Shown: in pieces, positions 1 through 64,000 of the stretch
Position numbering within the stretch: the stretch's first letter is position 1
Layout: the number at the start of each line of letters is the position of its first letter
Virus record (IMG/VR): IMGVR_UViG_3300050821_002957
Coordinates: 248,001-312,000 of that record
DNA length: 64,000 nucleotides
Direction: 5' to 3' (one strand)
Translations under genes and position numbers: made by a program
The notes under the pieces: generated by a model
Databases searched by the model: none
The model's input: only the letters and a program-made list of their open reading frames with translations
What the model was told of the DNA's origin: nothing

Positions 1-438
1 TTGTCGTGGTTCTGTGAATATTGTAACACCCTGCGTCTCTTCGTTGCTGAATGTAAAGTCCACGGCGCTCTGCTGAATGTCCTCAGAAACGCCAAAAACG
101 GCCAAGAAGCCGTCGATGGACACGATGCTATGGAAAGTGACCTCTTTGATCACGACGCCCGTCTCTTCATACGTCTCACGAATTCCGGCCTCTTGCCATG
201 ACTCATGACGTTCGATGTAACCACCGGGCATACAAAACTCTCCCCGGCCCGGATCGATGTTGCGTTGAAGGCCAAGGATGCCGATGTCGCCGCCATTTTC
301 ATCGACGATGGGCACAGCAATTATGATGATGGGGAATGGATTCAACCAGACATTCCTACCGCAGTTCTCACAATGAAAAGGATAGGCGTTCGATGCGTAC
401 TTGGTTCCGCAGTAATGACAATGATCGTTTGCTTTCAC
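1..438 (-). CDS. Nudix hydrolase with N-terminal zinc ribbon (runs off window edge; not in ORF track)
   Basis: Manual translation from GTG at 438: CHYCG...CENCG zinc ribbon, then Nudix box GGYIERHESWQEAGIRETYEETG. Confidence 0.88.
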   Translation of the reverse strand, partial: MKANDHCHYCGTKYASNAYPFHCENCGRNVWLNPFPIIIIAVPIVDENGGDIGILGLQRNIDPGRGEFCMPGGYIERHESWQEAGIRETYEETGVVIKEVTFHSIVSIDGFLAVFGVSEDIQQSAVDFTFSNEETQGVTIFTEPRQ

Positions 439-454
439 ATTCCGAAGTGTACCA

Positions 455-488
455 CAAAAGAAAGGCCAGCCGAAACAACTGGCTGGCC
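455..488 (-). terminator. Intrinsic terminator
   Basis: GGCCAGCC/GGCTGGCC hairpin followed by a U-rich tract on the minus strand, downstream of 526..1293. Confidence 0.6.
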
Positions 489-525
489 GTAGAGAGGAGA
501 AGGAGGAAATTTAGGCGTTGACGAC

Positions 526-1293
526 CTAAACAGGCTCGACCGGATAATTCGGCAGACCGAGACCGGCGATATGCTTGCATGAGCCATGAACACGATGGGC
601 CATGCAAGAACACTGCCAGCGATGATTGGTCTTGTGCTGACCGATGGTGTACTCGCTCGTGCTGTCCGTGAATGATTTGACCGTGAAGCGATTGGTGTAG
701 AAGGCAGTGTCCTCCAAGCGAGTCGAGGTACGGGGTATCAGTACCTTCGGCAACACAGCGGGAAGCGGTTGGCGCTTCGGAGCACCAGGAATATGAACTT
801 CCTCGCACGAGATGTCATTGCCGTCATCGTCGATGCTGACCTTGAAGCAAAAGACCATCGGCAGACCATTGACCATTTTGCCGGTGTCCACGACGTAGCG
901 ATACTCGATGTCGCAGGGATCTTTCATCATGATGCCACATGAAATGAAATCGAGGCGTTCCTTTTTCGGAACAGAAGTGAACTCACGCTTTTCGTTCGGG
1001 TCCTTTGGATTGTGCGAATGCTCGTGCAGCTTGCCTGCGGCATCTTTGAATTTGTAATCGACGGCGAACATCTCACCGAGGAACACGACGTATCGGGCAG
1101 CGAGAAAAGCATCGTCATCCAGACGATTGTCCTTGAGCTTCTTGCAACGGCGAAGGAACTTGTACAGATCGACGCCAGCGCCCTTGGGATAGCCGTCGCT
1201 GTGACGATAAACGATGGCGCTAAGATAGGGCTTGTTCGTTACTGGATCGATGTATGTGCTGTCGATGAAGTGTGTCGTTGACCGTGTGCTCAT
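526..1293 (-). CDS. Phage protein (YRHSDGYP family) with C-terminal SWIM-type zinc finger
   Basis: YRHSDGYP...DIEYRY N-domain; WQCSC-x8-CKH; start moved to ATG 1293, which lies 6 nt after the -10 box. Confidence 0.65.
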   Translation of the reverse strand: MSTRSTTHFIDSTYIDPVTNKPYLSAIVYRHSDGYPKGAGVDLYKFLRRCKKLKDNRLDDDAFLAARYVVFLGEMFAVDYKFKDAAGKLHEHSHNPKDPNEKREFTSVPKKERLDFISCGIMMKDPCDIEYRYVVDTGKMVNGLPMVFCFKVSIDDDGNDISCEEVHIPGAPKRQPLPAVLPKVLIPRTSTRLEDTAFYTNRFTVKSFTDSTSEYTIGQHKTNHRWQCSCMAHRVHGSCKHIAGLGLPNYPVEPV

Positions 1294-1574
1294 GTATCTA
1301 AGATAGCAAAGATACATCTAAAAGTCAACCACAGAGAGGAACTTTATTCTCTTCCTTTTCAACAACTTGAATCCACTTTCTCAGGTAGTAACGAGCGTCG
1401 TATTTTGTGCTCGTTTCTGCTTGAACAAATGGCGTTGGTTTGCTTTCAAGAATGAGTGGCATCGGCGTGGCTTTCAACATTGCGAGTTTGAAACGAACGT
1501 CGGGCCGTCTATCGAATCGCACGATCATTTCAGGAGCGTATTGAATCGCTGTACCGCCCGGTGTGGATCGTTGT

Positions 1575-2183
1575 TTAAGAATTTCGATTTTGAGCGAGTC
1601 GTTCATTCTGCTCCAGCATGTACATTTCAAAATACACTGACGACGTGACATCGTTCTCCGCACACGCCAATGCGAGTTTGAAAAACTTTTCGTCAGTCTT
1701 CATGTACTCTTGAAGTTCTGTGATTGCTTGTGCTGCACTCTTAAAAAGAATGCCAATGCCGCCAGCTTCACGCCATGCTTTGATGTTCGCTTCAAAGTCG
1801 TCAATGAGGATGTCGCCGGTCTTTGCGTACTGAGCTTTTTCTTTTTTGTGTGCGACGATCTTTACGAGATCCGGTGTCCACATCAACTCTGGAAGTTCAT
1901 TGTCAAGCCAGATGCGTTTGTGCTCATCACTCTTTTCAATGTGCGAAGACGCAGCAGAAAGAATGCCGGGTGTTGCGACTCGGCTGTATCGCACAAAATT
2001 GAACAGTGCTCGTGCGCCATCGACCCACGGAAGATCCCGAAAGAAATATGGATGATCGTTCAACATCGCCCACTTTTCTTCATTGGACCACTTCATATTG
2101 TGATCCCAAGCCTTGCCGGTTCGACGAGTATAATCACCATCAAATTCGCACAACACGCCATCCATATCAAACCAGACTATCAT
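1575..2183 (-). CDS. HAD 5'(3')-deoxyribonucleotidase (NT5C-like)
   Basis: FDMDGVL motif I, FFRDLP, ILSA, DILIDD motif IV, W-x-x-AGG. Confidence 0.88.
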   Translation of the reverse strand: MIVWFDMDGVLCEFDGDYTRRTGKAWDHNMKWSNEEKWAMLNDHPYFFRDLPWVDGARALFNFVRYSRVATPGILSAASSHIEKSDEHKRIWLDNELPELMWTPDLVKIVAHKKEKAQYAKTGDILIDDFEANIKAWREAGGIGILFKSAAQAITELQEYMKTDEKFFKLALACAENDVTSSVYFEMYMLEQNERLAQNRNS

Positions 2184-2378
2184 TTTTTATCCCCTCGGAA
2201 AGAATCTATCGACGACCCACGCCAATAGACCTAAATAAATCGACCACAAACCCCACAAAAATTCCATACGTTTATTATAACCTGGGAATGTGGTTTTGAC
2301 AACTTTGGGGAGTTTTTTTGGGACTTAAGAGGCTGGAACGGAGAGTTTTTGGGAGTTAAGAGAGATAAGAAATTTCAC

Positions 2379-2516
2379 TGGAGGCGGCGTAAGTTTTTGT
2401 TTCGATGTGAATCATTTGCCGCAGATTATCGAATTCTAACTTAATGAATTCTCGCTGACATTCCAACGAATCCAGGCATAGCTGTTGCGGGGTGTTAGTG
2501 TCCACGGCGATCTCCA
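2379..2516 (-). other. Structured non-coding element next to a strand-skewed tract (candidate ncRNA or origin)
   Basis: Intergenic; terminal pairing TGGAG/CTCCA; short motifs shared with the 36.3 kb element. Confidence 0.3.
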
Positions 2517-2915
2517 TTAAAGAAAGTTCTCTTGGATATATATAGCGTCCCGCATAACTGTCTTAATAACTGGTTTGTCTATGGTAAGATGGAGCATGTC
2601 CAAAACCTTTGAAGTTCCAGATAGGCCAAATAGCAAGACACTGAAAAACATCCACAATGACATGCATGATTGGTTCGGTGTCGATTTGACGGACGATCAG
2701 ATTATTCATTATGGCAGGCAGAATCGTCACTTGTGGGCTGACATGCTTAATGGTGAATTTGATACAGTATGTCGAGAACAACTGGCAGATGAAATGGTTC
2801 GAGCAGTTCTCGGCTCTGGTAATGAATGGCCCAGGTATGGCGCTGGCTCACCTGTATTTGAGAAATTTATTGAACGGTTTCGGCCAGCAGCACGAGCGGC
2901 AGGCATCAAAACCGA

Positions 2916-3491
2916 CTAAGGATTTGGTGGGATGTCGAGAAATATTCCGCTGTTCCAAAGTTCACATGTGTTGTGGAAGATTGTCGTCGAAGGCACGATT
3001 GCAAAGAGACCATTCATCATTGTCACAGTTACTAACGGTTGCACCATAAAAGTTCCGTTTAATGACATTGCCCATCCGCCGCTGTTAAATGAAATGTTGC
3101 TGTACGCTGTGGTCGGATCTCCTATCAAATTTATGTTCGGTGTCCACATACCAAAACGTACTTCAAGAGTTCTCGCCATTAAAACATTTGTTGTTATCTT
3201 CCATGACAAATCCCAATTTTTAATTAGAATGAATGTCTGATCCTGAGAGACAGCAACACCATAGTTGCTGATCTGAGAATAGCGAAGGTAAGTAGACGGT
3301 ATCTTTGCGCTCGACGTTAAAGCGTGTCCTGGGTTAGCGAAGTATGCGTAAGCATGAGCATAGCTGCCGTCCGCATTGAAAATGCACTGACGAAAGAATG
3401 AATCGTCTGTCTGATTCCACGGCACCTGCGAGACCGCTACACGAGTCTGCGCCGAAGCGACAAGAGCAAAAAACAAAATTAGAAATTTCAT
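2916..3491 (-). CDS. Secreted hypothetical protein
   Basis: Signal peptide MKFLILFFALVASA. Confidence 0.6.
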   Translation of the reverse strand: MKFLILFFALVASAQTRVAVSQVPWNQTDDSFFRQCIFNADGSYAHAYAYFANPGHALTSSAKIPSTYLRYSQISNYGVAVSQDQTFILIKNWDLSWKITTNVLMARTLEVRFGMWTPNINLIGDPTTAYSNISFNSGGWAMSLNGTFMVQPLVTVTMMNGLFAIVPSTTIFHNTCELWNSGIFLDIPPNP

Positions 3492-3504
3492 GATGTCAGA
3501 TGTT

Positions 3505-3580
3505 TGGTAGACCCGGTAGGATTCGCACCTACGACCTCATCGATGTCAACGATGCGCTCTAACTACTGAGCTACGGGTCT
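3505..3580 (-). tRNA. tRNA-Val(GAC), atypical elbow (A18, G55)
   Basis: AGACCCG/CGGGTCT acceptor, CATCG-TTGACAT-CGATG anticodon arm, T-loop TGCGAAT, encoded CCA. Confidence 0.92.
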
Positions 3581-5364
3581 ATGTGGCTGGACAACTATTT
3601 ACAATTCTCGCAAAGCTCGGATTCGTTTGATTTGATCGGCTGCATACTCTTCTCGATTTTCATCCAAATAGATTGCAGCGAGCTTTCGTAATGCTTCCAT
3701 CAATACTTGCTTGGCTTCGCTAATTTCGTCTCGGCAATCACGTACCTTTTTGGAGTACTTGTCGTGAGCCGTCATTGGTGTGCTTGGTCTCATAATCCTC
3801 GTCTCCAATCCTTCACCCATTCTAACGCAATCCACTCATGCATTCTTCGATCCAGGTCGCCGTTTCCCACCATCGTGTTTCTGTACCAATGGTCTTCGGA
3901 AAAAATAAGAACTTGGTTACCTCTCGACGATCATTTGCCCTAGGCCAGGAACGTGTCGATGCTGTCCAACGCATTCCTATTCTTCTTTCTTTGCCGGGGT
4001 CAGTAACTTCATCGATGTGTTGGAACAGAGGATAGCCTTTTGTCCTTGGATCGGCTCATCAAGTAATACGATGTACGTCTTGATGATGTGATCGAGTGCT
4101 AGACCAAGTACGGTTCCGGTGCCCCTGATCTGATTCGTGATGTTGAACTGAATGTGATCATCAACATTGAACGTAACTCGAAACGCCGGGTTATCCAATG
4201 AATCTGATTTCACAGTTGGAACGACGAGCTTTTGGCCTTCTGGTGACTCGATAAAATCTTCGGCGGTGATGTTAATTATTTCCTGATTCTTCATTGTTTC
4301 CTGCTATGTACTGAATACCGTAATTCTGTCCTCGCTTTCCGAAGATCCAACGACCGGCGACCACACCCTTATAGATGTTCGCATTCATTATCATGTTGGT
4401 CATGTCTGTCATCATCATAACAGATTTCATACCTGTGGTCATCGACTCCAATTCCAAATAGGCAGCGGAACGACCTCGACCATATCCAAGAATCTTCATG
4501 GTATCATCAAACTCTGCTGGGACACGCCACTGATAGTCGTAATGTCTGATCTGCCAACCAATCCAATTGAGCCAATCCGCTTCGTCTTTCCACGTTGGTT
4601 TCCCGTCGTAACGCATCGGATTCTGAAAGCCTGCATCACGAACCGCTTTCCATTCTGCCAGTTTGGTGATACAAACTGATTGCCTATCTGCCCAATGAGG
4701 AACATCGCCCGTCTGATTGTGAAACGGAATTTGTATGGTGCTCTTCCTCTTTTTTGTCGGCATAGAACTTTCTCCAAGAATACCACAAAAATTTTGGTTG
4801 TCAAAAGAATCGGATGTGGTAGGATACGTAAAGAGGCTTCCCTTACAATATGAATTTGAGTTATGAAAATTTGATGGCAAGCTGTATCATGGCAGCAGTA
4901 GATATAGCTTTACAAGAAGCAAAGACAACCCCATTGACACCGGGCGCTCATGTCGGTCATGTGGATCTGGAGAAGTACGGCCCAAGGTGGGGAATACTTC
5001 AGACCATCACACCAACCGAAGCAACTGTCGAGATGAAAGACGGTGAAATCATGACTTGGGAAACTGAGGGAATGGTCGATATCGAACGTGTCGATTCACT
5101 CATCAAAGAAAACCAAGAAAAAGTGATGAAGGAAATCATGTTGCTTAATTCCCTGGACGAAAACAACAATGGTGTAGCATTAGAATCCAATCCAATGATG
5201 ATCGGTGGCGCTGACTTGCCGACTCCTGGTTGTGACTGTGATCACTGTGCTACGTTCACACCAGAACAACACGAACAAGCTCGGTTGGTGGCAGAACAGA
5301 TGGGGCTGGACATTGATCCGAAATCTTCGACCTATCTTCAATTGAAAGCCGCTGCTGATCTCAA

Positions 5365-5733
5365 CTAGTCGTTCCAATCTGGAAGTTCCACAGTTTGTCC
5401 TTTGAGACTGTGGAACGAGTCTGATAGGAATTGAATTTTGCCATCGGTTACATACGAATGGCAACGTTTTGTAGGATCATCACGCCAAACCATAATGCTT
5501 GGTGTGAAGGTCGGCCTGACGATATCGTTATTCCATCCCCAGACAGGCTCTTGGCCTTTCACTCGTACACCGTGCAGGTATTCGCAGCCGGGACAGTGAA
5601 AGGCCATTTGAATGTCATCTGCTTCTTTGCCGTCGATGGCATTGTCGAAGCGATAAATTTTGTCGCCCACTACTGAATGCTCCAACCACAAGAATTTTTT
5701 AATCCTGTTTTGGTAGGAGTATTCTTCGGCCAA
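5365..5733 (-). CDS. DUF6527-like zinc-binding phage protein
   Basis: FHCPGC..HGV, W.WN...RPTFTPSI, RCHSYVTDGKIQFLSD. Confidence 0.65.
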   Translation of the reverse strand: MAEEYSYQNRIKKFLWLEHSVVGDKIYRFDNAIDGKEADDIQMAFHCPGCEYLHGVRVKGQEPVWGWNNDIVRPTFTPSIMVWRDDPTKRCHSYVTDGKIQFLSDSFHSLKGQTVELPDWND

Positions 5734-6075
5734 ATGAAATAACTACCGTCCGGGGAGACGGCGGCTTTCAGATCGTAAAGATCATAATAGTGACCATTGA
5801 ATTCCTTATCACTGGAATAGGTAGTTGCATCAACATATGCCCACCATGTGTGGTTTGCGAACCTGACGTGTTTTAAGACCATCCCCATTGATATCGCTAC
5901 GTGTTCCTCGATGACCTCTATTGGTAGTCCCACTCCAGGTGACATGTTATGTCTCGTTACTGCGTTGCAAAGTTCTATAAACTTATCTTGTGTATGAGTC
6001 AGTTTCATTTTGTTGATGTCCTTGTGTAGCCATTTGCAAGTTCCCGGATTCGTATCCTCTTGTGTTGTAGACATC

Positions 6076-6453
6076 TTATTTCTTGTCTGCGTCAGCGACC
6101 ACTTTGAATTCACCTGAAGGATCACGACATACAAGGACTTCATGCTTCTTGCCTTCGGAGTCTTTCAATTTTTCTTTTTTGCAAGGACTGGTCGGCTCGA
6201 CATTATAGCCAGCATAGATCGGGAAGCCCCAATAGCTGTACGGATACCAACCATACCCTAAGCCGAAATTGAATCCATAATAACCACCATAGTAACCACG
6301 AACAACCACTGGAGGACGGTAGACTGGCCCATGATAAACCGGCGAAGAATGAAATGCAGGCGCAGGGTGTGAGTAACCACCGCCGCCACGATGTTGTGCA
6401 AATACAAATGACGAACAAAGTAGAAGTGTGAGTGAAAGAATAAAGGTCTTCAT
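6076..6453 (-). CDS. Secreted Gly/Tyr/Pro-rich protein (late)
   Basis: Signal peptide; low-complexity GYYG stretch; TAAATA 5 nt upstream of ATG. Confidence 0.6.
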   Translation of the reverse strand: MKTFILSLTLLLCSSFVFAQHRGGGGYSHPAPAFHSSPVYHGPVYRPPVVVRGYYGGYYGFNFGLGYGWYPYSYWGFPIYAGYNVEPTSPCKKEKLKDSEGKKHEVLVCRDPSGEFKVVADADKK

Positions 6454-6543
6454 ATGCCTATTTAGACGGATCTTCCAAGTAAATATTTGAGTGGTGCTAT
6501 TGAAGCAAGTGGTTGTTTTGAATCACTTTTCATTTACCATGAT

Positions 6544-7224
6544 TCATGATCCATTGCAATTTTCACAGTTGACCGCTGGAATAGGATACTCGCCGCAGAC
6601 GCACAAACGCTCTCTACGCTGTTCAAATGCTTCCTGAAGGTTCGGAGTGCCTGGAAGCGCCGCAAGCTCTTGGAACGCTTCTCTTACGTTTTTTATCACG
6701 TCCGAATTTTGTGTCCCTTCTTGAATGTGCTTGTGCAGCAGTTCGGTCGGCTGATAGTTGTGCAAAAAATGCCACAGTTCCATTGCACCCGACATCAGAG
6801 CCAGATCACGATAGAAATGTGGAGCCTGCTTGAAACGGTTCGCCTTCTTGCTTCCCTTTTCGTCGGGATCGCCACCAAGCGCACGATAAGCTGTGTCGTA
6901 GTCGGCCATGACACCATCAAGATCGACATAGACAACACCAGTCGTTTTGGACCAGTCGATTTCTTTTAATTTACGGATGCAGCTTTCGGCGTCTTTGTAG
7001 ATGATTGCGATTCCCCCGGCATTGATCCACTCAGAGCAATTCTTGGTGTTGTCGTCGATCAGCACATCACCCTTTTTGCAGAGCTTTTGTTTGTCCTGAG
7101 GATAGGCGACGACATGAACCTTCGGCCCTGTCATGTGCAGATGCAGGGCGACCCACTCGATTTTGTCATCGTAGCTGGTCTTTAGGTAATTCGATTTTGC
7201 GCTTAAGATTCTGATGTCTAGCAT
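6544..7224 (-). CDS. Circularly permuted HAD 5'(3')-deoxyribonucleotidase
   Basis: ILSA and GDVLIDD..W..AGG come before VYVDLDGVMADY..FYRDL; motif order is permuted relative to paralog 1575..2183. Confidence 0.8.
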   Translation of the reverse strand: MLDIRILSAKSNYLKTSYDDKIEWVALHLHMTGPKVHVVAYPQDKQKLCKKGDVLIDDNTKNCSEWINAGGIAIIYKDAESCIRKLKEIDWSKTTGVVYVDLDGVMADYDTAYRALGGDPDEKGSKKANRFKQAPHFYRDLALMSGAMELWHFLHNYQPTELLHKHIQEGTQNSDVIKNVREAFQELAALPGTPNLQEAFEQRRERLCVCGEYPIPAVNCENCNGS

Positions 7225-7452
7225 ACCAGTATCTATCGTAGCATACATAGCACTGTCAGCACAACATACACCAATGAAGAAACGTGATGCCATCCTCAAA
7301 CTCGATTCGCTAGAGTGGGCGTTCGAGTGTCATCTGAAATCAAAACTTCCAAGTGATCTGAATTTGACAGACGAGTTTATGACTCTGTTCTACGAGCGGA
7401 CGAAGGAATTGAAAGATGCAATCCAGGCTCTACCGGGCGACAAGAATCACGG

Positions 7453-7929
7453 CTAGTTGTTTTTGTAGCTGCGATTGAAGACGCTTACAATTTCTTCGGT
7501 GAATGAAAGCCTGAACGACGGCGGCTGGACGGCTGTATAATCCCATCCCATAGCAACGGCATAACTCAGTGAGATGTGCGGAACGAACCTATGATACACC
7601 ATGTCTACACCGTGCTCAACTGCAAAATTCCATTGCCGGTCCAGTTCGTTGCATTCAAAAAATAGAGCGAAGGCAGGTCCAATGGTTCCAAGAATGTAAG
7701 TTTCTGGGGCGATGTGAATTTGGCGACGGTCTGGAATGTATTCAGGAGGGAGTTGATTGCAGGCACAGACAACACTACAGTGGAGCTTTTCTTTTGCAAG
7801 AGGACTCGGAATGTGTTGATCCGAAAGCCATTCGTACAAAAGGTTGCGTGATTGAGTTTCTAGCGCCCGAAGTGAATAAACAGCCTCTTCGTGGTTTGCC
7901 TTTCGGTCTGATGCAACTTGGACCAGCAC
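7453..7929 (-). CDS. acb1: T4 57B/Acb1-like 2H phosphodiesterase (anti-CBASS)
   Basis: IPSPLAKEKLHCSV and FVPHISLSY resemble T4 57B VPNPVPREKIHSTI and YTPHITLSY (recalled); GTG start after TAAATA. Confidence 0.8.
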   Translation of the reverse strand: MLVQVASDRKANHEEAVYSLRALETQSRNLLYEWLSDQHIPSPLAKEKLHCSVVCACNQLPPEYIPDRRQIHIAPETYILGTIGPAFALFFECNELDRQWNFAVEHGVDMVYHRFVPHISLSYAVAMGWDYTAVQPPSFRLSFTEEIVSVFNRSYKNN

Positions 7930-9687
7930 TTGATTATTTAGCTTTCTGTGAAGAGAGTTGCAGGCGGTGGAATGAACTGGAAATGTGGGCCTTTGTAATG
8001 AAAGCCGTGGACGTAACTCATGGTTTGGCAGGAATTGTACCATTCGACAATTTGCCTTGCATCGTCGCCTTCTGCAATGTCTTGAGAGCCATCGTCATAA
8101 CGGATGTTGATGTAAATTGCTTTATTCTGTTCGGGCACATTTTGAGTATAGCACCGTCGCCACAGGCGTCAAATTTTCTTCTTTGCCCATCCTTCTGGTG
8201 ACGTTATTTCGGTGCCGAGAAAATACATGGGATCGAAGTCCAGATCACCGATACCTCGTTTCAACACCTTTTCGGGACTGACAATTTTTGAAGCCTGGAC
8301 ACCCTCTACAAAGCCGGGTTCCCGTTCGGCCTTATAGTCAAGGAATTCCAATGTGTGCGCCAGGGCTATGATCTCTTTGCTCTTGTCCATTGTGTGTCAG
8401 ACTTCCTTCAGAACGGTTTCAGCTTCATCTGCGGTGAAGTATCCGACTTTTCCTTTGCCGCACAACCATACTAGCGAATTGCAACAGTGACGGGCAACAT
8501 GGCTTCCATATCCGGCGTCCTTCAGGCGTTGGATCAGATCGTCGCTGATGTATTTGTTGCCATCGCTGTACGGTTCGGTGAAGGCTTCGAGTGCCTTGCG
8601 AATGGTGCTAAGTGCGGTGCGATACTTGTCGGTATGCTCGTCGATTTCTTTCCAGCCTTCATCGGTGAGATTAAACATCATCGAACGATAGCTGGCAAGC
8701 AAACCGTCTTCGAGTTCACTGAATGCTTCTTCAAGTTCGGGCGTCATAGTCCTCCGGTCAGCTTCTTGATTGCTTCGTCATCAAGGCCATACTTCTCGGC
8801 GACCAATGCGGCGTGGTCTGGCTTCAGTGGCAATGGTACGGCCCGGTAATAGCGCCAGAGGCCGTTATGACGCTCTTCGATACGCATGGTCTTCGGACAA
8901 ATCTTCATCCGCACGTCGGGCACAGTAAGATGCATGAACCACATTAGCGTTCAATCCCAGACTTGTTGTACCAGTCGTAAAAGTTCGGCCCATGGAACGC
9001 CGTAAACGAATCAAGAACACGCCTCCTCCGCAGCTTGCCAAACCGGATTTTTCGGAAGTGATCAAGATGATCCAGGATGGCTTGCAGGCTGCTCTGGATC
9101 ACACAAGAGACGACCGAATGCCGGTGACTCATGATGACTTCAGCCACTACCTTGAAGAGGAAGTTTTCAAGGCGATCTGGGACCATCGTCTATTTTCCGA
9201 CCGTCCAGTACATTGAAGAGGAAAACTAATATGCCAATGCCGAAACTTCATACTCTTTCCGATGCCGAACTCGAAGCGGAACTAAGACCTAATGAATCGC
9301 TGGCGACAGACTTTGGATATTTGACAATTTGATGATCGTCGGCATCCATGTTGTTTTCGGCTATGGTGCGACCGAGTTCGAGCATGAATTGAAGATCACT
9401 TATGCCTTCAGGCTTGACGGCGAGACAGGTTTTGCCATACATACCCCGACCCGAATAAGAACGGGTTTCATGCCCCATATCGTTAATCAATTCTTGAAGT
9501 GTCATTTTAATTCTCCTGGAGGCGACGGTAGTATTCTTTCTTGGTACATCTCATAAGTGGTTCCCGGCGACGTGCAGCCAATACCTCTGCTGCAATGCTG
9601 TTTCCGACATCGGCACAACGTTGTAATTCGGCGTCAGAAAATTCGCTGTAGTTGGTGACAGCGTTCGCCAAATGTTCGGGCGACAAT

Positions 9688-10026
9688 TTATCGTTCATGT
9701 TGTGCCTTGATTTCGCTGAGGGGCGTCGGTTTGAACCACAGATCACGCTCGATCTTGAGGCCCAGCGGGAGACGAACGCTTTCGAGTTCGTGAAGATTGA
9801 AATAGCCGAGTTCGTTATCGAAGCCGACGACATAACCAAAAAACAGCCACGTCTTGATTTCCTTGCCGTTTTCGTCTTCGATGACTTCTTCCTGGCCTTC
9901 GGTGGCGTACCAAGTCCAGCTACCGACCGGCGAGAAAAATTTGACGTGAACGGTGGGATTGGGGTTCTTTTCTTGAGAGTACAATTTCGGGAGCCGATTC
10001 TTGATCTCTGCTGTCATCATCTTCAT
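9688..10026 (-). CDS. DUF2958 family protein
   Basis: VKFFSP...WTWYATE...FFGYV.G..ELGYF.L.EL...IERDLWF. Confidence 0.8.
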   Translation of the reverse strand: MKMMTAEIKNRLPKLYSQEKNPNPTVHVKFFSPVGSWTWYATEGQEEVIEDENGKEIKTWLFFGYVVGFDNELGYFNLHELESVRLPLGLKIERDLWFKPTPLSEIKAQHER

Positions 10027-10985
10027 AATCTAATCCTAACAGGTTCGAGGGCGAATGTCAATAGACGTATCTACTTTTTATCACCAATCAGTTCGTCAAT
10101 AATGGCTTCTAGACCGACATGAATAATGGTGAATCCGTCCGCATCATTCATGGTTTTGGGGTAGCTGACATTAAGATCATGGCGGGAATGTTTGAAAATG
10201 TACGTCAACAGTGAGCCGTCCCGTTTGGCGTCCAAATACAGCACTAATCCCATCTCTCCGAAGTGCTTTAAAAACAAGCGCTTGAGATCCTCAGGAAACG
10301 CCAGATCATCGGCCAGCTTTAACTGCTCCAACGTGTAGGCTTTCATACTTCCAATCCTATCAGGTTCAAGGGTTAAAAGTCAACTAGATGTATCAGTTTT
10401 TTCGTACCAATTTGGCGGCATCGGGGTCCAGCTTTTCGTGTCCCGAATGTCGCAAGGCACGTCGGCGTCTTGTGGCCGTAGATGCTTGTGGTATGCGTGT
10501 AGGCGACGTTGAAATTTGGAAGTGCTCAGATAGTCCCCAAGCGTCATCGGTGCGTCTACGTGCGCCGGATTGAGTTCACCGCAGGTTGTACAACGACGCA
10601 GCAGAAAATCGTGATCGCATTCGGTAGTGGCAGACGATGCATTCACAGTAGTGATGTCGTACCGTGTGAATGTTTCATTCGAGTCCCAACAAAGCGTGAG
10701 CGGTTCGATTTCCCTTATTGTTGCGGTGACAAAACGTGTTCCCTTCTCCTTGGACTCGACAAAAATTTTGAAGGATTCTTGCGTCATTAACAGACGTTCA
10801 ATCACATCACGATAGGTCAAATCTTCATCATCTAAAATACGAATTTTCCACTCACCTTCGCCCGGAAGTTCCCATGCGCCAGCAAGACATTCTTTCAATC
10901 CAGGATGAAGCAGTCGTACCCGAAGATTTGGTCGTTCGATTGGATTGAATTTACCGAAGTTAACGATGCTGAATGCCATGACGCT

Positions 10986-11549
10986 TTATTTAGTGGCCTC
11001 TTCCAAATTTAAATGGGCCTTCACTTCGTACTTGTCGTAAAAATATGGAGTGTGGTAGATCGGTTTTCGTTCGTTGAATGCGGCTAGAATTTTTTTGCGT
11101 TCGATCTTGAAGATAGCATCTGGAACGAACGCATATTCTTTGCGAATCAGTTCGGTGTTCGCAGCAAAATGATCGACGGCCAGTGAAGTGAGATCAATGT
11201 CGCAAATCAATTTTTCGTCGTTGGTTTCTGGTTTGAATCTATCAATATGCTTGGTCACCAGGATATAACGTTTGACACGTTGTGCGAATGCTTCGTCGTA
11301 TCCTTCTCGCAAGGCAGCTTCATAAGCAGAATCCGCCGACCGTTCTTCGTTATCAGTGAATTCGCCTTCGTAGATGTAGTCATGAAACCACCATGCAAAT
11401 CGAAATGCTTCTTCGTCGTCAACATGCACCCCGGCCTGAAGTGCCTCACGGAGTTCTTTGAAACCGTCAGCAATGTGATCTAGATTGTGAAAAAAGCGAT
11501 TCGGACGCCTGTATCCGTAATACAGTTGAACAAGGGTTTGTTGATTCAT
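10986..11549 (-). CDS. HD-superfamily phosphohydrolase
   Basis: FHNLDHI, WFHDYIY, NEERSA, DIDL..L, IRKEY. Confidence 0.8.
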   Translation of the reverse strand: MNQQTLVQLYYGYRRPNRFFHNLDHIADGFKELREALQAGVHVDDEEAFRFAWWFHDYIYEGEFTDNEERSADSAYEAALREGYDEAFAQRVKRYILVTKHIDRFKPETNDEKLICDIDLTSLAVDHFAANTELIRKEYAFVPDAIFKIERKKILAAFNERKPIYHTPYFYDKYEVKAHLNLEEATK

Positions 11550-11772
11550 GAAACGTGGAAGGTGACCACTGGCTTAACTTTATGTACAGTCACCATCGTT
11601 TCCTTTCCGGTATAACCATACACCAATTCTATAGCACCGAATTTGAGGTCATAATGCCATCCAGCGAGCCAATAGCGTTCTAAGCTATAGGTGCCGCATT
11701 GCATCACAACCTCATGTCCGATTACTATGTGGTGGCCTTCAAAAGACATCATAACATGAATCGTATGGATGT

Positions 11773-13308
11773 CTACTTCAGAACGTGGAAAGGATTGTGG
11801 TGTGGTTGTTCGCCGCCCGGTTTCGGATGATTAATGCGAATGATACCGTCAGGATCTACCTTGTTTGCGAATTTACCAGCAGCATCGTTGGTTACGCCTT
11901 TGAGACGAAGACCCGAAACGACTCCGCTGTGTTCATCATGGCCGTGACCGTTGGTGTGCTTGATGCCCAATTGTTGATGACGGTCGAATGTATTATCGTC
12001 TTCGTCACCGTTTGCAATTGGATAACGATGGCCGCTCGATACATCTTCTACGTGTGTCGGATGAGGAGTATCCTTACCACGGTGGTGAACCATTGCGACG
12101 ACGTGACCATTCTTCAATGCATGAACAACGTCTTTATCGTTGCTTTCGGAGTGGCCTGTACCAGTATGAGACAAACTCAAATGGTAATTTTCTGGTTTGT
12201 TCGGATTGTGAAGACGGCCCGGAATTTTGGTATAATCATAAAATTGCGAACCATGATGACGCTCGAAAAATTTCTTCGGCATCAAGTGTTCGTAAGGGAT
12301 GTCAGACGTAACATTTAGACGCACACCGGATTGGTGAGGATTTGGCGTAACTTTGTCGATCTTTCCGCCATGCTCTTTAATGTGGGCTTGTGCTTCTTGT
12401 TTGGTGTTAAACTGGTGTTCGCCAACATGATGAGTCTTTACGTTCGCAGCTTCTTTTTCGTTGCGTGAAATTTCGTGGGACAACAAACGTGCGGCATGTT
12501 CAGGATGCTCATGGACGTAATGTGTACGCAGAACCTTTGCTCGTAATGCTGCTTCAGGATATTGACGATTTCCACCAGCAGTCAGGCCGAGACAATTCTT
12601 GCGGCATTCACCAGACGCCTTCGGGCATAGATCGTGCTTGTATCCAGAGTGTGTGCTTGGAGCCATTGCGAGACCAACTGTCTTTACGCCAGCACCGCTG
12701 CTCTTACGAGTCTTGCCATTTTCACCCATCAAATTTGCTTGACCGTTCTTTGCGTGACCACCACGTTCGTGCATGAATTGACGGAAATGCTTTTGTGCTT
12801 CTTTGGCCTTTTGTTCGGTGACCTTTGGGTGTTCGCCTTCTGGAAATGCAGCATGGAAGCCTGCCTTCATATGCTGGAATGGATTGCCGCCTTGCTTGTC
12901 CAGCGCTTCACGACCCTTTGCCTGAATGTCTTTGACCGGAAATGCATCTTCCGTCATAGAACTTTTCTGCGATTTTCCTGGTTTGCCGGAACGAGTCATG
13001 TTCATCCAGGGCGAAGACAGGTGATGCAAGAAGTTATGAACGATAGGATAGTCGAGGAGAGTCTTCTTGGTGCCTTTCTTTTCGATGAGTATTTGCGGCT
13101 GTTCGTACAGAAATTCGATCTCTGCTTTGTCAAGTTCAAGAGTTTCATCAAGCAGGAGGGCAGCTTGGGTATCGAAAGATTCTACAACTTCTTTGGTTTC
13201 GATCTTTGCTTTGTACTCTTCTGCAAGCTCTTTGTCCATTTTGATGATGTCGGTCAAAAGGTTCTTACCAAAGAACTTGGCGTAATTTTTTTCGGTTAGG
13301 TCGGCCAT
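11773..13308 (-). CDS. GP88-family protein with long N-terminal extension (late)
   Basis: LCPKASGECRKNCL, VRLNVTSDI, FYDYTK, NYHLSLS, NGDEDD, VVSGLRLKG; His-rich; TAAATA upstream. Confidence 0.72.
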   Translation of the reverse strand: MADLTEKNYAKFFGKNLLTDIIKMDKELAEEYKAKIETKEVVESFDTQAALLLDETLELDKAEIEFLYEQPQILIEKKGTKKTLLDYPIVHNFLHHLSSPWMNMTRSGKPGKSQKSSMTEDAFPVKDIQAKGREALDKQGGNPFQHMKAGFHAAFPEGEHPKVTEQKAKEAQKHFRQFMHERGGHAKNGQANLMGENGKTRKSSGAGVKTVGLAMAPSTHSGYKHDLCPKASGECRKNCLGLTAGGNRQYPEAALRAKVLRTHYVHEHPEHAARLLSHEISRNEKEAANVKTHHVGEHQFNTKQEAQAHIKEHGGKIDKVTPNPHQSGVRLNVTSDIPYEHLMPKKFFERHHGSQFYDYTKIPGRLHNPNKPENYHLSLSHTGTGHSESNDKDVVHALKNGHVVAMVHHRGKDTPHPTHVEDVSSGHRYPIANGDEDDNTFDRHQQLGIKHTNGHGHDEHSGVVSGLRLKGVTNDAAGKFANKVDPDGIIRINHPKPGGEQPHHNPFHVLK

Positions 13309-15792
13309 TATTATCCCTCGACCCATATTTAGCGTTATAGATACCCTTGTGGATTTGCTACCTTTTCATTCTATCTTTCACATAAACAACGAGAAGTTAC
13401 AGAATTTAGACCCGGCGACAAGGCAGAGATATCTCTTGCTTCTGGACGAAGTGCCGGAACCCAACTGGATCGAGACCGTAATCAGAGTTATTACGTTCTT
13501 GAAAAATGTACGAGAGGGTCTGTCTGAGAAGGACCCAGGCGATGCTGTAATGCTAGTCTCGAACGTAGTTGATCTAATAGATCAGGTGTTAGAAAGTCCA
13601 AATGTGGCTGGTCCAGCATTTGAGTTTGTCGAGCATAATCGACGTGCCATTGACATAATTGCTTTGGAACAGATGATGGCCGACTTGCCCGATACAACAG
13701 CGTGAGTGTCAGGTCGGGTGAATCCAAAAGAGTGTACTCGTCGCCTTCGTTCAAGTTAACTGTAAAATTCCAATCCAACCAGACATCACCAGAAGTGTTG
13801 GTTGTAATTGTCGTCGGATGGTTGTGTCCAAGGTCTGCTGAATAGATGTTTGAGACTAATAATGCTTCTTGAGTGATGCCATTCACACCAAACTCATTTT
13901 GAACATCTAATGGATGAGGAACGGCAAACTCATGGACCATGCTTTCGTTCACTCGGACCACCAGATGATCATTCGCCCATCGGATACGAATTTGATTGGT
14001 ATCTTTAGCTTCAAATACTGCTTCCATTTTTGTACCTCTCAATTGCCTCTTCGGGCGTCAACGATGTGGTGCGACACTCGACAAAGCGGTCGCAGTTTTT
14101 CATCATGACATCTTTTGGTAAGAGACGTAAATCAACATACTGCGGAGAGATGCCTTCAGGCAATACTTCGTACAATTCGTAATCGTCCATCCAACATCGA
14201 TCATCAAGACGCTGGTCACGATGTTTGCGAATTGCTTCACGCAGGCGAATAATCTCGTAGATGGCATCTTTACCCGAGAATCCTTCAAGGTCGTCATTAT
14301 CGTTCATTTTTTGAAGTCTCGAAATAAATCGATTCCTTTGCTGAATGGTGTATCAATGCCGAAAAAGGGTAGAACACAAAACCCTACCATCAAAATCCAG
14401 GCAAAGCAGAACAAAATAAAAATGATGTCTTGATTTTCGTTAAGGAATGATTTCGTTTCGTCTTCTTTGTCGGGCATGGAATTCCTCTTCCGTCTCGCAG
14501 ATGTAGTCCCGGCTGTCTATGAAACGATCCGGTCTACAGTGAACGCATCCGGCTCGACTTGAGATGTGTGTATGACAGACGCAGAAACCTTTAATATGGG
14601 AGTTCGGTGGCGGTGGGAGGGAAGTTGTTTCCGTTTTCGTAGAGCCACTCGTGGTCCACCCATACCTCTCGCACACTGATTCCCAAAGCTCTAAAAATTT
14701 CATCTTCAGTGAGGACATGGTTTTCGATTATCTTTCTACCATCAACATACATCGCAGTCCAGTCGTCCGCTTTAGCAATTATAACATCTCGTGGATCTGC
14801 TTTGGCGACTTCTTTAATGGCCTGTACTTGATGGAAAGCAGCAATGTTCTTTTGTGCTGTGCTCATGTTACCACTTTGGGCGAGGAATGTTGTCGAGGTC
14901 GATGTCGTCATCTTTCAATTCCTCTTCGGTTAACTGTAATGATTCACGTAGATTTTTGAAATAGTCTTCCATATGCTTTTCACGTTCCGGCGTCATGGCA
15001 ACATTTCCACCCCACTTGTTAATGACGCTGACCGGACGATCCCACTCAGAAGGACAGGGAATCAAACTCTTTGAGACTCGCTTGCCTTCAAAATTTGTAT
15101 AGGTAACTAGTTCGTCAGAGTGGCCGGTAAAGGCGATGCCCCACATCTTGCGAAGCTCTTGCCAATCTGGATGAACATCACAGTATTTGCATTCACCAGG
15201 AGCGTGCAACACTTTCGCATCGCAATGTGGATATTGTTCAATATGTTTCATTTAATACTATTGACCGCCATCTGAATATTGTCTCGCAATTCACGAAATA
15301 GAGACAAAGGCATTTCATCAGGCATTTCGTCACTTAATGCCCAACCACCAATGTGTTGCTCGACGATATTCATAATTTGTTCTTCGTGTTTACGACAACA
15401 TTCGTTCATTGTTCTTCGCTTTTCCAATACGCTGCCATGTGCATACGCTCTAGCAGGCGACCCAAGTCTTCGATGGTGCATTTTGCGTCATCAATCGTGT
15501 CGAGATCGATGTCCATTGGTCCAGGGATACCAAGCACATATACTGCTTCGTTTAGCCATTCAATTGACTTTAGAACTGCCTTGTATTGGCGCTTGGTAGC
15601 CTTGTAGCGCTGCTCAAAATCATGCTCATCGAGTGAGTCAAGATCCTGTTTCGCTATTTCAATTTCGTCTGTGTGTTCAATCATATTTTAGTGGTTGCAC
15701 ATGAAACAGTTACAACCATACGTATGGCCGGTCTTAGGATCGGTCGCCCTAGCGTAAATTTTTTCTTCCAAATCCTTGTGTAACATGTTTCC

Positions 15793-16836
15793 TTAGTCGT
15801 CAGACGGAGGAGGCCGAAGCTCCCCAGTCTGTTGTCCTGCACCTTCTTCTTCGGCGTCTGCTTCTTCGGTCATAAAACCAGAAGCCTTCTTGCCATATCC
15901 ACTTTCAAACGTCTTCGGTTTCTCGGACATCTTTCTGAGACGTTTAAGAACAATCGGATAGGACTGATCAAGACAGAAAGATGCAGCAACCAATTCACGC
16001 AAGTGGGCAATGCTGAAATCCTGTGTGTCCTTTGTCCAACGAGCCAAAGTTTCTTCGTTAAGACCTTCGGTCGTGCTGCCGTCTTCATTCTTTGTAGTCG
16101 TTGCAAATTTCAAGTAAGCCTTGCGAGCAACTGCCGAGGGCATTCCAACATAAATGCGTTCGTCAAAACGTGACGGTCTATTGACGATACGTGCGCCCAG
16201 TTTATCGGGGTAGTTTGTGGTAGCCAAGTATACTACATTGGCGATTTGGTTTTCACCGTCCAGCATCGAAAGGATGGCGTGCTCACCATGCTTGTCAATG
16301 ATTTCGTCGATATCTTCCAAAACCACAATGATCGGCCTGTCTGGTTCCATCCCACGTACTCTCTGGAGCATATGAGACAGTAAATCTGGATGACCGCACA
16401 GGAGAACAATACCATTCAAGCTGATCAATTCTTTCATGAGCAGGTTGATTGTTACGCTCTTTCCTGAACCCGGAGGACCCCACAGCAACACACCACGTTT
16501 ATAGACCAGACCAAATTGATTGTAACGTTCCTGACTCTGCCAAAATTTCTTCATACCAGCAAGAACTTTTACGTTAGCAGTTTCGGGAAGCTCAACAATG
16601 TTGTCTGAGATGACGGTCTGTAACTGAAGGTACGGACCCATGTCGTCTTGATCAATTTTGTAAACACCTGGATGAAGATGCGGAATGGTTTTTGCAGCCG
16701 CACGAAACTTGCCGTTCGTGCCGACTTGCCATTGCGAATAGTCCATATCAGTGTCGGTTTTCTGACTGATTTTTGACATTCTTTTTGCTATCGATGGTAC
16801 GGGACTTTCGTCCTCGTCTTCGTCGTGATCATACAT
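15793..16836 (-). CDS. AAA+ ATPase
   Basis: YKRGVLLWGPPGSGKS, VVLEDID, ATTNY, NRPSRFD. Confidence 0.9.
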   Translation of the reverse strand: MYDHDEDEDESPVPSIAKRMSKISQKTDTDMDYSQWQVGTNGKFRAAAKTIPHLHPGVYKIDQDDMGPYLQLQTVISDNIVELPETANVKVLAGMKKFWQSQERYNQFGLVYKRGVLLWGPPGSGKSVTINLLMKELISLNGIVLLCGHPDLLSHMLQRVRGMEPDRPIIVVLEDIDEIIDKHGEHAILSMLDGENQIANVVYLATTNYPDKLGARIVNRPSRFDERIYVGMPSAVARKAYLKFATTTKNEDGSTTEGLNEETLARWTKDTQDFSIAHLRELVAASFCLDQSYPIVLKRLRKMSEKPKTFESGYGKKASGFMTEEADAEEEGAGQQTGELRPPPSDD

Positions 16837-19116
16837 GCTTTATCAAGGTATCATGGATCGCCAATCTGTCAAATTTGGGATTGTCAATAGCCTGTGTTGT
16901 ATATAAACTCATGAAACAACGAGGCGTCATCAAGCCGATCATGCAGTCGAAGAAAGAAGAAGTTACAGAGTCGAAGACCACGAGCCTGCCACAACCACCT
17001 TATGCCATTTCGACCATGACCCGGCATTTTTTAGAGAACGAACTTGCATCGAACAAGATCGTCGAAGATGACCTAAACTTCATTTATGATCTGGGAAGAA
17101 GAGTGGCAGGATTTTTGAATCACGAACGACCATTGTTTTACGATCTGGCGGCTGCGGTACAGATGAAATCAGTCGAAGAGGTACGAGATGTTGCAGAAGG
17201 TAGGAAGGAGATTCTGATTGTGCTTCCAGAATTCGGGACTCGCAAGATGCAGACACACGAATTCCGAGTGGCTTTGTGGAAACGAATTGCTGAGGCTATG
17301 TTATAGCCGGTCAAAAACGGACAAACTAAGAAATTGGGGATCATTCATGTACGTCAGTCGTGGACCATAGATTTTTACGTCACCATGAACTGGACAATGG
17401 ATATGAATGTGCTGGCCCGGTGGAATACAAATCATCAGCGGCTTCCTACAAATGCACTTGTTTGGTTTAGGTCGTTGATATTCTTCACCACACTCTGGAC
17501 AGTGATCATTGTCACAATGATGCCGTTTTTGTGGCGTGATCAAATCCCACGGTTCTTCGTTTTTGAATGGTGTTACTCGCCTTCTTTTTTCAATCATAAT
17601 ACCTCGATAAAGTAGTCGTAAAGTTGACTACGTTTTTGATAGTCATGGTCATGGATCGCCGCTACAAGCTCGCCGATCTTTCCAATAAAAATTCGTTTGA
17701 ACGTCTTGTACTTTTTGAAGAAGTCATCGTCCGAAATGTTCATAATGTCGTGGAACAATACCAGGGCATCTTCTGTGTATGTAGCAAAGGCAACTCGTTT
17801 TTCAAACTGAGCATCCTTTCGGAGAGATTCTTGAATTTCTTCGTCTTCAGTGATCATTCGTGTCTTCTCTCCATCACATGTAACGGATTGCATCTTGTAA
17901 CGGCAGGCTCGGACTCTCAGCTATCGTTGCATTGTAGCTCTCTGCATTTTCATCGTACTGATGAAAGATTTCATGCAATCCACCGCCTACGTTCGCTTCT
18001 TCCGTGCCAGCCGGTGCCATTGCAAAGTAGCGTCTTCCTCGTTCGATGCAATAAGGTTTGTCTTCTGGCGAGGGATTGGCAATTAATATAAATTCTGGCA
18101 AATCCATACTGGAGCCGTCCAACATCGCCAAAATGCTGAAGACACACCCTTCCATTCGGTCGCTTTGTGGATCAGGGTGTGTCTTCCAGTAATGAATGAT
18201 CGCCCAAATTTTCTTCATCAAAGCGTGGCGTATTTCGTCCCGAGTGTACTCCCGAGGCTCCAGACGTTCAGTACCCAGTAGTTTTATGGATGGCACGTTC
18301 GAGTTCTCCTATGGCTTCACGTATTGTATCGTACCTATCTGCCGGAAGTGTCATGAGCCGATAATGAACAATTGGACGATGGAGTTCGACCAACAATGCA
18401 TTACCAGCTTTGATCAAATGATCTTTCATCAATCGAAGATTTTCTTCTTCGTCAAACGGCATCATGTTCCTCATTTGCGCTCGTGATTTCAGCATTCACA
18501 TCACGATTGATCTTTTCGACCTGGGTAATTTGTTCTCGCAAAATTCGTTCACGCAGCGTGTTCAGCTTGGCGCACAGTAGGGCCTCTTGACGTTCTTCTG
18601 TCCCTTTGGTCTTCCCACTGAGCGCTCTACCGATGACTTTAAATTCTCTGTCATCGATAGTGAGCATGAAATGCATTTGAACCCGCAAATCCGGCATACA
18701 ACTTATCCGTGAACGAGGAACGCCACGAAAAGATCGCTATTGACGCTATAAAGGGAATGGCAAATCGTGTAGCCTGAAATTGCATCTTCCCCGGCGTTGA
18801 CTTGAGCGTCAATCTGGTGAATTAAGGTTTGTCCGTCAGCCAGCGCAATTCCTACGCTCTCAATACTGACTGGATAGGCTGCTTCATCGCTGCGATAACC
18901 GATGCTTGCAATGAACTGGCCGCAGAAAAACAAAATCGAAAGGCTCTTTGCTGCTACCTTGTTCGTCACTACGTAGTCGGCTACAATTTTCGACAGTTCG
19001 GAAATCGATGCGCCCTGAAAAGACACGAAGTCTTCATGAATCTGATGTTTGACCATTTCTAGTCTCCTTAGGTGCATCTTCGCATATTCCCTAAAAGATG
19101 TCAACTAAATACCGAC

Positions 19117-19665
19117 ATGATCCCGTACTTTGAAAAATTTCCGACCATTGGCTACGACATCAACGGTTCGGGTGAAAAACAAATCGCTATTGATATCCTA
19201 GAGCGCATCAAGATTAGGGACGTTCTCAAACAGAATTGGCTCATCTTCTACAAATACGCAGTGAAGGACGGCGAGACTCCAGAAATGCTCGCCAGCAAAT
19301 TGTACGGTGATCCTCGTTACCATTGGATAATTTTGTTGGCAAATAACATCGTAGATCCGTATTATGATTGGCCGATGAGCAACGACAATCTGATTGCAAC
19401 CATCCGCAAAAAGTACGGGACGCCTCAGATGGATGGCCTAATCTACGCTTACCAAAACATCTACCATTACATTGATTCTTACGGAAATGTGATAGATTTA
19501 GAGACGTACACCAGTCTTCCGGCAAATCAAAGAACTGCCGTCACCGTATACGATTGGGAAGTTTCGCAAAATGAAGCAAAGCGGGAAATTACATTGCTCG
19601 ATCCTTCTTACGTCGAACAGATTGACACGGAAGCAGATAAGATCCTAGCACAGATACTCGTGTAA
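19117..19665 (+). CDS. Baseplate wedge subunit, T4 gp53-like
   Basis: YFEKFPTIGYD; LysM-like DGETPEMLASKLYGDPRYHWIILLANNIVDPYYDWP; NEAKREI.LL; TAAATA 5 nt upstream. Confidence 0.85.
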   Translation: MIPYFEKFPTIGYDINGSGEKQIAIDILERIKIRDVLKQNWLIFYKYAVKDGETPEMLASKLYGDPRYHWIILLANNIVDPYYDWPMSNDNLIATIRKKYGTPQMDGLIYAYQNIYHYIDSYGNVIDLETYTSLPANQRTAVTVYDWEVSQNEAKREITLLDPSYVEQIDTEADKILAQILV

Positions 19666-20266
19666 ATATATCTACCTTTATGACCCCTAGTGGTACTCGA
19701 ATGGTTCCGGCGCTTGTGGGCGAACCGGAAATAACCTTAACCCCAGCCCATCTTTCTCTTGACGATGTTTTGACCGTCGCCGGAAAGTATGAAACCGATC
19801 CTCTTTGCCTTAGCCTTGGACCACTGAAAGGTTCGACCAACAGACATGTCTTTGCTGCGCTTGTGGCGGCGCTGGACACGTCGGGAACCGTTCAGGCACT
19901 ATGGACATCCGAACCGATGTTCAGTAGCGCAGAAGCCGCCCAGGAACATGCAGAAGATGTCATTGGAACAGAACTGTGGCCGTTGCTGTTTTGTGGTGCC
20001 GAATCGAGCCTTTGACAAATCCTGATTTTCGGCTACCATGACCACATGAATCAAGACACATTCGATCAATTTGTAATTGAAATGGTCAATCTGGACGAGC
20101 CGACGTACAAAGAAATTTTAAACATCATTGAACAAGGGCGTCATAACATCGAAAAGGCACAAATCATTAGTGTGCAGAATCAATACATGGTCCGACGATT
20201 GAAAGAACTAGCTCAAGAAGAAGTTGCTGTCGAAGAGCTTTCGAGAATGTTTGACCTACCAACGTC

Positions 20267-20881
20267 TTAAGCGACCGCCGTAATCACACATTCAATACCC
20301 AACAATTTCAAAATTTTTTCTGGTGTCATCTTGGCTGCTCTGAAATATGCACCGACCCATTTAATTTGGGCATCCATCAGTTGCTTTTCTGAAAAATAGT
20401 CGCCCTTTGCAGCATTGATCCAGAATGGAACGACTCTGGTATTCTCTTCGGTATAGCTAAGGCGGGGTACACTTTGGTCGAGTGAAGGAGCATATGGATT
20501 CGTCTTGTTATGAATGTCACCATCGAGGCCCATTTGAATATCATGTTTTGCGTAATATTCAATGGCTTTTTGTACCTTGTCGATCACCCATTCTGGTGTC
20601 AATGTAACCTCAGGCAAATTCTTCTTTCGTGCTCTGGTCTTGGCATTATGAAGTAAATCTTTTGCCTTTCCCTCCAGAGTCAATCGAAGAAGGCGACGAG
20701 CTACTTTACCCTTCTCACTTTTTTCCTTCAATTCTTCAGGGGATAATTTTGCTATAGATTTGGCGTAATTGTCATTGGTACATTGGACACATTGCCTGCT
20801 TCGTTCAAAGCGCAGTGTAGTGTTGCATTTCTTACAAGGTGGTGCTTCAAATGTCTTTGTCGAGCGACGTAAACCCTTCAT
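20267..20881 (-). CDS. HNH-like endonuclease with N-terminal zinc finger (start uncertain)
   Basis: CKKC..CVQC; PSLDQ...YTEENTRVV...INAAK. Confidence 0.65.
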   Translation of the reverse strand: MKGLRRSTKTFEAPPCKKCNTTLRFERSRQCVQCTNDNYAKSIAKLSPEELKEKSEKGKVARRLLRLTLEGKAKDLLHNAKTRARKKNLPEVTLTPEWVIDKVQKAIEYYAKHDIQMGLDGDIHNKTNPYAPSLDQSVPRLSYTEENTRVVPFWINAAKGDYFSEKQLMDAQIKWVGAYFRAAKMTPEKILKLLGIECVITAVA

Positions 20882-21125
20882 GCGTACATTTAGCACGCTC
20901 GCATTTGTTGTCAACCGGATGGCCGATATGATAGAACGAACACCAAGGGCAATGGTACGGTTCTAATGTCTCTCCCGGCGACTTTACTTCCAAATTGTAC
21001 GCCGCTTTCGTTGCCTTTAAAGGCGTGTCGTATTTGATCTTCTGGCCACAAGAACGTTCTTCACCAGATGCCAAAGCAACAGCGTGGTCTTGCTCAAATT
21101 TTTCGACGATTTCCTTAGGCCACAT
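20847..21125 (-). CDS. Small zinc-binding phage protein (paralog of 38819..39055)
   Basis: C..KI.Y.T...A...Y.CPWCSFYHIGH. Confidence 0.65.
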   Translation of the reverse strand: MWPKEIVEKFEQDHAVALASGEERSCGQKIKYDTPLKATKAAYNLEVKSPGETLEPYHCPWCSFYHIGHPVDNKCERAKCTHEGFTSLDKDI

Positions 21126-24100
21126 TTCAACTAAATATTTCCACTATGACAGCTTCATTTCTCTCCATTTTGAAATCAGTCGGTAAAGATCTTGGTCACG
21201 TCGGCAGTTGGATTGACGATGGTTTAAAGATCGCACAACCAATCATCGGCGTAATTGATCCTCCGTTGGCACCAATCTTTTTGGCTGTCGAAGCTGCCCT
21301 TGGTGCAATCCCAGCAGGCACCCCGATTACTGCCGACACCGTTCAGAAGTTTGTCACAGCCTCAGCTACCACTCAGGGCGTCAAAAGTATCTGTTGCCCC
21401 GGCGCAGCTTGTCCGACTTGCGGCTGCTAATTATTTCAACGCAGTCATTGCTGCATTGATTTTGGAATTGATAGCGTCGGCTCCACAAGTACAAGAACTA
21501 TAGCCATCTTCTGCACCACACGCCATTTTGTGTGATACATAGGCACCTTCCAGGGCGACCTTTGCTCGAATGAATCAAAACTTTTGAGACCGGCGCTGGC
21601 AACAAACTATCAGCAGTAGGTTTTGTTTCTCTCATTGCCCAGAACTGTGTATCGTAGACACGAGCGAACAGCGGTAACGGCGGTGTTAGATTACGGAGAA
21701 CCACTTCGGTCGGCAGGATGATTTGCTCAAAGCGCATCCGAAGAAAATCCATCGGCGGTGCGGCGTAAATTTCGTAGAGCTTCATTTCTTGATCGCCGCT
21801 TTCTTCTTTTTCATCTTTGTTCCGGCCATGCACAAACCAACTGTGATTCCAAACCAGACGTTCATGATTGCAATCTGGCCCACTGTATAGGTGGTAGCAT
21901 TCAGCATTGGTTCGACCTTATCGTTGATCCGAGAGTCTTCCATTAAATTTAATCGTTCGAGAATGTCTTTTACTATGTCGGCTCCGGTCGGCTGCGCCAT
22001 GTACATGATCTTTGGTCCGAGAAATTCGTAAAGACGTTTGCGGTCTTCGGGCGGCAAAGAGTCGGCTCCGATCAAATCGTAAGCGTCTGCAAATTCTGGC
22101 TTCATGATGAAGTCAAGAACTTTTTTGAAGTATAATTGGCCTTCTTCAGGCGTTCCATCAAACATTGGCATTATGCAGCCTTCTTTCCGAGAATTGCAAT
22201 GATTGCCCACTTCTCAAGTTCTTTTTTCGGCCAACGAGCAGCAGGCCACGGATCACCAAGAGAAACCCATTCCCCGGCGTGCATCACAAAGGCCCAGGTG
22301 TAGCAAATGCCTTTACCATACCAGCGGCGGTCGAAAGAGAATTCCATGTTAGTTCTGTCCTTTCGTCTGGACTCGAACCCAGGCAGTTGCTTTCTCTGTG
22401 CGCCAATAGCAGCCGTAGGCCATGAAGCGAATACGATTTCCTGTCATGCTTGCAAGGCCCTCGATCTTGGCGGCGACCGGCTTGCGTGCGTGATTGTCGA
22501 ACATAATCACATCACCGACCTGAACGTCTGAGGCGGCTTTGTAATCGCTGTTGCTTTCGTTCAGAGGCAGGGTGCTCATTTAGTTGACTCCCAACCAGAG
22601 TAAAAATATATGATACAACCGAACAATCTTATCTTCACGTTCACGACGCCGAATCAGTATTGAACGTCGGTGACCAGCTTCAATGTGAGACTGTGTTATG
22701 CCCATGAATCAATAATAGCAAAACGGACACGCCAAGTCAAGTAGCTACATCTTTTTTCTTCGGGCCTTTTTTGCGGCTCTTTTGTCGGCTCGGATCTTCT
22801 CAACTTCAGCCATTACAGCACGTTCGTAGGCGGCGGCGATGTCAAGCTGAAAGACCTTGCGACGGCCCTTGAGACGAAGCGCCAGCCATGTAGGATGGAT
22901 CGTGACGGCAATTTGACGAGACTTGCTACCTTCTCGAAAAGTGCTGTACGTCAATCGAGTTGTAGGCTTGTTGGCCTTGGTCATTTTATGCGGTCGCTTC
23001 CTTCAGACTTTTTTCGGTCATGTTCATCTGTTGGATCAAATGATTTGTGATGGCGGCTTGATCGGGACCTTCACCAGTGAATTCAAACTGGACGTTCGGC
23101 TGTGAAGCAAAATATACAGAAACCTGATTCACCTTGACACTAGCAAACTTCTCGAATACTTTGAGGATCTTGCGGACCCCGGCTTCTTCATACGGAGCAG
23201 AGAAAACAACGGATTTAAGCATGGGTCCAGCGTAACATGAATCCCAAACTTGTCAATCATTTGGGATGTAGATCGTAAAAACTGGAATTGGACATTGCTT
23301 CATGCGTCTGTCGTATTCTTCACACGGCAATTCTTCTTTGCAGGTCGGACATGCTTGGACGTGCTCACGCATGAACATGTAAAAATCGTCAAGTTCCATT
23401 TTCTCCCTAAACAAACTTTGCGTAGCTGTCACACGATCTATCAATGTGCCACTTTAGAGCCTCAAGAACGGCAGCATCTTCAGAAGAAACTTCATTCGGA
23501 TCACCACCGGCATAGATGACATCGTGCTCTACGGCAATGTTGCGGTCGTACTTCATCAAAATTGTAAGACCGGCGATCACTCTCTCGATGGTGCTCATGT
23601 TTTCCAATTTTTCCATGTGTCTAGTCCTTTTTAAAAAATGAGTGCGAACGACGGACACCACTCTACCGTCCGCACCCTCGCATGTTACTGCGATGTCTTT
23701 GTAGTCATCACAATGATTTCCATTGCATCACTCATTGTGAAGGTGCCGGGAAGAAGCACGCCATTACTGATGATACGCCATGCCTGAAGACCTTCGTCGA
23801 AGACAATGTTATCGGGCAGGCGTTGATTGGAGCGACCAACAAAATCAAACATCATCGGTAACGTCCTGTCTTGCGGAGCCATTCGTCACGTTCTGCTTTG
23901 CGTTGGCGCTGAAGAACCGTAGTCGCCATCGGAGCGCAGCGACAGACAGCGAATGCCATGAGTGCGATGATGAACCACGCAGCCAAATGACCCCAGTGGG
24001 AATTGTACGCTGAGAGAATAATGGCAATGAAAGATACAAATACTACGGCAAGTGATCCGTAGTTGATGATGGTCAGAAACCAGAAATAAAAATCCTGGTC

Positions 24101-24198
24101 ACGAAGACGATTGCCGGGTAGGGTCGGTCCCATATAGTTGTCGATGTCCATTTCAAATTGGAAGGGTGAGGCGTTGTTGCGGCCCCACCCAATTTGAT

Positions 24199-25104
24199 TT
24201 ACGCTTCGACTTCGACTTCGTAGACAGCGAGGAACAGTTCGTTCAGTTCGTCGCTGTCGATGACTCCCGCACGATAATCCTTCAGGCCGAACAGGAACTT
24301 CTGAGCAGGACCCGCAGGCGTATTCTCGATGGTCTCGTCGATCCACTTCTTCACGTCGGCGTCGGTGCGCTTGATCGGCCCGGACACAGCAGCGCCAATT
24401 GCAGAAGCAGCCTTGGCGATACCTGAAGCGGTTGCACGACCATTCGGAGAATCGGCCTTCGCTTTGGCAATGACGGCCTTACGATCCTTGGTGGCGATCT
24501 TGGCGACAGTGTGAACAGCATCGAACTTCATGCCACCAGTAGCGAGTTCTTTCTGCGAATCCACGTCGAGTTCGAGTACCTTGCGACGGTTGCTGATGAA
24601 AGACGCAGGCTTGCCGAGTTTCTTGGCAATTTGAGCATCGGTCAGTCCGCACGGCTCGACCACCTGGAGGAACAGAACGTAATCGGTGTCGGTCAGATCC
24701 TTGCGAGTGGCGTTTTCGATGAAGCTGGCGAAGAGCGCTTCGGCTTCGTTCATCGGCTGGAACATCGCATCGAGCAAAAACGGATTGTCGGGACCGTAGG
24801 CAATCTCGGTCTCTGTGCCGGTTGCCAGATCCAGACGCCATCCCTTCAGCTTCTTCTTGTTGATGATGTCGGCGGCGAGAATACGAGTGTGGCCGGTGAC
24901 AGGGACGGCCTTCTCACCATCGCCACGACGCACGGTAATGGGCACCTTCTGTCCACCAGCGAGAAGACTCTGAACCATGTCTTCAATCTGTTCGTCGGTG
25001 CGAGTGACACGTCCGGTGTACTTGGCGAAGTTCTTCTTTAGATCGGCGGGTAAGAAGCGGGGAGCGTCCTTCTTTCCGTAAGTTTCGGTTGAGAATTTGA
25101 TCAT
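24199..25104 (-). CDS. ParB-like protein with HTH
   Basis: GQKVPITV, VTGHTR..A, IEN..RKDL, AQIAKKLGKPASFIS. Confidence 0.75.
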   Translation of the reverse strand: MIKFSTETYGKKDAPRFLPADLKKNFAKYTGRVTRTDEQIEDMVQSLLAGGQKVPITVRRGDGEKAVPVTGHTRILAADIINKKKLKGWRLDLATGTETEIAYGPDNPFLLDAMFQPMNEAEALFASFIENATRKDLTDTDYVLFLQVVEPCGLTDAQIAKKLGKPASFISNRRKVLELDVDSQKELATGGMKFDAVHTVAKIATKDRKAVIAKAKADSPNGRATASGIAKAASAIGAAVSGPIKRTDADVKKWIDETIENTPAGPAQKFLFGLKDYRAGVIDSDELNELFLAVYEVEVEA

Positions 25105-26007
25105 TTGTTTCGGTGTCCTTTTTTGTTTCGTTTTTACTACTCTGACTTTTCTACTCTAAACTAGGTGCATCTACTTTGTCAATAGCAAACGCAAAATTAT
25201 TTCACTAATTCCAACCAGCCCCATTGATTGTTGTCAGTCCACATGGTTTCCCATTCGTAGTCAATGGTGGCATCGAGCAGCACTTCGATACGTTGTGCGT
25301 CATGACCACCGTATTTCTTTGACGGCCCAGGCATTTCTACGACGGTTCCGATGCGGCCTTCGTTCATCGAATTGCCGCAAATCAGCACACGATCACCAAC
25401 TTTCACGATGGCCGGTGCAGGTACGGGCTTCGGTGTCGGGTTTGATTCTAGTCTTGCCAAAACCTCGTTGACAAAATCAATTTCCTGCCGATCACGTTCA
25501 GCCAGAACAGTCGGATCAATCAAGGCACGTTCGGCTTCATAAGCGGCCTTTGTAATGGCACACTTATCCAAAAATTCCCGGTGACAAGGCTTGCAGACAC
25601 ATTTGCGGACATGAGGACCAAAAGGCTTTTCCTCACTGAATGCACCAACATATTCGCCCTCCAGGTAATTCTCGTATTGGCTAGTGTTGATCATGAAACC
25701 ATCTTACCAGATAGATGTATCTAATGTCAACGAGTCACGGCAACTTTTTTTCAAGACGTTTCATCTCGATCAGTTGATGAAACAAGTCGGTACAGGTTTT
25801 CAACTGATCGAAAAATCGAGGATCGGCTGGCTTTTCTTCGGGATGGAGTGAAACCATTGTCGAAAGCAGCCCATTACAGGCTTCAATTTTGCGTTCCAAC
25901 AAAGTGATAGGACTGGGTTTCACAAATACCGGAGCCGGGGGAGGAACGCTCCGTGAAGGAACGTTCCCCAAAGTCGTCAAGAGAAGGATGGCGACTATCA
26001 TATCGTT

Positions 26008-26739
26008 TTACAGGGCGAACAGCGTGCCGAGTTTCTGCGTCGATTCCAAGGCTACGTGCGGATGCTTCACGATCTCATCCCGAAAAACTTCCGTGAAGGC
26101 GTTATGCAGAGACCACATGCTGCGTCCCTTGAATTCGTCGTGGCGAGGCTCAAAGTATTCGTGAGCGACAGGCAGCACTTGATTCTGATTGATAATGCCA
26201 CTTTCCAGCGCATCAAAAATCGTCGCTTTCGCTTCGATATCGGTGATCTTTGTTTCCTTCAGCAAATTCACCCGATTGCCCAGGACATCGAACTTGAGAA
26301 TCGCCTTGTCCACGCCGCCGAAGATGGCAGTGCGAGGATTTAAACCAGCAGTATGCTTCCGCCACAGAATTTCCTCATCTCCAGACAAAGCCATGTTGTC
26401 GCAGCAGAAGACACGGAACCCGGCGACCAGACCAACCGCCATCGACTTGTCATTGGCCGCACGCAGACCCATTGCAAAGGCGAAATCGTCTACTGCACGC
26501 TTCAATACCAGGGTGCCGAAGAGCTTCATTCCGTTGCTCATGACGGCCATTTCACAGCGGTCGATGGAAATTTTGTGGTCGGCCAAACGCTCTTCGATCA
26601 AGTTGATGAAATCGGCGTGAGCGACGGGACGATGGGTAAGGGTGCGTGGCGGGGTATTCAAATTCAGAAGTTCGCCACGAGAAATCCGTACTGCGCCCCG
26701 GTGGGTACAGAGAGTTGCGCTAACGTTCTTGGCTTCCAT
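26008..26739 (-). CDS. DUF932 family protein
   Basis: T.THRPV.H, GLR..NDKS, GFRVFCCDNMAL, RKHT, WSLHNAFTE. Confidence 0.75.
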   Translation of the reverse strand: MEAKNVSATLCTHRGAVRISRGELLNLNTPPRTLTHRPVAHADFINLIEERLADHKISIDRCEMAVMSNGMKLFGTLVLKRAVDDFAFAMGLRAANDKSMAVGLVAGFRVFCCDNMALSGDEEILWRKHTAGLNPRTAIFGGVDKAILKFDVLGNRVNLLKETKITDIEAKATIFDALESGIINQNQVLPVAHEYFEPRHDEFKGRSMWSLHNAFTEVFRDEIVKHPHVALESTQKLGTLFAL

Positions 26740-26863
26740 TTTGGAACCATCCATTTCTGCCGAGTTCGTCTCGACAAAACAATCATACGCCAATCTGAAT
26801 CGAGATGTCAATAGCCTGATAAGATTTTTTAGACGCCTATTCAGGTCGGTCTACATAATTGGT

Positions 26864-28111
26864 ATGGCTGCACCTTCTTATACTGGCGATTTTTCCATCA
26901 AAAGCCTCATCCTTACGAACACGACCGGCGAAACGGTTGATTTGCGCTTTGTGATGCTGGAAATCAACGTTTATGAATCGCTTTGGAACAACAACACCAC
27001 TTGCGATATTCTGATCAATGACGCAAACAACCTGATCATGAATATTCCGATGTTTGGATATGAGACGTTGCTGTTAGAATTTCAGACGCCGAATGGAGAA
27101 TTATGGTCGAAGACGTTCCGGCTCATGCGAATTACAGATAGAACGTTGACTAAGGAACGAGCCTTGGGATACATTCTCCATTTTGTAACGCTCGAAGCAA
27201 TCACAAATTTGAAGACCAGAGTGAGCAAGTCGTACAAAGGCATGTTGATCTCTGATATGGTGGACGATCTCTTCAATAACTGGTTAGATTCAGACTCCGA
27301 CATCAACATTGAGACTACAAAAAATCAATTCCATTTTATCATCCCAAACATTCCACCAATTCAGGCAATCAACTGGCTGTCTACGCACGCAAACTCGACG
27401 GGCTATAGTGGATCAAATTATCTTTTCTATGAGGACAAATACGGGTTCAACTTTGTCACGATGGAATCACGAATGGCACAGGATTCGAGTAAGACGTATT
27501 TGTTTCAAGTGGCAAACGTTCGTACCGATCCACCGGCTTTGCTTCCTGACTTCTCGACCAATGACGTGGCGGCACTTTCTTATACTCTCGACAGTCAAAG
27601 TGACATCGTAGAGAACATGCGAGCAGGAATGTACGGTAACCAACTTCTTACGCACAGCCACTCTCGTAAAATTTGGCGCAGCTATACGTTCGATTATCCT
27701 TCTTCATTCGATAACTATACTCACTTGTACGACAGCAACATGCTAGAATCTCAGGCGACACAGGACACAAACAAACCGGCCAGTCGTCTAAAACTCTATC
27801 CAACTGGAGCCGATCAAGATGGTTATCCCTTTGTGCCTGAGCAGTGGCTTCCGATTCGTATTTCACAGTTACAGCAGTTGCACAACATCAGATTCACAAT
27901 TGCGATTCCTGGCGACTCTCAAAGGACTGTCGGTGAAGTAGTGACATTCAATCTTCCGTCGCCGCAGCAGCCAGTCAATAATCAACAGGTAAACGACAAA
28001 TATTATGCTGGTGACTTTTTGGTCCAAAGTGTCCGACACATCATCGACATTGACAAGTATCGGACTGTCCTTGAACTAACCAAAGATTCTACGTTGTCGC
28101 AATATCCTTAA
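26864..28111 (+). CDS. Baseplate hub/tail protein (gp27-like fold) of T4-like phages
   Basis: EINVYESL, D.NNLI.NIP..GYE.L, RVSKSY.G, YLFYED..GFNF, IPGDS.R.VG, YAGDFLV.SVRH. Confidence 0.7.
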   Translation: MAAPSYTGDFSIKSLILTNTTGETVDLRFVMLEINVYESLWNNNTTCDILINDANNLIMNIPMFGYETLLLEFQTPNGELWSKTFRLMRITDRTLTKERALGYILHFVTLEAITNLKTRVSKSYKGMLISDMVDDLFNNWLDSDSDINIETTKNQFHFIIPNIPPIQAINWLSTHANSTGYSGSNYLFYEDKYGFNFVTMESRMAQDSSKTYLFQVANVRTDPPALLPDFSTNDVAALSYTLDSQSDIVENMRAGMYGNQLLTHSHSRKIWRSYTFDYPSSFDNYTHLYDSNMLESQATQDTNKPASRLKLYPTGADQDGYPFVPEQWLPIRISQLQQLHNIRFTIAIPGDSQRTVGEVVTFNLPSPQQPVNNQQVNDKYYAGDFLVQSVRHIIDIDKYRTVLELTKDSTLSQYP

Positions 28112-28175
28112 AGCCATAAATACTTTATTTTTCAATAGTTTATAAGTTTTGCTTGGAGACCTTATAAATAGATGC

Positions 28176-28916
28176 GTGACCTATTGTATCTACTCCATCA
28201 CAAACAATTTGAACAGAAAACGTTATATAGGATTTACTGGTAACTTTCGTGTTCGGAAGAATAAACACAAAGACTTGTCTCGACGAGGAAGCCTTCAGGC
28301 AATTCATCATGCTATCCGCAAATACGGTTGGGAAAATTTTTCATGGGAAATTCTCTTTGAATCTAGCGACCGTGAACAGACTCTTAATGTAAAAGAGCCG
28401 GAATTCATAAAGCTCTATCAGACACAAAATCCCAAATATGGATACAACCAAACTGCTGGTGGCGAACACTATGTTTTGTCAGAAGAAGCTCGTCACAAAA
28501 TTTCTCTCTCGAAACTAGGAAAGAAGAGACCGCCCCATGTTATTGAAGCTCTGCGACGTGCAAACTTCGGAACCAAACAAAGTGAAGAACGTAAAGCTAG
28601 ACAAAGTGAATTACTAAGACACCGTTATGACCACAAGCCAAATCCAATGAAGGGTCGCAAACTGACCGAGCCGCACAAACAAAAACTCAGGGCAGTACAT
28701 CCACACTTACCACACACCAAAACATCCAAAGCAAAAATTGCAGAAAAGAACAGCCGCCACTGGACCGTTGTCTTCCCGGATGGGCACCAAGAACAAATCG
28801 TGAACATGGCAAAGTTTTGTAGAGAGCACAATCTCCACCAGTCAAATATGTCAGAGACTCAATCGAATGGGAAGACTTACAAAGGATTTAAATGTTGCCG
28901 ATCCGAAATAACTTAA
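28176..28916 (+). mobile_element. Free-standing GIY-YIG homing endonuclease with NUMOD3-like repeats
   Basis: CIYSITN..NRKRYIG, AIRKYG.ENF, GYN.T.GG, SEE.R.KIS; TATAAATA promoter. Confidence 0.88.
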
Positions 28917-30010
28917 GCCTGCTTGCGTCTCGTGCGCTTAACCACTGGAGCCGTCTCTTCGACTTGAGTTCCATCATGATCAGGTAGAAGAATCTCGTCA
29001 CCTTCTTCAGGCGCTTCGATTTCCCATTCAATTTTTCCTTCGACCGCTTTGCAATAGACATACGATCCAGGAGAAATTTTGCCGTCAATAAAGTCGTCTG
29101 CGAGAGGATTGAGAAGGAATCGGTTGATTACTCGCTTTAACTCTCGTGCGCCATACTGAATGCTCGTGCCGGTTTTAGTGAGCAACTCAAGAGATGGTTC
29201 ATCATAGTTCATGAAGAAGCCTTTGTTTCCGAGGCGTTCCATAATCTGCGTCTGAATCTTGTTGAGTTCTAGAGTTGTAATCTTTTTTAACATGTCAGGA
29301 CTTAGCGGTTTGTATGTGACCACTTCATCGACACGATTTGGAAACTCAGGTGGAAATTTGCGTGCTAATGCTCCAAGACCAATTCTCTGAATAGCAGCAA
29401 AATTATGATCGCTGAATGCATCAGTAGTAATCGGACCTTGAAGTTTGTTGAAACCGAAGCCGCCTGTGAACATTTCCGACATTTCTTTTGCGCCAAGGTT
29501 AGAAGACATGAAAATAACTGTCTTCTGAAAATCTGCGCTGGTATTGTCTCCCAGGCGAAGGGTTGCTTTATCGAGAATACCGAGTAATACTCTCCAGAGA
29601 GACGCACTACCCTTTTCAATTTCGTCGAAGAGAATAATTGAAATAGGAGATTTTTCAGTAGCTACAGCATTGATCTTGGCCTGCGAAAACACCGGATGTG
29701 TTTCACGATGTCCCAAGTAACCAGGAGGAGCACCGATCAGCTTCGCAACTTCATGTTCCATCTGAAATTCGCCACAATCGATTCTTAGTACATTTTTGTC
29801 TGTACCGTGAAGAACTTCTGAAAGTGTCTCAGCAGTTCTGGTCTTACCTGTTCCCGTAGGTCCCATCAAGAAGAAGACACCGACCGGGCGACCTGGAGCA
29901 TTCAATCCAGCCATCGCACGCACAATGTACGGGATGATCTTGTCGATTGCATGATCCTGTCCAACGATCAACTTCTTCCACGCTTCGGCCAGTTCTTGTG
30001 ATTTCATCAT
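28913..30010 (-). CDS. ClpA/B-like ATPase containing only the second (D2) AAA module
   Basis: IVGQDHAI, GPTGTGKT, KLIGAPPGYLG, LFDEIEK, MSSNLG, GARELKR; FGF loop. Confidence 0.88.
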   Translation of the reverse strand: MMKSQELAEAWKKLIVGQDHAIDKIIPYIVRAMAGLNAPGRPVGVFFLMGPTGTGKTRTAETLSEVLHGTDKNVLRIDCGEFQMEHEVAKLIGAPPGYLGHRETHPVFSQAKINAVATEKSPISIILFDEIEKGSASLWRVLLGILDKATLRLGDNTSADFQKTVIFMSSNLGAKEMSEMFTGGFGFNKLQGPITTDAFSDHNFAAIQRIGLGALARKFPPEFPNRVDEVVTYKPLSPDMLKKITTLELNKIQTQIMERLGNKGFFMNYDEPSLELLTKTGTSIQYGARELKRVINRFLLNPLADDFIDGKISPGSYVYCKAVEGKIEWEIEAPEEGDEILLPDHDGTQVEETAPVVKRTRRKQA

Positions 30011-30351
30011 TCCCTAATTGCCTCGCTTGGATACTGCTGCTACTACTTACAAATTCAACTTGTTCAACATATGTTTGAGTCGATCTGCATCTTTAGCTTG
30101 CATGATGAAACAATCGAAGTGACCATAACGACACTTGTACCCAAACACATATTTCACAGCCACCCACATCCGTTGGAAAAAGTTACGATAATGTTGCAGG
30201 AACACTTCCGTGTATATGCTATTATCTTCGTCATCCCAAGCAAACCGCAGCGTGTGTTCTGACGAGTGACAAGCACAGTCAAAATATTGCGGCTCAAATG
30301 GCTCAATCATTGGTATCATCTTCATCGGTATTTAGGGAATCCTTGTATGCC

Positions 30352-30384
30352 AAAAGAAAAGCCGGAACCTTTCGGCCCCGGCTC
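30352..30384 (-). terminator. Intrinsic terminator after hsp20
   Basis: GC-rich hairpin with GAAA loop followed by UUUUCUUUU. Confidence 0.7.
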
Positions 30385-30408
30385 TCTTGTTTGTGAACTA
30401 TATGACAA

Positions 30409-30906
30409 CTACTTAATCTCGAAAGTGGTTCGAGTTTTTTCTTCTGTTGGTTTTGGCTTTGAAACCACAACCGTCAGAACGCCGTTTTCAGACGACACTG
30501 ATTCGACAATCGCATTTGGTTGAAGGTCAAACGTGCGAACCCAAGCAGCCTTTGAAATTCCTTGGTGGCGATGAACTTCACCTACACCAGGAGCATTCGT
30601 AGACTTGGATGGATGAACGGCATCAGGTGCTTTCAATCCACGAACGATAAGAACATTGCCTTCTTTTTCGACTACAAGTTGACTCTTACTGTATCCGGCA
30701 GCAGCGAGTTCAAGACGAACTTTGCCATCAGCTTGCTCAATAATGTCATAAGGAGGGAAATTTCTTGCGCCGTTGGTAGTGGATGTTAACGTCACAAAGG
30801 GGAAATCGGGGTGCTCGATCAAACTCCAAAAGTCTGACACAACGCCTCGTCCTGACTCAAAAAGACCGAATAGGTCGTCTTTGGATGTACCAATTGAATA
30901 CTTCAT
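30409..30906 (-). CDS. Small heat shock protein Hsp20 (IbpA-like)
   Basis: NFPPYDI, LELAAAGY, HQGIS, ENGVLTV. Confidence 0.9.
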   Translation of the reverse strand: MKYSIGTSKDDLFGLFESGRGVVSDFWSLIEHPDFPFVTLTSTTNGARNFPPYDIIEQADGKVRLELAAAGYSKSQLVVEKEGNVLIVRGLKAPDAVHPSKSTNAPGVGEVHRHQGISKAAWVRTFDLQPNAIVESVSSENGVLTVVVSKPKPTEEKTRTTFEIK

Positions 30907-30980
30907 TTTATTCTCCTGTCTCCTCAATGTAGAGCGAGACACTGTTTGTTATAAAGAACCTCAGTTGAGAGCGTTCCTAC
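30907..30980 (-). promoter_or_regulatory. ROSE-like hsp20 leader (two bulged hairpins)
   Basis: GUCUCGCUC...GAGGAGAC hairpin containing UCGCU opposite GAGGAG; TATAAATA upstream. Confidence 0.45.
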
Positions 30981-30998
30981 TCAAGGCTATTTATACAG

Positions 30999-31601
30999 CT
31001 AATTTGTCCCAGTCGAACCAAATCCACCAATACGATCTGTCTTCTGTGTCGGTTTCGTAGCGGTCTCTTCGACAACATAAGCCATGTCTGGGATCATCTC
31101 TGCTTGTGCAATGCGGTCACCATGAACAACGATAGCAATTTCAGTCGAATCATTCCTGAGTACAACAAAAGTAGGATCGACGTAATCTGCATCGACAACA
31201 CCTTCGTGATTCGCCAGGACCAAACCTTGCTTCAAAGCCAAGCCAGAACGACTGTGAAGACGGACGCTGTAGCCAACTGGAATATCAAAGATCAAATTAG
31301 TCGGAACCATTACACGAGATCCCGGCTTGATAAAAATACAATTTTGTTCTGTGACTGCTGTCTGAGTTACTTCGACCAAAGTCTTCTTATTGTCAACATT
31401 GTAAGACCAGACTTGTACTCCCAGATCCAGGCAAGCTCGAAGATCAAAGCAGGCTGCATGTTGTGTTCCCCATTGTGGATCAAATGCTGTCGGAGTGAGC
31501 TTATAAAACTTGAGAGGAGGAGCGTCGGGTTGTGTTAATTCCTGATTAAACGGATCAGTAAGTGTAAGTGGTTGCGGTACGAATTTCATATTCAATTCCA
31601 T
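30999..31601 (-). CDS. dut: Trimeric dUTPase
   Basis: ACFDL, SRSGLA, GVVDADY, GDRIAQ, R.GGFGSTG. Confidence 0.95.
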   Translation of the reverse strand: MELNMKFVPQPLTLTDPFNQELTQPDAPPLKFYKLTPTAFDPQWGTQHAACFDLRACLDLGVQVWSYNVDNKKTLVEVTQTAVTEQNCIFIKPGSRVMVPTNLIFDIPVGYSVRLHSRSGLALKQGLVLANHEGVVDADYVDPTFVVLRNDSTEIAIVVHGDRIAQAEMIPDMAYVVEETATKPTQKTDRIGGFGSTGTN

Positions 31602-31629
31602 TTCATCATGGAATCAAATTCTGTCAAGT

Positions 31630-32406
31630 TTAGTGGGCGCTGTTGATCAGAACACCAATAGGATTGAGGCTTCGGTAAATCGTAGCGCCAGTCACAGCAT
31701 AAGTCAGGATTCGGTCGTACCATTTTGGTTTTGTCAGCCGGTCAATGTTCATAGTGATAGAATCGATGTTTGCAGTGATAGGAGGAATAGATGTAGCTAA
31801 AGTTCCTGAAACCATTGCAACATTCGTCGAGACGGTTCCAATATTTGCTTCGATCTTGGGAAGAGTTTCTGATAGACCGGCCATTGTGGTGCTGGTTGAG
31901 CGGCTCGCATCACGAATTGCAAACATGGTGTCACTAGCTTGGCCTTGAAGACATAGAGAGTTCTGTTTGCAGTTAAAATATAGATCAAAATTCTTGTTGT
32001 ACTGAGCAGCTACATCGGTCGGCACATTGGCATAAGCTGTAACCAAAGTGTTGATCGATTTGTTGGTCTCGCTTAGTTGAGTATTCAAATTTTTGTTAGC
32101 TTCGGCAAGTTGTGTGTTCACTGCCGAGACAAGACCTGACTGAACCAATGCAAGGCGATTATCACTCTTGTCGGCGACTGTATTGACTTCGGCGGTCAGC
32201 TTATCTTGGACTGTATCTATTTTGGCAAGCAATTTATCCTGGACAGTATCGATCTTAGTGAGTACTTTGTCAGGAAGGTTTTTGGCTGTAGTCTGGACTT
32301 CGAGCGTGGTCACAGTGAGTTGATGAAGAAAGAGACAAAGAAAAGCTGCGACGGGAACAACAGAAAGAAGAGCCAAGAGTTTTGCAAGTTTGATTAGACG
32401 ATCCAT
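31630..32406 (-). CDS. Membrane-anchored coiled-coil protein
   Basis: N-terminal hydrophobic helix, heptad-like repeats (KIDTVQDKL x2). Confidence 0.55.
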   Translation of the reverse strand: MDRLIKLAKLLALLSVVPVAAFLCLFLHQLTVTTLEVQTTAKNLPDKVLTKIDTVQDKLLAKIDTVQDKLTAEVNTVADKSDNRLALVQSGLVSAVNTQLAEANKNLNTQLSETNKSINTLVTAYANVPTDVAAQYNKNFDLYFNCKQNSLCLQGQASDTMFAIRDASRSTSTTMAGLSETLPKIEANIGTVSTNVAMVSGTLATSIPPITANIDSITMNIDRLTKPKWYDRILTYAVTGATIYRSLNPIGVLINSAH

Positions 32407-32720
32407 TGTTTGATACCCGAAAGAAAGGCTTCCTGTGTAACTTCAGATACCACTACTTGACCTTTGACAAATAACATGATTGTCGGGACGGCTCTGATAG
32501 AATACTTCATCGCAAGGTCTGCATTAGTATCTACGTCAACCCTAAGAAATGTTAACTCTGGGTCTTTAGAAAGCGCAGTGATGCCGGGAGCGTACAAACT
32601 AAAATTGAGAGCAATTGCACTGGAAGCTACATTGCTCTTTTGACTCCACAGGACAATGACACTCGTTTTATTTTGAAGGATCGCATCAAAGACGGCGGCA
32701 ATAGTGATATCTGTCATCAT
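32394..32720 (-). CDS. Thioredoxin-fold protein lacking CxxC (late)
   Basis: RVDVD.N.DLA.KYSIRAVPTIMLF.KG; no Cys in the translation from 32720. Confidence 0.7.
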   Translation of the reverse strand: MMTDITIAAVFDAILQNKTSVIVLWSQKSNVASSAIALNFSLYAPGITALSKDPELTFLRVDVDTNADLAMKYSIRAVPTIMLFVKGQVVVSEVTQEAFLSGIKQWIV

Positions 32721-32771
32721 GTCCCTATTTAGCTTGACTTTACAGTCATCCTTAAGTATACTGTTTGCACT

Positions 32772-33032
32772 ATGGCTACCAGTAAAGATAACACTTTTGT
32801 CTGTAGTTTCTGCGATCCCCCAAGAAAATGTGTCAACGCTCAAGGTCTCGCAGCCCATCAACGGTCGGCACACCCAGATCAAGTCAAATCAAAATCAACA
32901 CCTAAAAAGACGCATCACAAAACATATCACAAAAAATCATCAGAGATCTCATTGGCCGATGCGATCAATGCGTTGGAAATCAAACGAGACGCTTTGGATG
33001 AAGTCATTAAAAATTTGAAGGAGATGTTATGA
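32772..33032 (+). CDS. C2H2 zinc-finger protein
   Basis: CSFC...GLAAHQRSAH; own TTGACT-17-TATACT promoter. Confidence 0.65.
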   Translation: MATSKDNTFVCSFCDPPRKCVNAQGLAAHQRSAHPDQVKSKSTPKKTHHKTYHKKSSEISLADAINALEIKRDALDEVIKNLKEML

Positions 33033-33331
33033 AACCATTGAGCAGGCGACAAGTCAGTACACTACGCCATTTAAAGATTCATGGAAGCGTCAGCATAGAG
33101 AGCTTGCGGTCCTTCCACCAGGGAACAATCTGGAGCCTTATGTACAAAGGACTCGTAGTCAAATTTGGAGGATCAGATGTAGGATTATCTACGGCAGGCG
33201 AGGCAGTCCTTCGTGACTACAATTCGACGGCCCCGAGCTATCGCAAACATGATGCCGAATTGACCGACCGAGTTCAACGTCTTCTCGTGCGAGTGAAAAT
33301 TCTTCAGATGCGAAAATCTGCGGCAGCTTGA
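33029..33331 (+). CDS. Possible winged-helix DNA-binding protein
   Basis: LS.RQ..TL..L....TIWSL..KGLV...LS.AG pattern. Confidence 0.4.
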   Translation: MKPLSRRQVSTLRHLKIHGSVSIESLRSFHQGTIWSLMYKGLVVKFGGSDVGLSTAGEAVLRDYNSTAPSYRKHDAELTDRVQRLLVRVKILQMRKSAAA

Positions 33332-33363
33332 CATTTAGATGCATCTAGTGCTATGCTGGGTGC
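33328..33363 (+). promoter_or_regulatory. Sigma70-type promoter with perfect palindrome TAGATGCATCTA in the spacer; leaderless start
   Basis: TTGACA-18-TATGCT, ATG 6 nt later; palindrome at 33336..33347. Confidence 0.8.
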
Positions 33364-33662
33364 ATGTCTAATCCTCGTTACAGAATTAGTGGTGAACACA
33401 TCGTGGACAATACCACGAACCACATTGTCATGACCCTCTCGTTGCCAAAATGGGAGGCTACGCTTTCATTCGAGTGCAAGGTTCTCAATGGTGAACTGGT
33501 CCCGAAATGGGTGGACGACGTTCTCATTTGGTTACCGCCTGCCGTTTCTTGACAAGATCGCCAGACGTGGTACAGTTGAGAGGAATTGAAACCGTCTCTA
33601 CATTCTCCTGTGGAGGCTTCTTAGGTGCTGCGGAAGGAAATACCGCAGCACCATTTTTGTTT

Positions 33663-34913
33663 CTAGAGACGCCCGGAACGGATCAGTTCGAGGGCCTGTT
33701 CTTTCGATTTGATGTGACCGGCAAGCTGCCCATTCTCGGCGGCGTCCAGGATTCGTTTGAAATCTGGTCCTGGCTTCATTCCAAGTGCCTTCAGATCATC
33801 CCCATTGACAAATTTTGCCGGATTCAAGTCTTCGGCCTTCATGTTGGCAAACATTTTTGACAACATCTGGAAAGCAGCGATATGGACGTGCTTGTCCTGA
33901 GCCTCTGTACGGCATCCATAGAGCTTCAAGGCGTCGGGGAACAGCTTCTCACGCATCAGGCGTTTCAACACGTCCAGCGTCGTTCCAGCCGTCACAGAAC
34001 CGATTCTGGACTGAAGGTCGATGATGCCGGTAATCTGCTTGATCGTGTCGTTAAAAAACTTCAGACGTTTACCAATTTTTTCTGCGCTCCCTGAAGGCAA
34101 CATGTACAACGCACCAGCCAAACCCAATGCTGGATTGATGTTGGTGCCGATGAACGAAAGTGTTGCCATCATCTGAGCGTAATCATACGGAGTCATGTGG
34201 GCAACTTCCGGCAGAACATGCTCTAAGATGCCGGTGTTGTTCATTCCCTTGATTGTCTTGTGAGCGTCATGACCCATTGCCTTGGTCAATTCCTCTGTTA
34301 TGCGCTCTACGTCCATTTTCGCAATGTTCGGAGCGTGCGCCTGCATTGCCGCCAGTGTCTCTGGGTGGATCTCAAATCCGAGCTTCGCCTGAAAACGATG
34401 TGCCCGAAGCATCCGAAGATGATCCTGTGTAAAACGGTCGTTCGGATTGCCGACACATTTGATGAGGCCGTTTTTTGCATCGGCCTTGCCACCATGAAAA
34501 TCGATGATGTCACCAGTGAACGGGTCCATGTACATTGCATTGACGGTGAAGTCACGCCGGTTGGAATCTTGTTGTTGATCACGAGTGTATTCGACATCAT
34601 CTGGACGCCGACCATCAGTGTACTTTCCATCTTTGCGGAATGTGGCAATGTCGATACCGTGGCAGACAACGACACCAAATGATTTTCCTACGACACTTGT
34701 TCCTGGGAAAAGTTTGAGAACTTCTTCAGGTGTGGCGTCAGTTGCTACGTCAAAATCTTTTGGCTTGTGGCCGGTCAAAAAATCACGAACACAACCGCCA
34801 GCGAGATAGCCGACAAAGCCGTGTCTGCGAAGCGTAGTGATTACGTCTTTGGCGTCGTCAAGCGTGCCATAGGTGGACTCCCGAAGGAGGGCGAATTGTG
34901 TAAATGAGAGCAC
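33663..34913 (-). CDS. cca: CCA tRNA nucleotidyltransferase (class II, no HD domain) with capsid-targeting-like N-terminus
   Basis: GGCVRD..DFDVAT, RKD plus flexible loop Y.DGRRP, RRDFTVNA, QDHLRMLR; N-term MLSFTQFALLRE; TAAATA promoter. Confidence 0.88.
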   Translation of the reverse strand: MLSFTQFALLRESTYGTLDDAKDVITTLRRHGFVGYLAGGCVRDFLTGHKPKDFDVATDATPEEVLKLFPGTSVVGKSFGVVVCHGIDIATFRKDGKYTDGRRPDDVEYTRDQQQDSNRRDFTVNAMYMDPFTGDIIDFHGGKADAKNGLIKCVGNPNDRFTQDHLRMLRAHRFQAKLGFEIHPETLAAMQAHAPNIAKMDVERITEELTKAMGHDAHKTIKGMNNTGILEHVLPEVAHMTPYDYAQMMATLSFIGTNINPALGLAGALYMLPSGSAEKIGKRLKFFNDTIKQITGIIDLQSRIGSVTAGTTLDVLKRLMREKLFPDALKLYGCRTEAQDKHVHIAAFQMLSKMFANMKAEDLNPAKFVNGDDLKALGMKPGPDFKRILDAAENGQLAGHIKSKEQALELIRSGRL

Positions 34914-35452
34914 CGTATATTTAGTCCTTTAATATGAACATCCAGAGATTGTGATTTTGTTTTTCCTGTCGATCTCTTGACCATCGTTGAACCAGCTTAC
35001 CGACCAATCCGTAGACCACCAGGACAAAGCCGATGATCATTACGTTATTGATGCCGTACTGATTCAAAGCAAACATCACTTAGCCGATCCAATCATTTTT
35101 TGTGCTCCCAGTGAATCACTACGGTTGCGTACATTCCACCGCCATCGTGCGACTCCCGAACACCATATCCAAGCGGTGTCAGCATTGAAGCTACTTTTGC
35201 GACAAATTTTGATGCCGGGTAATAATCAACCCGAAACGAAGCAGCGCCGCTCGACGTGTACTTGACCGGATTGTCAATCATGTCCTCGATCTTTGGTGCA
35301 ACGACATTATTGATAAAATTGGTGACCTCGGTCTCAACTTCCTCAGCGTGCTTAATCTCGGCGGCGGCGACGTATTCAGCAGCAGTTTTGATGGTCAATC
35401 CGTTGTTCATGAATAAAGAATAGCATGAAGATGTATCTAATGTCAAGGCCCC

Positions 35453-35833
35453 TTAATCCGGCATCGTCATGATGTTCTTTTGATGCGGACGGGTCATGAA
35501 ATTTCCATTGCCATCGGGATTCATTTTTGGTTGTGCAGCGTAGCAATAATCAAACGTGACGACTCGACCCGGCTGTTCGTTTTCTGAAGAAGGATCGGCC
35601 CATTCGTCGCCAGCCCAATTGCCACTTGTAATGTGAATTTCGTGAGTGTGTCCGACAGCACCGGGCATTTTGCTGATCGCTTGTCCATAAACAGTGTCAG
35701 GAGTTCCACGACCACCTTCATGGCGACGACCCATCACAACGTTGTCGTAAGGATTGACATTGCCAGAAGGACCAGACATTGTACGGTTGTACATCTGGTT
35801 TTGCATAGCGGCAAATTGGGAGAAACTCAACAT
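35453..35833 (-). CDS. Late protein with capsid-targeting-like N-terminus
   Basis: MLSFSQF; TAAATA 5 nt upstream. Confidence 0.55.
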   Translation of the reverse strand: MLSFSQFAAMQNQMYNRTMSGPSGNVNPYDNVVMGRRHEGGRGTPDTVYGQAISKMPGAVGHTHEIHITSGNWAGDEWADPSSENEQPGRVVTFDYCYAAQPKMNPDGNGNFMTRPHQKNIMTMPD

Positions 35834-36190
35834 GCTTCTATTTAGATAGGATCACCACGATAAATAAGATCATGTATGCCTCACTCGTGCTTTACACCGA
35901 ACCACGGAGACCGCTGATCAATCCAAAGTTCGATTTGTTCGCTTGGTTAGACACTCGACAGGAACCAAATTTATTCCCGGCTCGTGTGGTAGATAAGGTT
36001 CAATTGATGCTTCCAGAGAAGGTAAAGACGATGGATGTTCTGTCGGCAGACATCTTTGACTTCATCTCTTGGCAAGCCGAAGAGAAGGGCTATGCCGTCG
36101 TCAGAAGCATCGATACGAATTGGATGTACTGGTCGATCCTAGCTGACAAGTACGTACTCCTGGACATGGTTCGAGTGTTGATCTGAAATG

Positions 36191-36555
36191 AAAAAGGCCG
36201 ACAGACACTCTCTTAAGTAGAGTATCCATCGGCCCAGTTCTCTGAACGAGTCGGTAGAGTCCTTGCAAGCGTCGATTGGGATGTTCGTAGGCGCAAGGCC
36301 ATACATCTGATATCGACGGTTTTTAAACCCTACAAGATTCAGCCCGGTTGCGGTGCCGTTAGCTGATCTCTGCATCACACACTATCTCGTTAGCAGGATG
36401 TACACGTCGCTCACCATTTTTCTAATGATACGAAATCTCTACACTGTCGTGCAAAGTGCGTGTCAACCCTGGCAAACTTGAGTTGGCTTTGAACCGTCCA
36501 GACTTAGACTGGGTTCGCTTTGTCCCGGTCGCATCGTCTGTAACCTCTTGCTCAC
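36191..36555 (-). ncRNA. Candidate ~365-nt standalone ncRNA
   Basis: TTGACT-17-TAGTAT promoter at 36562..36590; 16-bp terminator hairpin plus U5 at 36191..36234; no convincing ORF. Confidence 0.55.
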
Positions 36556-37294
36556 AAACCAATACTAACAAACCTCTTAGAAGGAGTCAAGAGAAATTTA
36601 AGGTTATTTTTCTATTGACTTCTCCCAAAAAATGTGCTATTCTGAAAGATTACTCTAAAGGAGCACCCCAAATCGCAGCCGCAGAAGGGCCACCAGCTTC
36701 CATGTAACATCCGTCTTCGCCACACTTCTCGCAAGTCATGTTATCGGCGGTGAATGCACTGGTCGCAGCTTCTCGGAGCCACTTCGCCTTGTTCAGCCCG
36801 GACATGTAGTCTTCATCTTCGGGCAACGTCTCGGCGATCAGCTTCTTGCTGTCAGTGGTGATTCTGAAGTTTACGCCTTCGAGTATTCTATCACCGAACT
36901 GGTATCCATCCAACAGACAAGCGTCCACCGGCCCACAATCTGGACATACGAGTTTCATTTCCACAGCCCTCCTATCGTTCCTATGATGTCTACAAACGTG
37001 CCCACTGCACAGACAGCGACGATCCAATACATCACCGTCTTGAACGTCTGATTGCGTCCAGGAGCCTTCCAAATGATGAGGGCCAAGAACAGCGCTACAG
37101 CAATCAAAAAGTGCTTGAACACAGATTGTAGTTCGGTCATGAAAAATATTGTAGCAGATTTTTGAGGAAAGTAAAATGAGCCGTTGTGGAGTCGAACTCA
37201 GCTTGGGTATATTTGGTCCCTGCGGTGCGGTTGGCAGTCAAAGAGGATGCCTTCGGCAATTGGGGTACAATTCCATATGCAAGGAAAAAAATTT

Positions 37295-37382
37295 TGGTGG
37301 GACGGGTGTGAGTCGAACACACAGGGTTCCAAGGAACATCCGCTTTACAGGCGGCTCTCGCTCCCTACGAGACTACCATCCC
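37295..37382 (-). tRNA. tRNA-Tyr(GTA), long variable arm, extended D stem
   Basis: GGGATGG/CCGTCCC acceptor, loop CTGTAAA, TTCGACT T-loop, ACCA end. Confidence 0.9.
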
Positions 37383-38818
37383 AAGTTTGAATGATAGGGC
37401 AGGAACGGTTATACTAAAGGCTTAACAGAGTGCTACTGAAGCACGCCGCCGTTCACGCCCAAAGTATAATAATAGAGAGTCATAAAATTTGATCTGTGAC
37501 TCGTCCGGGTAACAACTTCATTCCGGCACCCAGTCACTTCAATATGTATACTAGCACTATTCTTGAGTGCTGTCAAGCTGCTATAGTGCTGGCAATCTTC
37601 TCAAGCTCAACAATGTCTGCTTCGGTAAGAGAGAAACTAAGCACACTATCAAGTAACTGCCATTCTACATCATGCTCAAACAGTGTTGTATCGATGCCCT
37701 TGAACTTCGCCAAATGACAAAGCAACTTTCGACTCATTCGCATCAATACGGCACCTTGAAGACCAAGTAACCATAGATCCAGACATGCAGGATCATGATG
37801 TATTCCCAGACAGTCGCCCACGGTTCTGGTGTGAACGACTGCATCAACAGCGTGAACAAAAGAATTTTGAAGACAGAACTTCGTATCTTATCGACCGGAG
37901 TGTTCATTCGCCGCCGTCTCCTCCATCTCCACCGTCTCCTCCGTCACCACCATCGCCATCTCCGCTGTTGTTTGATGACACAGCCGGTGCAGGATCTTCA
38001 CGCTCGACCACAACAGTTGGCGTTGTTGCTACCTGAACAACATCTTCGACGATTTCTTCAAAAACCTGAGCAGCTACAAACGGGTCCACGTAATTGGTGG
38101 TGTCATCGGCGTTATAGACGGTTGTCGAATGAGTCCGAGGCACCAAATTGATTGAGCGAGGCGTGTTGCGAATTTGCCGGGGAATGTTGTTGCCAATCTG
38201 ATTAGGCGTATTGTTGATCGGGCGAGGCGTTGTTCGCACACTCGGCCACGGAGTTGGGTTTACAGAATCACGAGGCCACGGTGTAGTTGGCTGTACTTCA
38301 CGGTCACGATGAGGGAGCGTATCCTTCAACGATAAACTACCAGTCGGATATCGCTTCTCTTTCGGAGCGTCTTCGTACAACAAACTCTTGATCGTTTTCC
38401 ACAATGACATAAAGGGTCCTTCCTTTTCTGTTTTAATTAGGCAACCAAGTGCCCATCCAACTGCCATTCAACGACTGATCGATCTTCGGCAGCAGCTTGC
38501 TCAACTTGTGGCCTGGATACGCAGCCCGAAGATCGAGTTCCTGCGTCAATCCTTTCCAAACTTCCCATTCGGTGTATTGCATAGGATTATCTTACCACAT
38601 CAATTTGTCTGGTCGTTTTCGTCGTACTCAGAGTTGACAATGCTCTGTGTTACGTTATCTGTCACTCGAATGACAATGCTTCTCCATCCTTGCCAATCGA
38701 CCATGATTTGCAGAAGCTCAAGGCCGGTGAAGCCTGAGCGATTACACGCTATTTGAAAATCTTGAATGCGTTGTCGCTTCGTCTTGGTGGTTCGTCTTCC
38801 AGCAGGCATCGTAGTCTC

Positions 38819-39055
38819 CTATTTTCTGTGGCCGATATGATAGAACGAGCACCACCGGCACTTGTAAGCATCGAATGGGTCCTTCTGTTGGTCGGCGCAT
38901 TTCTGTGCTGCTTCCATCGTAAGAAAGTCAATCTTGTTCATGCAACTTCGTACTTTGTCGTACATTGGACCAACCGGCGCAGGCTTCGGAGGCGTCTCAC
39001 AAAAAGCAATGTACATGTCCTGAGTCGTAATTTTTGGTGGTTTGTTAGAAGGCAT
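38819..39055 (-). CDS. Small zinc-binding phage protein (paralog of 20847..21125)
   Basis: C.NKI.F.T...A....Y.CRWCSFYHIGH. Confidence 0.65.
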   Translation of the reverse strand: MPSNKPPKITTQDMYIAFCETPPKPAPVGPMYDKVRSCMNKIDFLTMEAAQKCADQQKDPFDAYKCRWCSFYHIGHRK

Positions 39056-40612
39056 TTCAGTTCTCGATACGCTCTTCCCAGATTTTCAGCACTTTCATGA
39101 ACTGTTCATCGAGTTCCGGCGACTCTCCAATGGTAATTTTCCGACCCATGAGCTTACTGACTTCGGCGATACTCTGGTCCATTTTTTTGGTCGCACGCAC
39201 AATGTCGAGTTCATGTAGATGATCGAAGTTCTTGGCAGTCTTCCAGATTTCTGCTTCAGCCTTCACGTCTACAATACTACGGTTGATCCAATCGAAGATG
39301 GCCTTGTACTGACGTTTGTTGCTTCGGCGTTGAACTAGCGCCAACAACTTTTCACGATTGGTCTGAAGTTTACACAAAAGGGAGTGGAGTTCGATACGTC
39401 GAGCAGCCTTGTAAATTTGAAATTGCAACCATGTGCTCATTTCACGTCCCATCCTTTCAGGAACAAAGACAAGACTACACGTTCGAGATTTCGTAAGGCT
39501 TCGTTGGAATCGGTAGCAGGCGCAGGATCGAGTTCAATTTTGTCACTGACCACCTGGGGCACATTTGTCGTCGGAACAAATGTTTTGCAACGATTAATTG
39601 GTTGATGCCAGACGTAGGTCTTTCCCGCAATCTCGACGACGAAACGGTAGCACAGGGTATCTGTCTCAAAGACAAGATTGGAGACGAACCCATTATCGTA
39701 CAGATACCAAATGAAATTGGTTTTTAGGTCGTAGGCTTTATTGTTCGTTGCCGCCGTGAATTTTTTCGCCTTGATGTGCTTGTTCAGATCGTAGCACGCC
39801 TCACACCCGGCAGCGACGACATCTTCAAAAAGCATCCCACCGAGCGCCTCAAGTTCTCGTTCCGCCACCTTACGAAGCTCGACAACAAACTCAGGAGATT
39901 GCTTTGCAGTAGCGATAGCACTCTGCGGAAAGAATACTATGCCCGAGGCATCATTACGTTTGACCGGCGCACCCAACAGAGCGATCATGCCTTTGGTCCA
40001 GTTTTTACCCCGAAACGTATTGATATCGAGTGGATCATTAGTGCCGAAGTGATTGACAGACACCAGATAATTCGGAAACCCTTTCATGCCTTTTTCTCCT
40101 CTAAGAATACAGTGTAACCGTATCGGTACATACCAAACAATTGCCCATCTTCATCCGTACCAGTAGAGATCATGTGAAATGCTCTGTCACCCATCACAAT
40201 GATCATCGGGATATGGTCTAGCTCGACGGTACGAACTTCGTCATGCAGCCCATCACGAAGATACAGGCGCATCTGTTTTGGTTTCATGCTTTCACTCCGA
40301 AAATCTTTTTCAAAATCCAGACAGGCGGATGATCCAACCATGCAAGATCATTGGCAAATGGACATTCATCCTGGCGCAAAGAGGACTCATAATACTTGGC
40401 AGCGGCAACCGAAATGCTTGTTGATTCCACCCAACCATCACACTTTGAATACGTCATGTGAATGTATTCTAGAGCTTCTTCAGCGGTGCGGCCTCTGGTG
40501 AGCACCGTGCCAATACGGGAATGTGAGAAGCTCCACAGCAAATACTTCTCACCATTCGGAACGTACCGGAATTCAAGTTCTCGGCACTCTTCTGTTGTAA
40601 GCCACTTCATCA

Positions 40613-41710
40613 TTATTTCACCCCTGCAAATTGTTCGATCATTGCTTGCTGGGAAGGCTGACCGGCCAGCGGATTCGCCGACGAAGGCTTCACACCCTTT
40701 ACCAGCCGCACATTGTGGAACGTCGTCGGATACTGATTGAAGCCTTTTCCGTGGACACTGTAGTTGCAGATCACTTTGTTGCGAACAGTGAAGCTCGATC
40801 CATCGGCGAAGTGAAACACAATCTCGCCCTGAAAGCCTGCGCCATTCACATGACCCTCGATGATTTCGGGAATGACACCGGAACCGAAACCGCTCATGAT
40901 CATCTGATTGTCTTTCGCTTCAAGAACGACGGCCAGCTTGGTGACGTTTTTGTAGAGGAACATACGCTGGGCATAATCGGCGTCCTTCTGAGCGATCTTG
41001 CGGAGCAGATCCTTGAAATTTGGAACGAGGCGAGTATAGTTGCCGGTGTGCGAATCCCATCCTTCGCCTACAGTCTGTAACAAGAAATCGGCAGAGGTCG
41101 GCGTATATCGTTCGTTGCGTGTGCGAGGATGGTCCATGCGATATTGAACCGAAGAGACGAAATTGTTGAACAGGATGTCTTCGTACTGGAGGGTCAGACC
41201 GTCTGTCATGTCCTTCAGAACTTTCGTGACGAGGATTGCCGCTTCGGTGGTCGGCATCGGCGGAACGTAATCGTCGGCCTTCTCTTCTTCGCTGCGCCCG
41301 ACACGCTTCACAATTTTGTCCTTCAGGAGCATCAGCGCATCATACAGGTCAACGATCTCAGCGCAGACGGCGAACCATTGAGCATTGTCAAACTTCTTCT
41401 TTTTGGCGAGCTTCACTTTTCCGGCGACTTGATTGCCGTACATGAAAGTCAGATCGAAGGTATAGTTCTCGACCTTGGGAAAATGATAGGCAGCGCTAAA
41501 GGCTTCGCTGTACAGTCCACGATGGCTGTCCTCTGCGATACTGACGACGGTATTGAGTGCTTCTTTGGCGCTCTTGAATTCAGGATTGGGGATCGAATCG
41601 GTGTAGGTGTTCAGAGCATTGACGACCGTCTGGAGGGCTTTCTTGCCCCAAGACGATTGATTCGCTTGGCAGGCGGCGTTCAACAGCGGGTATTGATCTA
41701 CGCTCTTCAT
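40613..41710 (-). CDS. Early hypothetical phage protein
   Basis: 365-aa ORF with its own leaderless promoter and palindrome; no function recognised. Confidence 0.6.
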   Translation of the reverse strand: MKSVDQYPLLNAACQANQSSWGKKALQTVVNALNTYTDSIPNPEFKSAKEALNTVVSIAEDSHRGLYSEAFSAAYHFPKVENYTFDLTFMYGNQVAGKVKLAKKKKFDNAQWFAVCAEIVDLYDALMLLKDKIVKRVGRSEEEKADDYVPPMPTTEAAILVTKVLKDMTDGLTLQYEDILFNNFVSSVQYRMDHPRTRNERYTPTSADFLLQTVGEGWDSHTGNYTRLVPNFKDLLRKIAQKDADYAQRMFLYKNVTKLAVVLEAKDNQMIMSGFGSGVIPEIIEGHVNGAGFQGEIVFHFADGSSFTVRNKVICNYSVHGKGFNQYPTTFHNVRLVKGVKPSSANPLAGQPSQQAMIEQFAGVK

Positions 41711-41876
41711 GAAACTAGAATAGCAAACCTACCCTACCATGTCAACAGTAGATGCATCTTTTTCTGGAAGGAATATTTTATCTACCTCTTGACATATTGA
41801 CGGCTGGTGCGCTATGCTGGTACTGTCAAAGAGAGTCCCATTTTCAACGACTTACGTCCGTTGATAAATACTCTCC

Positions 41877-42281
41877 ATGAAAACCTTCCTCGAATTTATC
41901 TTGACCGAGAATGCCATGTTACCGGGCGTTGCTGGCGTAATGAAACACCAACGGGACAATGGTTTAGCCAAGGTAGGTGTTCATCCCAATTTTGCTGCCA
42001 TTAAGAAGCAGCGTGAAGATAGCATCAACAAAGTTGGCACCCATCCAAATTTTGCTGAAATCTTACGTCGGCGTCAAGCAGGTCAAATGTCGGAAGAAGA
42101 AATGAACGAACTGCTTGGTCTATTCAAAAAGAAAAACGATGCAAAACCCTCGCCGTTTGCCAAACCAAAAAACGCAATTGGACATGGTGACAAGGCTTAT
42201 CGCACGAACCACCATTATGGGAACGGTGACATCGAACCATCCACCGTTCCTATTTTCAAACCAACTTGGCAGAATCGTTAG
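41877..42281 (+). CDS. Probable internal head protein
   Basis: N-term MKTFLEFILTE resembles the T4 capsid targeting sequence MKTYQEFIAE; TAAATA promoter; internal repeat KVG.HPNFA.I. Confidence 0.65.
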   Translation: MKTFLEFILTENAMLPGVAGVMKHQRDNGLAKVGVHPNFAAIKKQREDSINKVGTHPNFAEILRRRQAGQMSEEEMNELLGLFKKKNDAKPSPFAKPKNAIGHGDKAYRTNHHYGNGDIEPSTVPIFKPTWQNR

Positions 42282-42865
42282 AAACGTCTCGGACACGCTG
42301 GCGGCTTCGCACAATCACCGGGTCCACCATTGTCCTTGGTCACTTTTTTGTTGGGAACTTTCTTCGGCTTTTTGACCGGCGACAATTGATGTGCATCGAA
42401 GTATTGAACGTCAGTCAAAATGCCTTCATGCAGTTTTGATGATTGCAGACCGACTCGCTGTGACGACGTAAAAAATTTGGACAATGAAATCGCAACACCT
42501 TCAAAATCTGAAATGCTGTCTTTGTACGTGTCGCCGAGTACGATCATATCCGGCTCTTCTTCATATGAAATCACTGCGGCCCCAGGTTGTTCTTGGAGAA
42601 GCTGTTCGTCAATGTAGAATCCGTCCATCGGCCCACCGTCAGCCTTGAGACCCGGAGGCTGAATTGCCACTCGGACGCACGCATACAGGAAAGTTGTGCG
42701 AGAGACAGCGACACCTTTAAGTCCTGAAATGGGATCTTTGTATGTTCTGCCGAGCGTTGCTACTTCTGTCGCTGCGGTCTTCAAAACGTTTTCACGATCA
42801 ATTGGTTTGGAGTTTGCCATGTGTCGAGAGTAACATGATGGCTATAGGTGTGTCAATAATTTTAA

Positions 42866-42953
42866 TGGCTGGAGGAGCAGGACTCGAACCTGCATATGAG
42901 CTTTCGCTACGACACATTAACAGTGTGCTGCCTTACCGTTAGGCGACCCTCCA
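42866..42953 (-). tRNA. tRNA with GTT (Asn) anticodon on a class II long-variable-arm body
   Basis: TGGAGGG/TCCTCCA acceptor, G73-CCA, loop CTGTTAA, 18-nt variable region with AGC-GAAA-GCT hairpin. Confidence 0.88.
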
Positions 42954-42967
42954 ATATAAATGGATGT

Positions 42968-43408
42968 ATGGCAAATTCACAGAAAGTAAAAGAATGGCGC
43001 AAAAGAACCAAACAACGAATGATTGATGCAATGGGTGGATCGTGTGTAGTCTGTGGCTACACTCGTTGTTCAGCCTCATTAGGATTTCATCATCTCGATC
43101 CGAGCAAGAAACATTTTGGTTTCGGAGGTCTTCGTGCCAACCCAAAATCTTGGGAGAAGATCAGCGAAGAACTACGAAAATGCGTTCTGATTTGCAATCG
43201 TTGTCACGGAGAAGTACATGATGGTATAACCATCATTCCCATTAATGCAAAACGGTACGACGAAAGTTATGCTCAGAAATTTGGAAGAAGAAAAATGGCT
43301 CCGGGGACAGGACTCGAACCTGTAACATCCGCTTTAACAGAGCGGCGCTCTACCATTGAGCTACCCCGGAATGAGGTTGCTTCTTTGGTTAGGGTCACGC
43401 CGTTTTAA
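42968..43408 (+). mobile_element. HNH endonuclease between two tRNA-Asn genes
   Basis: CVVCGY..C..SLGFHHLDP..K...E..KCVLICNRCHGEVH. Confidence 0.85.
43296..43370 (-). tRNA. tRNA-Asn(GTT), canonical
   Basis: TCCGGGG/CCCCGGA, CCGCT-CTGTTAA-AGCGG, GCCA end. Confidence 0.95.
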
Positions 43409-43711
43409 AGCGTGACCTACGTATTGTAGGTTGTGTAAGTCATCACAATTCTATTTATACCACGGTGTTTTGAAACTGTCAACCTTTTATTTTACATTGA
43501 CTCCGATCATTCGTCATACCGATCCATGAATTCTCTAACGTCATCAATACGAATTACAAACAAAATGATGAACAGAGGACCGCCGATGCAAAATAACACT
43601 CTGGCAGTTTGCTCCATGTCCATTATCATCTCAAAGAACCCCGCAAGAAAAAGCAAAATGAATGCCAGCCGCCAGCAATTCTTCCAGTTGATCTTCACAT
43701 AATCGAACATG

Positions 43712-44647
43712 TTACACCACCAAATCTTTGGGCAAGCGTTCAGTCCGTGCAATCTCTTCTGCGGTCGGTTTGATCACATTGCCGACGATTCCACCGAAGA
43801 TTGCTCCGACCGTATCTGTGTCGCCACCGACCTCAATGAAGCTGTTGATGCAGGATGCGAACGAAAGACCTTTTTCCAAAGCCTGATGTGCCTGCCATAA
43901 TGCAAAAGGAACTGTATCGACTGCCGTTACTTCTTTGCCGTTTCCAACCTTGCCAATTATTCCCCAATTGGTTTCGTTAAATGCACCCTCACTGGCGACC
44001 CATTCGATGCGATCACGAAGTTCCCCTGATGGTGTGTATTTGATGATGTTTAACCAGAAGTCTTCCTCAGGTCTTCCATAAGTTACGTTTGCTGCGGCTA
44101 TGGCGACCGCTATCGAACCGGCAATAGCATCGACGTGATAATGGGTCACTTCGGCAGATAGACGTGCTTCTTGCGCTACAAGGCCATAGTCAGGTCCAAA
44201 GTGTGCGCCAATGACAGCATCACGCATTGCCGATCCGTTGCCTTTTGAGCCGATGCCCGGTCCCCACCAATTCTTGCTATGCTCAAGCCAATTGTCGGAG
44301 TCATAGCTATAGGTCGTCAACAAACCACGAGTGCCACGCCCATAACCACGCTGAGGATCAACATGAAAATTACGAGCTAATTCCTGAGCGAGTTCGAGTT
44401 GATTGATCGTATTGAATCGGTACAAAGTTCTAACGACACCAATACCGACATGTGTGTCGTCTGTCCAGGGATAGAGAATGTCAATTTTTGTGATCCCTCG
44501 TTCAGTGGCGACATTCCCAGCCTTGTAATATTCAGCCGGAAGAATCTTCATCTGATTTTCGCCTGCTGCATCGCCTACCGACAAGGCAAGAAGCGAAAGA
44601 TAAGTTTCTTTCTTTTTGTACTGCATCGGAGCAAGACAGGGTGTCAT
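43712..44647 (-). CDS. ADP-ribosylglycohydrolase family protein
   Basis: VGDAAG, WTDDT, RGYG, GNGSAMR, VTH, GGDTDT. Confidence 0.92.
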   Translation of the reverse strand: MTPCLAPMQYKKKETYLSLLALSVGDAAGENQMKILPAEYYKAGNVATERGITKIDILYPWTDDTHVGIGVVRTLYRFNTINQLELAQELARNFHVDPQRGYGRGTRGLLTTYSYDSDNWLEHSKNWWGPGIGSKGNGSAMRDAVIGAHFGPDYGLVAQEARLSAEVTHYHVDAIAGSIAVAIAAANVTYGRPEEDFWLNIIKYTPSGELRDRIEWVASEGAFNETNWGIIGKVGNGKEVTAVDTVPFALWQAHQALEKGLSFASCINSFIEVGGDTDTVGAIFGGIVGNVIKPTAEEIARTERLPKDLVV

Positions 44648-45292
44648 ATTTCACCTACTTGGTCGGTTTGTGCCAACCATATGCATGTTGAGCGGTCTTT
44701 GGCTCATATCCTAGAACGAGGTTACAGTTGGCAATACATTCGTCAAGATGACCGTCGCCTTTGTGAGTTGGATCTTGCAAAAATTGAAGTGCATGACGAA
44801 TTGCTTGGCGTGCAGATCGAGCTTCGTTTTGCAGACGTTGAATTTGTTCTTCTATAGTTTCTACCATGTCTTAGTGTTTGTCCTCCACCACCCAAACAGA
44901 TAGCATACCACGGCGTAGATAATTGTCCATTCACCAGCAGTGAGAAAGAATGTGCCGCATCCTATCGTAGGAGTATCGAATGACAAGTTTGCAAAGAAGG
45001 CTTTTCCAAGACAAACAGCGAGACCGCCAAAATAAACAGCGGCAAAGAAGAGTTCACTTGGTCGAGGTACGGTGATATTGGGCCACTTCATATCCACAAT
45101 GTTCGCACCGATCACCAGGGAAGTCAAGTTTTGCGCCTTGATGTAGATGAGCTTCTTGATTTGGATTGTCGGGCGTGCAGATAGTTTCAATGCCGGTAAA
45201 CTTTGTGTTTGGATCGAAACTGAAATTTGGATCTAATTTGTAAATCATAGCAAGAAGTATATAGCACTTCTAAGCCAATGAAATTAAGGTTT

Positions 45293-45366
45293 TGGCAGGA
45301 GTGGTAGGAGTTGAACCCACGCTAAAGGTTTTGGAGGCCCTTGTGCTACCGTTACACCACACTCCT
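45293..45366 (-). tRNA. tRNA-Trp(CCA)
   Basis: AGGAGTG/CACTCCT acceptor, loop CTCCAAA, GCCA end. Confidence 0.92.
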
Positions 45367-45382
45367 GTGATGAGGAAGATTA

Positions 45383-45458
45383 TGGCCGCTGGTTCCAGTT
45401 ACGCTCTGGACTCTTCTGTTCTTCAGACAGACGCTTTCACTAGATTAGCTTACCAGCG
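45383..45458 (-). tRNA. tRNA-Phe(GAA), atypical T-loop AGCGTAA and D-loop AG
   Basis: CGCTGGT/ACCAGCG acceptor, TCTGT-CTGAAGA-ACAGA anticodon arm, TCCAG/CTGGA T stem, GCCA end. Confidence 0.85.
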
Positions 45459-45476
45459 GTGTTGTGCTTTGAGAGA

Positions 45477-45515
45477 GGCGCAACGACTGCTGGTTTCAAC
45501 AGCAGTCGTTGCGCC
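45477..45515 (-). other. Perfect 16-bp hairpin with 7-nt UUGAAAC loop, 5' of tRNA-Phe
   Basis: GGCGCAACGACTGCTG inverted repeat. Confidence 0.8.
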
Positions 45516-45605
45516 CCGGTGGTAAATCGCCAATATGTAAAAGTGCGTGTCATCGTAATTCTATTTATACCACGATCATTGCTGTCTGTCAACAATGAAA
45601 TTCTG

Positions 45606-45684
45606 TGTCGTGAACAAATGGTTCCTCGGATGGGAGCGGTATCATAGGCAGTGATAATCCCACCTGATTCCCCGGCTCACGACA
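45606..45684 (-). ncRNA. Y-RNA-like RNA 1 (bulged-C terminal helix)
   Basis: UGUCGUGAGC-C-GGG...GGGAUUAUC...AUUUGUUCACGACA. Confidence 0.7.
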
Positions 45685-45990
45685 AAATAACAAGGCCACT
45701 CGGAAGTAGCCAAGATCCCTTGGTACACATGGTAACAGGGTCTACTATTCGTGAATGATTTCGCCTATCACTCGTTCTGGCATTAGCTTCTCAGGCGGGA
45801 CACTTCCATTCATAAGGTCAACCATGCGCTGTGCTTGAGCTAGAGTGTGAAAGGTTCCATACGGTGTGACATGTGCTCCACCGTCGCCAGAACCTACTTC
45901 AACCAAATCATACTTCGTTTCCGTCTTCGGCCAAATCTCGTACCTAATTTTCTGTTCGGTCGATGACTTGTTGACGAATTCCATAAATGT

Positions 45991-46521
45991 GTGTCGGTGT
46001 TAAGGCACACCGAGCAGGCCGCAAGATTTTGTTACTGATCAATACCTGCTAAGAACCAGGATGTTTAAGAACTTATCCTTGAGAAAGCTCCGTTGTAGGC
46101 GACACGGCTTCCCTGAGAGTCAGAGTTACTTCAGCTACTCCTGATGGTATGGTGACTCAGCTACCCCGACTTTTTAGTGATCGGCTCCATTCCGGTATTC
46201 GATTCGGCAACGACAGATTCCGACTCTGCAACGTTCTGCTTCTTTTCGATGAGAAGCAAAAATCATAAAAACTCAAAATGACCAGAGGACCCTCAGCAGT
46301 GAGCGCAGATCCCACGTTCGCATACAAGCGTCAATGACAAGTTTTATCCAACGAGCCATTGTCTTGTACGTTGGCTCACCGTCGAGTGCGCTATCCAGTT
46401 CGACACACTCACCTGCGGTTCTAATGACTTTCGTCTCCCGCTGGCCCTATCATCGCCTCACACTTCCGTGTGTTTCAACATCCTGGTCATCTCAAGGGCG
46501 ACAGCCTTGCGGCCACGACAC
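45991..46521 (-). ncRNA. Large pseudoknotted ncRNA, ROOL-like (~530 nt)
   Basis: Long-range pairs 45991-96:46516-21, 46017-25:46506-14, 46055-65:46477-87 and 46077-84:46490-97 (last two cross); lies in a tRNA cluster; family name is an inference. Confidence 0.65.
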
Positions 46522-46768
46522 CCCACCAGCTTTTTTACTGTGTACTGATCACAGGGAGAGCTAGAACGACTTTCGCCGCCCCACACCTACCGCCACTGGT
46601 CGAGACTTCTACATGCGACCAGCCATGTCGCTAAAAGGGGCACTACGAGTAGATGCCCTCCACCACGTTGTTCTTTTACGTCCAACAACGAAACGACTTA
46701 GACCCATAACTCTGACCGGAAATCAGAACTATGATCCACACTCCCCGGTGGAAGCCGGGAAGACTTTG

Positions 46769-46855
46769 AATGTGAACTAATAATTGACAAGGGATTATAG
46801 CCCCGAAGGACCATTTCACCATTTGAAAGATAACCCTCATCTTCCGGCTCACATC
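46769..46855 (-). ncRNA. Y-RNA-like RNA 2
   Basis: GAUGUGAGC-C-GGAAGAUGAGGGUUAUCUUUC...AUUAGUUCACAUU. Confidence 0.68.
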
Positions 46856-46864
46856 ACGAAATAC

Positions 46865-46963
46865 GGCTGCTTGTCCTACCATTAGACGACCGGATCTGCC
46901 GACGCTTTACGCCATGAGAGCAGATTGGACTCCGACCGGGACTCGAACCCGGATTTCTCAGCT
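46865..46963 (-). ncRNA. Circularly permuted tRNA-like module (YrlA-type T-acceptor-D order) 1
   Basis: CCGGG-UUCGAGU-CCCGG, then UCGGAGUCCA, linker hairpin, UCCGG-UC-GUCUAAUGGUAGGAC; closed by GCUG/CAGC. Confidence 0.8.
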
Positions 46964-46971
46964 AGACGAAT

Positions 46972-46996
46972 GACGGAGCATAGTGCGCTCTACGTC
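46972..46996 (-). repeat. Conserved bulged hairpin, copy 1 of 3 (others 58131..58157, 58628..58654)
   Basis: (GA)ACG-UM-GAGCG-CASUR-UGCUC-CGU. Confidence 0.8.
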
Positions 46997-47001
46997 GGAA
47001 T

Positions 47002-47078
47002 TGGTGGATACACATGGGAATTGAACCCATAACCTTCTCGGTGCAAGCGAGTTGCTCTCCCAATTGAGCTAGTGACCC
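47002..47078 (-). tRNA. tRNA-Ala(TGC) with a 1-nt bulge in the acceptor stem
   Basis: GGGTCAC / GTG-T-ATCC, G3.U70, loop CTTGCAC, ACCA. Confidence 0.9.
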
Positions 47079-47085
47079 ATAACTT

Positions 47086-47162
47086 TGTACCTCGAACAAA
47101 TAAGTATCAGAGGGCTTGTCATTAGGAAAGATAACCCTCTAAATCCGGCTCGAAGCACTACA
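47086..47162 (-). ncRNA. Y-RNA-like RNA 3
   Basis: GCUUCGAGC-C-GGAUUUAGAGGGUUAUCUUUC...AUUUGUUCGAGGU. Confidence 0.72.
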
Positions 47163-47169
47163 AAACTTT

Positions 47170-47248
47170 TGGTGGATCGCCAGGGATTTGAACCCTGCTG
47201 TTATCCTCGGTGCAAGCGAGGCAAACACCCCAAGCATTTCCGCAACCC
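47170..47248 (-). tRNA. tRNA-Ala(TGC), non-canonical 6-bp D stem
   Basis: GGGTTGC/GCGATCC with G3.U70; AAATGC-TTGGG-GTGTTT D arm; CCTCG-CTTGCAC-CGAGG. Confidence 0.85.
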
Positions 47249-47256
47249 ACATTTAA

Positions 47257-47466
47257 ATAGCACGAACAAATAGCGGTAGAAGACTGATAGGAGACTGCAT
47301 TTAACGCACCCTCGGATTGGATACCGATCAGATACGCTTCAAACTCCCCTCCTCAAAGTTACGGGCGTCTTTTACTACACGTACAACGAACTGCTTTGTG
47401 CCCACCAAATACTGCCGGTGAACTTTGTCATGGTTAGGTAACCTTCCAACCAGCGGCTCGTGCTAT
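47257..47466 (-). ncRNA. Y-RNA-like RNA 4 (long internal domain)
   Basis: AUAGCACGAGC-C-GC...GAAGGUUACC...AUUUGUUCGUGCUAU. Confidence 0.7.
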
Positions 47467-47468
47467 GT

Positions 47469-47530
47469 CGAAACAGAACGAAACAGAACGAAACAGAACG
47501 AAACAGTGCTCAACGATGCGAAACAGTGCG
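47469..47530. repeat. 10-bp tandem repeat CGAAACAGAA x3 plus two CGAAACAGTG variants
   Basis: Read directly from sequence. Confidence 0.9.
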
Positions 47531-48220
47531 TTAGGTCAAAGATCGTATTCTTTATCTATACACGCTACAGTTTGCTTTCAATAGCGCCTTTGACTCTTTC
47601 AGTCTAACATCCTTAGTATGGGATGTCAAGTGCCACGAACATAATAATTTCATCTTCGTCTTTTTTGCGACGAGCAGCAGCTTCTTTCTCAGTCAACACC
47701 AGAGGAGACGGATTGCCTTCGACTTTGATATTCACTGATAAACCTTGCTGGAGCCATCCAGATACTTCATCGGGCGGCGTCTCGACAAATGCCTGATCAC
47801 ACGCCTTCTGAATTTCGACATTGCGTATTGCAGCAAGCGGTTTGCCGGATGGCGTCATGATGTCTACGTTACAAAGAAGCATGTTTATCTACCAACTGCT
47901 ACGGCTGAAATTCCGATAACACTTTCAATATTGTACAACAGACGAGCGGCTTCTGACAATTCTGAGCCGGTGCGATCCAGTGTAGCATGGACGCCGGTCG
48001 GATCAGAATCAGCTTTTGAGTCATCGTCTTCTCCGGTGTATTGAAGAACATCTAACACCGTTTTTAAGCGACGAGCCAACATCCTAGCCAATTGCAAATT
48101 TGCATCCGAAGAAGATTGAATTGTCGTTGGTTCGTGGTTCTTTTCTGCTGGACCGTCAACAACTAATCCAAACTTCTCTAATAAAACTTTGTTTCCTTTC
48201 TTTCCTGTATTCATAATTTT

Positions 48221-48296
48221 TGGTTGGCCCAGATGGAATCGAACCATCAACCTCAGAATTATCAGTTCTGCGCTCTACCAATTGAGCTATGGGCCA
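48221..48296 (-). tRNA. tRNA-Ile(GAT)
   Basis: TGGCCCA/TGGGCCA, CAGAA-CTGATAA-TTCTG, ACCA. Confidence 0.95.
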
Positions 48297-48381
48297 ACAT
48301 ACTCAGAAGTAGTTATACTAGCGGCGAATCATTAGTGGAGGCCCAATAATCCGCCGCCAGTTTTACAGAATCAACCAAAAA

Positions 48382-50175
48382 CTACTCTTCGGTCTCTTCT
48401 GCGATCCCAGCACTTGAACCACGAATAAAATCCGTAACCAATGCTGGAACATTCGAGTCGAACCCAACGATGTCCAAAGAATACGGGTCCTTCGGATCTG
48501 CGATGGTAAATTGCGTAGAAACCATTCCCATCACGATCAGGCGCACATCATCCTGCCCACGATGCTTACGATACTGCTTGAGAGCCTGCGACGGTTGCAT
48601 TTGTCCAGCCCAAGTCTCATTATCCGTGATCACCATGAAAGCGTCTGCGTCGATGCCAGCCTTTTGAGCGTGAAGCATCGGTGCAGCACAATCGGTTCCA
48701 CCAGCCGACATGCGAGAGGTCTTTGCCAACGCAGTCTTCAGAGTGTCCTTTGCGGTGATGCCAATTTCCTGCATTCCCGTAGAAAATGCATAGATAGCGT
48801 AATTCGGTTCCGTGCGAGCCACAACCATCGCCATTGCTGCGCCTGCTTGTGCTGCCGTGATTCCGGTGCCTTGGATGATGCTGGACGCCCACGACATAGA
48901 ACCAGAAACGTCCATGCCAATGTACGTAGCCTTACCAGTCGGAATTGCGTTTGCGAATGCCAAGTAGAACGTGTTCTCTAAAGCGTCCACAATGGTCGGT
49001 ACAACGGTCCAGGTCGCATCGCTGCGCTGACCGTGGCCTTGGCCGTAGGTGCCTTGTGCCAACAATACCTGGAGCGGGTGAATCTTGCTCTTCTTGACGT
49101 AGGCTTCATCGTTCAAACGAGACACGACGAGCTTCGATGCTGCCGACAGCGGCTTCAAGAGACCAATCTTCGACATGGTTCCAAGATTACGAACCATTGC
49201 AGTTACCGGCATCTTCTGAAGCAGAGCTTCCCAGACTTCCGGTTGCGTCTTAAACTGCGTCGGAATCATTTCGTGAGTCAATCCACCGTCGATGATGCAC
49301 TTTACGATAGTGCTCGTATCCGTCGCCTTCTTTGCGGTTTCATAGGCGGTGATCAACTTCGGTGCGTTCGATCCGGTCAACAAATCATAAGCGTTCTGAT
49401 AGCGAGCACGCTGATTCTGAATTTCCGCAGAAGTCAGATCAGTCGTGCGATGGCTGTTGCCCTGCCACTTCTTGACAGAACGAGTCCAGTTCTGAGCAGC
49501 TTCGTTCAAGGCATCGAGACCACCGAAACGACCCCAAGCCAGCAAAGCACTCTTCATCGGATCAGTCGCCTTGACGTGTGCGAGGCTGACGAGATCACGA
49601 GTGGACCAGCCATCACGCTGTTGATACTTCGCCAACTGATAAGCCAGCGAATCTTCCGTGCGTTCGGTGTACCAGTTGCCGATTGCAGTCTTTACACCAC
49701 GACCGTATCCACGCATGGAATCGAGGTACTCGTTGAAGTGGAACATGTGAGTACCGATACGTGCAACCTTGCTCAATTGCGACAGAGCATAAGCAGCAGT
49801 TTCAGCCGAACCAAAATTCGGTGTTGCGGCAACTGCCAGGGCAAACAATGCCGGATCGTTCTTCGGAGCACGGCCTGCTTGCGAAATGTTGACGATCATA
49901 TCGACCGTGCGCTTTCCATCCAACTGCAAGCACGCACGAACGTTCGCTGCGTTGTCTACAGTCATCTTCTTGGCAGATGCATAGTACGTCGGCGCATCGC
50001 TACCGAGAATCAAAAATCGTTCGAGCATCTGGAAGGGAGTGATGGTGAAGGTGTATCCACCAGCGTTGTTCTGCTTCATCTCTGCTTCCCGGCCCGGAAT
50101 TGCCTGCGACTGTGATGTCTTCTTGCCGCTTAATACCGTTGCGTAATTGCTCTTTGCTGATCCTGCCTTTGCCAT
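48382..50175 (-). CDS. rsr: Ro60/Rsr TROVE-domain RNA-binding protein
   Basis: NNAGGY, RFLILGS, GRAPKNDPALFALA, KYQQRDGWS, RNLG.M, IHP, vWA DVSGSM, TDNETW, GFD; AGGAGA SD before ATG 50175. Confidence 0.95.
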   Translation of the reverse strand: MAKAGSAKSNYATVLSGKKTSQSQAIPGREAEMKQNNAGGYTFTITPFQMLERFLILGSDAPTYYASAKKMTVDNAANVRACLQLDGKRTVDMIVNISQAGRAPKNDPALFALAVAATPNFGSAETAAYALSQLSKVARIGTHMFHFNEYLDSMRGYGRGVKTAIGNWYTERTEDSLAYQLAKYQQRDGWSTRDLVSLAHVKATDPMKSALLAWGRFGGLDALNEAAQNWTRSVKKWQGNSHRTTDLTSAEIQNQRARYQNAYDLLTGSNAPKLITAYETAKKATDTSTIVKCIIDGGLTHEMIPTQFKTQPEVWEALLQKMPVTAMVRNLGTMSKIGLLKPLSAASKLVVSRLNDEAYVKKSKIHPLQVLLAQGTYGQGHGQRSDATWTVVPTIVDALENTFYLAFANAIPTGKATYIGMDVSGSMSWASSIIQGTGITAAQAGAAMAMVVARTEPNYAIYAFSTGMQEIGITAKDTLKTALAKTSRMSAGGTDCAAPMLHAQKAGIDADAFMVITDNETWAGQMQPSQALKQYRKHRGQDDVRLIVMGMVSTQFTIADPKDPYSLDIVGFDSNVPALVTDFIRGSSAGIAEETEE

Positions 50176-50250
50176 ATCATTATCTCCTATGATACCTAAT
50201 TTTTTCGACTTCACCAGAATAACACATGCCTGATTGTTGTCAAGCATGTA

Positions 50251-50589
50251 TTATCCAATATCACCTGCTCCATCTTTGTGACGTAAGATCACTTCTTCAG
50301 CGATCATGTACGCCAAGACTGCAAGCTGTTCGTAATACTTCATGGTCATATCGATGATTTCGTCGATCTGACTACGTGTTGCGATGATACGAACCGGAAT
50401 CATTCGTTCCTCAAACAGCGTCTCTTTAAAAATCCACTGTCCTTTCGCAACCGGCATGATCGTCAAACCACCAGAAATTGTACGCACCTTTTCATCCCAG
50501 ATTTTGTGGAATCTGGTTCTGATCGGACGACCGTCATTCCGCATTGTCGGAACGAGAATCTCCCACATCGATTTTTTGGTGCTATTCAC
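50251..50589 (-). CDS. Hypothetical phage protein upstream of rsr
   Basis: WEILVPT..GGLTI...KGQW..ERMIPVRI; leaderless promoter with palindrome. Confidence 0.6.
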   Translation of the reverse strand: MNSTKKSMWEILVPTMRNDGRPIRTRFHKIWDEKVRTISGGLTIMPVAKGQWIFKETLFEERMIPVRIIATRSQIDEIIDMTMKYYEQLAVLAYMIAEEVILRHKDGAGDIG

Positions 50590-51097
50590 ACACCCACCAT
50601 AACATGTAGATGTGTCTTTGTCAAACTACCAATTCAAATTGTTCGAGGTCCCCGGTCACATAGCTGCCCGTTTCAAGTTGAGCCGTCCAGTGATCAGGAT
50701 GAAGTACGTATGATTCGGAAGTTGGATTCCAAATTTTATACCGCTCAGTTACCACGCCTGCGATTATATAGGCACACTGAAAATTACAGCCAGGACAACG
50801 TTCGGTTTTGGTTCCATCCCAGCCGCCATGATAGAGGATCTTGACGCCGGGTTTCATTTGGTCGAGGATCATGAAATACTCACACTATCGGCTAACACCA
50901 TCAATTCTCATGAGTTTGCCTCTTAATGTCCGGTGCTATCAGTTCTATGAGCTTGTCCAGTTGAGGCCGAATGGTGTCTAGGTCAACTTTCGTGTAACCC
51001 TTTTGCATCATTGCGTCTACCATTTCATATGCCGTAGTTGTGATCTCGTACAATTCTTCTGTCAGATCGCTTTGGTAGACGTACTCGCCCCAATCTC

Positions 51098-52207
51098 TCA
51101 TCTGATTTCCCCACCAATCTCTGCAACCAGTTTACGAATTGCATCGCCCTCAGGACCGGCCCAACGGCGCTTCAGGTCTTCGTCAACATCTTTGGACTTA
51201 TTACGCCAGTCGTCAATCGCTAATTTTTGTTTTTTAAGAAACGGATTGCCCTTTTTGATTTGTTCCGAAAGACCATCCCAGTCAATCAGGCCACCGCCGT
51301 TGATGTCAAAACTTACTTCAATTGCAATTTTGAAGCGACCATCGGTGTCATCAAGGTATTCTGTGTCGATAGCATCTTTTAGAGATAAGTGTGTCGGAAG
51401 AGAAATGTATCCAAACCGTTCTTCACGAACAATGATGCCTTCGTCAATTCGACTAATATTGAAATACTGGATTTTCCAGCTTGTATCGTCGCCCCAATAA
51501 CAACCAGCGACAAATGCGTGCTTCGGAGGAAGAATTACACTCCCATAAGCATAGTCTTTTTTTGGTCCCCAGACCCATCGATATTCATCACGTTCGTATG
51601 AAGTTCCAGCGTCGTTTATTTTGCCGGTGTACGCCCGGACTCTGGTTCCGTCTTCGTAATAGATGATTTTCCGACCAGACATTTTTGAACTAATGTCACC
51701 GATACGAGCACCTGGAGGAAATTTTTCGAGTAAGTTCTTCCAATCATTCTCCGAATAATCGTCTTCGCTAACATGCTGCCGAATCGTAGGAATGTACAAC
51801 TCGACTGGACAAAACCCATCACTGTCTTTTTCTTCCCCGCCGATGTCTTTGATGCCGACACCAGGAGTGATTTCTAAGACACGAGTGCCGGTATAGTGTG
51901 GAGAGTAGAGAGCATAATACTTGTCGCCTTTCCGAGTGACCGCAAAGGTTTCAGAGAAAGCATGATAGTTGCGTATGTACTCACCGATCAGATAAGGATC
52001 TTGTCCTTGTGCGTCCTGTTGAAAGACCCCGATCTTCTGATAAGACCAACAGCCTTTACCTTTGTCGATTTGGTCGATTACTTTAGCCGTAAAGGATGGA
52101 TATTCTTTTAAATACCCATCCTCATCTTGCGGAGCCACAGGCGTAGGAATCTGAACGGTGACCGAAGGGATCACCGTGTTCGATTTTCTATTGAAAGACC
52201 AGAACAT
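51098..52207 (-). CDS. Hypothetical protein
   Basis: 369-aa ORF directly downstream of clpP. Confidence 0.6.
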   Translation of the reverse strand: MFWSFNRKSNTVIPSVTVQIPTPVAPQDEDGYLKEYPSFTAKVIDQIDKGKGCWSYQKIGVFQQDAQGQDPYLIGEYIRNYHAFSETFAVTRKGDKYYALYSPHYTGTRVLEITPGVGIKDIGGEEKDSDGFCPVELYIPTIRQHVSEDDYSENDWKNLLEKFPPGARIGDISSKMSGRKIIYYEDGTRVRAYTGKINDAGTSYERDEYRWVWGPKKDYAYGSVILPPKHAFVAGCYWGDDTSWKIQYFNISRIDEGIIVREERFGYISLPTHLSLKDAIDTEYLDDTDGRFKIAIEVSFDINGGGLIDWDGLSEQIKKGNPFLKKQKLAIDDWRNKSKDVDEDLKRRWAGPEGDAIRKLVAEIGGEIR

Positions 52208-52209
52208 TA

Positions 52210-52809
52210 CTACTCTTCTCTCGGACGAGGCTTGACGATCTTGTCGATGATGCCGTATGCCAGTGCTTCTTCGGCATCCATGATGTAGTCACGCTCAAGA
52301 TCCTTCTCGATGCGCTCAATCGGCTGACTTGTCAAATCAACCATCATGTTGACCAGACGCTTCTTGGTCTTTAAAATATGTTCGGCGTAGATCGCAATGT
52401 CTGTAGCCTGTCCACCAAGACCGTACATCGACGGCTGGTGAATCATGACCTCAGCACCAGGAAGAGCAAACCGCTTGCCCTTGGTGCCACACATCAAGAT
52501 TGATGCACCCATCGAAGCTGCACGACCGACACAGGTAGTCTTGATATCGACACCGACGAGGTTCATGGTATCAATGATTGCCATGCCTGCGGAGATCGAT
52601 CCACCCGGCGAATTGATGTAAATCTGAATGTCTTTCTCAGGATTTTCGGTCGAGAGATAAAGTAACTGTGCGACGACAGCGTTCGCAACATAGTCATCAA
52701 TCGGTGTTCCCAAGAAAATGATATTGTCTTTCAACAGACGTGAGTAAATATCATACGCACGTTCACCCTTGTGATCCGATTCGATTACGATTGGAGTAAG
52801 CATTGACAT
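52210..52809 (-). CDS. clpP: ATP-dependent Clp protease proteolytic subunit
   Basis: [23 protein letters not shown] (Ser), MIHQP (His), ERD (Asp). Confidence 0.97.
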
Positions 52810-53451
52810 GATGGTTTTTATTGTTCCTTTTTGAAGGGGCGACCGTCAAGCCGCCCGTATGAAGCCGAGCGTGACAAAAAACACGGCGAAGAGCGCAGAG
52901 GCCCATCCGTAATTCTCGCCTTCAGCTAAAGCAACAACGACACAGATGGCGACGAAAATTCCGAGCCATACACCGACGAAGGCTAGACTGCCAAAAGCAA
53001 CCACGCCTCCCAAAGTCAAAAGTTCTATCATTTTATTTTCCCTTTCTCTACTTCAAATTCAGATCCTTACGAATCTTGTCAATCTTGTTATTGGTAACTC
53101 GATTGTACTCGGACATGATGCGTTTCATAATCGTCCTGAACGATATCTGCACGATCAAAAAAAACATCGCTAACGGCCAGCAAATGACATCATAAGCAAT
53201 TTCCCCACGAAAATCAATTGCTTTCGGTGGTACAGCTTTTAGACGTATGTTGTTTTTTACATAATTCCGCCATTCATAGATGAGAAACTCTGGGATATTT
53301 TCACCCCGAATCCTATGAAACAACAAGAATCGTGCTCGTTCTGCCTCATAGAATCCAATCTCATCATCGACGTACAGCTTCCACCTGATGAACCCCCATA
53401 AAAAACCCACGGCTGCATAACCAAACACAGCCAGGACATAGTAAAAAATTT

Positions 53452-53988
53452 TCATTGCGGCTCGAAGAGAATGACGTGTATGTTATCAAGCTCCTGTAGT
53501 CTATCATAAACCAATGCCTTTACGTCAACAAAATTCAGACCACCATTCGCACAACCTAACGCAGGCATCGCAAGAGACTTGATGAGTAAACCTGACTTCA
53601 GCCGGTCCTTCAAATCATCGAGGCCAGCGGCGATCCATTCTAGTTTTGATCCATTTCTCCAATCGTCTTTCGTCGGAAAATTGATAATGAATTCGTTGAT
53701 CTGAGATGTTTGATAGTGTTCACATCCGCAGGCACACCACAACCCCTGATCATGGGCGTCAAAATCACATTCACAAAGACAGTCAGGGATTTCATGCCAA
53801 ACCCAAACCTTACCAGTCTGAATGTACTTGCGAGCGCACAATTTCCTGTATTCGACGTACATGTCAGGATAACGCTGCTTGAACTGGAGTGCGATACCTT
53901 TGCCCATCACGCCGACACAATTCACAGTGTTGACGATAGCTTGTGCGCCGCAGTCGAAGAGGTTACCAGTCGTTCGTGTTTCGATCAT
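53452..53988 (-). CDS. Macrodomain protein (DarG-like) with Cys-rich insertion
   Basis: GNLF, AIVNTVNCVGVMGKGIALQFK, IINFPTK, PALGC.NGGL. Confidence 0.9.
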   Translation of the reverse strand: MIETRTTGNLFDCGAQAIVNTVNCVGVMGKGIALQFKQRYPDMYVEYRKLCARKYIQTGKVWVWHEIPDCLCECDFDAHDQGLWCACGCEHYQTSQINEFIINFPTKDDWRNGSKLEWIAAGLDDLKDRLKSGLLIKSLAMPALGCANGGLNFVDVKALVYDRLQELDNIHVILFEPQ

Positions 53989-55111
53989 TTTCTTTTCAGT
54001 TTCTTTTCTAGCCTACGAATTTCTTTTCGGGTTTCCGTTTCTTTAGCTTGGTTTCTCAAGTCTTCGAGATACTCTTCGTCGGTCGTATAGGTGTTGTAGC
54101 CACAATCCAGACATGTTTCTGTGTACTGCTGAATTCGATTATGTGGACAATCAAGAAAACTGATCATTCACCTAACTCCACTAGATCGTAAAGAAGCTGG
54201 TTCAACTGATTGACCGGCATCGTCTGACCAAGAATATTATCAACATTCACACCAAAGCCTACGGCCCATTGCCAACGAGCACCGGATGGAGCTTTCGAGA
54301 CAATCACACGAAATTTCTTTTCGTCACGAACACTCTCAATAATGTGAAGGTCAATTTCAGAATTCATTTTTATCTCGATAGGTGACAACAGGCCGAATGC
54401 CGCCCAATTCGACATTCAACTTCACGCCTTCCGGTTGATCACGTGGCCGCTGACATAGCCGACCGAAATGATTTTATCAACATTGATGTTATTGCGCCGC
54501 AGGTATTCTTGGAGCGCATCAATCAATTGTTCTTGTGACAGACGAATTTCTGACTGGATTGTAATGGGGTTCTTTTGGGGATACATCATGCCTCCTCTTC
54601 AGTGAGCTTGCGAAAATTTTCTTCATGATAACCGAAGAGCACTCGACCATCTTTTAAAGCAATGGCTACGTGACCCGGCATCTGTTCGATCTCGCCAAGC
54701 ATGAGTACAGTGTCGCCATTCTTGAAAGGATAGTCAAAGCCTTCAGGAAGGGCGTTGACCTCGCAAAGATATGGACGTTTGAGTGGCTTGTGCCTATAAT
54801 ATTTTTCGTTCATTCTAAACTTCCTATGAGTTCGAGGAACAATGGCAAGCTGTCTTCACACTCGACAATGTATCCGTCATCGTCCAATTTTCCTTTGAGG
54901 ATACCAGCTTTGATCAGAGCCGCCTCAGGATCAGATTTCCATCCGCTGTTTCCGAACGGACGTTTCCCAGAGAAGCCTTCTTCTTTGATCATCAGTTGGA
55001 TCAACAATTCTTTCATCCATTCGAGGATCGTCACTTCTCGTTGCAGATCATCAGAATGAAAAAGAAGATACCCCGCTTGCTTCAGCACTTCCGATGTGTA
55101 CTTTACGGTCT

Positions 55112-55759
55112 TCATACTTTGGCATCGCTCTCGCCGGTCAGGATTGCAGAGATGAAATGAGTACGGGGTGGCAAATCCGCAATTTGAATGTCTTCCTTTT
55201 CCCGGCCACCTGTCTCTGGATTGGTAATGAAGTCCCGCTGTGAAATCGTGGTCCAGCGGTCTACAAAACATGTTTCGATATCCAACGTATTTTCGACGCA
55301 ATAATCACGGCACAAAATAACGATGGTATCAATAACACCTGGATGAATGTTTGCAGCGTAAAGAAATTGATCCGACAAACTTCCCAAATGTTTGCCAAGC
55401 AACAGAAGGATGAGTTCAGATTTTGATGGATTGCCTGGAACGTTAGTAGGAAGACGATACGCAGGGAGTGCTTTTAAATCCCGAAAAATTTCTGTGAATG
55501 TGGCGATCCGACCAACCCGAGCACAGAATTCTGCAAGACCGATGAGCACGTCACCAATTTCTTTTTTCTTTTCGGCCTGCCAGTACTCCCAGGTTCCCCG
55601 AATATTCCCGGATTGCTTCACTTCTACACGTTGAAGTTCGCCAAATTCTTCTCCGATGGCAAGAAGATCATGAGCATCGGTGCCGGTTGGATAATTACGA
55701 AGATGCCATTGATGCAATTCGTTTACGAGGTCGCTAATGACAATTTTGGTGATGTCCAT
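55112..55759 (-). CDS. MazG-like NTP pyrophosphohydrolase
   Basis: IGEEFGEL...KKEIGDVLI. Confidence 0.65.
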   Translation of the reverse strand: MDITKIVISDLVNELHQWHLRNYPTGTDAHDLLAIGEEFGELQRVEVKQSGNIRGTWEYWQAEKKKEIGDVLIGLAEFCARVGRIATFTEIFRDLKALPAYRLPTNVPGNPSKSELILLLLGKHLGSLSDQFLYAANIHPGVIDTIVILCRDYCVENTLDIETCFVDRWTTISQRDFITNPETGGREKEDIQIADLPPRTHFISAILTGESDAKV

Positions 55760-55785
55760 ACACCCTCATTCTACACCAAAAATAG

Positions 55786-56010
55786 AAAAGCGCAAGGTCT
55801 ATTAAACCCTGCGCTTCTGGTGCATTGCGTGTTCCGGTGGTATCGTCACATGCACGTTAGACGTTTCTACGTGTTCGGGTCTTTCTCCCGACTAGCCTTT
55901 TCCCTGCACCTAGTGACCGTCTCCTAATCCCAGAATATTCTCAAGCGATCAGTAATTAGCTGCGTAGCTCTACCTTTTTCCAGATACGTCCGTATGACGG
56001 CTGCTTGCTC
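55786..56010 (-). ncRNA. Candidate structured RNA ending in a terminator
   Basis: ~200-nt intergenic stretch with several hairpins; AAGCGCA/UGCGCUU terminator. Confidence 0.35.
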
Positions 56011-56761
56011 AACTACCGATTCAGTGTAGCAGGTTCTTCAGATTTCTTTTCAAATTTCCGCTTTACCTTGCTGGTAGAATCAACGTAGATGTTGAGATTC
56101 TTTACGTCCCCAACATATTTTGAAACCGCCTGAACCCATTCCCGAGTCGGCGTGGCTCTCAACGTATGAGTTCCCTTCTCGGTGCCCTTACGAATTTCTT
56201 CCCGAAGGGTCTCAGGAATCATCTGCCAATGCTTCGGGCACAATAATGCTTTGCCCCGAGTGTTTTCGTCGCAAATACGAACGATACATGCCATGCTAAA
56301 AATAGCTCCTATGTGATACTGCTACTGAAATTTGTCGAACTACTACATGTCGCCAAATTACTTACAAACGTCGAACCACCGTTCAAATTTTCATTGACGC
56401 TCAGACAACTGCCACCGATGGTATAACTACCGTTGTCAGTCGCCGTCGTCGTTCCTGTGTACGTAATCTGAGTTCCATACGGCCATGTGTTAGGTGACGT
56501 ATATGGATAATACGGATAGTAGTTTGGGTAATGATTCTTCGTGCAAGGGTTTTCGATGTAGCGAATCGTTTCCGGCCCAGGAATGAACCTGATGGTTTCC
56601 TTGTCCGATTCTACTTCGACAACTCGAATTGTTTCTTTTGGCTCCGGGACCGTGATCGTCACCTTTTTGCCGTCTTCTGATACTTTTACCTGCGCCTCGC
56701 CAGGGATTTCAATTTCTATTCCATTTAAGTTTAACGTCATGTTGATCTCCTGTCAAGTTCC

Positions 56762-57385
56762 TTACTTATTCAATTCTGCTTCATTGACATCACAGGCTAA
56801 GTTGCTGGTCATATAGTTTCCACTGAGAGCCGATGACGTATAGGTGCTACGGACAGCGCTCATTGCATTCATCGCCATTCCAGTGTTGGCTACGGTATAG
56901 TTGACGGCATTCGATACGCCAATATCCTTCGCCGCCGCCCATGCATCTTGATTGGCACCGAAGTAGACGAAGCCCCATTTGTTTTCATCCTGACGAATTT
57001 TGATCAACGTCTGGATTGCTGCACGCTTCCATTCTCTAGAAGCATTTTCACGTCCGTCTGTCATGATTGTAACCATGACATCAGTCTCACCCCTGGTAGC
57101 CGTAGAAATAGTTGCACCAATGGCATCGAACAATGCTGTCCCGCCGTCTGGGGAATATGTGTTTTTGTTAAGTTTTTGAACTTGTGCGAGTGGAACATCG
57201 GTGAATACCTTTTCCACTTTTTCTGAGAACTTGGTGAGAGATACAAGGTAGGTAACTTCACCTGCCTTCTCTTCTTTCGCCATCATTTGTAACTGTTCAT
57301 TGAATCCATCGATTACGACTTGTTGCTGATTGAGCATCGAGCCGGATTCGTCAAGGATAAACTTCTGCTTAATTGTCTTAGCCAT
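56762..57385 (-). CDS. vWA domain protein
   Basis: FILDESGSM MIDAS, GGTALFDAIG, TDGRENAS, W.F.Y.GAN. Confidence 0.9.
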   Translation of the reverse strand: MAKTIKQKFILDESGSMLNQQQVVIDGFNEQLQMMAKEEKAGEVTYLVSLTKFSEKVEKVFTDVPLAQVQKLNKNTYSPDGGTALFDAIGATISTATRGETDVMVTIMTDGRENASREWKRAAIQTLIKIRQDENKWGFVYFGANQDAWAAAKDIGVSNAVNYTVANTGMAMNAMSAVRSTYTSSALSGNYMTSNLACDVNEAELNK

Positions 57386-58164
57386 TCTGTAGTGGCCTCC
57401 TGTATTGAATTGCAAAGTGACGTACTGCATTACCCGCACTTCTGTTTTATATAGACAGGAGATTTTAGACAAAAAGGTGGGATGAAAAAGAAAAAGCGCA
57501 GGGTCCGGGAATGACCATTGCGCCTCTTCTCGACGTTTTCTCCTTGTGCTACCACAGACGCACCGATTAAAGTGCCGGGGCGACGATCCCCAAAGGAGTT
57601 TGGCTTGCGCCTTAAACACGTCCAGAGATTCCCGCTCCAAACGCTTCCACTTCGGTGTAGGTCCGCAGTGGTCAGTTACGCCCTCTCGTCAAGCGAGTGC
57701 GCTCTATTTTTATCGATGTCCGAGACAGGAATTTAACCTGCATACTCCGAAGTTGGATGCTATTCTACGGTGCGGACATGCCCACGATCCGTTTCAGCTA
57801 CTTTCGGACAAACTTTATACACGGTGGTGCATCTTATACTTCTTGGATCGAAACCCAAGCGGGGACGGAGTATGCCGCATCGAGAGCATTGAACGGTTGC
57901 AGGACGTTACTCCCTTGGCCTGTATTCTCGACTTCCTTCTGGTCCGTAAGCCCGACTACCAGAAACTCACCAAAACCTACTTGTCGGCGGGAGGGATTTT
58001 TCACTTGCTAAATCCAGTCCGCTTATCCGGTGGGACCTATCCTTTTCAGGGCCGACGAGAAATCCGGGGCGCTTTCGTTAAGCTATCGTTCATGACCGAC
58101 CTGGAGTGCCAGGATCTTCCCCGTATCGAAGAACGGAGCACACTGCGCTCGACGTTCAAACTAA

Positions 58165-58358
58165 TTGGAAGAGAGGACTTCACTTATAGTTGTTCCAACA
58201 CTCCGACGTTGCAACATCGAAGCCAAGCTGACTTTCCAGCTTCCGTAGTTGACTATCTAGAATTCGTCTAACTCTGCGGAGTCGAACCGCTCTCGCCCCT
58301 CAACGGGGCTGTGCTTCCGTTACACTAAGTGAGCAACTACGTGTCTTCTCTCTTCCAA
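58165..58358 (-). ncRNA. ~195-nt RNA with long terminal stem enclosing a tRNA-like domain
   Basis: UUGGAAGAGAG/CUCUCUUCCAA; inner GUGU-AACGGAA-GCAC D arm, GCCCC-GUUGA-GGGGC, GCGG-UUCGACU-CCGC T arm. Confidence 0.65.
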
Positions 58359-58661
58359 AAATCCACGGTCACTGCTTGCCTATGGAACCCTCATCACATT
58401 CGACATCTCTGCGATTTGAGGTAGCACTTTCCAGGTGCCCTTTATACCCTTACCGACATGCAGCGACCACTAAAAATTCCGGCTGGACTGCGCTGAACGA
58501 GGCCGGTTCGCTATTTCCTGTTCAACTAGATGATGGTAGCTTACCACCATCACGTCGGCTCTTACGCCGCAAGATTGTGCGCTATTACACTTCACATGGT
58601 GTTTAGTCACAATCCAGCCTAATCGACGAACGGAGCATACTGCGCTCTACGTTCAAAATCC

Positions 58662-58730
58662 GTAGTGTCCTGCCATTAGACGACCGGAACGTTACGTTCC
58701 GAGAGGGACTCGAACCCCCATTTCCACTAT
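58662..58730 (-). ncRNA. Circularly permuted tRNA-like module 2 (closed acceptor stem)
   Basis: GGGGG-UUCGAGU-CCCUC; UCGGAACG-UAA-CGUUCCGG; UC-GUCUAAUGGCAGGAC. Confidence 0.8.
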
Positions 58731-58731
58731 C

Positions 58732-58784
58732 GGTGCCGTCCTGCCATTAGACGATTTTCAGAGGAGTCGAACCCCATTTGCACC
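58732..58784 (-). ncRNA. Minimal permuted T-arm/D-arm module 3 (no acceptor stem)
   Basis: GGUGC..GGGG-UUCGACU-CCUC-UGAAAA-UCGUCUAAUGGCAGGAC-GGCACC. Confidence 0.7.
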
Positions 58785-59799
58785 TTCTCCGCATCTTGGA
58801 GGAAGCTACGTGAGTGCTTCACCTATGGGTTTACCAGTGCTCTTTCGAGTTGGTTTCCATGTCTGCCGTCGCACGTCGGTATCAGCCTTTCGGTCCTAAC
58901 ACTCCAAGAAAACTTAAATGTGATGGCCCTTCTACGCCAGTCCTTTTCACGTCTTCTCTAGATCGCAGGCTCTCTCGTCTCAAGGACCATCACAAAACAA
59001 ATTGGTAGCAGGTAACCCTTCGTGCCTTGAAGGATTTTACAGAGTGCTCGTCCAACCTTGCTACCAAAAAATCTACATTTGGCGAAAAACTGGACCATGC
59101 CATTTCCAGGCTTGGCGGCGACTCATCTTGTCTCGACTTCGGGATCGCCCTTCACCCTATCCCATGTTCTTCCGGTTTCTATCCCGGCCTGTTAAGCACC
59201 AAACAAAACTGCGACTTCCAGTCTTTGTAATCCTTTATGGTCGCTGTCCGCTCTGGCTGCTCTGCGCTGCCCTCTCAACAAACCCAGGATAACAAACCTA
59301 CGCTTCCATGTCAATAGCTACATCATCTTTTTTTGAATTATTTTCGACGATCCAGGGAACCTCGATTTTGACCTGTTTTTCTCGTTCCAACCAAAACCAC
59401 GCCATCTTGGTAAGACCGTAGACATGGTTCGTAGGATCGCCACCATTGAGCCTACAGAGCGCTATAGCGAATCGATTTGCATGGACCCAGGCCCAACCCC
59501 ATTTTTCGGCACCGGCAAGGTGGAGGGCATTGAGATCCTCAACAGGCCGATCCAAAATAACCAACATATTTTCGCATTGATCAGGTGGGAGAGAATGGAT
59601 GCGCTCGCCACAAATAAATTTTGCATGTTCTGAAACTTCAACCGTGGGATCGTTCAAGAATTTAACAGCGGCTTCATTGTCTTCAGCGACAAACCCCCAA
59701 ATACCGAAGCCATCGCAAACGGGACAAGTATCAGTTCCTCGAATGCGTCCCGAGCCTTTACATAAATCGCAGGGTCCATAGGTCATGAACCCATTTAGA

Positions 59800-60555
59800 T
59801 CACTTGATTGGAGCGTATCCCATTTCGACAGCGTTGTAGGTCACACCGTTGATAGAAATTTGAACAAAAGTGATCTTAGAAATTGCAGCCAAGGCAACTG
59901 CTGCTGGAATCGCATTCGGTGGAACAACGGCATTGATCTGATAGAGACCCACGAAATCCGGCGATAATCCTGAAAACAAAACTTTAGCAGGTTCGCCAGC
60001 AATCGTGACGGTCGGTATGTCCACTGTATAGGCCAACTGAGTAGCCGACGCAGGTACACCATCTGTCTGTGTGACTGTAACCGGCCCCAGACCTGTACAA
60101 TAAATTTGTATCACTTGCCCAAGAGTTACTGGGTTCGTATAATCAACCAATTTGTAATTCACATCAAGAATTGCGCCTTGCTGGGTCACTGTATTAGTTT
60201 CAAAAATCGAAGCTGCGGTAGATGCAATTGGAAAGAGAGCAGAATTGTTGCCTACGGTGATAAGTGCATTCGGAGAAGAAGTATTGGTCTCCCACGGAAT
60301 CTGAAGATTAATCTGAGTAGACGAGACGTAATAAAGAGGCGCTGCAAGGCCATTCACTAAAACTTGAATGCCACCAAGTGTCTTTGGAAGAGTTGCTGGT
60401 GCTACAGTGGTCGGCACACCAGGAAAGGTTCCGTAAATCGTTGCTGCCCCGCCAGGAGCCGCCAGACCATATCCAGTCCCACTTACGAGACCTGCAATCG
60501 AGTTCTGCGAGAAACTCATCACGGCCATAAAGACCAACATCAAAAACTGCTTCAT
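59800..60555 (-). CDS. Secreted TIGR03437-type (Solibacter/Acidobacteria C-terminal Ig-like domain) protein
   Basis: Signal peptide; APLYYVS..QINLQIPWE, IQIYCTGLG, TVTI.G..A.VLFSGL.P.FVGLYQINA.VP. Confidence 0.82.
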   Translation of the reverse strand: MKQFLMLVFMAVMSFSQNSIAGLVSGTGYGLAAPGGAATIYGTFPGVPTTVAPATLPKTLGGIQVLVNGLAAPLYYVSSTQINLQIPWETNTSSPNALITVGNNSALFPIASTAASIFETNTVTQQGAILDVNYKLVDYTNPVTLGQVIQIYCTGLGPVTVTQTDGVPASATQLAYTVDIPTVTIAGEPAKVLFSGLSPDFVGLYQINAVVPPNAIPAAVALAAISKITFVQISINGVTYNAVEMGYAPIK

Positions 60556-61015
60556 AATAATAACCTTCCTCACTACATCTTATAAATTTCTATGGCGTCA
60601 TCAAGGAGCGCCTGAAGTTGTTCTGCCTTATCATACAACAGAAAGGCTTGTTCAAAAAGTTCTGGGTTTGCTTTAGCTTGTTCTGCTTCTTGTCGAATAC
60701 TTGCAATCTGCTGTTCTAGATGCTGTCTAGCTGTCTGTGTTGCTGCTGCGGTAGCATTCATAATGATTAATCAATGTACATGGAAATTCTTGGAGGAACG
60801 CATCCCTCAGGGACATAACAAAAATCGCCGGGACCAAGTTCACCATTCAGTGCTTTGAATAGATCCTTGTCGCCAATGAGTCTTGTCATATTAGACCTAG
60901 AGTTTGATCCAATGAAAACAGTGTTATCGTAGGAAATCATAAAAAATTTGGCCGAATGAACTTTGCTCAGAAACATCCGGCCCTCTTTCACGCATTCATC
61001 ATTCGTAAAAGAAAT

Positions 61016-62089
61016 TTAGCGTTGCAAGTGACGTTGATTGACTATTGCACGGTACGGAAATTCTTTATTGATTCCCAACCAGTTGCACCATGCCTCGAAA
61101 GAACCAGCATTGTGGGTATCGAGTGCAATGAGTCCGTCTTGCGGTGCTCTCGGATCGAATAGAAGCTGACGCCCGACACGAGCCATATCCGGCACATTGT
61201 CAGAGTAAGCCTTCCAGTATTCAGGACACCAGTCGAGTGCATCACTTACAACAGATGGTACACCTTCGGCAATTCCATCAGCAGTGACCATATTGAACGA
61301 TTCGGTGTAACTGCCCTGAATCAACAGGTGCATCTTTCTGACGACATCCCTAAACTGCGGCCATGTTGCCCATCCAAGTTCTTTCAGTGTGAAACCAGGA
61401 ATGCCCTGAGTCATCGCACGAACAGAATTCAAAATTGTGTTTCCGCCGCCTTCGGTCCTTCCACCACTGACCCAAAATTCGGTATCAACTTTGAGTTCTT
61501 CGTGAAGTTCTAGTGCTGCACCGGCTGCGCTCATCAAGTTCTTTTGTGGACGAGTTGCACCAAATGCACCGATCTTCAGAACGCCACCGCCATAGACAGG
61601 CTTGTTCGGTGACACAGTATAGTCGAGATAGTACATGTTCGGTAGGTAGGTGCAGGGAGCTTGATACGCCTGACGGACCCACAGAATAAACTTGGAAGAA
61701 TTTCCTGCGATGTTAAAGTTCAACGAACCCAATTCCAGGTCGATGTACTCACGCATCAATTTTACGCCATTTGTGTCGGCCTGTAAGAATCCGACATTGC
61801 TGTGACAATTTACAGCAAACTGAACATTGTGATACTTATAGGTAATCGCCTGTAACTCTCTCGTAGGAATCCAGGGCGCAGCGATTTCGACGTGCGTCAC
61901 TGTAGGATTCTTGTCAAGAAATGCATCAAGGGCTGCGGAGTTCAAGATTGGGAGCACAGTGCATTTGATTCCGTGCTTGTTTAAAATCTTGGCGATGTTG
62001 AGGGCTGCTACACCAAGCCCTATGTGGGAAATTCCCGCAAAGGCCGCAAAGTTTTTGTAGCAGAGAACTAGATGAACATTAGGTTGCAT
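61016..62089 (-). CDS. Glycosyltransferase (GT-B, GT4-like)
   Basis: FGATRPQKN, SYTESFNMVTAD.IAEGVP.VVS. Confidence 0.72.
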   Translation of the reverse strand: MQPNVHLVLCYKNFAAFAGISHIGLGVAALNIAKILNKHGIKCTVLPILNSAALDAFLDKNPTVTHVEIAAPWIPTRELQAITYKYHNVQFAVNCHSNVGFLQADTNGVKLMREYIDLELGSLNFNIAGNSSKFILWVRQAYQAPCTYLPNMYYLDYTVSPNKPVYGGGVLKIGAFGATRPQKNLMSAAGAALELHEELKVDTEFWVSGGRTEGGGNTILNSVRAMTQGIPGFTLKELGWATWPQFRDVVRKMHLLIQGSYTESFNMVTADGIAEGVPSVVSDALDWCPEYWKAYSDNVPDMARVGRQLLFDPRAPQDGLIALDTHNAGSFEAWCNWLGINKEFPYRAIVNQRHLQR

Positions 62090-62445
62090 TGGATACCGTC
62101 AAAGGATGAATTTTTCTCTCTGTCAGTAGTTAGCGTAGCATCGATTTTGGATTTGACAAGTCCGCTTACCACTGGAGACTATTTACACCCATCAACAGCT
62201 TGATCATCCAATGTGAGCCGATACCACATTTCCGTTGACAACTTTAAAATTTATCCGAAAAGCGTTGTGGTCATTGTTGAGTGGTTGAAGCCCTGAATGT
62301 TCAACTTTTACGATGAAACCTGCCTGCTGTGCTTTGCTTTGTGCTTCGTCGATTCTCATCCCGACATATTGTGAAACGTCCATAATTTTATACCTATTGT
62401 GACTGACAGGCTTTCCGCCCCGAATTTTTGGTGTTAGGAAATCCA

Positions 62446-62748
62446 TTATTCCTCGTCGTTAATATCTAGCCAATCGGGAGCTTCCCAGGTTCGGTGAATA
62501 ACTCTGACGTAGATTACACCTTCTTCTTCGTCAAGATTCCATTCAAGATCATCGCCAACTTCTATGTTCAATTCACGAACTAATCCATCTGGCAGTGTCA
62601 TCATTCCGTTCGGTTGTATGACACAGGCATATGACCTATTACCAAATCCAGAGTTCACCCAGACACCTAAAATGGGTGGTTCATCATTATCTTCAGTCGG
62701 CTCTTCGTCAAAGTCTTCCGGTTCTAGCTCTGCGTAATCTTCAGCCAT
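62446..62748 (-). CDS. AbrB/MazE-like DNA-binding protein
   Basis: IQPNG.MTLP..LVRELNIEVGDDLEW. Confidence 0.7.
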   Translation of the reverse strand: MAEDYAELEPEDFDEEPTEDNDEPPILGVWVNSGFGNRSYACVIQPNGMMTLPDGLVRELNIEVGDDLEWNLDEEEGVIYVRVIHRTWEAPDWLDINDEE

Positions 62749-63872
62749 TTTCTTCCTACCCGAATCACTGACATTTCTGGCAACGGTTCTTTGAGTCTTG
62801 GATCGATAACTACACTACCATTTACATTTACGGCTCCGCTCTTCACCAGACGACTGCCCTCTGAGACCGAAGATGCCAAACCCATCAGCACCAAGACTCG
62901 ATCCAGGCGTGTATTGACCGAATGAAAAACCGGAATTCTTACAACTGGAATATCGACCGGCGCTTCACGATCTGAAAATCTCTTTGTCCATTCAATTTCA
63001 GCGGTGTCTGCTTTTGGTTCGTCATGTAACCAATGAACAATTCGCCATGCCAAATATTTCTTAGATTGAAATGGTTGAGGATGCCAGCCACATTTATTTG
63101 GAAACAGAACCTCTTGCCATTGGCGCATTACATCATCAGCAATCGACATAACTTTGCTGAACATTTCAAATGGTTCATCCAGCAAACCAATGTGATTACC
63201 GAACGACTTGGACATCTTTCGACCGTCCGTACCAAACAACAAAGGAACCGTCGCAATAACCTGAGGTTTCTCACCACGATCATGCATGTACATCCGGCCC
63301 ATCAGCATGTTGTAAAATTGATCGTTGCCGCCAAGTTCAATATCTACACCTTCTCTGAAAGAGTCATATGCCTGAAGCATGGGGTATAACATCTCATGCA
63401 TAAAGACCGGAGTGTTTGTTACCTTGCGTTCTTTAAAATCGTCACGGCCACCGATTTGACTGAGGGTGAAATGGGACATGAGACGAATTACATCTTGCAT
63501 CTTCATCTCGTCAAACCATTCGGCATTCTTTTTGACGACGGTTTTGGTTCGATCCAAAATTTTGAAAGCCTGTGTCATATAGCTCCAGGCGTTCGTATTG
63601 ATTTCATCGTCAGAAAGCGCAGGCCGAAGCTGATTGCGCCCGGTCGGATCACCAATCGATGCTGTGGTGTTGCCGACGATCATCACAATGGTGTGCCCAG
63701 CATCCTGAAATTCACGCATCTTTTTCAACAGCACAGCATGACCAAGATGTAGGTCTGGTGCTGTGGGATCGAATCCGGCTTTCACACGTAACGGATGACC
63801 TGACGCAATAAGAGCATCAAACTCCTTTTCGTCGAGGAGTTGCGTAAACCCGGATTTGAGTGATTGTTGCAC
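62724..63872 (-). CDS. tyrS: Tyrosyl-tRNA synthetase
   Basis: GFDPTAPDLHLGH, GDPTGR, YP.LQAYD, GG.DQ, KMSKS, C-terminal S4 domain. Confidence 0.97.
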   Translation of the reverse strand: MQQSLKSGFTQLLDEKEFDALIASGHPLRVKAGFDPTAPDLHLGHAVLLKKMREFQDAGHTIVMIVGNTTASIGDPTGRNQLRPALSDDEINTNAWSYMTQAFKILDRTKTVVKKNAEWFDEMKMQDVIRLMSHFTLSQIGGRDDFKERKVTNTPVFMHEMLYPMLQAYDSFREGVDIELGGNDQFYNMLMGRMYMHDRGEKPQVIATVPLLFGTDGRKMSKSFGNHIGLLDEPFEMFSKVMSIADDVMRQWQEVLFPNKCGWHPQPFQSKKYLAWRIVHWLHDEPKADTAEIEWTKRFSDREAPVDIPVVRIPVFHSVNTRLDRVLVLMGLASSVSEGSRLVKSGAVNVNGSVVIDPRLKEPLPEMSVIRVGRKWLKITQS

Positions 63873-64000
63873 CCAACTAGTTTAGCATATGAAAATTAAT
63901 CGTCAACCACTTTACCGCCTCGGATCACTTGTGCATTGAACGTGACTTTGGCAGTTCCGGCGAAAGGACTCATTGGTTGCGGTCGGCCTTCAGAATCGGT

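What the first reader, a model, noticed from the sequence alone, without database searches (positions are those of the whole stretch)
1309..50618. Regulon marked by the 12-bp palindrome TAGATGCATCTA
Matches occur at 1309, 10062, 10385, 19069, 25162, 25712, 33336, 35428, 41749 and 50607. Each lies in the spacer of, next to the -35 of, or over the -10 of a TTGAC(A/T) promoter. This implies a dimeric regulator of a subset of early genes, including the ParB-like, DUF2958 and SWIM genes. Candidate regulators in the window are the wHTH-like 33029..33331, directly upstream of the perfect copy, and the AbrB-like 62446..62748.
Basis: partly seen in the sequence, partly recalled or inferred. Interest (0 to 1): 0.62.

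Follow-up and report, generated by a model that had tools for sequence, protein, structure and literature searches.

The report
Operator palindrome at phage early promoters
A 12-base palindrome sits at fixed positions in about 55 host-type promoters of a 405-kb soil jumbo phage, so one phage-encoded DNA-binding dimer probably controls most early genes; this kind of control is known, but the protein, the site and the setting are new.

Summary
TAGATRYATCTA occurs 17 times exactly in the 405,631-bp phage genome, against none in simulated genomes. Of the 37 copies with at most one mismatch, 31 lie inside TTGACW-N17/18-TGnTAnnnT promoters (p about 1e-45).

The palindrome takes three positions:
- abutting the -35 (centre -41.5);
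- filling the spacer (centre about -23);
- over the -10 and start site.

These promoters start transcription at the ATG, so the mRNAs are leaderless. Related soil phages at 50-80% protein identity keep the whole architecture. Bacterial genomes do not, including 121 Acidobacteriota, which argues for a phage-encoded regulator.

ORF 33029-33331 is missing from a close relative that keeps the operator. The AbrB-like gene has no operator nearby.

The best candidate lies outside the window. It is a 120-aa ribbon-helix-helix protein (genome 5637-5999), found in every relative whose known sequence covers its region, and it is predicted to form the classic dimer. The ParB/KorB-like gene at 24199-25104 is the main rival.

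Binding is untested. Whether the -41.5 sites activate or repress is also unresolved.

The parts
1300..1328 (-). Promoter TTGACT-17-TATCTT with operator AAGATACATCTA (1309-1320) in the spacer (centre -21.5). It drives a leaderless 255-aa gene, 526-1293.
10033..10073 (-). Promoter TTGACA-17-TAGGAT with operator TAGACGTATCTA (10062-10073) abutting the -35 (centre -41.5). It drives the leaderless DUF2958 gene, 9688-10026.
10354..10396 (-). Promoter TTGACT-18-TAGGAT with operator TAGATGTATCAG (10385-10396) 1 bp upstream of the -35 (centre -43.5). It drives a leaderless 91-aa gene, 10071-10346.
19069..19104 (-). TTGACA (19099-19104)-17-GAAGAT with operator TAGGTGCATCTT (19069-19080) over the -10 and start site. 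The gene has a Shine-Dalgarno site and starts at 19056 (18703-19056). A late-type CTAAATA promoter (19105-19111) points the other way, to the gp53-like gene.
   Evidence: read directly from the sequence
22712..22753 (-). Promoter TTGACT-17-TATTAT with degenerate operator TAGCTACATCTT (22742-22753; centre -42.5). It precedes a leaderless 41-aa ORF, 22580-22705.
25153..25182 (-). Promoter TTGACA-18-TAGAGT with operator TAGGTGCATCTA (25162-25173) in the spacer (centre -21.5). It lies upstream of the ParB/KorB-like gene and its roughly 40-nt leader.
24199..25104 (-). ParB/Noc/KorB-like HTH protein (301 aa). It is a regulated gene and the main rival candidate for the regulator.
25701..25730 (-). 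Promoter TTGACA-18-TAAGAT with operator TAGATGTATCTA (25712-25723) in the spacer (centre -23.5). It drives a leaderless 165-aa gene, 25197-25694.
33328..33357 (+). Promoter TTGACA-18-TATGCT with the perfect operator TAGATGCATCTA (33336-33347; centre -22.5). It drives a leaderless 62-aa gene, 33364-33552. Promoter and gene are conserved in relative L243 (86% identity).
35417..35446 (-). Promoter TTGACA-18-TATTCT with operator AAGATGTATCTA (35428-35439) in the spacer (centre -23.5). It drives a leaderless 105-aa gene, 35093-35410, followed by the CCA-adding enzyme gene.
41717..41760 (-). Promoter TTGACA-17-TATTCT with operator TAGATGCATCTT (41749-41760) 3 bp upstream of the -35 (centre -44.5). 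It drives a leaderless 365-aa gene, 40613-41710.
50596..50624 (-). Promoter TTGACA-17-TATGGT with operator TAGATGTGTCTT (50607-50618) in the spacer (centre -23.5). It drives a leaderless (GTG) 112-aa gene, 50251-50589, followed by the Ro60/TROVE gene.
33029..33331 (+). No family or structure match, and absent from the close relative L243. Unlikely to be the regulator.
32772..33032 (+). 86-aa protein with a C2H2-like zinc-finger string, a basic stretch and a C-terminal helix. It is leaderless, from a promoter without the palindrome. In L243 it lies next to the conserved perfect-operator promoter. A minor candidate.
62446..62748 (-). AbrB/MazE-like protein (100 aa), conserved as a pair with the 80-aa ORF 62204-62446. 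In this genome both lie downstream of the TyrRS gene and its promoter, which has no palindrome.

Best explanation
TAGATRYATCTA is the operator of a phage-encoded, sequence-specific DNA-binding dimer, or dimer of dimers. It is built into about 55 sigma70-type promoters (TTGACW-N17/18-TGnTAnnnT) of a T4-like 405-kb soil phage. These promoters put the ATG 6 nt after the -10, so transcription should start at the start codon and the mRNAs are leaderless.

Taking +1 as the A of the ATG, the operator occupies one of three places:
- Class A: -47..-36, directly abutting the -35 (centre -41.5; about 34 promoters including shifted ones). A short A-tract lies upstream.
- Class B: about -29..-18, filling a spacer that is mostly 18 bp (about 14 promoters; the commonest class in this window).
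- Class C: -11..+1, over the -10 and start site (about 4 promoters).

A protein bound at class B or C sites must exclude RNA polymerase, which means repression. At class A it would touch sigma region 4 or the alpha C-terminal domain. That could repress, as KorB does at its -35-adjacent operators, or activate, as a class II factor or lambda cI at PRM does. I lean slightly to repression, because class A promoters already have perfect -35 and extended -10 elements and five promoters carry both an upstream and a core operator.

The most likely regulator, at about 40%, is the 120-aa ribbon-helix-helix protein at genome 5637-5999, outside the window. It is made from a conserved operon whose promoter has no palindrome.

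Shown: the site statistics, the positions, the conservation in relatives and the absence from bacterial genomes. Inferred: binding, the regulator's identity, the sign of regulation, the timing and the start sites.
For: Enrichment and position:
- Sites are far more frequent than chance and sit at promoters.
- The 12 bp are dyad-symmetric. The flanks are not conserved except for promoter elements and the A-tract.
- The same module appears at three different promoter positions, and five promoters carry two copies. So it is a separable binding site, not just an extended promoter.

Leaderless layout:
- 41 of 163 promoter matches have a start codon (ATG or GTG) exactly 6 nt after the -10 that opens an ORF of at least 40 aa. 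About 1% is expected.

Conservation:
- Palindrome + TTGACW + N17/18 + TAnnnT + N6 + ATG is kept in syntenic relatives at 50-80% protein identity, while the spacer sequences differ.

Not a host system, as far as tested:
- 93 genome hits to the 17-mer, against about 139 expected by chance, and none with the promoter layout.
- 121 Acidobacteriota genomes hold 11 copies in total, fewer than a control word.

The ribbon-helix-helix (RHH) candidate:
- It has the hallmark sequence KILLRLPSTL...NRSEFIRRAVRF, and K10, L12 and R14 are invariant in 38 homologues.
- 20 of 38 homologues match Pfam RHH_1 at E <= 0.01.
- JGI names members CopG/Arc/MetJ family regulators.
- The predicted homodimer scores 0.63, with the best of 3 controls at 0.00. 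The three runs agree in at least 91% of contacts, and the partner pLDDT is at least 77. In the tool's calibration, 20 of 30 true pairs and 1 of 23 single chains reached this mark, though those counts hold only roughly with my own alignment. The model shows strand 10-14 pairing antiparallel with its twin, plus helix B packing on helix B.
- It is present wherever its region is covered: G002, G005, G008, L238, and the 370-kb and 374-kb contigs.
Against: - No binding or expression data exist. The RNA contigs in two soil metatranscriptomes are too sparse to show start sites or timing.
- The RHH family is so conserved, and so confined to this clade, that protein and operator cannot be tested for co-variation.
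- Its Pfam score is below the curated cut-off (16.6 against 20.5 bits).
- Fold searches found only the C-terminal helical hairpin.
- The RHH gene's own promoter has no convincing operator, which is unusual for this family. The conserved TATATACCTCTA there is better explained as a -10 plus an anti-Shine-Dalgarno stem.
- Only a handful of DNA-binding families were searched in the roughly 700 genes, so an unrecognised regulator is possible.
- The host is unknown. A host factor from a lineage not among the reference genomes cannot be excluded.
Confidence: 0.7

Rival explanations
1. The regulator is the ParB/Noc/KorB-like HTH protein encoded at window 24199-25104. It would act like KorB of IncP plasmids, as a global repressor that binds a compact palindrome placed next to or inside many promoters, including its own.
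For: - It is the only protein in the genome that matches HTH_ParB (26.6 bits, above the cut-off), and it gives the genome's only, sub-threshold, HTH_3 match. It also has a weak ParB N-terminal domain match and PDB matches to Noc, Spo0J and ParB.
- Its own promoter carries the operator in the spacer in G000 and L246, and two adjacent copies lie upstream of the gene in L243.
- Homologues at 51-75% identity sit in relatives that carry the same palindromes.
- From general knowledge, ParB-family proteins read 13-16 bp palindromes, and KorB class I operators lie just upstream of the -35.
Against: - It is missing from the syntenic position in G003, where other genes sit behind a class B promoter.
- It was not found in 285 kb of a related phage assembled as contigs G001 and G008, which carry about 19 operators. 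A region of that genome is unassembled, however.
- No homologue is recorded on the 374,748-bp relative, which does have the operators.
- Only 8 clusters occur in the clade, against 62 for the RHH protein. It looks like an accessory gene in a variable region.
Confidence: 0.15
2. One of the reader's two candidates, or the neighbouring zinc-finger-like protein, is the regulator: ORF 33029-33331 (wHTH-like), ORF 62446-62748 (AbrB-like) or ORF 32772-33032.
For: - The AbrB/MazE domain is real (25.2 bits, above the cut-off; PDB AbrB-family matches) and is conserved in G008 together with its 80-aa partner.
- ORF 33029-33331 ends inside the -35 of the perfect-operator promoter.
- The 86-aa C2H2-like protein abuts that promoter in L243.
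Against: - ORF 33029-33331 has no family or structure match and is absent from L243, which keeps the operator.
- The AbrB-like gene has no operator within about 2 kb, looks like a two-gene module, and was not found on the 370-kb or 374-kb contigs. That search also missed the known G008 copy, so the absence is weak evidence.
- The zinc-finger assignment rests on a 0.90 look-alike score, which is only a lead.
Confidence: 0.1
3. No dedicated phage repressor or activator is involved. The palindrome is read by a host protein or by RNA polymerase itself, as an extended early-promoter element in the way T4 early promoters carry extra conserved upstream positions.
For: - Most copies abut the -35 at a fixed distance and are preceded by an A-tract like an UP element.
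- The host is unknown, so its regulators cannot be checked.
Against: - The same 12 bp also occurs in the spacer and over the -10. No polymerase subunit is known to read a dyad there.
- Dyad symmetry implies a dimer.
- There is no enrichment in about 185,000 reference genomes for the composite, or in 121 Acidobacteriota for the box.
- A third of the same promoter type lacks the palindrome.
Confidence: 0.07

Closest known systems
KorA/KorB operators of IncP plasmid RK2 (from general knowledge, not tested here)
   Same: Short 12-13 bp palindromes are repeated at many promoters of one replicon, in defined positions: just upstream of the -35, or over the -10. This forms a global regulon. A ParB-family gene is present here and is itself under an operator.
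   Different: - This is a roughly 400-kb T4-like phage, not a plasmid.
- There are about 55 sites rather than about 7-12.
- A spacer class exists.
- The ParB-like gene is not conserved across relatives that keep the operators.
- The sequence is unrelated.
P22 Arc and Mnt ribbon-helix-helix repressors (from general knowledge)
   Same: A small RHH protein, with a C-terminal oligomerisation helix as in Mnt, acts on an operator between the -35 and -10 of a phage promoter. The Arc operator contains symmetric TAGA boxes, as this palindrome does.
   Different: - Arc and Mnt each control one or two promoters from a 21-bp or 17-bp operator and regulate themselves.
- Here a 12-bp site is spread over about 55 promoters.
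- There is no clear self-regulation.
- The TAGA resemblance is recalled, not tested.
Dispersed operators of temperate phages: P1 C1 operators, phiC31 conserved inverted repeats, mycobacteriophage L5 stoperators (from general knowledge)
   Same: Many copies of one repressor site are scattered across a phage genome at or near early promoters.
   Different: Those phages are temperate and the repressor maintains lysogeny. This genome shows no lysogeny module in what I examined, has T4-like late-type promoters, and places the sites at strict positions.
Dual regulators that activate from about -42 and repress from core sites: lambda cI at OR, phi29 p4 (from general knowledge)
   Same: One dimer-binding site type is centred at -41.5 in some promoters and inside the core promoter in others. 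That could switch expression between gene sets.
   Different: Class A promoters here already have consensus -35 and extended -10 elements, unlike PRM or A3. Activation is not shown.

Membership tests
Dispersed operator regulon of a mobile element (RK2 kor, P1 C1, phiC31 CIR type) | Many near-identical sites, far above chance | tested here: met
   17 exact and 20 one-mismatch copies, against 0 and 1.75 in Markov simulations. In the window, 10 hits against 2.3 expected.
Dispersed operator regulon of a mobile element (RK2 kor, P1 C1, phiC31 CIR type) | Sites placed at defined positions relative to the -35 and -10 | tested here: met
   31 of 37 sites lie in promoter zones covering 2.24% of the genome, p = 1.6e-45. 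Centres cluster at -41.5, about -23 and about -5.5.
Dispersed operator regulon of a mobile element (RK2 kor, P1 C1, phiC31 CIR type) | Sites conserved in related elements while the surrounding DNA diverges | tested here: met
   The same layout is found in G001-G005, G008, L238, L243, L246, L247 and L248.
Dispersed operator regulon of a mobile element (RK2 kor, P1 C1, phiC31 CIR type) | An element-encoded protein binds the site and changes transcription | not testable with these tools
   No protein-DNA modelling or assay is available. The RNA data were too sparse.
Ribbon-helix-helix (CopG/Arc/MetJ) regulator, for genome ORF 5637-5999 | Profile match to RHH families | tested here: inconclusive
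   RHH_1 scores 16.6 bits, below the 20.5 cut-off. 20 of 38 homologues match at E <= 0.01, best 1.8e-4. No PDB sequence match.
Ribbon-helix-helix (CopG/Arc/MetJ) regulator, for genome ORF 5637-5999 | Intertwined dimer with an antiparallel two-stranded ribbon and two helices per chain | tested here: met
   The monomer model has an extended stretch at 9-16 and helices at 17-30 and 36-49. The dimer model scores 0.63 against 0.00 for controls, with 12:12, 14:10 and 43:43 contacts. This is a prediction only.
Ribbon-helix-helix (CopG/Arc/MetJ) regulator, for genome ORF 5637-5999 | Binds this palindrome | not testable with these tools
   Only co-occurrence is available: the protein is present in every relative whose known sequence covers its region.
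ParB/KorB family regulator, for window ORF 24199-25104 | ParB-type HTH domain | tested here: met
   HTH_ParB 26.6 bits, above the 22.6 cut-off. The KorB domain scores 18.6 bits, below its cut-off. PDB matches to Noc and Spo0J at E about 3e-6.
ParB/KorB family regulator, for window ORF 24199-25104 | Present in every genome that carries the operators | tested here: not met
   Absent at the syntenic locus of G003. None recorded on the 374,748-bp contig, which has operators. Not found in G001 or G008. These records are incomplete, so this is not final.
Class II activator site (CRP/FNR/lambda cI type) | Site centred near -41.5, overlapping or abutting the -35 | tested here: met
   24 sites are centred at -41.5 (21 at promoters with an exact TTGAC), if +1 is the A of the ATG. 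The start site is inferred, not mapped.
Class II activator site (CRP/FNR/lambda cI type) | Core promoter too weak to work without help | tested here: not met
   Class A promoters have exact TTGAC(A/T), a 17-bp spacer and a TGn extended -10.
MerR-type spacer operator | Overlong 19-20 bp spacer and a MerR-family protein | tested here: not met
   The spacers are 17-18 bp. No MerR_1 or HTH_17 match in the genome.
T4 MotA/AsiA middle-promoter system | MotA and AsiA genes, with a MotA box replacing the -35 | tested here: not met
   No AsiA match, and MotA_activ scores only 14 bits. The -35 is intact.

The most novel reading that the evidence does not exclude
One small ribbon-helix-helix protein, made from an unregulated immediate-early operon, works as a timing switch for a T4-like jumbo phage that lacks MotA and AsiA. 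It would shut off promoters that carry the operator in the spacer or over the -10. It would boost, or hold polymerase at, promoters that carry the operator at -41.5. Both the early and the late promoter types of this phage appear to make leaderless mRNAs, which points to a host with efficient leaderless translation and a phage gene-expression programme built around it.
Probability: 0.2. Interest if true: 0.7.

Novelty: new variant of a known kind. Interest (0 to 1): 0.55.

Why it matters
- Gene regulation in uncultivated huge phages is almost unknown. This clade offers a cis-regulatory code that can be read from sequence alone. It sorts about 55 transcription units of mostly unknown small genes, plus Ku, ParB-like, DUF2958, DUF7007, HD and YodL-like genes, into one co-regulated set.
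- It gives a short list of proteins to test.
- The systematic leaderless layout of both promoter types is a usable clue to the unknown soil host. It is also a warning for gene callers, which miss such starts.
- If the -41.5 sites activate, this would be a middle-gene switch different from the T4 MotA/AsiA model.

Tried and rejected
- INPHARED phage search with 8 kb of the window: no match.
- ParB-like protein as a single query against viral contigs: nothing.
- Distant relative G006 (360 kb): no palindromes, only chance-level leaderless promoters and 42 shared proteins, so it is useless for testing co-variation.
- RHH alignment against viral and metagenome contigs: only close relatives at 65-100% identity (71-100% in the metagenome scan), so co-variation of protein and operator could not be tested.
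- Metatranscriptome contigs: three pieces of 161-219 nt, with no start-site or timing information.
- Foldseek and VIA searches with the RHH model: only the generic C-terminal helical hairpin matched.
- RHH self-regulation through the conserved TATATACCTCTA: rejected in favour of a -10 plus an anti-Shine-Dalgarno stem.
- A weak HTH_27 hit at window 17122-17229 was not confirmed by Pfam on the ORF.
- Host inference from the leaderless-promoter pattern in five genomes: no signal.
- The records behind L243, L246 and L247 are not held, so they could not be searched whole.
- 26 of the 42 stretches hit in the viral-contig pattern scan come from an unrelated protein-coding gene family at about 35% GC. 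They share the 18-mer inside a coding sequence and are not promoters.

Full report
WHAT THE WINDOW IS. The window is bases 248,001-312,000 of a single 405,631-bp virus record. The record is IMG/VR, linear, with a CheckV completeness of 100%. It comes from soil metagenomes and has 46% G+C. It encodes T4-type baseplate proteins, a Gp23-like capsid neighbourhood in relatives, Ro60/TROVE, a CCA-adding enzyme and TyrRS. It has no match among deposited phage genomes.

THE OBSERVATION. The exact palindrome TAGATGCATCTA occurs once in the window, at 33336. Ten sites have up to 2 mismatches, against 2.3 expected and at most 5 in 100 shuffles. Sites 10385 and 50607 have 3 mismatches to the strict form, but only 2 once the centre is allowed to be R-Y. 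Sites 5822 and 31788 have no promoter nearby and look like chance.

Genome-wide, TAGATRYATCTA has 17 exact, 20 one-mismatch and 65 two-mismatch copies. Second-order Markov simulations give 0, 1.75 and 33. Of the 37 best copies, 31 lie inside promoter zones that make up 2.24% of the genome (p = 1.6e-45).

ANATOMY. The promoters are TTGAC(A/T), a 17 or 18 bp spacer that ends in TGn (an extended -10), then TAnnnT. In 41 of 163 pattern matches a start codon (ATG or GTG) lies exactly 6 nt after the -10 and opens an ORF of at least 40 aa, against about 1% expected. The usual start position is 7 nt after the -10, which is the A of the ATG. These transcripts should therefore be leaderless.

With that numbering the palindrome takes three positions:
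- Class A: -47..-36, abutting the -35, centre -41.5 (24 sites). About 10 more are shifted by 1-4 bp. An A-tract precedes them.
- Class B: about -29..-18, filling the spacer, which is 18 bp in most cases (about 14 sites).
- Class C: -11..+1, where a TAAGAT -10 doubles as the left half-site (about 4 sites).

In the window:
- Class B: 1309, 25162, 25712, 33336, 35428 and 50607.
- Class C: 19069.

Five promoters elsewhere in the genome carry two copies. About a third of the same promoter type has no palindrome, so it marks a subset. Outside the 12 bp only promoter elements and the A-tract are conserved.

CONSERVATION. A pattern scan of viral contigs, followed by protein comparisons, found syntenic relatives at 50-80% protein identity. 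They keep palindrome, TTGACW, N17/18, TAnnnT, N6 and ATG, while their spacer sequences differ. More relatives reached through protein look-ups show the same. One of these is a 374,748-bp contig in which the palindrome mostly sits 1 bp further from the -35.

A much more distant 360-kb relative has neither the palindrome nor the leaderless promoters. In one genome for each of about 185,000 prokaryote species, the composite 17-mer occurs 93 times, about the chance level of roughly 139, and never with the promoter layout. In 121 Acidobacteriota genomes the box is rarer than a control word. The system therefore belongs to this phage clade.

WHO BINDS IT. Searches of the whole genome gave the following:
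- No HTH_17, MerR, sigma region 4, MotA or AsiA.
- One ParB/Noc/KorB-like HTH protein, at window 24199-25104.
- One AbrB/MazE-like protein, at window 62446-62748.
- One ribbon-helix-helix-like (RHH-like) protein, at genome 5637-5999.

It is absent from relative L243, which keeps the gene on each side and the operator-bearing promoter.

The ParB-like gene is attractive. Its family reads compact palindromes, and its own promoter carries the operator in G000 and L246, with two copies upstream of the gene in L243. Against it:
- It is replaced by other genes at the syntenic spot in G003.
- It was not found in 285 kb of a related phage (contigs G001 and G008).
- It is not recorded on the 374-kb contig, which does have operators.
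- It forms only 8 clusters in the clade.

The RHH protein forms 62 clusters at 57-100% identity. It is present in every relative whose known sequence covers its region, including both near-complete contigs. Further evidence for it:
- It carries the family's hallmark sequence, with K10, L12 and R14 invariant.
- 20 of 38 members match RHH_1.
- Its model shows an extended stretch, two helices, then a C-terminal helical hairpin.
- It is predicted to form the classic intertwined dimer. The score is 0.63 and the best of 3 controls is 0.00. The runs agree in at least 91% of contacts and the partner pLDDT is at least 77. In the tool's calibration, 20 of 30 true pairs and 1 of 23 single chains reached this mark, roughly, since my own alignment was used.
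- It sits in a conserved operon (NADAR ... HD, M24 peptidase, RHH) behind a conserved promoter that has no palindrome. That fits a regulator made first.

None of this shows binding. I put the RHH protein at about 40%, the ParB-like protein at 15%, the other named proteins at 10% together, a host factor or polymerase element at 7%, and an unrecognised phage protein for the rest.

MECHANISM. A protein on class B or C sites must block polymerase. For class A, the centre at -41.5 and the upstream A-tract are what a class II activator site looks like. Against activation, these promoters already have perfect -35 and extended -10 elements, several also carry a core operator, and offsets of 1-4 bp occur. 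I therefore lean slightly to repression, as KorB does from -35-adjacent operators. The sign is open.

'Early' is inferred from the sigma70-like form. A second, T4-late-like motif, CTAAATA, is concentrated in intergenic DNA before other genes, including the baseplate gp53-like gene.

COMPARISON AND NOVELTY. The logic is known: one operator repeated at many promoters of a mobile element, as in RK2 KorA/KorB, P1 C1, the phiC31 inverted repeats, and Arc or Mnt in a promoter spacer. What is new:
- the site and the probable protein;
- the scale, about 55 sites;
- the three strict positions;
- the setting, a T4-like huge soil phage without MotA or AsiA;
- the coupling to leaderless starts.

The 12-mer appears in the literature only inside primers. 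I rate it a new variant of a known kind, with moderate interest.

LIMITS.
- My gene calls are home-made.
- Start sites are inferred.
- The host is unknown.
- Relatives are mostly fragments.
- Absence from protein look-ups is weak for short proteins. The AbrB-like search missed a known copy.

Noticed in passing
Whole genome. In the window, for example 33328-33366, 25694-25730 and 10026-10061.: The sigma70-like promoters place a start codon exactly 6 nt after the -10 in 41 of 163 pattern matches, against about 1% expected. The first gene of each unit should therefore be translated from a leaderless mRNA. Standard gene callers may misplace these starts.
   Followed up: yes
Window 6465, 19105-19111, 35845; genome 8011, 20843, 60050, 166758, 385128, 396606 and others.: A second upstream motif, (A/T)CTAAATA(C/G/T). 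46 of its 79 copies lie in the roughly 15% of the genome that is intergenic. It is mostly followed by 5-6 nt and then ATG. It looks like a T4-type late promoter, and it too is leaderless. It precedes the gp53-like baseplate gene.
   Followed up: partly
Genome 5520-5640, outside the window; orthologues in L107, L108, L230, L238.: The leader of the RHH gene keeps CCTCT just after a TGnTATATAC -10. This can pair with the AGAGG Shine-Dalgarno site, which suggests a translational control hairpin.
   Followed up: partly
Window 28176-28916; genome 6027-6662, 73324-73911, 102238-102780, 324790-325452.: Five paralogous GIY-YIG/NUMOD3 homing endonuclease genes. Copies in relatives sit at different places; in G008, for example, one lies where this genome has the TyrRS gene.
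   Followed up: partly
Window 48382-50247, 33663-34913, 62724-63872.: A Ro60/TROVE-vWA protein, a CCA-adding enzyme and a tyrosyl-tRNA synthetase are encoded in the window. This is an RNA repair and translation toolkit typical of huge phages.
   Followed up: no
Genome 60665-61585, outside the window.: A Ku homologue is driven by a class B promoter. Other operator-linked genes (DUF2958, DUF7007, YodL-like, ParB-like) resemble the gene sets of plasmid leading regions.
   Followed up: no
Genome ends (1-1460 and 404,000-405,631); G008 63,500-64,000.: The contig ends fall in paralogous, promoter-bearing small genes. In relative G008 the homologues of both ends are adjacent. The genome is therefore probably circularly permuted, or was cut arbitrarily during assembly.
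   Followed up: partly
L244/L245 (a 94-kb contig binned as Bryobacteraceae).: The nearest ParB/KorB-like homologue outside the clade (41% identity) lies on a phage-like element with Mu Gam, methylases and a DUF3987 primase. That element is binned in an Acidobacteriota metagenome-assembled genome and has no palindromes. It is a very weak hint to the host.
   Followed up: partly
L248 (the 374,748-bp relative), e.g. 13111-13160 and 14544-14590.: In this relative the operator sits 1 bp further from the -35. The spacer often begins TCTA, so TTGACATCTA contains an extra half-site (CATCTA) overlapping the -35.
   Followed up: no
Viral loci L001, L003-L006, L008 and others (about 35% GC).: An unrelated family of viral contigs shares the 18-mer TAGATACATCTATTGACT inside a conserved protein-coding sequence. 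Exact-pattern scans can pull in such non-regulatory look-alikes.
   Followed up: yes

Follow-up and report, generated by a model that had tools for sequence, protein, structure and literature searches.

The results presented here reveal that a jumbo phage from soil harbors a gene for a 5'(3')-deoxyribonucleotidase-type (NT5C, PF06941) member of the HAD superfamily in which the two halves of the predicted catalytic domain are in swapped order compared with its relatives. The window analyzed is a 64,000-nucleotide stretch, bases 248001-312000, of a 405,631-bp IMG/VR virus record (IMGVR_UViG_3300050821_002957) that CheckV rates as complete. Within it, a single open reading frame of 226 codons on the minus strand (6544..7224; ATG at 7224, TGA at 6546-6544) places the segment with motifs II, III and IV first, followed by an 8-residue linker, motif I with the cap, and a C-terminal tail. 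A first-pass annotation of the sequence had described this ORF as a naturally circularly permuted HAD nucleotidase lying near its normal paralog, and that observation is confirmed. We place the probability that this is a functional gene for a Mg2+-dependent HAD phosphohydrolase with a circularly permuted catalytic domain at roughly 0.8. The features of the locus are as follows, where proteins retrieved from databases are designated P and related loci L.

6544..7224 (-): the whole permuted NT5C-type HAD gene, 226 aa plus stop
6961..7224 (-): C block, residues 1-88, with strands S2-S5, motif II (S8), an invariant K21, motif III (K45), motif IV (D57, D58) and the last core helix
6937..6960 (-): linker, residues 89-96 (I-DWSKTTG), joining the old C terminus of the core to the old N terminus
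6748..6936 (-): N block, residues 97-159, with strand S1 and motif I (D101, the nucleophile, and D103), the flap, a small helical cap with the FYRDL motif, and helix alpha1
6547..6747 (-): C-terminal tail, residues 160-226, with three xEAF-type repeats and then CxC-x10-CxxC (C208, C210, C221, C224; nt 6553-6603)
7230..7235 (-): TAGATA hexamer, 5 nt before the ATG
7274..7456 (+): small conserved gene of about 60 aa, transcribed divergently, with its start 49 bp from the ATG of the permuted gene
7453..8043 (-): Acb1-like gene (anti-CBASS 2H phosphodiesterase family), the conserved upstream neighbor
1575..2183 (-): normal-order NT5C paralog
6076..6453 (-): 125-aa protein with a signal peptide and a Gly/Tyr-rich region, directly downstream of the permuted gene and conserved in L001, a related locus described below

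The swapped order is evident from several comparisons. BLASTP against the paralog at 1575..2183 (-) gives two blocks in swapped order: residues 6-88 match paralog residues 74-159 (38% identity, E 1e-14), and residues 97 to about 155 match paralog residues 2 to about 62 (E 2e-9). Each motif occurs once when read directly from the sequence: motif II is ILSA (S8, nt 7198-7209), motif III is K45, motif IV is DVLIDD (D57/D58, nt 7051-7068), and motif I is DLDGV (D101/D103, nt 6910-6924), which conforms to DxDx(T/V). Thus, the order along the chain is II-III-IV-I rather than the canonical I-II-III-IV of the HAD superfamily, a difference in chain connectivity and not in homology. Motif IV precedes motif I in only 4 of the 166 homologs retrieved, plus the window protein. 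A tblastn block map to the normal-order proteins P0003, P0004 and P0006 gives the same result; the C block equals P0003 residues 63-149 at 70% identity and the N block equals P0003 residues 3-65 at about 58% identity. A profile built from the alignment of permuted proteins matches the solved NT5C enzymes (3bwv, 1mh9, 2i7d, 4mum) in two stretches in swapped order, with matches reaching E 2.5e-5; profile positions 90-152 are matched by residues 5-84 of these chains. The Pfam NT5C profile scores 29 bits against a gathering cut-off of 24.8, but on the first block only (profile positions 84-145); a profile search of genomes gave 28.3 bits with its neighbors in the frame. PHROG 2643, annotated as 5'-3' deoxyribonucleotidase, scores 4.5e-26 in two stretches. 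By comparison, the paralog matches Pfam NT5C at 1.3e-10 over residues 1-152. A third, weak NT5C-like match occurs elsewhere in the same phage genome (L004, G000:C1:361690-362109, minus strand; 15.4 bits, below the cut-off).

The arrangement is not restricted to one assembly. A word-indexed protein search returned two full-length proteins (P0001 at 80% and P0002 at 74% identity) and one fragment (P0005) with the same swapped order, along with more than a dozen relatives in the normal order. An exhaustive search of 1.84 billion cluster representatives added one more permuted fragment, P0022 (55% identity), and among the 150 best representatives found no other protein colinear across the junction. 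A metagenome scan added L014 (85% identity, same length) and L013 (identical, on a 321-kb contig), whereas a scan of IMG/VR returned only normal-order relatives. The five further variants are 55-85% identical and include the fragment P0005; the permuted genes come from ENA project GROS21-1 (three samples; L005, L006 and L007), JGI 3300044581 (L008), JGI 3300042959 (L019/P0022) and Ga0210389 (L014). Logan's independent assembly of one sequencing run (X1) spans the gene in a 178,905-bp contig with 0 differences, and a run from a second sample and study (X2) holds the new 5' end (6988-7647) identically, although the C-to-N junction itself (about 6937-6960) is not covered in X2. The linker is in frame in all six variants; its D and W are conserved and the rest varies. 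The L008 ortholog has a 15-nt tandem duplication of the start region (MLDID-MLDIR; L008:1170-1200), giving two in-frame ATGs.

Both halves of the gene are under strong purifying selection. Nei-Gojobori estimates among the four available DNA sequences give dN/dS of 0.06-0.12 overall, 0.04-0.12 for the C block and 0.03-0.11 for the N block, with dS from 0.9 to over 2, that is, to saturation. The linker is freer and the tail is intermediate (0.09-0.35). The columns invariant across 60 normal-order homologs are D6, D8, G9, K81, K105, D117, D118 and G131 of P0003, and all are present in the window protein, as D101, D103, G104, K21, K45, D57, D58 and G71.

AlphaFold2 predicts a confident fold for the permuted protein. 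The model has a mean pLDDT of 90.2 and pTM of 0.74, with pLDDT of 93-98 for residues 1-160, including 96-98 for the linker, and 63-80 for the tail, which is modeled as helices plus a beta hairpin. The predicted elements are ordered S2-H-S3-H-S4-H-S5-H, linker, S1, flap, cap helices, alpha1 and tail; the model of normal-order P0003 (pLDDT 92.7) has exactly the same elements starting from S1. The alignment used for the prediction combined the permuted proteins with separately aligned pieces of normal-order homologs, so inter-block coevolution comes from only five permuted rows. Structure searches aligned only model residues 1 to about 91, always to the C-terminal half of HAD or NT5C proteins: 3bwv_B residues 83-178 at an rmsd of 1.9 A (Z 5.7), AFDB clusters at 2.0 A, the ESM Atlas at 1.4 A and BFVD at 2.2 A. 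No full-length structural counterpart was found in the PDB, AFDB clusters, BFVD or the ESM Atlas. Foldseek against the PDB found no hit at E <= 1e-3 for the permuted model and only noise, whereas the control, the normal-order P0003 model, gave 38 hits led by 3bwv, mdN and cdN over 150-170 columns. This contrast is what a permutation should produce with aligners that depend on sequence order, as all those used here do. For the same reason, the placement of S1 in the center of the sheet is inferred from model confidence and not from an explicit superposition.

Only the HAD domain is permuted. P0003 and P0004, the normal-order counterparts in related jumbo phages (58-70% identical per block), carry the same tail after the core, whereas in the permuted proteins the tail of roughly 65 residues follows alpha1. 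The change is therefore from N-C-tail to C-linker-N-tail, and the whole protein is not a cyclic rotation of its relatives. The tails of this phage subfamily (window 6553-6747, minus strand, and P0003-P0015) consist of 2-3 repeats of a short N(V/L)xEAF motif, and some members add the CxC-x10-CxxC element. The window protein and L014 have one additional 15-residue repeat. A long BLAST extension suggested that residues 160-180 might be a degenerate second motif-II strand, but this was rejected because the segment is the extra xEAF-type repeat shared with L014.

The permuted form has a single derived origin. A maximum-likelihood tree of 51 proteins and 151 kept columns, built from the two blocks aligned separately and then concatenated, places the five permuted proteins in one clade (98/90 support) nested within normal-order proteins. 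The sister clade is P0010/11/13/20, followed by P0003/4/12. The paralog 5 kb away falls in a different clade, with P0055; it is an old companion belonging to a separate lineage and is not the source. The window is colinear gene by gene (50-80% amino-acid identity) with L001, part of a 370-kb phage contig that encodes P0004. The shared order is GP88, DUF2958, Acb1-like, the small divergent gene, NT5C, a Gly/Tyr-rich protein and DUF6527, and so on to the second NT5C paralog, whose L001 ortholog is at 19312-19953. Thus, the permuted gene is the positional ortholog of a normal-order gene, a rare natural case in which the rearranged and normal forms of an enzyme sit at the same spot in related genomes. 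The small divergent gene, which has no family match, is conserved in L005, L007, L008 and L001. The Acb1-like neighbor (PF23474 at 1.6e-13) also occurs in L008, L020 and the contigs of P0003 and P0004; a CTAAATA motif inside its 5' part, together with shorter orthologs (160-162 aa), suggests that its true start is about 36 codons downstream of the first ATG.

The central interpretation of the first-pass annotation, a natural permutation of a HAD nucleotidase that retains all motifs once and is not a relic, is supported by four independent lines, the two-block homology, the further permuted orthologs in other assemblies, purifying selection and a confident fold prediction, with corrections concerning the tail, the paralog and the evidence for expression. 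The annotation had cited the TAGATA box as a late-like element that makes the gene look expressed rather than a relic. The box is present, but it is absent upstream of the orthologs in L005 and L008, and the hexamer is only weakly enriched in the window (22 against 13.7 +/- 3.7 expected), so it is not informative. The motifs enriched within 40 nt upstream of the long ORFs of the window are CTAAATA and GTTGACA, neither of which precedes the permuted gene. CTAAATA occurs 11 times against 4.1 expected and may be a promoter-like element of this phage; it lies at 6459-6465 (-), 5 nt before the ATG of the downstream 125-aa protein. No Shine-Dalgarno motif precedes the ATG in any permuted ortholog, whereas the normal-order L001 gene has AAGGAG. 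The possibility that the linker derives from an old ribosome-binding site was dropped, since GGAG is present in L005 but not in the window or L008. A search for RNA runs listed none. Expression is therefore inferred from selection only.

Taken together, the analysis establishes the path of the chain from S2 through motifs III and IV to the last core helix, the linker, S1 with the cap and alpha1, and the tail; the single origin inside a clade of jumbo-phage NT5C genes; the occupation of the locus held by the normal-order gene in a related phage; and diversification since then under purifying selection. It is inferred that the two blocks reassemble the usual Rossmannoid sheet, such that D101 (nucleophile), D103 (acid/base), S8 and K45 (phosphate binding) and D57/D58 (Mg2+) form the standard HAD active site. 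By the general HAD topology, the new termini, in the alpha1-S2 loop, and the linker, which joins the end of the last helix to the start of S1, would both lie on the face of the sheet opposite the active site. Enzyme activity is likewise inferred from family membership; the protein is most likely a Mg2+-dependent aspartyl-phosphate phosphatase, the likely substrates are (deoxy)nucleoside monophosphates, and the role would be reshaping the nucleotide pool, perhaps linked to the adjacent Acb1 gene. The conserved position directly downstream of an Acb1-family gene raises the possibility of a role in an anti-defense or nucleotide-clearing module.

The mechanism of rearrangement is also inferred. 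The inferred origin is the classical route of a tandem duplication of the N-C unit, followed by loss of the first N block and the second C block. A tandem N-C-N-C fusion (P0125, 362 aa) indicates that the postulated intermediate does occur in this family, but it is a distant member, carries both full copies with a degenerate second motif I (GPNG), and is not an ancestor of the permuted clade. Connector-like peptides resembling the normal core-to-tail connector occur at both new junctions, although these stretches are too short to test. No intermediate, such as N-C-N-tail, was found among close relatives, and no relic of a lost first N block was found upstream or downstream in the permuted loci. 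All four normal-order contexts have an extra, mutually unrelated gene between the small divergent gene and NT5C, usually overlapping the start of the latter: an HNH endonuclease-like gene in L001 (L001:9636-10010; phrog_3322 at 4e-20), a 309-aa protein with faint HTH/LAGLIDADG hits in the P0003 contig, a 218-aa gene in a second P0004 contig and a 102-aa gene in L020 (L020:1753-2061). In the permuted loci this slot is empty, with only 34-49 bp to the divergent gene. The 5' end of the gene is thus a likely hot spot for recombination and homing-endonuclease gene insertion. A more speculative and unlikely reading, which is not excluded, is that the permutation was no neutral accident but a product of double-strand-break repair at such a hot spot, and that relocating the 5' segment became fixed because it removes the endonuclease target or insertion site next to the gene start. 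Alternatively, re-anchoring the tail could give the enzyme a new partner or substrate in an anti-defense module with Acb1. Either way, selfish-element conflict would drive the re-threading of an enzyme fold.

Other explanations appear less likely. It is possible, though doubtful, that the protein keeps the fold but is no longer a nucleotidase, acting instead on another phospho-substrate (nucleic-acid ends or products of the neighboring Acb1 phosphodiesterase) or serving as a binding protein. The tail with its xEAF repeats and zinc-ribbon-like element is now attached after alpha1 instead of after the last core helix, the gene is conserved next to Acb1, and the Pfam match is modest. However, all invariant catalytic and family-specific residues and the FYRDL cap motif are kept, and normal-order orthologs have the same tail and the same Acb1 neighborhood, so nothing about substrate need have changed with the permutation. 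It is similarly unlikely that the chain cannot close on itself and instead forms an intertwined domain-swapped dimer, with the first block of one chain paired with the second block of another. The linker is short and mammalian NT5C enzymes are homodimers, and the monomer prediction cannot distinguish the two cases. Nevertheless, pLDDT is 96-98 for the linker and both adjoining elements, pTM is 0.74 despite a floppy tail, and in Rossmannoid HAD folds the start of S1 and the end of the last helix lie on the same face.

A decaying leftover of a tandem duplication, or an otherwise non-functional gene, is strongly disfavored. The absence of a recognizable ribosome-binding site or promoter and of listed RNA runs would be consistent with a relic, but the low dN/dS in both blocks with saturated synonymous change, the frame open in six variants down to 55% identity and the intact catalytic residues argue against it. 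An assembly chimera is refuted for practical purposes, despite the metagenomic source and the uncovered junction in X2, because the same order occurs with diverged sequences in assemblies from several projects and assemblers and the Logan contig is identical over the whole stretch.

The window also encodes a ClpX-like AAA protein (28913-30010) and a translation-related set: a CCA-adding tRNA nucleotidyltransferase and a tyrosyl-tRNA synthetase (33663-34913 and 62724-63872, both minus strand), and eight tRNA genes between 3505 and 48296 (Val, Tyr, Asn x2, Trp, Ala x2 and Ile). A Ro60/TROVE protein with a vWA domain (48382-50247, minus strand) is followed immediately by the tRNA-Ile gene (48221-48296, minus strand); Ro60 proteins normally work with Y RNAs.

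Circular permutation and the NT5C/HAD family are both known, but no description of a permuted HAD-superfamily enzyme was found in the literature that could be searched, and searches for a link between phage NT5C and Acb1 found nothing relevant. Human mdN and cdN (1MH9, 2I7D) and the S. epidermidis homolog 3BWV share the four HAD motifs, the family-specific residues, the small helical cap and the core fold of the second half with the phage protein, but have the two halves in the opposite order and lack the tail with xEAF repeats and CxC...CxxC element. P0003 and P0004 differ in the order of the blocks, in having a Shine-Dalgarno site, and in the variable gene directly upstream. Other natural circular permutations explained by duplication followed by terminal loss include DNA methyltransferases, for which permuted forms in jumbo phages are mentioned (PMC7824862). 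Swaposins are another example. As in those cases, a single domain is re-threaded with new termini in a surface loop and the old termini joined by a short linker, and the permuted and normal forms are clearly homologous. Here, however, a C-terminal appendage stayed in place, so an internal in-frame deletion is needed in addition to loss of the 5' segment.

Natural circular permutants are usually inferred between distant relatives. In this family, the permuted and normal forms share 58-70% identity per block, which is unusually close, as well as the same flanking genes, and several diverged descendants of the permuted form exist. Folding, stability, cap dynamics and catalysis can therefore be compared directly between natural alleles, and the duplication-deletion route is open to test through intermediates. 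The case also exposes a blind spot in annotation: Pfam sees only half of the domain, and Foldseek finds no significant PDB match for a confidently predicted HAD fold. Such permutants will be missed or mis-annotated in viral metagenomes.

Follow-up and report, generated by a model that had tools for sequence, protein, structure and literature searches.

The genome of a 406-kb T4-like soil phage encodes a class II tRNA nucleotidyltransferase of the CCA-adding type that carries at its N-terminus a short peptide resembling the capsid targeting sequence (CTS) used by phage T4 to load proteins into its head, so that, as inferred from sequence, the enzyme is probably delivered into the host cell together with the DNA. 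The gene is found at positions 33663-34913 (minus strand) of the 64,000-nucleotide stretch analysed here (the window; positions 248,001 to 312,000 of IMG/VR record IMGVR_UViG_3300050821_002957). An initial annotation, made from the sequence alone, had described a CCA-adding enzyme without an HD domain, preceded by a late promoter and starting with a CTS-like peptide, and our analysis confirms this observation. Its interpretation, a virion-packaged tRNA-end repair enzyme injected with the DNA, is only partly supported.

A tRNA nucleotidyltransferase with an added N-terminal peptide

The ORF encodes 416 amino acids and has a GTG start, with an in-frame stop five codons upstream and no in-frame ATG before residue 127. 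Pfam identifies the PolyA_pol head domain (PF01743, E 2e-32; residues 36-151, positions 34461-34808, minus strand), PolyA_pol_RNAbd and tRNA_NucTran2_2, with PF12627 and PF13735 above their cut-offs. The NCBIfam model NF009814 (CCA tRNA nucleotidyltransferase) covers residues 18-409, at 249 bits against a cut-off of 290. The best matches in the PDB are CCA enzymes, the first being 1miv from Bacillus stearothermophilus (E 7e-47), and human TRNT1 aligns over residues 36-411. In an alignment of 30 phage orthologues, motif A (G39-G40-C-V42-R43-D44 and the catalytic carboxylates D53-F-D55) is invariant, as are R119, R120, F122 and T123 of the ribose-selecting motif B (R119-R120-D121-F-T), whereas D121 is nearly invariant, with Y in one orthologue (P0008). 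Motif D, the amino-acid template for CTP/ATP (positions 34413-34427, minus strand), reads Q163-D-H-L-R167, that is, QDxxR in place of EDxxR, as the initial annotation had stated. The QD variant is shared by a sub-clade of nine orthologues (P0001-P0008 and P0011 in the alignment), while 20 of the others have ED and one (P0027) has DD, with D164 and R167 invariant throughout. No PF01966 hit and no H..HD..D motif were found in the aligned region of the phage clade, so that the protein is not of the multifunctional HD-domain type, in contrast with its closest cellular relatives by sequence, which are HD-containing enzymes of Acidobacteria-like bacteria with 35-38% identity.

The first 12 residues (MLSFTQFALLRE; positions 34878-34913, minus strand) behave as a separate module. 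They are conserved in 29 of the 30 phage orthologues, across identities of 46-72%, and are absent from cellular homologues, an absence on which the initial annotation had made its reading depend. Cellular homologues and the B. stearothermophilus enzyme begin at about residue 14-20 of this protein, and in the AlphaFold model, which is otherwise confident (mean pLDDT 89.8), residues 1-14 have a pLDDT below 50 and are predicted to be unfolded. In the T4 CTS, MKTYQEFIAE (PMC8442874), targeting depends on residues 4 and 7 and processing on residues 8 and 10, and gp21 cuts after L/I-x-E (PMC9026906). The consensus of the phage clade, M-x-[ST]-F-x-Q-F-(xx)-[LIV]-x-E, retains these positions: F4 is present in all 29 tagged orthologues, position 7 is F in 25 and H or Y in the others, and [LIVM]-x-E is present in 28 of the 29 (P0027 has F-V-E). 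In the present protein the predicted prohead-protease cut would lie after Glu12 (L10-R11-E12|S13), and the sequence from Ser13 on is STYGTLDDAK.

In order to find close relatives we searched IMG/VR with the single protein, which returned none, and with an alignment, which returned only relatives of at most 44% identity, with all but a few of their matches beginning after the tag. A collection of phage GenBank genomes contained no relative at the DNA level and no protein above 33% identity. Close relatives were found only as metagenome contigs.

Late-promoter motifs and other tagged proteins

On the minus strand, the sequence CTAAATA (positions 34918-34924) precedes the gene, separated from the GTG by the four nucleotides tacg, as the initial annotation had noted for TAAATA. 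The same heptamer is the late-promoter consensus of the T4-like phage Aeh1, at -12 to -6 (PMC1524935). It occurs 79 times in the genome, 28 of them exactly 5 nt before an ORF start, against a mean of 0.73 for 104 permuted heptamers. A homologue of the late sigma factor gp55 is also present (E 4e-19). The spacer of the CCA gene is not the modal 5 nt, and strict T4 spacing would place +1 on the U of GUG. Leaderless GUG initiation is inefficient in some bacteria. In addition, a sigma-70-like match (TTGACA-18-TATTCT; positions 35417-35446, minus strand), which is a consensus match only, could give early read-through transcription into the gene, and together with a weak AAGGA could allow early cytoplasmic expression with the tag uncut. 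Soil metatranscriptome contigs were compared with the region to locate the transcript 5' end, but only two contigs of 151 nt fell inside the gene, which is too thin a coverage to be informative.

The tag recurs on unrelated proteins of the same genome. The T4-derived pattern M.[ST][FY].[EQ]F matches six predicted N-termini where 0.023 are expected (P about 2e-13), and all six lie behind (C/A)TAAATA, against 50 of 600 other genes (Fisher p = 5e-7). One of the six is an Acb1 anti-CBASS enzyme (PF23474, E 5e-22), fused to a ParB-like domain, and three are small basic proteins (pI 9.9-11). Two tagged neighbours of the CCA gene had been pointed out in the initial annotation, and both are as described. 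The first, of 126 amino acids (positions 35453-35833, minus strand), begins MLSFSQFAAMQ, with Gln where the cleavage Glu would be, belongs to no known family, and has CTAAATA exactly 5 nt before its ATG (positions 35839-35845, minus strand), in a leaderless arrangement. Similarly tagged small ORFs of 119, 75 and 90 amino acids in related megaphage contigs start MLSFSQFAEMQ, VLSFNQFLQIQ and MLSFAQFLQLQ. The second, a basic ORF of 134 amino acids (positions 41877-42281, plus strand; mature pI about 9.9), begins MKTFLEFILTE, resembles a T4 internal protein, and is preceded by ATAAATA 6 nt before the ATG (positions 41864-41870, plus strand). It has no family in PHROGs or PADLOC and only a sub-threshold WbmS-like match in Pfam (20 bits against a cut-off of 27). 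PADLOC gave no hits on any of the tagged proteins.

The copies of promoter and tag within the genome share little DNA identity beyond the motif, which argues against a recently copied DNA cassette. The possibility that the tag is a requirement for leaderless translation was also rejected, since most CTAAATA-N5-ATG genes lack it and the conservation is at the amino-acid level, with position 3 using Ser codons from both codon families, which shows selection on the protein rather than on the RNA.

The genome encodes the corresponding head machinery, namely a T4-type prohead protease (Peptidase_S77, PF03420, E 1.4e-38; genome positions 24478-25170, minus strand) and a gp23 capsid protein (PF07068, E 2e-141) with a propeptide ending LME|AA where T4 gp23 is cut at LTE|AE. 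A gp22-like core protein is encoded at genome positions 22322-23836 (minus strand). As a positive control, the degenerate tag pattern was applied to T4, where it hits only ipI, ipII, ipIII and gp61.1. In IMG/VR, the promoter-N5-ATG-tag cassette occurs in 70 loci, against 10 for a permuted promoter, and position 10, although not specified in the search, is Glu in 21 of 42 unique N-termini. Orthologous genes in related megaphage contigs repeat CTAAATA-N5-GTG or CTAAATA-N6-ATG. Pfam analysis of ten of the IMG/VR cargo proteins gave almost nothing, with one FMN reductase hit that is probably a chance pattern match and one weak cytidylyltransferase hit. No homologues of the abundant non-coding RNA were found among the loci examined.

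Relationship to known systems

The closest comparison is with the T4 CTS and the internal proteins that bear it. There, as here, a peptide of roughly ten residues has an aromatic residue at position 4, Phe at position 7 and L/I-x-E at its end, the genes lie behind late-promoter motifs, the genome encodes an S77 prohead protease and a gp23 capsid protein, and the tag is shared by several unrelated cargo proteins, mostly small and basic. In our case, however, the putative cargo is a 46-kDa RNA-end enzyme instead of a small basic anti-restriction protein, the tag is 12 residues long with two extra residues before L-x-E, and CTAAATA is placed so that the mRNA would be leaderless, whereas the T4 ip genes have AAAGGAAACAT between the promoter region and the ATG. 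What is new is the kind of putative cargo, on a T4-type capsid tag that is already known.

With the Bacillus-type class II enzyme (1miv; NF009814) the protein shares the head, neck, body and tail architecture without HD activity, motifs A, B and E, the D and R of motif D, and an alignment running from residue 18-20 to the C-terminus, but it differs in the extra N-terminal tag, the Gln in motif D and the score below the equivalog cut-off. The tRNA nucleotidyltransferases of cultured T4-like and jumbo phages (Aeh1, KVP40, phiN3 and others) are also CCA-type enzymes that accompany large tRNA gene sets and have been proposed to take part in tRNA repair (PMC7824862), but they start directly at the GGAVRD motif, with no tag, and share at most 33% identity with the present protein.

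The best precedent for a tagged, packaged enzyme is the cyanomyovirus core protein T4-GC190 ('cytidylyltransferase'), an enzyme-sized protein of T4-like phages with the N-terminus M-[KR]-x-F-x-x-F-[LI]-x-E, which keeps F4, F7, [LI]8 and E10. Its S-SM1 member was found in purified virions (PMC3037559), and a protein annotated as cytidylyltransferase, identified by annotation only, was also detected in S-CREM2 virions (PMC10665884). The strict tag pattern missed the S-SM1 orthologue, in which direct inspection showed a variant tag, MKKFSAFLNE, so the pattern under-counts. T4-GC190 belongs to a different, cytidylyltransferase-like enzyme family of unknown function with no link to tRNA 3' ends, and head targeting by its N-terminus is an analogy only. 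T4 Alt, an ADP-ribosyltransferase, is likewise an enzyme packaged in the head, trimmed by gp21 and ejected to act at once on host machinery (PMC9026906), although with a different propeptide, activity and target (RNA polymerase).

Proposed role and alternative explanations

We propose, with moderate confidence, that a 12-residue T4-type CTS has been added to an HD-less class II tRNA nucleotidyltransferase. In this view, late in infection the gp55-type promoter CTAAATA would drive a leaderless or nearly leaderless mRNA beginning at the GTG, and the tag, through its aromatic residues at positions 4 and 7, would direct the new protein into the scaffolding core of the assembling prohead. There the S77 protease would remove the tag after Leu-Arg-Glu12, leaving an enzyme whose N-terminus matches that of bacterial CCA enzymes. 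The enzyme would stay in the filled head and be ejected with the DNA, along with the tagged Acb1 phosphodiesterase and several small basic proteins, and in the newly infected cell would restore C-C-A on tRNAs with trimmed 3' ends before any phage protein has been made. The enzyme family, the tag and its conservation, the promoter motif and the presence of the head-maturation and late-transcription genes are established by our analysis, whereas CCA addition itself, late expression, targeting and presence in the virion, cleavage, ejection and the repair role are inferred. All the sequence-level predictions of the initial annotation held, but its argument for repair over maturation, that all nine tRNA genes already encode CCA, is weaker than stated: the nine tRNA genes in the window, taking ARAGORN and Rfam together, are indeed all followed by CCA, but genome-wide 4 of the 44 ARAGORN calls lack it. 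Moreover, without an HD phosphoesterase the enzyme could not mend 3' ends that carry a phosphate or a cyclic phosphate, and the Q163 substitution leaves its nucleotide specificity uncertain.

A less likely but surviving alternative is that the protein is an ordinary cytoplasmic enzyme for maturation and upkeep of the 44 phage tRNAs, made inside the infected cell and never packaged, with the N-terminal peptide doing something else, such as aiding stability, an interaction, or efficient expression from leaderless mRNA. Phage-encoded CCA-adding enzymes are common in jumbo phages (PMC7824862), the four tRNA genes without CCA would be enough to explain the presence of the gene, a possible early promoter lies upstream, and the cultured T4-like phages have untagged versions. 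However, this does not explain why the same peptide heads unrelated proteins such as Acb1 and small basic ORFans, nor why the conserved positions are exactly the T4 CTS determinants plus an L-x-E site, and leaderless expression does not need the tag.

More doubtful is the possibility that the protein is packaged and ejected but acts, with QDxxR in motif D, as an A-adding enzyme, a poly(A) polymerase or another RNA-tailing enzyme, for example to mark host RNAs for decay. The conservation of Q163 in a sub-clade, a match of the head domain to PcnB models (193 bits over residues 20-241) and the score below the CCA equivalog cut-off speak in its favour. Against it, only CCA-type models and structures match over the full length, including the body and tail domains, the base-reading residues D164 and R167 are invariant, and sister orthologues with ED share the same tag and gene context. 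A chance resemblance to the T4 CTS, or an artefact of start-codon choice, might be considered because the motif is short and the GTG is assigned from sequence alone, but is effectively refuted by the N-terminal enrichment, the conservation in 29 orthologues, the T4 positive control, the upstream in-frame stop and the lack of any other start codon that would keep motif A.

A broader reading, which we consider only tentatively, is that a lineage of roughly 400-kb T4-like soil megaphages uses an ancient capsid-targeting code, shared across the T4 superfamily, to pre-load its heads with a counter-defence and start-up kit, comprising a CCA-restoring enzyme, an Acb1 nuclease that degrades cyclic-nucleotide signals, and basic DNA-associated proteins. 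The injected CCA enzyme would rebuild tRNA ends trimmed during dormancy or by a tRNA-end-targeting defence, so that translation of the first phage genes can begin, and the tag would also allow the ejected cargo of uncultured T4-like phages to be read from sequence alone.

Phage proteins that travel inside the head act before any phage gene is expressed and are therefore front-line weapons against host defences, but outside T4 and a few model phages they can only be found by proteomics of cultured viruses. Our findings suggest that the T4 CTS is a conserved sequence code that can be searched for, extending from coliphage T4 through cyanophages to uncultured soil megaphages, and that the cargo can include RNA-end and signal-degrading enzymes. 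An injected CCA-adding enzyme would be the first example of translation-apparatus repair delivered by a virion, and a tagged Acb1 would mean that anti-CBASS activity is present from the first second of infection.

Genome context and assignment of the enzyme

The 405,631-bp IMG/VR virus record from which the window is taken (bases 248001-312000) has 46% G+C, and the window is found in soil metagenomes. The genome is that of a very large member of the T4 superfamily. It encodes a gp23-type major capsid protein (PF07068, E 2e-141), which is 58-63% identical to those of pelagimyophages and cyanomyoviruses, a T4-type prohead protease (Peptidase_S77, E 1.4e-38), and a homologue of the T4 late sigma factor gp55 (E 4e-19, 35% identity), in addition to 44 tRNA genes identified by ARAGORN.

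The ORF at 33663..34913 (-) encodes a protein of 416 aa and starts with GTG, the upstream sequence on the coding strand being CTAAATA-tacg-GTG. A stop codon is found in frame 5 codons upstream, and the next in-frame Met is residue 127, beyond catalytic motif A, so that the GTG is the only sensible start. The protein has the PolyA_pol head domain, the RNA-binding domain and the tRNA_NucTran2_2 tail, but no HD domain. Its best curated match is the Bacillus-type CCA tRNA nucleotidyltransferase model NF009814, which covers residues 18-409 at 249 bits, below the cut-off of 290. The best solved structure is the Bacillus stearothermophilus CCA enzyme 1miv (E 7e-47), and human TRNT1 aligns over residues 36-411, whereas poly(A) polymerases match only the head. 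Motif A (GGCVRD, D53/D55), motif B (RRD), and D164 and R167 of motif D are conserved in 30 orthologues, while position 163 is Gln in a sub-clade of nine, Glu in twenty of the others, and Asp in one orthologue (P0027). The initial annotation had described a CCA-adding enzyme without HD domain, with QDxxR instead of EDxxR in motif D, and with a GTG start located 4 nt after TAAATA, and all of its descriptive statements hold.

Nine tRNA genes lie in the window and each is followed by an encoded CCA, as had also been stated. This count is the union of two tools that disagree, as Rfam finds a tRNA at 45386-45458 (-) that is missed by ARAGORN, whereas the Tyr (37295-37382) and second Ala (47170-47248 (-)) tRNAs of ARAGORN do not reach the Rfam tRNA threshold. 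Across the whole genome, four ARAGORN calls lack the CCA, namely Val-tac at 8114, Pro-cgg at 119850, Leu-cag at 120850 and Pro-tgg at 121021. Most of the 44 tRNA genes end in an encoded CCA followed at once by an A/T-rich motif such as AAATTTT, in many cases continuing with ATG (for example at window positions 37283-37295 and 48209-48221 (-)), which looks like a shared processing or termination signal.

A conserved N-terminal tag and its link to a late-promoter motif

About 33 close relatives of the enzyme were retrieved from metagenomes, several of them on contigs of 370-400 kb, and all of these lack the HD domain and cover the query from residue 1. The next tier consists of cellular, HD-containing enzymes with 35-38% identity, which cover only 94% of the query. 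In the alignment, 29 phage orthologues with 46-72% identity begin with M-[KLRQM]-[ST]-F-x-Q-F-(0-2 residues)-[LIV]-x-E, whereas the cellular proteins, and one divergent phage-like sequence (P0035), start about 14-20 residues further in. Residue 7 of the B. stearothermophilus enzyme aligns with residue 20 of this protein, and removal of 12 residues would therefore leave a native-like N-terminus. An AlphaFold2 model calculated with the 30-sequence alignment has a mean pLDDT of 89.8 and a pTM of 0.82, but residues 1-14 are left below pLDDT 50, even though they are conserved in the alignment, which is the behaviour expected of a flexible appendage that is not part of the fold.

A scan of all six frames of the genome revealed the same motif at the very start of other ORFs, besides the CCA gene itself. 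These are found at genome positions 369676 (+) (303 aa, MKTFAQFMTE), 289877 (+) (134 aa, MKTFLEFILTE, window 41877), 283833 (-) (126 aa, MLSFSQF, window 35833), 242511 (-) (84 aa, MQSFSEFLIAE), 194621 (-) (78 aa, MLTFTQFLKE) and 232618 (-) (86 aa, (V)LTFKEFIAEE), the last being less certain because it overlaps another gene call. In a gene call of 606 genes made for this analysis, a regular expression taken from the T4 internal proteins, M.[ST][FY].[EQ]F, matches six N-termini where 0.023 are expected from its internal frequency (P about 2e-13). Position 3 uses Ser codons from both families (TCN and AGY) as well as Thr codons, and the Phe codons vary, indicating that selection acts on the peptide rather than on the RNA.

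The 303-aa protein (genome 369676-370587 (+), outside the window) is an Acb1 anti-CBASS 2H phosphoesterase (PF23474, E 5e-22, with the profile starting at residue 15) fused to a ParB/sulfiredoxin-like domain (DGHHR), and its tag suggests that anti-CBASS activity is delivered with the DNA. In T4, ipI lies directly beside 57B (Acb1) and the tRNA cluster. Three of the small proteins have no family and would be strongly basic after tag removal (pI 9.9-11), and they resemble T4 internal proteins. An extreme version is the 78-aa protein (genome 194385-194621 (-)), which has an uninterrupted run of 13 lysines and a predicted mature pI of 11. The 126-aa neighbour at window 35453-35833 (-), and similarly tagged small ORFs in three related megaphage contigs (L094, L095 and L097), have the targeting half of the tag but Gln where the cleavage Glu should be (FAAMQ, FAEMQ, FLQIQ and FLQLQ). 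In T4, Asp at position 10 blocks processing but still allows packaging, so this family may be packaged uncut. A looser scan adds a SprT-like zinc protease (HELVH, PF10263; genome 19294-20364 (-)) immediately downstream of the major capsid gene, the protease beginning with MLKFQQWLAE|S, a looser match to the tag with F4, W7, L8 and E10, and also a 192-aa protein with a weak methyltransferase match.

All six strictly tagged genes have (C/A)TAAATA within 20 nt upstream, against 50 of 600 other genes (Fisher p = 5e-7). CTAAATA occurs 79 times in the genome, and in 28 cases it lies exactly 5 nt before an ATG or GTG that opens an ORF of at least 40 codons, against a mean of 0.73 for 104 permutations of the heptamer. 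Examples in the window are at 35834-35845 (-), 30326-30335 (-) and 32883-32894 (-), and the motif also stands upstream of the capsid gene and of many genes in the 20-100 kb structural block. The T4 late promoter TATAAATA occupies -13 to -6, and in the T4-like phage Aeh1 the late consensus is CTAAATA starting at -12 (PMC1524935). With this geometry a 5-nt spacer puts +1 on the first base of the start codon, which implies a large set of leaderless late mRNAs, some of them starting with GUG, whereas T4 itself has leaders and Shine-Dalgarno sites on its ip genes. For the CCA gene, however, the spacer is 4 nt, and strict spacing would put +1 on the U of GUG, while a shift of one base to the purine G would give a leaderless GUG. 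In the related megaphage contigs the orthologous gene has CTAAATA-N5-GTG (L094) or CTAAATA-N6-ATG (L095), and other small tagged ORFs with CTAAATA-N5-ATG lie nearby.

A sigma-70-like match at 35446-35417 (-) could additionally give early read-through transcription into the CCA gene. Another such promoter match (TTGACT-17-TAGTAT, 36590-36562) and a strong intrinsic terminator (36235-36195) delimit a stretch of about 360 nt with no convincing ORF, only short overlapping ones of up to 79 aa (window 36195-36590 (-)). In soil metatranscriptome contigs this stretch is covered at depths of about 4000, 370, 48 and 77 with no mismatches, while neighbouring genes are at 0-4. It folds with a z-score of -4.0, and has no Rfam match and no copy among the loci retrieved in this work. 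It is probably an abundant, early-expressed, structured phage non-coding RNA.

Comparison with T4 and other phages

The capsid targeting sequence (CTS) of T4 is MKTYQEFIAE (PMC8442874). The first ten residues of IPIII are sufficient for packaging, with targeting depending mainly on residues 4 and 7 and processing on residues 8 and 10, and gp21 cuts after L/I-x-E (PMC9026906). The conserved positions of the tag described here are the same ones, in line with the resemblance proposed in the initial annotation. As a positive control, the degenerate DNA pattern derived from the megaphage tags was run on the T4 genome, where it hit four places, with no hits for the reversed-pattern controls. The four are ipI (MKTFKEF), ipII and ipIII (MKTYQEFIAE), and the uncharacterised gp61.1. 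The latter, a hypothetical protein of 54 aa (positions 467-631 (-) of L193, the T4 locus with gene 61.1), starts with MKTFKEFIKE, a near-perfect CTS with an I-K-E cleavage motif, but is not listed among the T4 internal proteins, and may be an overlooked head cargo protein. The capsid protein of the megaphage has L-M-E|A-A at the point where T4 gp23 is cut (L-T-E|A-E, after Glu65), suggesting that the protease specificity is conserved.

The pattern also hits three ORFs in cyanophage P-SSM2, one of which is the 424-aa 'cytidyltransferase' T4-GC190 (MKSFSQFLTE), and seven members of that family from different cyanophages all keep F4, F7, [LI]8 and E10. The member from Synechococcus phage S-SM1 (MKKFSAFLNE) was detected in purified virions by mass spectrometry (PMC3037559), and a cytidylyltransferase was also found in S-CREM2 virions (PMC10665884). 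An enzyme-sized protein with this tag is therefore known to be virion-associated in a relative, although the tag has not been shown to be the cause. In S-SM1 the tagged protein (positions 339-1313 (+) of L197, the S-SM1 locus) lies directly downstream of an ORF with a ligase-like KxDG motif, so an RNA-end enzyme context may be shared with the locus studied here.

Across IMG/VR the full cassette (CTAAATA-N5-ATG plus tag) occurs in 70 loci, against 10 for the same pattern with a permuted heptamer. Position 10 was not specified in this search, yet it is Glu in 21 of the 42 unique N-termini, and positions 8-10 read [LIVFMY]-x-E in 20, and in 9 more after a shift of one or two residues.

Phage CCA-adding enzymes are well known and have been discussed as tRNA repair enzymes (PMC7824862), and CTS-mediated packaging is well known in T4, but the combination of the two appears to be new. 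The tRNA nucleotidyltransferases of the cultured T4-like phages Aeh1, phiN3 and KVP40 start directly at the GGAVRD motif, without a tag, and no cultured phage has a homologue above 33% identity. In addition, literature searches found no report of a packaged CCA enzyme.

Proposed delivery of the enzyme with the phage DNA

The initial annotation had proposed a virion-packaged enzyme that is injected with the DNA and repairs tRNA ends, an interpretation that our analysis supports in part. The assignment to the enzyme family, the tag and its conservation, the promoter motif, and the presence of the head-maturation and late-transcription genes are established from the sequences, whereas late expression, targeting to the head, trimming of the tag, ejection, CCA addition itself and the repair role are inferred. 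Soil metatranscriptome contigs covered the gene with only two 151-nt pieces and gave no evidence on expression.

The main alternative is a purely cytoplasmic enzyme whose tag has another function. The four tRNA genes without an encoded CCA would indeed give the enzyme an ordinary maturation job, but this alternative does not explain why the tag is shared with unrelated cargo, why it matches the T4 determinants, or why it has an L-x-E site.

The best-supported reading is that the enzyme is made late, is directed into the prohead core by its tag, is trimmed after Glu12, and is ejected with the DNA alongside Acb1 and basic internal proteins. As it lacks the HD phosphoesterase, it could only mend ends with a free 3'-OH. 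Its task in the new host, by inference, would be to restore CCA ends before phage translation starts.

What the first reader, a model, noticed from the sequence alone, without database searches (positions are those of the whole stretch)
42866..42953. Asn-anticodon tRNA on a Ser-like long-variable-arm body
Bacterial tRNA-Asn has a short variable loop. This one has an 18-nt arm and G73, features read by SerRS, which ignores the anticodon; GUU is one change from Ser GCU. It also has U1-A72, typical of tRNA-Asn. It is either a recruited, possibly nuclease-resistant tRNA-Asn or an Asn-to-Ser mistranslator. A canonical tRNA-Asn lies ~340 bp away.
Basis: partly seen in the sequence, partly recalled or inferred. 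Interest (0 to 1): 0.68.

Follow-up and report, generated by a model that had tools for sequence, protein, structure and literature searches.

The report
Phage asparagine tRNA with extra arm
A 405-kb soil phage carries a second asparagine tRNA gene with an extra hairpin arm; it looks like a true asparagine tRNA rather than a disguised serine tRNA, and it is one of a common but apparently undescribed class of long-armed phage tRNAs.

Summary
Window 42866-42953 (- strand) encodes an 88-nt tRNA with anticodon GUU, U1-A72, G73, an encoded CCA and an 18-nt variable region that forms an AGC-GAAA-GCU hairpin. A canonical 75-nt tRNA-Asn lies 342 nt away.

The "Ser-like body" reading is not supported:
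- The D arm is class I (4-bp stem, 7-nt loop).
- The acceptor pair is U1-A72, not the G1-C72 of bacterial tRNA-Ser.
- The arm stem has 3 bp, against 4-7 bp in phage tRNA-Ser.
- With the arm removed, its closest relative in the genome is the neighbouring tRNA-Asn.

It is not a one-off. Their acceptor ends match short tRNA-Asn, not tRNA-Ser. In complete 20-isotype tRNA arrays the long-armed form is the only tRNA-Asn.

A close relative (L354) keeps the arm almost unchanged while all the other variable stems covary.

Best reading: a working tRNA-Asn charged by host enzymes. What the arm does is not known. It may protect the tRNA from nucleases, or it may be linked to the homing endonucleases found beside these genes. 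Some Ser mischarging is not excluded. I found no paper describing this class.

The parts
42866..42953 (-). 88-nt tRNA with anticodon GUU and a long variable arm (the target). U1 is at 42953, A72 at 42870, G73 at 42869, and the encoded CCA at 42866-42868.
   Evidence: ARAGORN; Rfam RF00005 at 54.1 bits; cloverleaf minimum-energy fold; covariation with relatives.
42919..42921 (-). Anticodon GUU, inside the loop CUGUUAA.
   Evidence: Read directly from the sequence; ARAGORN.
42894..42911 (-). 18-nt variable region, CGU-AGC-GAAA-GCU-CAUAU.
   Evidence: ARAGORN bracket output. Nearly identical in L354 and the same layout in L014.
42899..42908 (-). Variable-arm hairpin: a 3-bp stem AGC/GCU closed by a GAAA tetraloop.
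   Evidence: Fold. All 3 stem pairs change on both sides among relatives. GNRA loops occur in 52 of 105 such arms.
43296..43370 (-). Canonical 75-nt tRNA-Asn(GUU) with a 5-nt variable loop, U1-A72 and G73. It is the closest relative of the target's body in this genome.
   Evidence: 73.8 bits; 70% identity once the variable region is removed.
42971..43408 (+). HNH homing-endonuclease ORF (145 aa) lying between the two tRNA-Asn genes. It starts 18 nt from the target and its 3' end runs antisense through the canonical copy.
   Evidence: PHROG phrog_35854, HNH endonuclease, E 3e-27. It belongs to the HNH cluster that is enriched in long-arm loci.

Best explanation
The target is a functional phage tRNA-Asn whose variable loop has grown into a short hairpin arm. 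It keeps the full bacterial asparagine identity set: anticodon GUU, discriminator G73, and the U1-A72 pair used by GatCAB. The phage has no synthetase of the relevant classes, so the tRNA is most likely charged with Asn by the host AsnRS, or by ND-AspRS followed by GatCAB, and it reads AAC and AAU as Asn alongside the canonical copy. This is inferred, not shown.

The arm is an add-on that EF-Tu and the ribosome accept, as they do for class II tRNAs. Its sequence is under purifying selection.

The purpose of the arm is not shown. I consider three options:
(a) It changes the shape of the tRNA so that host nucleases that target tRNAs, or other host factors, no longer recognise it. The phage would then hold two structurally different tRNA-Asn.
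(b) It travels with, or protects the gene from, the homing endonucleases that live in phage tRNA clusters and cut tRNA genes.
(c) It is a tolerated, stabilising insertion.

I rank (a) and (b) slightly above (c).
For: - Identity elements are all present. Asn identity is the anticodon plus G73 and can be transplanted into tRNA-Lys. GatCAB requires U1-A72 (PMC9976931).
- With the arm removed, the body is closest to the phage's own canonical tRNA-Asn (alignment score 24, all other tRNAs 15 or less, tRNA-Ser 13).
- Among 96 phage long-armed GUU tRNAs, 63 are U1-A72-G73 and 26 are G1-C72-G73. Short GUU tRNAs show the same split (18 and 8 of 32). None of 60 phage tRNA-Ser has U1-A72.
- The first three acceptor pairs also follow short tRNA-Asn. 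The Ser-type GGA/UCC occurs in 2 of 105 long-armed GUU tRNAs and in 49 of 74 tRNA-Ser.
- A body classifier that ignores the anticodon and the arm assigns 84 of 105 to Gln or Asn and 3 to Ser. For the target, Asn beats Ser by 7 nats.
- In arrays that cover all 20 isotypes (L228, L078, L196, L104) the long-armed GUU tRNA is the only tRNA-Asn, and a separate Ser(GCU) is present. Of 42 dense arrays, 29 have no short copy.
- L354 has almost the same arm and D arm but a canonical UCC/GGA acceptor stem, with compensated changes in the other stems.
- The phage has no class IIb synthetase, no SerRS-type catalytic domain and no GatB.
- Asn codons make up 5.2% of the codons in long ORFs, so Ser insertion would be costly.
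- For option (a): PARIS AriB cleaves tRNA-Asn(GUU), and phage tRNA variants rescue infection (PMC12409363).
- For option (b): HNH and GIY-YIG ORFs are enriched in long-arm loci, and long-armed tRNAs lie closer to them. T4 SegB cuts tRNA genes, and its best site is in a tRNA-Asn gene (PMC2330249).
Against: - No charging or expression data exist. Contigs from an RNA library cover the canonical copy and the HNH ORF but not the target. Contigs cannot show absence.
- G73 together with a long arm are the main SerRS determinants, so partial serylation is possible.
- AsnRS and AspRS approach the tRNA from the variable-loop side (my own knowledge), so an arm could hinder them.
- The classifier places the target nearer Gln than Asn (UGG/CCA acceptor, U8-C9, G10).
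- For the arm's role: the host is unknown, so evasion of a nuclease cannot be tested. The endonuclease association is modest (p about 0.01) and may only reflect position within the array. SegB's site starts at the T arm, not the variable loop.
Confidence: 0.72

Rival explanations
1. Asn-to-Ser mistranslator, or a dual-identity tRNA. The host SerRS, which ignores the anticodon, reads the long arm and G73 and loads Ser, so AAC and AAU are partly decoded as Ser.
For: The tRNA has a long variable arm, G73, G2-C71 and C11-G24. The size of the arm and G73 are the main Ser determinants (PMC9976931). Class II tRNAs with foreign anticodons are mischarged in nematodes (nev-tRNAs, PMC3333845) and in bacteria (allo-tRNAs, PMC5389517).
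Against: It has U1-A72 where bacterial tRNA-Ser conserve G1-C72, and none of 60 phage tRNA-Ser has U1-A72. The D arm is class I, with no room for the 20a/20b residues that orient the Ser arm. The arm stem has 3 bp, against 4-7 bp in phage tRNA-Ser. The family fills the only Asn slot in complete arrays. Asn codons are 5.2% of codons. Long-armed forms of other isotypes appear, on reading the sequences, to keep their own acceptor marks (not counted).
Confidence: 0.1
2. Not a translation tRNA. It could be a decoy or sponge for tRNA-targeting toxins, a processing signal within the tRNA transcript, or a decaying duplicate.
For: A canonical tRNA-Asn is already present. No RNA contig covers the target. 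A Ro60-like RNA quality-control gene sits in the same cluster.
Against: Every universal tRNA residue, every stem and the CCA are intact. Relatives show compensated stem changes, an invariant anticodon loop and an invariant G73. The family is the only tRNA-Asn in many arrays.
Confidence: 0.1
3. Glutamine mischarging. The acceptor stem and D arm carry the E. coli GlnRS set (U1-A72, G2-C71, G3-C70, G73, G10), so GlnRS might load Gln.
For: The classifier places the body nearest tRNA-Gln. The Gln identity set is listed in PMC9976931. Amber derivatives of tRNA-Asn became Gln inserters (same review).
Against: GlnRS needs G36 and U38 and prefers U or C at position 34. The target has G34, U36 and A38. 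The close relative L354 has the Asn-type UCC/GGA acceptor stem.
Confidence: 0.03

Closest known systems
Canonical bacterial and phage tRNA-Asn(GUU)
   Same: Anticodon loop CUGUUAA, G73, U1-A72, a 4-bp D stem with a 7-nt loop, and a T arm nearly identical to the copy 342 nt away.
   Different: The variable region is an 18-nt hairpin instead of 5 nt, and the acceptor stem is UGG/CCA rather than the usual UCC/GGA.
Bacterial class II tRNA-Ser
   Same: A long variable arm, G73 and G2-C71.
   Different: U1-A72 instead of G1-C72, a class I D arm, a 3-bp arm stem against 4-7 bp, and an anticodon that is not a Ser anticodon.
Nematode nev-tRNAs and bacterial allo-tRNAs (class II bodies carrying foreign anticodons; PMC3333845, PMC5389517)
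   Same: A long variable arm combined with an anticodon of a class I isotype.
   Different: Those tRNAs keep a Leu, Ser or Sec-type body and are charged according to that body. Allo-tRNAs have an 8/4 or 9/3 acceptor/T structure. The target is 7/5 and keeps the acceptor identity that matches its own anticodon.
Phage tRNAs that escape defence nucleases (T5 tRNA-Lys, tRNA-Thr and tRNA-Asn against PARIS AriB; PMC12409363, PMC10264068)
   Same: An extra phage copy of a tRNA that is a known nuclease target, differing from the standard form.
   Different: The known escapes rest on point changes in the anticodon stem-loop or D loop. A whole added arm has not been described, and resistance is untested here.
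tRNA genes in phage clusters that are targets of homing endonucleases (T4 SegB; PMC2330249)
   Same: A homing-endonuclease gene sits directly beside a tRNA-Asn gene within a tRNA cluster.
   Different: This one is an HNH enzyme, not GIY-YIG. Neither its target site nor any effect of the arm on cleavage is known.

Membership tests
tRNA (Rfam RF00005) | Cloverleaf structure and conserved residues scoring above the gathering score | tested here: met
   54.1 bits against a cut-off of 29; ARAGORN; cloverleaf minimum-energy fold.
Bacterial tRNA-Asn | Anticodon G34 U35 U36 | tested here: met
   GUU at 42919-42921.
Bacterial tRNA-Asn | Discriminator G73 | tested here: met
   G at 42869.
Bacterial tRNA-Asn | U1-A72, the GatCAB determinant typical of bacterial tRNA-Asn | tested here: met
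   U at 42953 and A at 42870. Present in 63 of 96 long-armed and 18 of 32 short phage GUU tRNAs.
Bacterial tRNA-Asn | Short (4-5 nt) variable loop, class I | tested here: not met
   The variable region is 18 nt and contains a hairpin.
Bacterial tRNA-Asn | Charged with Asn, directly or through Asp-tRNA-Asn | not testable with these tools
   This needs aminoacylation assays.
Bacterial tRNA-Ser (class II) | Long variable arm of Ser-like size | tested here: inconclusive
   An arm is present but its stem has 3 bp. Phage tRNA-Ser stems are mostly 4-7 bp.
Bacterial tRNA-Ser (class II) | G1-C72 and G2-C71 in the acceptor stem | tested here: not met
   The target has U1-A72. G2-C71 is present. The requirement is taken from PMC9976931.
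Bacterial tRNA-Ser (class II) | Class II D arm (3-bp stem, 9-11-nt loop) | tested here: not met
   The target has a 4-bp stem and a 7-nt loop. In Ser, a 3-bp stem is seen in 42 of 60.
Allo-tRNA and (8/4) tRNAs | 8/4 or 9/3 acceptor/T-stem structure | tested here: not met
   The target is 7/5.
Nuclease-evading phage tRNA | Resists a host tRNA nuclease that cleaves the host counterpart | not testable with these tools
   The host and its defence systems are unknown. The sequence after the anticodon is UAAUGU, against UAAUCC in E. coli tRNA-Asn as quoted in PMC12409363.

The most novel reading that the evidence does not exclude
Long variable arms on tRNAs of class I isotypes (Asn, Thr, Ile-UAU, Met and others) are a widespread, selected trait of phages and mobile tRNA arrays, and have not been described. 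The arm would work either as RNA-level armour against tRNA-targeting immune nucleases, or as a DNA-level insertion that protects tRNA genes from, or spreads them with, homing endonucleases. The tRNAs would stay correctly charged either way. The target would be a typical member.
Probability: 0.35. Interest if true: 0.75.

Novelty: new variant of a known kind. Interest (0 to 1): 0.6.

Why it matters
Textbooks limit long variable arms in bacteria to tRNA-Leu, tRNA-Ser, tRNA-Tyr and tRNA-Sec. This tRNA-Asn, and many other phage tRNAs, carry such an arm while keeping their own identity marks. If they are charged correctly, AsnRS and several other synthetases tolerate an extra arm. That is useful for designing tagged or orthogonal tRNAs. 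It also raises the question of what drives phages to add the arm. The class can be tested directly in a cultured system: Brevundimonas phage vB_BpoS-Domovoi has an 84-nt tRNA-Asn.

Tried and rejected
- Close relatives of the phage were sought through two neighbouring proteins. None was found, so no syntenic comparison was possible.
- BLAST of the target against 50,697 deposited phage genomes gave only partial T-arm matches.
- Reads: the phage occurs in two soil DNA samples. One soil RNA library has exact contigs over the HNH ORF, the canonical tRNA-Asn and the tRNA-Trp region, but none over the target. Contigs cannot show absence or transcription, so expression stays open.
- Seven literature searches and eleven papers read gave no description of long-armed tRNA-Asn in phages or in tRNA arrays.
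- An Rfam search at relaxed threshold around the Ro60 gene found no Y RNA.
- A search for proteins enriched next to long-arm loci gave only homing endonucleases. No modification enzyme, ligase or synthetase emerged.
- Origin by anticodon mutation of this phage's own tRNA-Ser(GCU) or tRNA-Tyr(GUA) was rejected for the target on body similarity. Some other long-armed GUU tRNAs do have Tyr-like or Ser-like D arms.
- Not used: the large protein searches, structure prediction, and any genetic code other than table 11.

Full report
**Setting.** The window is bases 248001-312000 of a 405,631-bp IMG/VR virus record that CheckV rates as complete. The genome has 46% G+C. ARAGORN finds 44 tRNA genes covering 19 isotypes, plus a tmRNA. 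Rfam adds a Phe-like tRNA at window 45386-45458. Of the 44 tRNAs, 39 encode their CCA end, and six anticodons occur twice, GUU among them. The DNA is present in two soil metagenomes.

ARAGORN and Rfam both call a tRNA at 42866-42953 on the - strand (54.1 bits, E 7e-9).
- The sequence gives a 7-bp acceptor stem with U1-A72, then U8 C9.
- The D stem has 4 bp and its loop is AACGGUA (7 nt).
- The anticodon stem has 5 bp and its loop is CUGUUAA.
- The variable region is 18 nt, CGU-AGC-GAAA-GCU-CAUAU.
- The T arm is standard, followed by G73 and CCA.
- The minimum-energy fold is this cloverleaf plus the extra hairpin.
- The canonical 75-nt tRNA-Asn is at 43296-43370, 342 nt away.
- An HNH homing-endonuclease ORF on the + strand (42971-43408; PHROG E 3e-27) lies between the two. 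It starts 18 nt from the target and runs antisense through the canonical copy.

**The body is not Ser-like.**
- With the variable region removed, the closest tRNA in the genome is the neighbouring tRNA-Asn. It shows 70% identity and an alignment score of 24, against 15 or less for every other tRNA and 13 for the best tRNA-Ser.
- The phage's own four tRNA-Ser have short (1-3 bp) D stems, D loops of 7-9 nt or more, arm stems of 3-6 bp, and G1-C72 or A1-U72.
- The target has a class I D arm and U1-A72.
- Bacterial tRNA-Ser conserve G1-C72 and G2-C71, and SerRS reads the size and orientation of the arm (PMC9976931).
- G73 does not separate the two readings. Asn identity in bacteria is the anticodon plus G73 and can be transplanted into tRNA-Lys. 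GatCAB uses U1-A72 (same review).

**The target belongs to a large class.**
ARAGORN finds GUU tRNAs of 80-94 nt in nearly all of these loci, and many come from contigs of 300-480 kb.
- A scan that accepts any gap length returned 119 loci, 11 of which hold a long-armed form. That is about 9% of phage contigs carrying this type of tRNA-Asn.
- The same pattern across 185,579 prokaryote genomes gave mostly non-tRNA matches. The 12-14 true long-armed GUU tRNAs almost all lie in stretches with 10-36 tRNAs per 8 kb. These are mobile tRNA arrays or phage-like regions, for example in Verrucosispora, Mycobacterium and a Thermoguttaceae MAG.
- A cultured phage, Brevundimonas phage vB_BpoS-Domovoi (ON529855.1), has an annotated 84-nt tRNA-Asn as well as 87-nt tRNA-Cys and tRNA-Met.
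- Rfam confirms several of these long-armed tRNAs at 55-61 bits.

**What the class shows about identity.**
- Among 96 phage long-armed GUU tRNAs, 63 have U1-A72-G73, 26 have G1-C72-G73 and 6 have G1-C72-U73.
- The 32 short GUU tRNAs in the same loci split 18, 8 and 4.
- None of 60 phage tRNA-Ser has U1-A72, and 45 have G1-C72-G73.
- The first three acceptor pairs tell the same story. UCC/GGA and UGG/CCA are the top types in both long and short GUU tRNAs. The Ser-type GGA/UCC is found in 2 of 105 long GUU tRNAs and in 49 of 74 tRNA-Ser.
- A naive-Bayes classifier that ignores the anticodon and the variable region (leave-one-out accuracy 73%) assigns 50 of the long GUU tRNAs to Gln, 34 to Asn and 3 to Ser. 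Gln and Asn share U1-A72 and G73. For the target, Asn beats Ser by 7 nats, and Gln ranks first.
- Arm stems are mostly 3-4 bp in long GUU tRNAs and 4-7 bp in tRNA-Ser.
- In dense arrays that cover all 20 isotypes (L228, L078, L196, L104), the long-armed GUU tRNA is the only tRNA-Asn, and a separate tRNA-Ser(GCU) is present. Of 42 dense arrays with a long form, 29 have no short form in the locus. A set built to supply every amino acid would not place a mistranslator in the Asn slot.

**The arm is a selected structure.**
- The variable regions of 105 distinct long GUU tRNAs fold with a mean of -3.1 kcal/mol, against -0.8 for shuffled versions. Of these, 52 close with a GNRA tetraloop.
- A pattern built on the target's D arm found close relatives.
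- L354 has the variable region CGUAGCGCAAGCUCAUAU, which differs by one base that keeps the GNRA loop, and the same D arm. Its acceptor stem is the canonical Asn type (UCCGGGA), and its anticodon and T stems differ from the target with full compensation.
- L014, from a 330-kb phage, has the same layout with a covarying stem: CGU-GAC-GCAA-GUC-CAAUC.
- L356 (481 kb) and L357 (267 kb) carry a short and a long tRNA-Asn in tandem. Their arms are identical and their stems show compensated changes.
- On the eight-sequence alignment A2, 98.4% of cells pair and 17 of 24 pairs change on both sides. All three arm pairs covary. No shuffle and no slid register comes close.
- A broader 39-sequence alignment shows compensatory changes in 17 of 20 cloverleaf pairs.

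**Long arms are not limited to Asn.**
- In the loci chosen for a long GUU tRNA, other class I isotypes also have long forms: Ile-UAU 12 of 26, Thr-UGU 13 of 46 and Met-CAU 11 of 69. Cys, His, Trp, Lys and Glu do so at lower rates.
- Reading the sequences, these forms appear to keep their own acceptor marks, for example G-1 in His and C1-G72 with A73 in Pro. I did not count this.
- In loci with only short GUU tRNAs the rate is 19 of 679, or 2.8%. The trait therefore clusters in certain phages.
- These phages also carry more tRNAs, with a median of 9 per locus against 4.
- This genome has one more example: a 93-nt tRNA(UAU) with a 23-nt arm, at genome position 3664-3756.

**How it most likely works.**
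- Shown: an intact, conserved tRNA gene carrying the full Asn identity set and a conserved extra hairpin.
- Inferred: it is charged with Asn by host enzymes and decodes AAC and AAU. The phage has no class IIb synthetase, no SerRS-type catalytic domain and no GatB.
- Asn codons are 5.2% of the codons in long ORFs, so substituting Ser would be costly.

**The role of the arm is open. I considered two leads.**

[quoted passage not shown] An added arm could alter recognition. The host here is unknown, so this is untested.

*Lead 2, homing endonucleases.*
- The only ORF families enriched in long-arm loci are HNH endonucleases (45 of 120 loci against 14 of 107, p 3e-5) and GIY-YIG endonucleases (17 against 5). 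The window's HNH ORF belongs to the first family.
- With GUU tRNAs set aside, long-armed class I tRNAs lie within 100 nt of such an ORF in 23% of cases, against 9.4% for short ones (Fisher p 0.007; within-locus permutation p 0.012).
- T4 SegB cuts tRNA genes, and its preferred site is in a tRNA-Asn gene (PMC2330249).
- The arm could therefore disrupt a target site, or simply hitch-hike with the endonuclease.
- Against this, the SegB site starts at the T arm rather than the variable loop, and the association is modest.
- A neutral, tolerated insertion is also possible. However, the conservation of the arm in L354, L356 and L357 argues for some constraint.

**Comparison with known systems.**
- The nearest described cases are nematode nev-tRNAs (class II bodies with Gly or Ile anticodons, charged with Leu; PMC3333845) and bacterial allo-tRNAs (8/4 or 9/3, Ser-like; PMC5389517). 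The target differs from both. It is 7/5 and its acceptor identity matches its anticodon.
- Escape from nucleases by phage tRNAs is known only through point changes (PMC10264068, PMC12409363).
- I found no paper describing long-armed tRNA-Asn in phages or tRNA arrays, including the tRNA-array papers. The library does not cover all journals, so "undescribed" is provisional.

**Limits.**
- The pattern fixes the anticodon loop and the T-loop motif.
- The classifier's Asn training set is small (39).
- Expression and charging were not observable.

Noticed in passing
window 48382-50247 (-): A 621-aa ORF with TROVE and Ro60-type vWA domains (Pfam E 3e-40 and 2e-57), that is a Ro60/Rsr-like RNA quality-control protein, sits inside the tRNA cluster. 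No Y RNA was found by Rfam at relaxed threshold in 36500-48500.
   Followed up: partly
window 45386-45458 (-): A tRNA seen only by Rfam (39.7 bits), with anticodon GAA and an unusual T loop. ARAGORN misses it. It would be the phage's tRNA-Phe and would complete a 20-isotype set. Alternatively it could be a tRNA-like element linked to the Ro60 gene.
   Followed up: partly
window 37295-37382 (-): ARAGORN calls an 88-nt tRNA-Tyr(GUA). It does not reach the RF00005 gathering score and matches the tRNA-Sec model only weakly (29.8 bits), so it is a non-standard class II tRNA.
   Followed up: no
window 47170-47248 (-): ARAGORN calls a second, 79-nt tRNA-Ala(UGC) beside the one at 47006-47078. Rfam does not support it at gathering threshold.
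   Followed up: no
window 43712-44647 (-): A 311-aa ADP-ribosylglycohydrolase (PF03747, E 7e-36) lies directly upstream of the tRNA-Asn pair.
   Followed up: no
G000:C1:3664-3756 (outside the window): A 93-nt tRNA with anticodon UAU, A73 and a 23-nt variable arm whose loop reads AGAUGAG. Similar arms with a YAGAUNAG-like loop recur in 12 of 26 UAU tRNAs of the phage loci. This parallels the nematode nev-tRNA-Ile(UAU), which is charged with Leu.
   Followed up: partly
G000:C1:120107-120198 (outside the window): The tRNA-Ser(UGA) folds with an 8-bp acceptor stem and a 4-bp T stem. This is the (8/4) tRNA-Ser type reported in phages and proteobacteria by Mukai et al. (PMC5389517).
   Followed up: partly
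G000:C1:183192-183533 (outside the window): The phage encodes a tmRNA with tag peptide ANAPAFAFAAAA.
   Followed up: no
L078:4448-4744 and L003:2590-2867: Bacterial class A RNase P RNA genes (149 and 143 bits) lie inside phage tRNA arrays that also hold long-armed tRNA-Asn.
   Followed up: no
L242 (ON529855.1, 217195-229250): Brevundimonas phage Domovoi has 87-nt tRNA-Cys and tRNA-Met with long arms, near an annotated RNA ligase 2 gene.
   Followed up: partly
window 42970-43415 and 44912-45500: A soil metatranscriptome library holds exact contigs over the HNH ORF, the canonical tRNA-Asn and the tRNA-Trp region. This may indicate transcription, or it may be DNA carry-over.
   Followed up: partly
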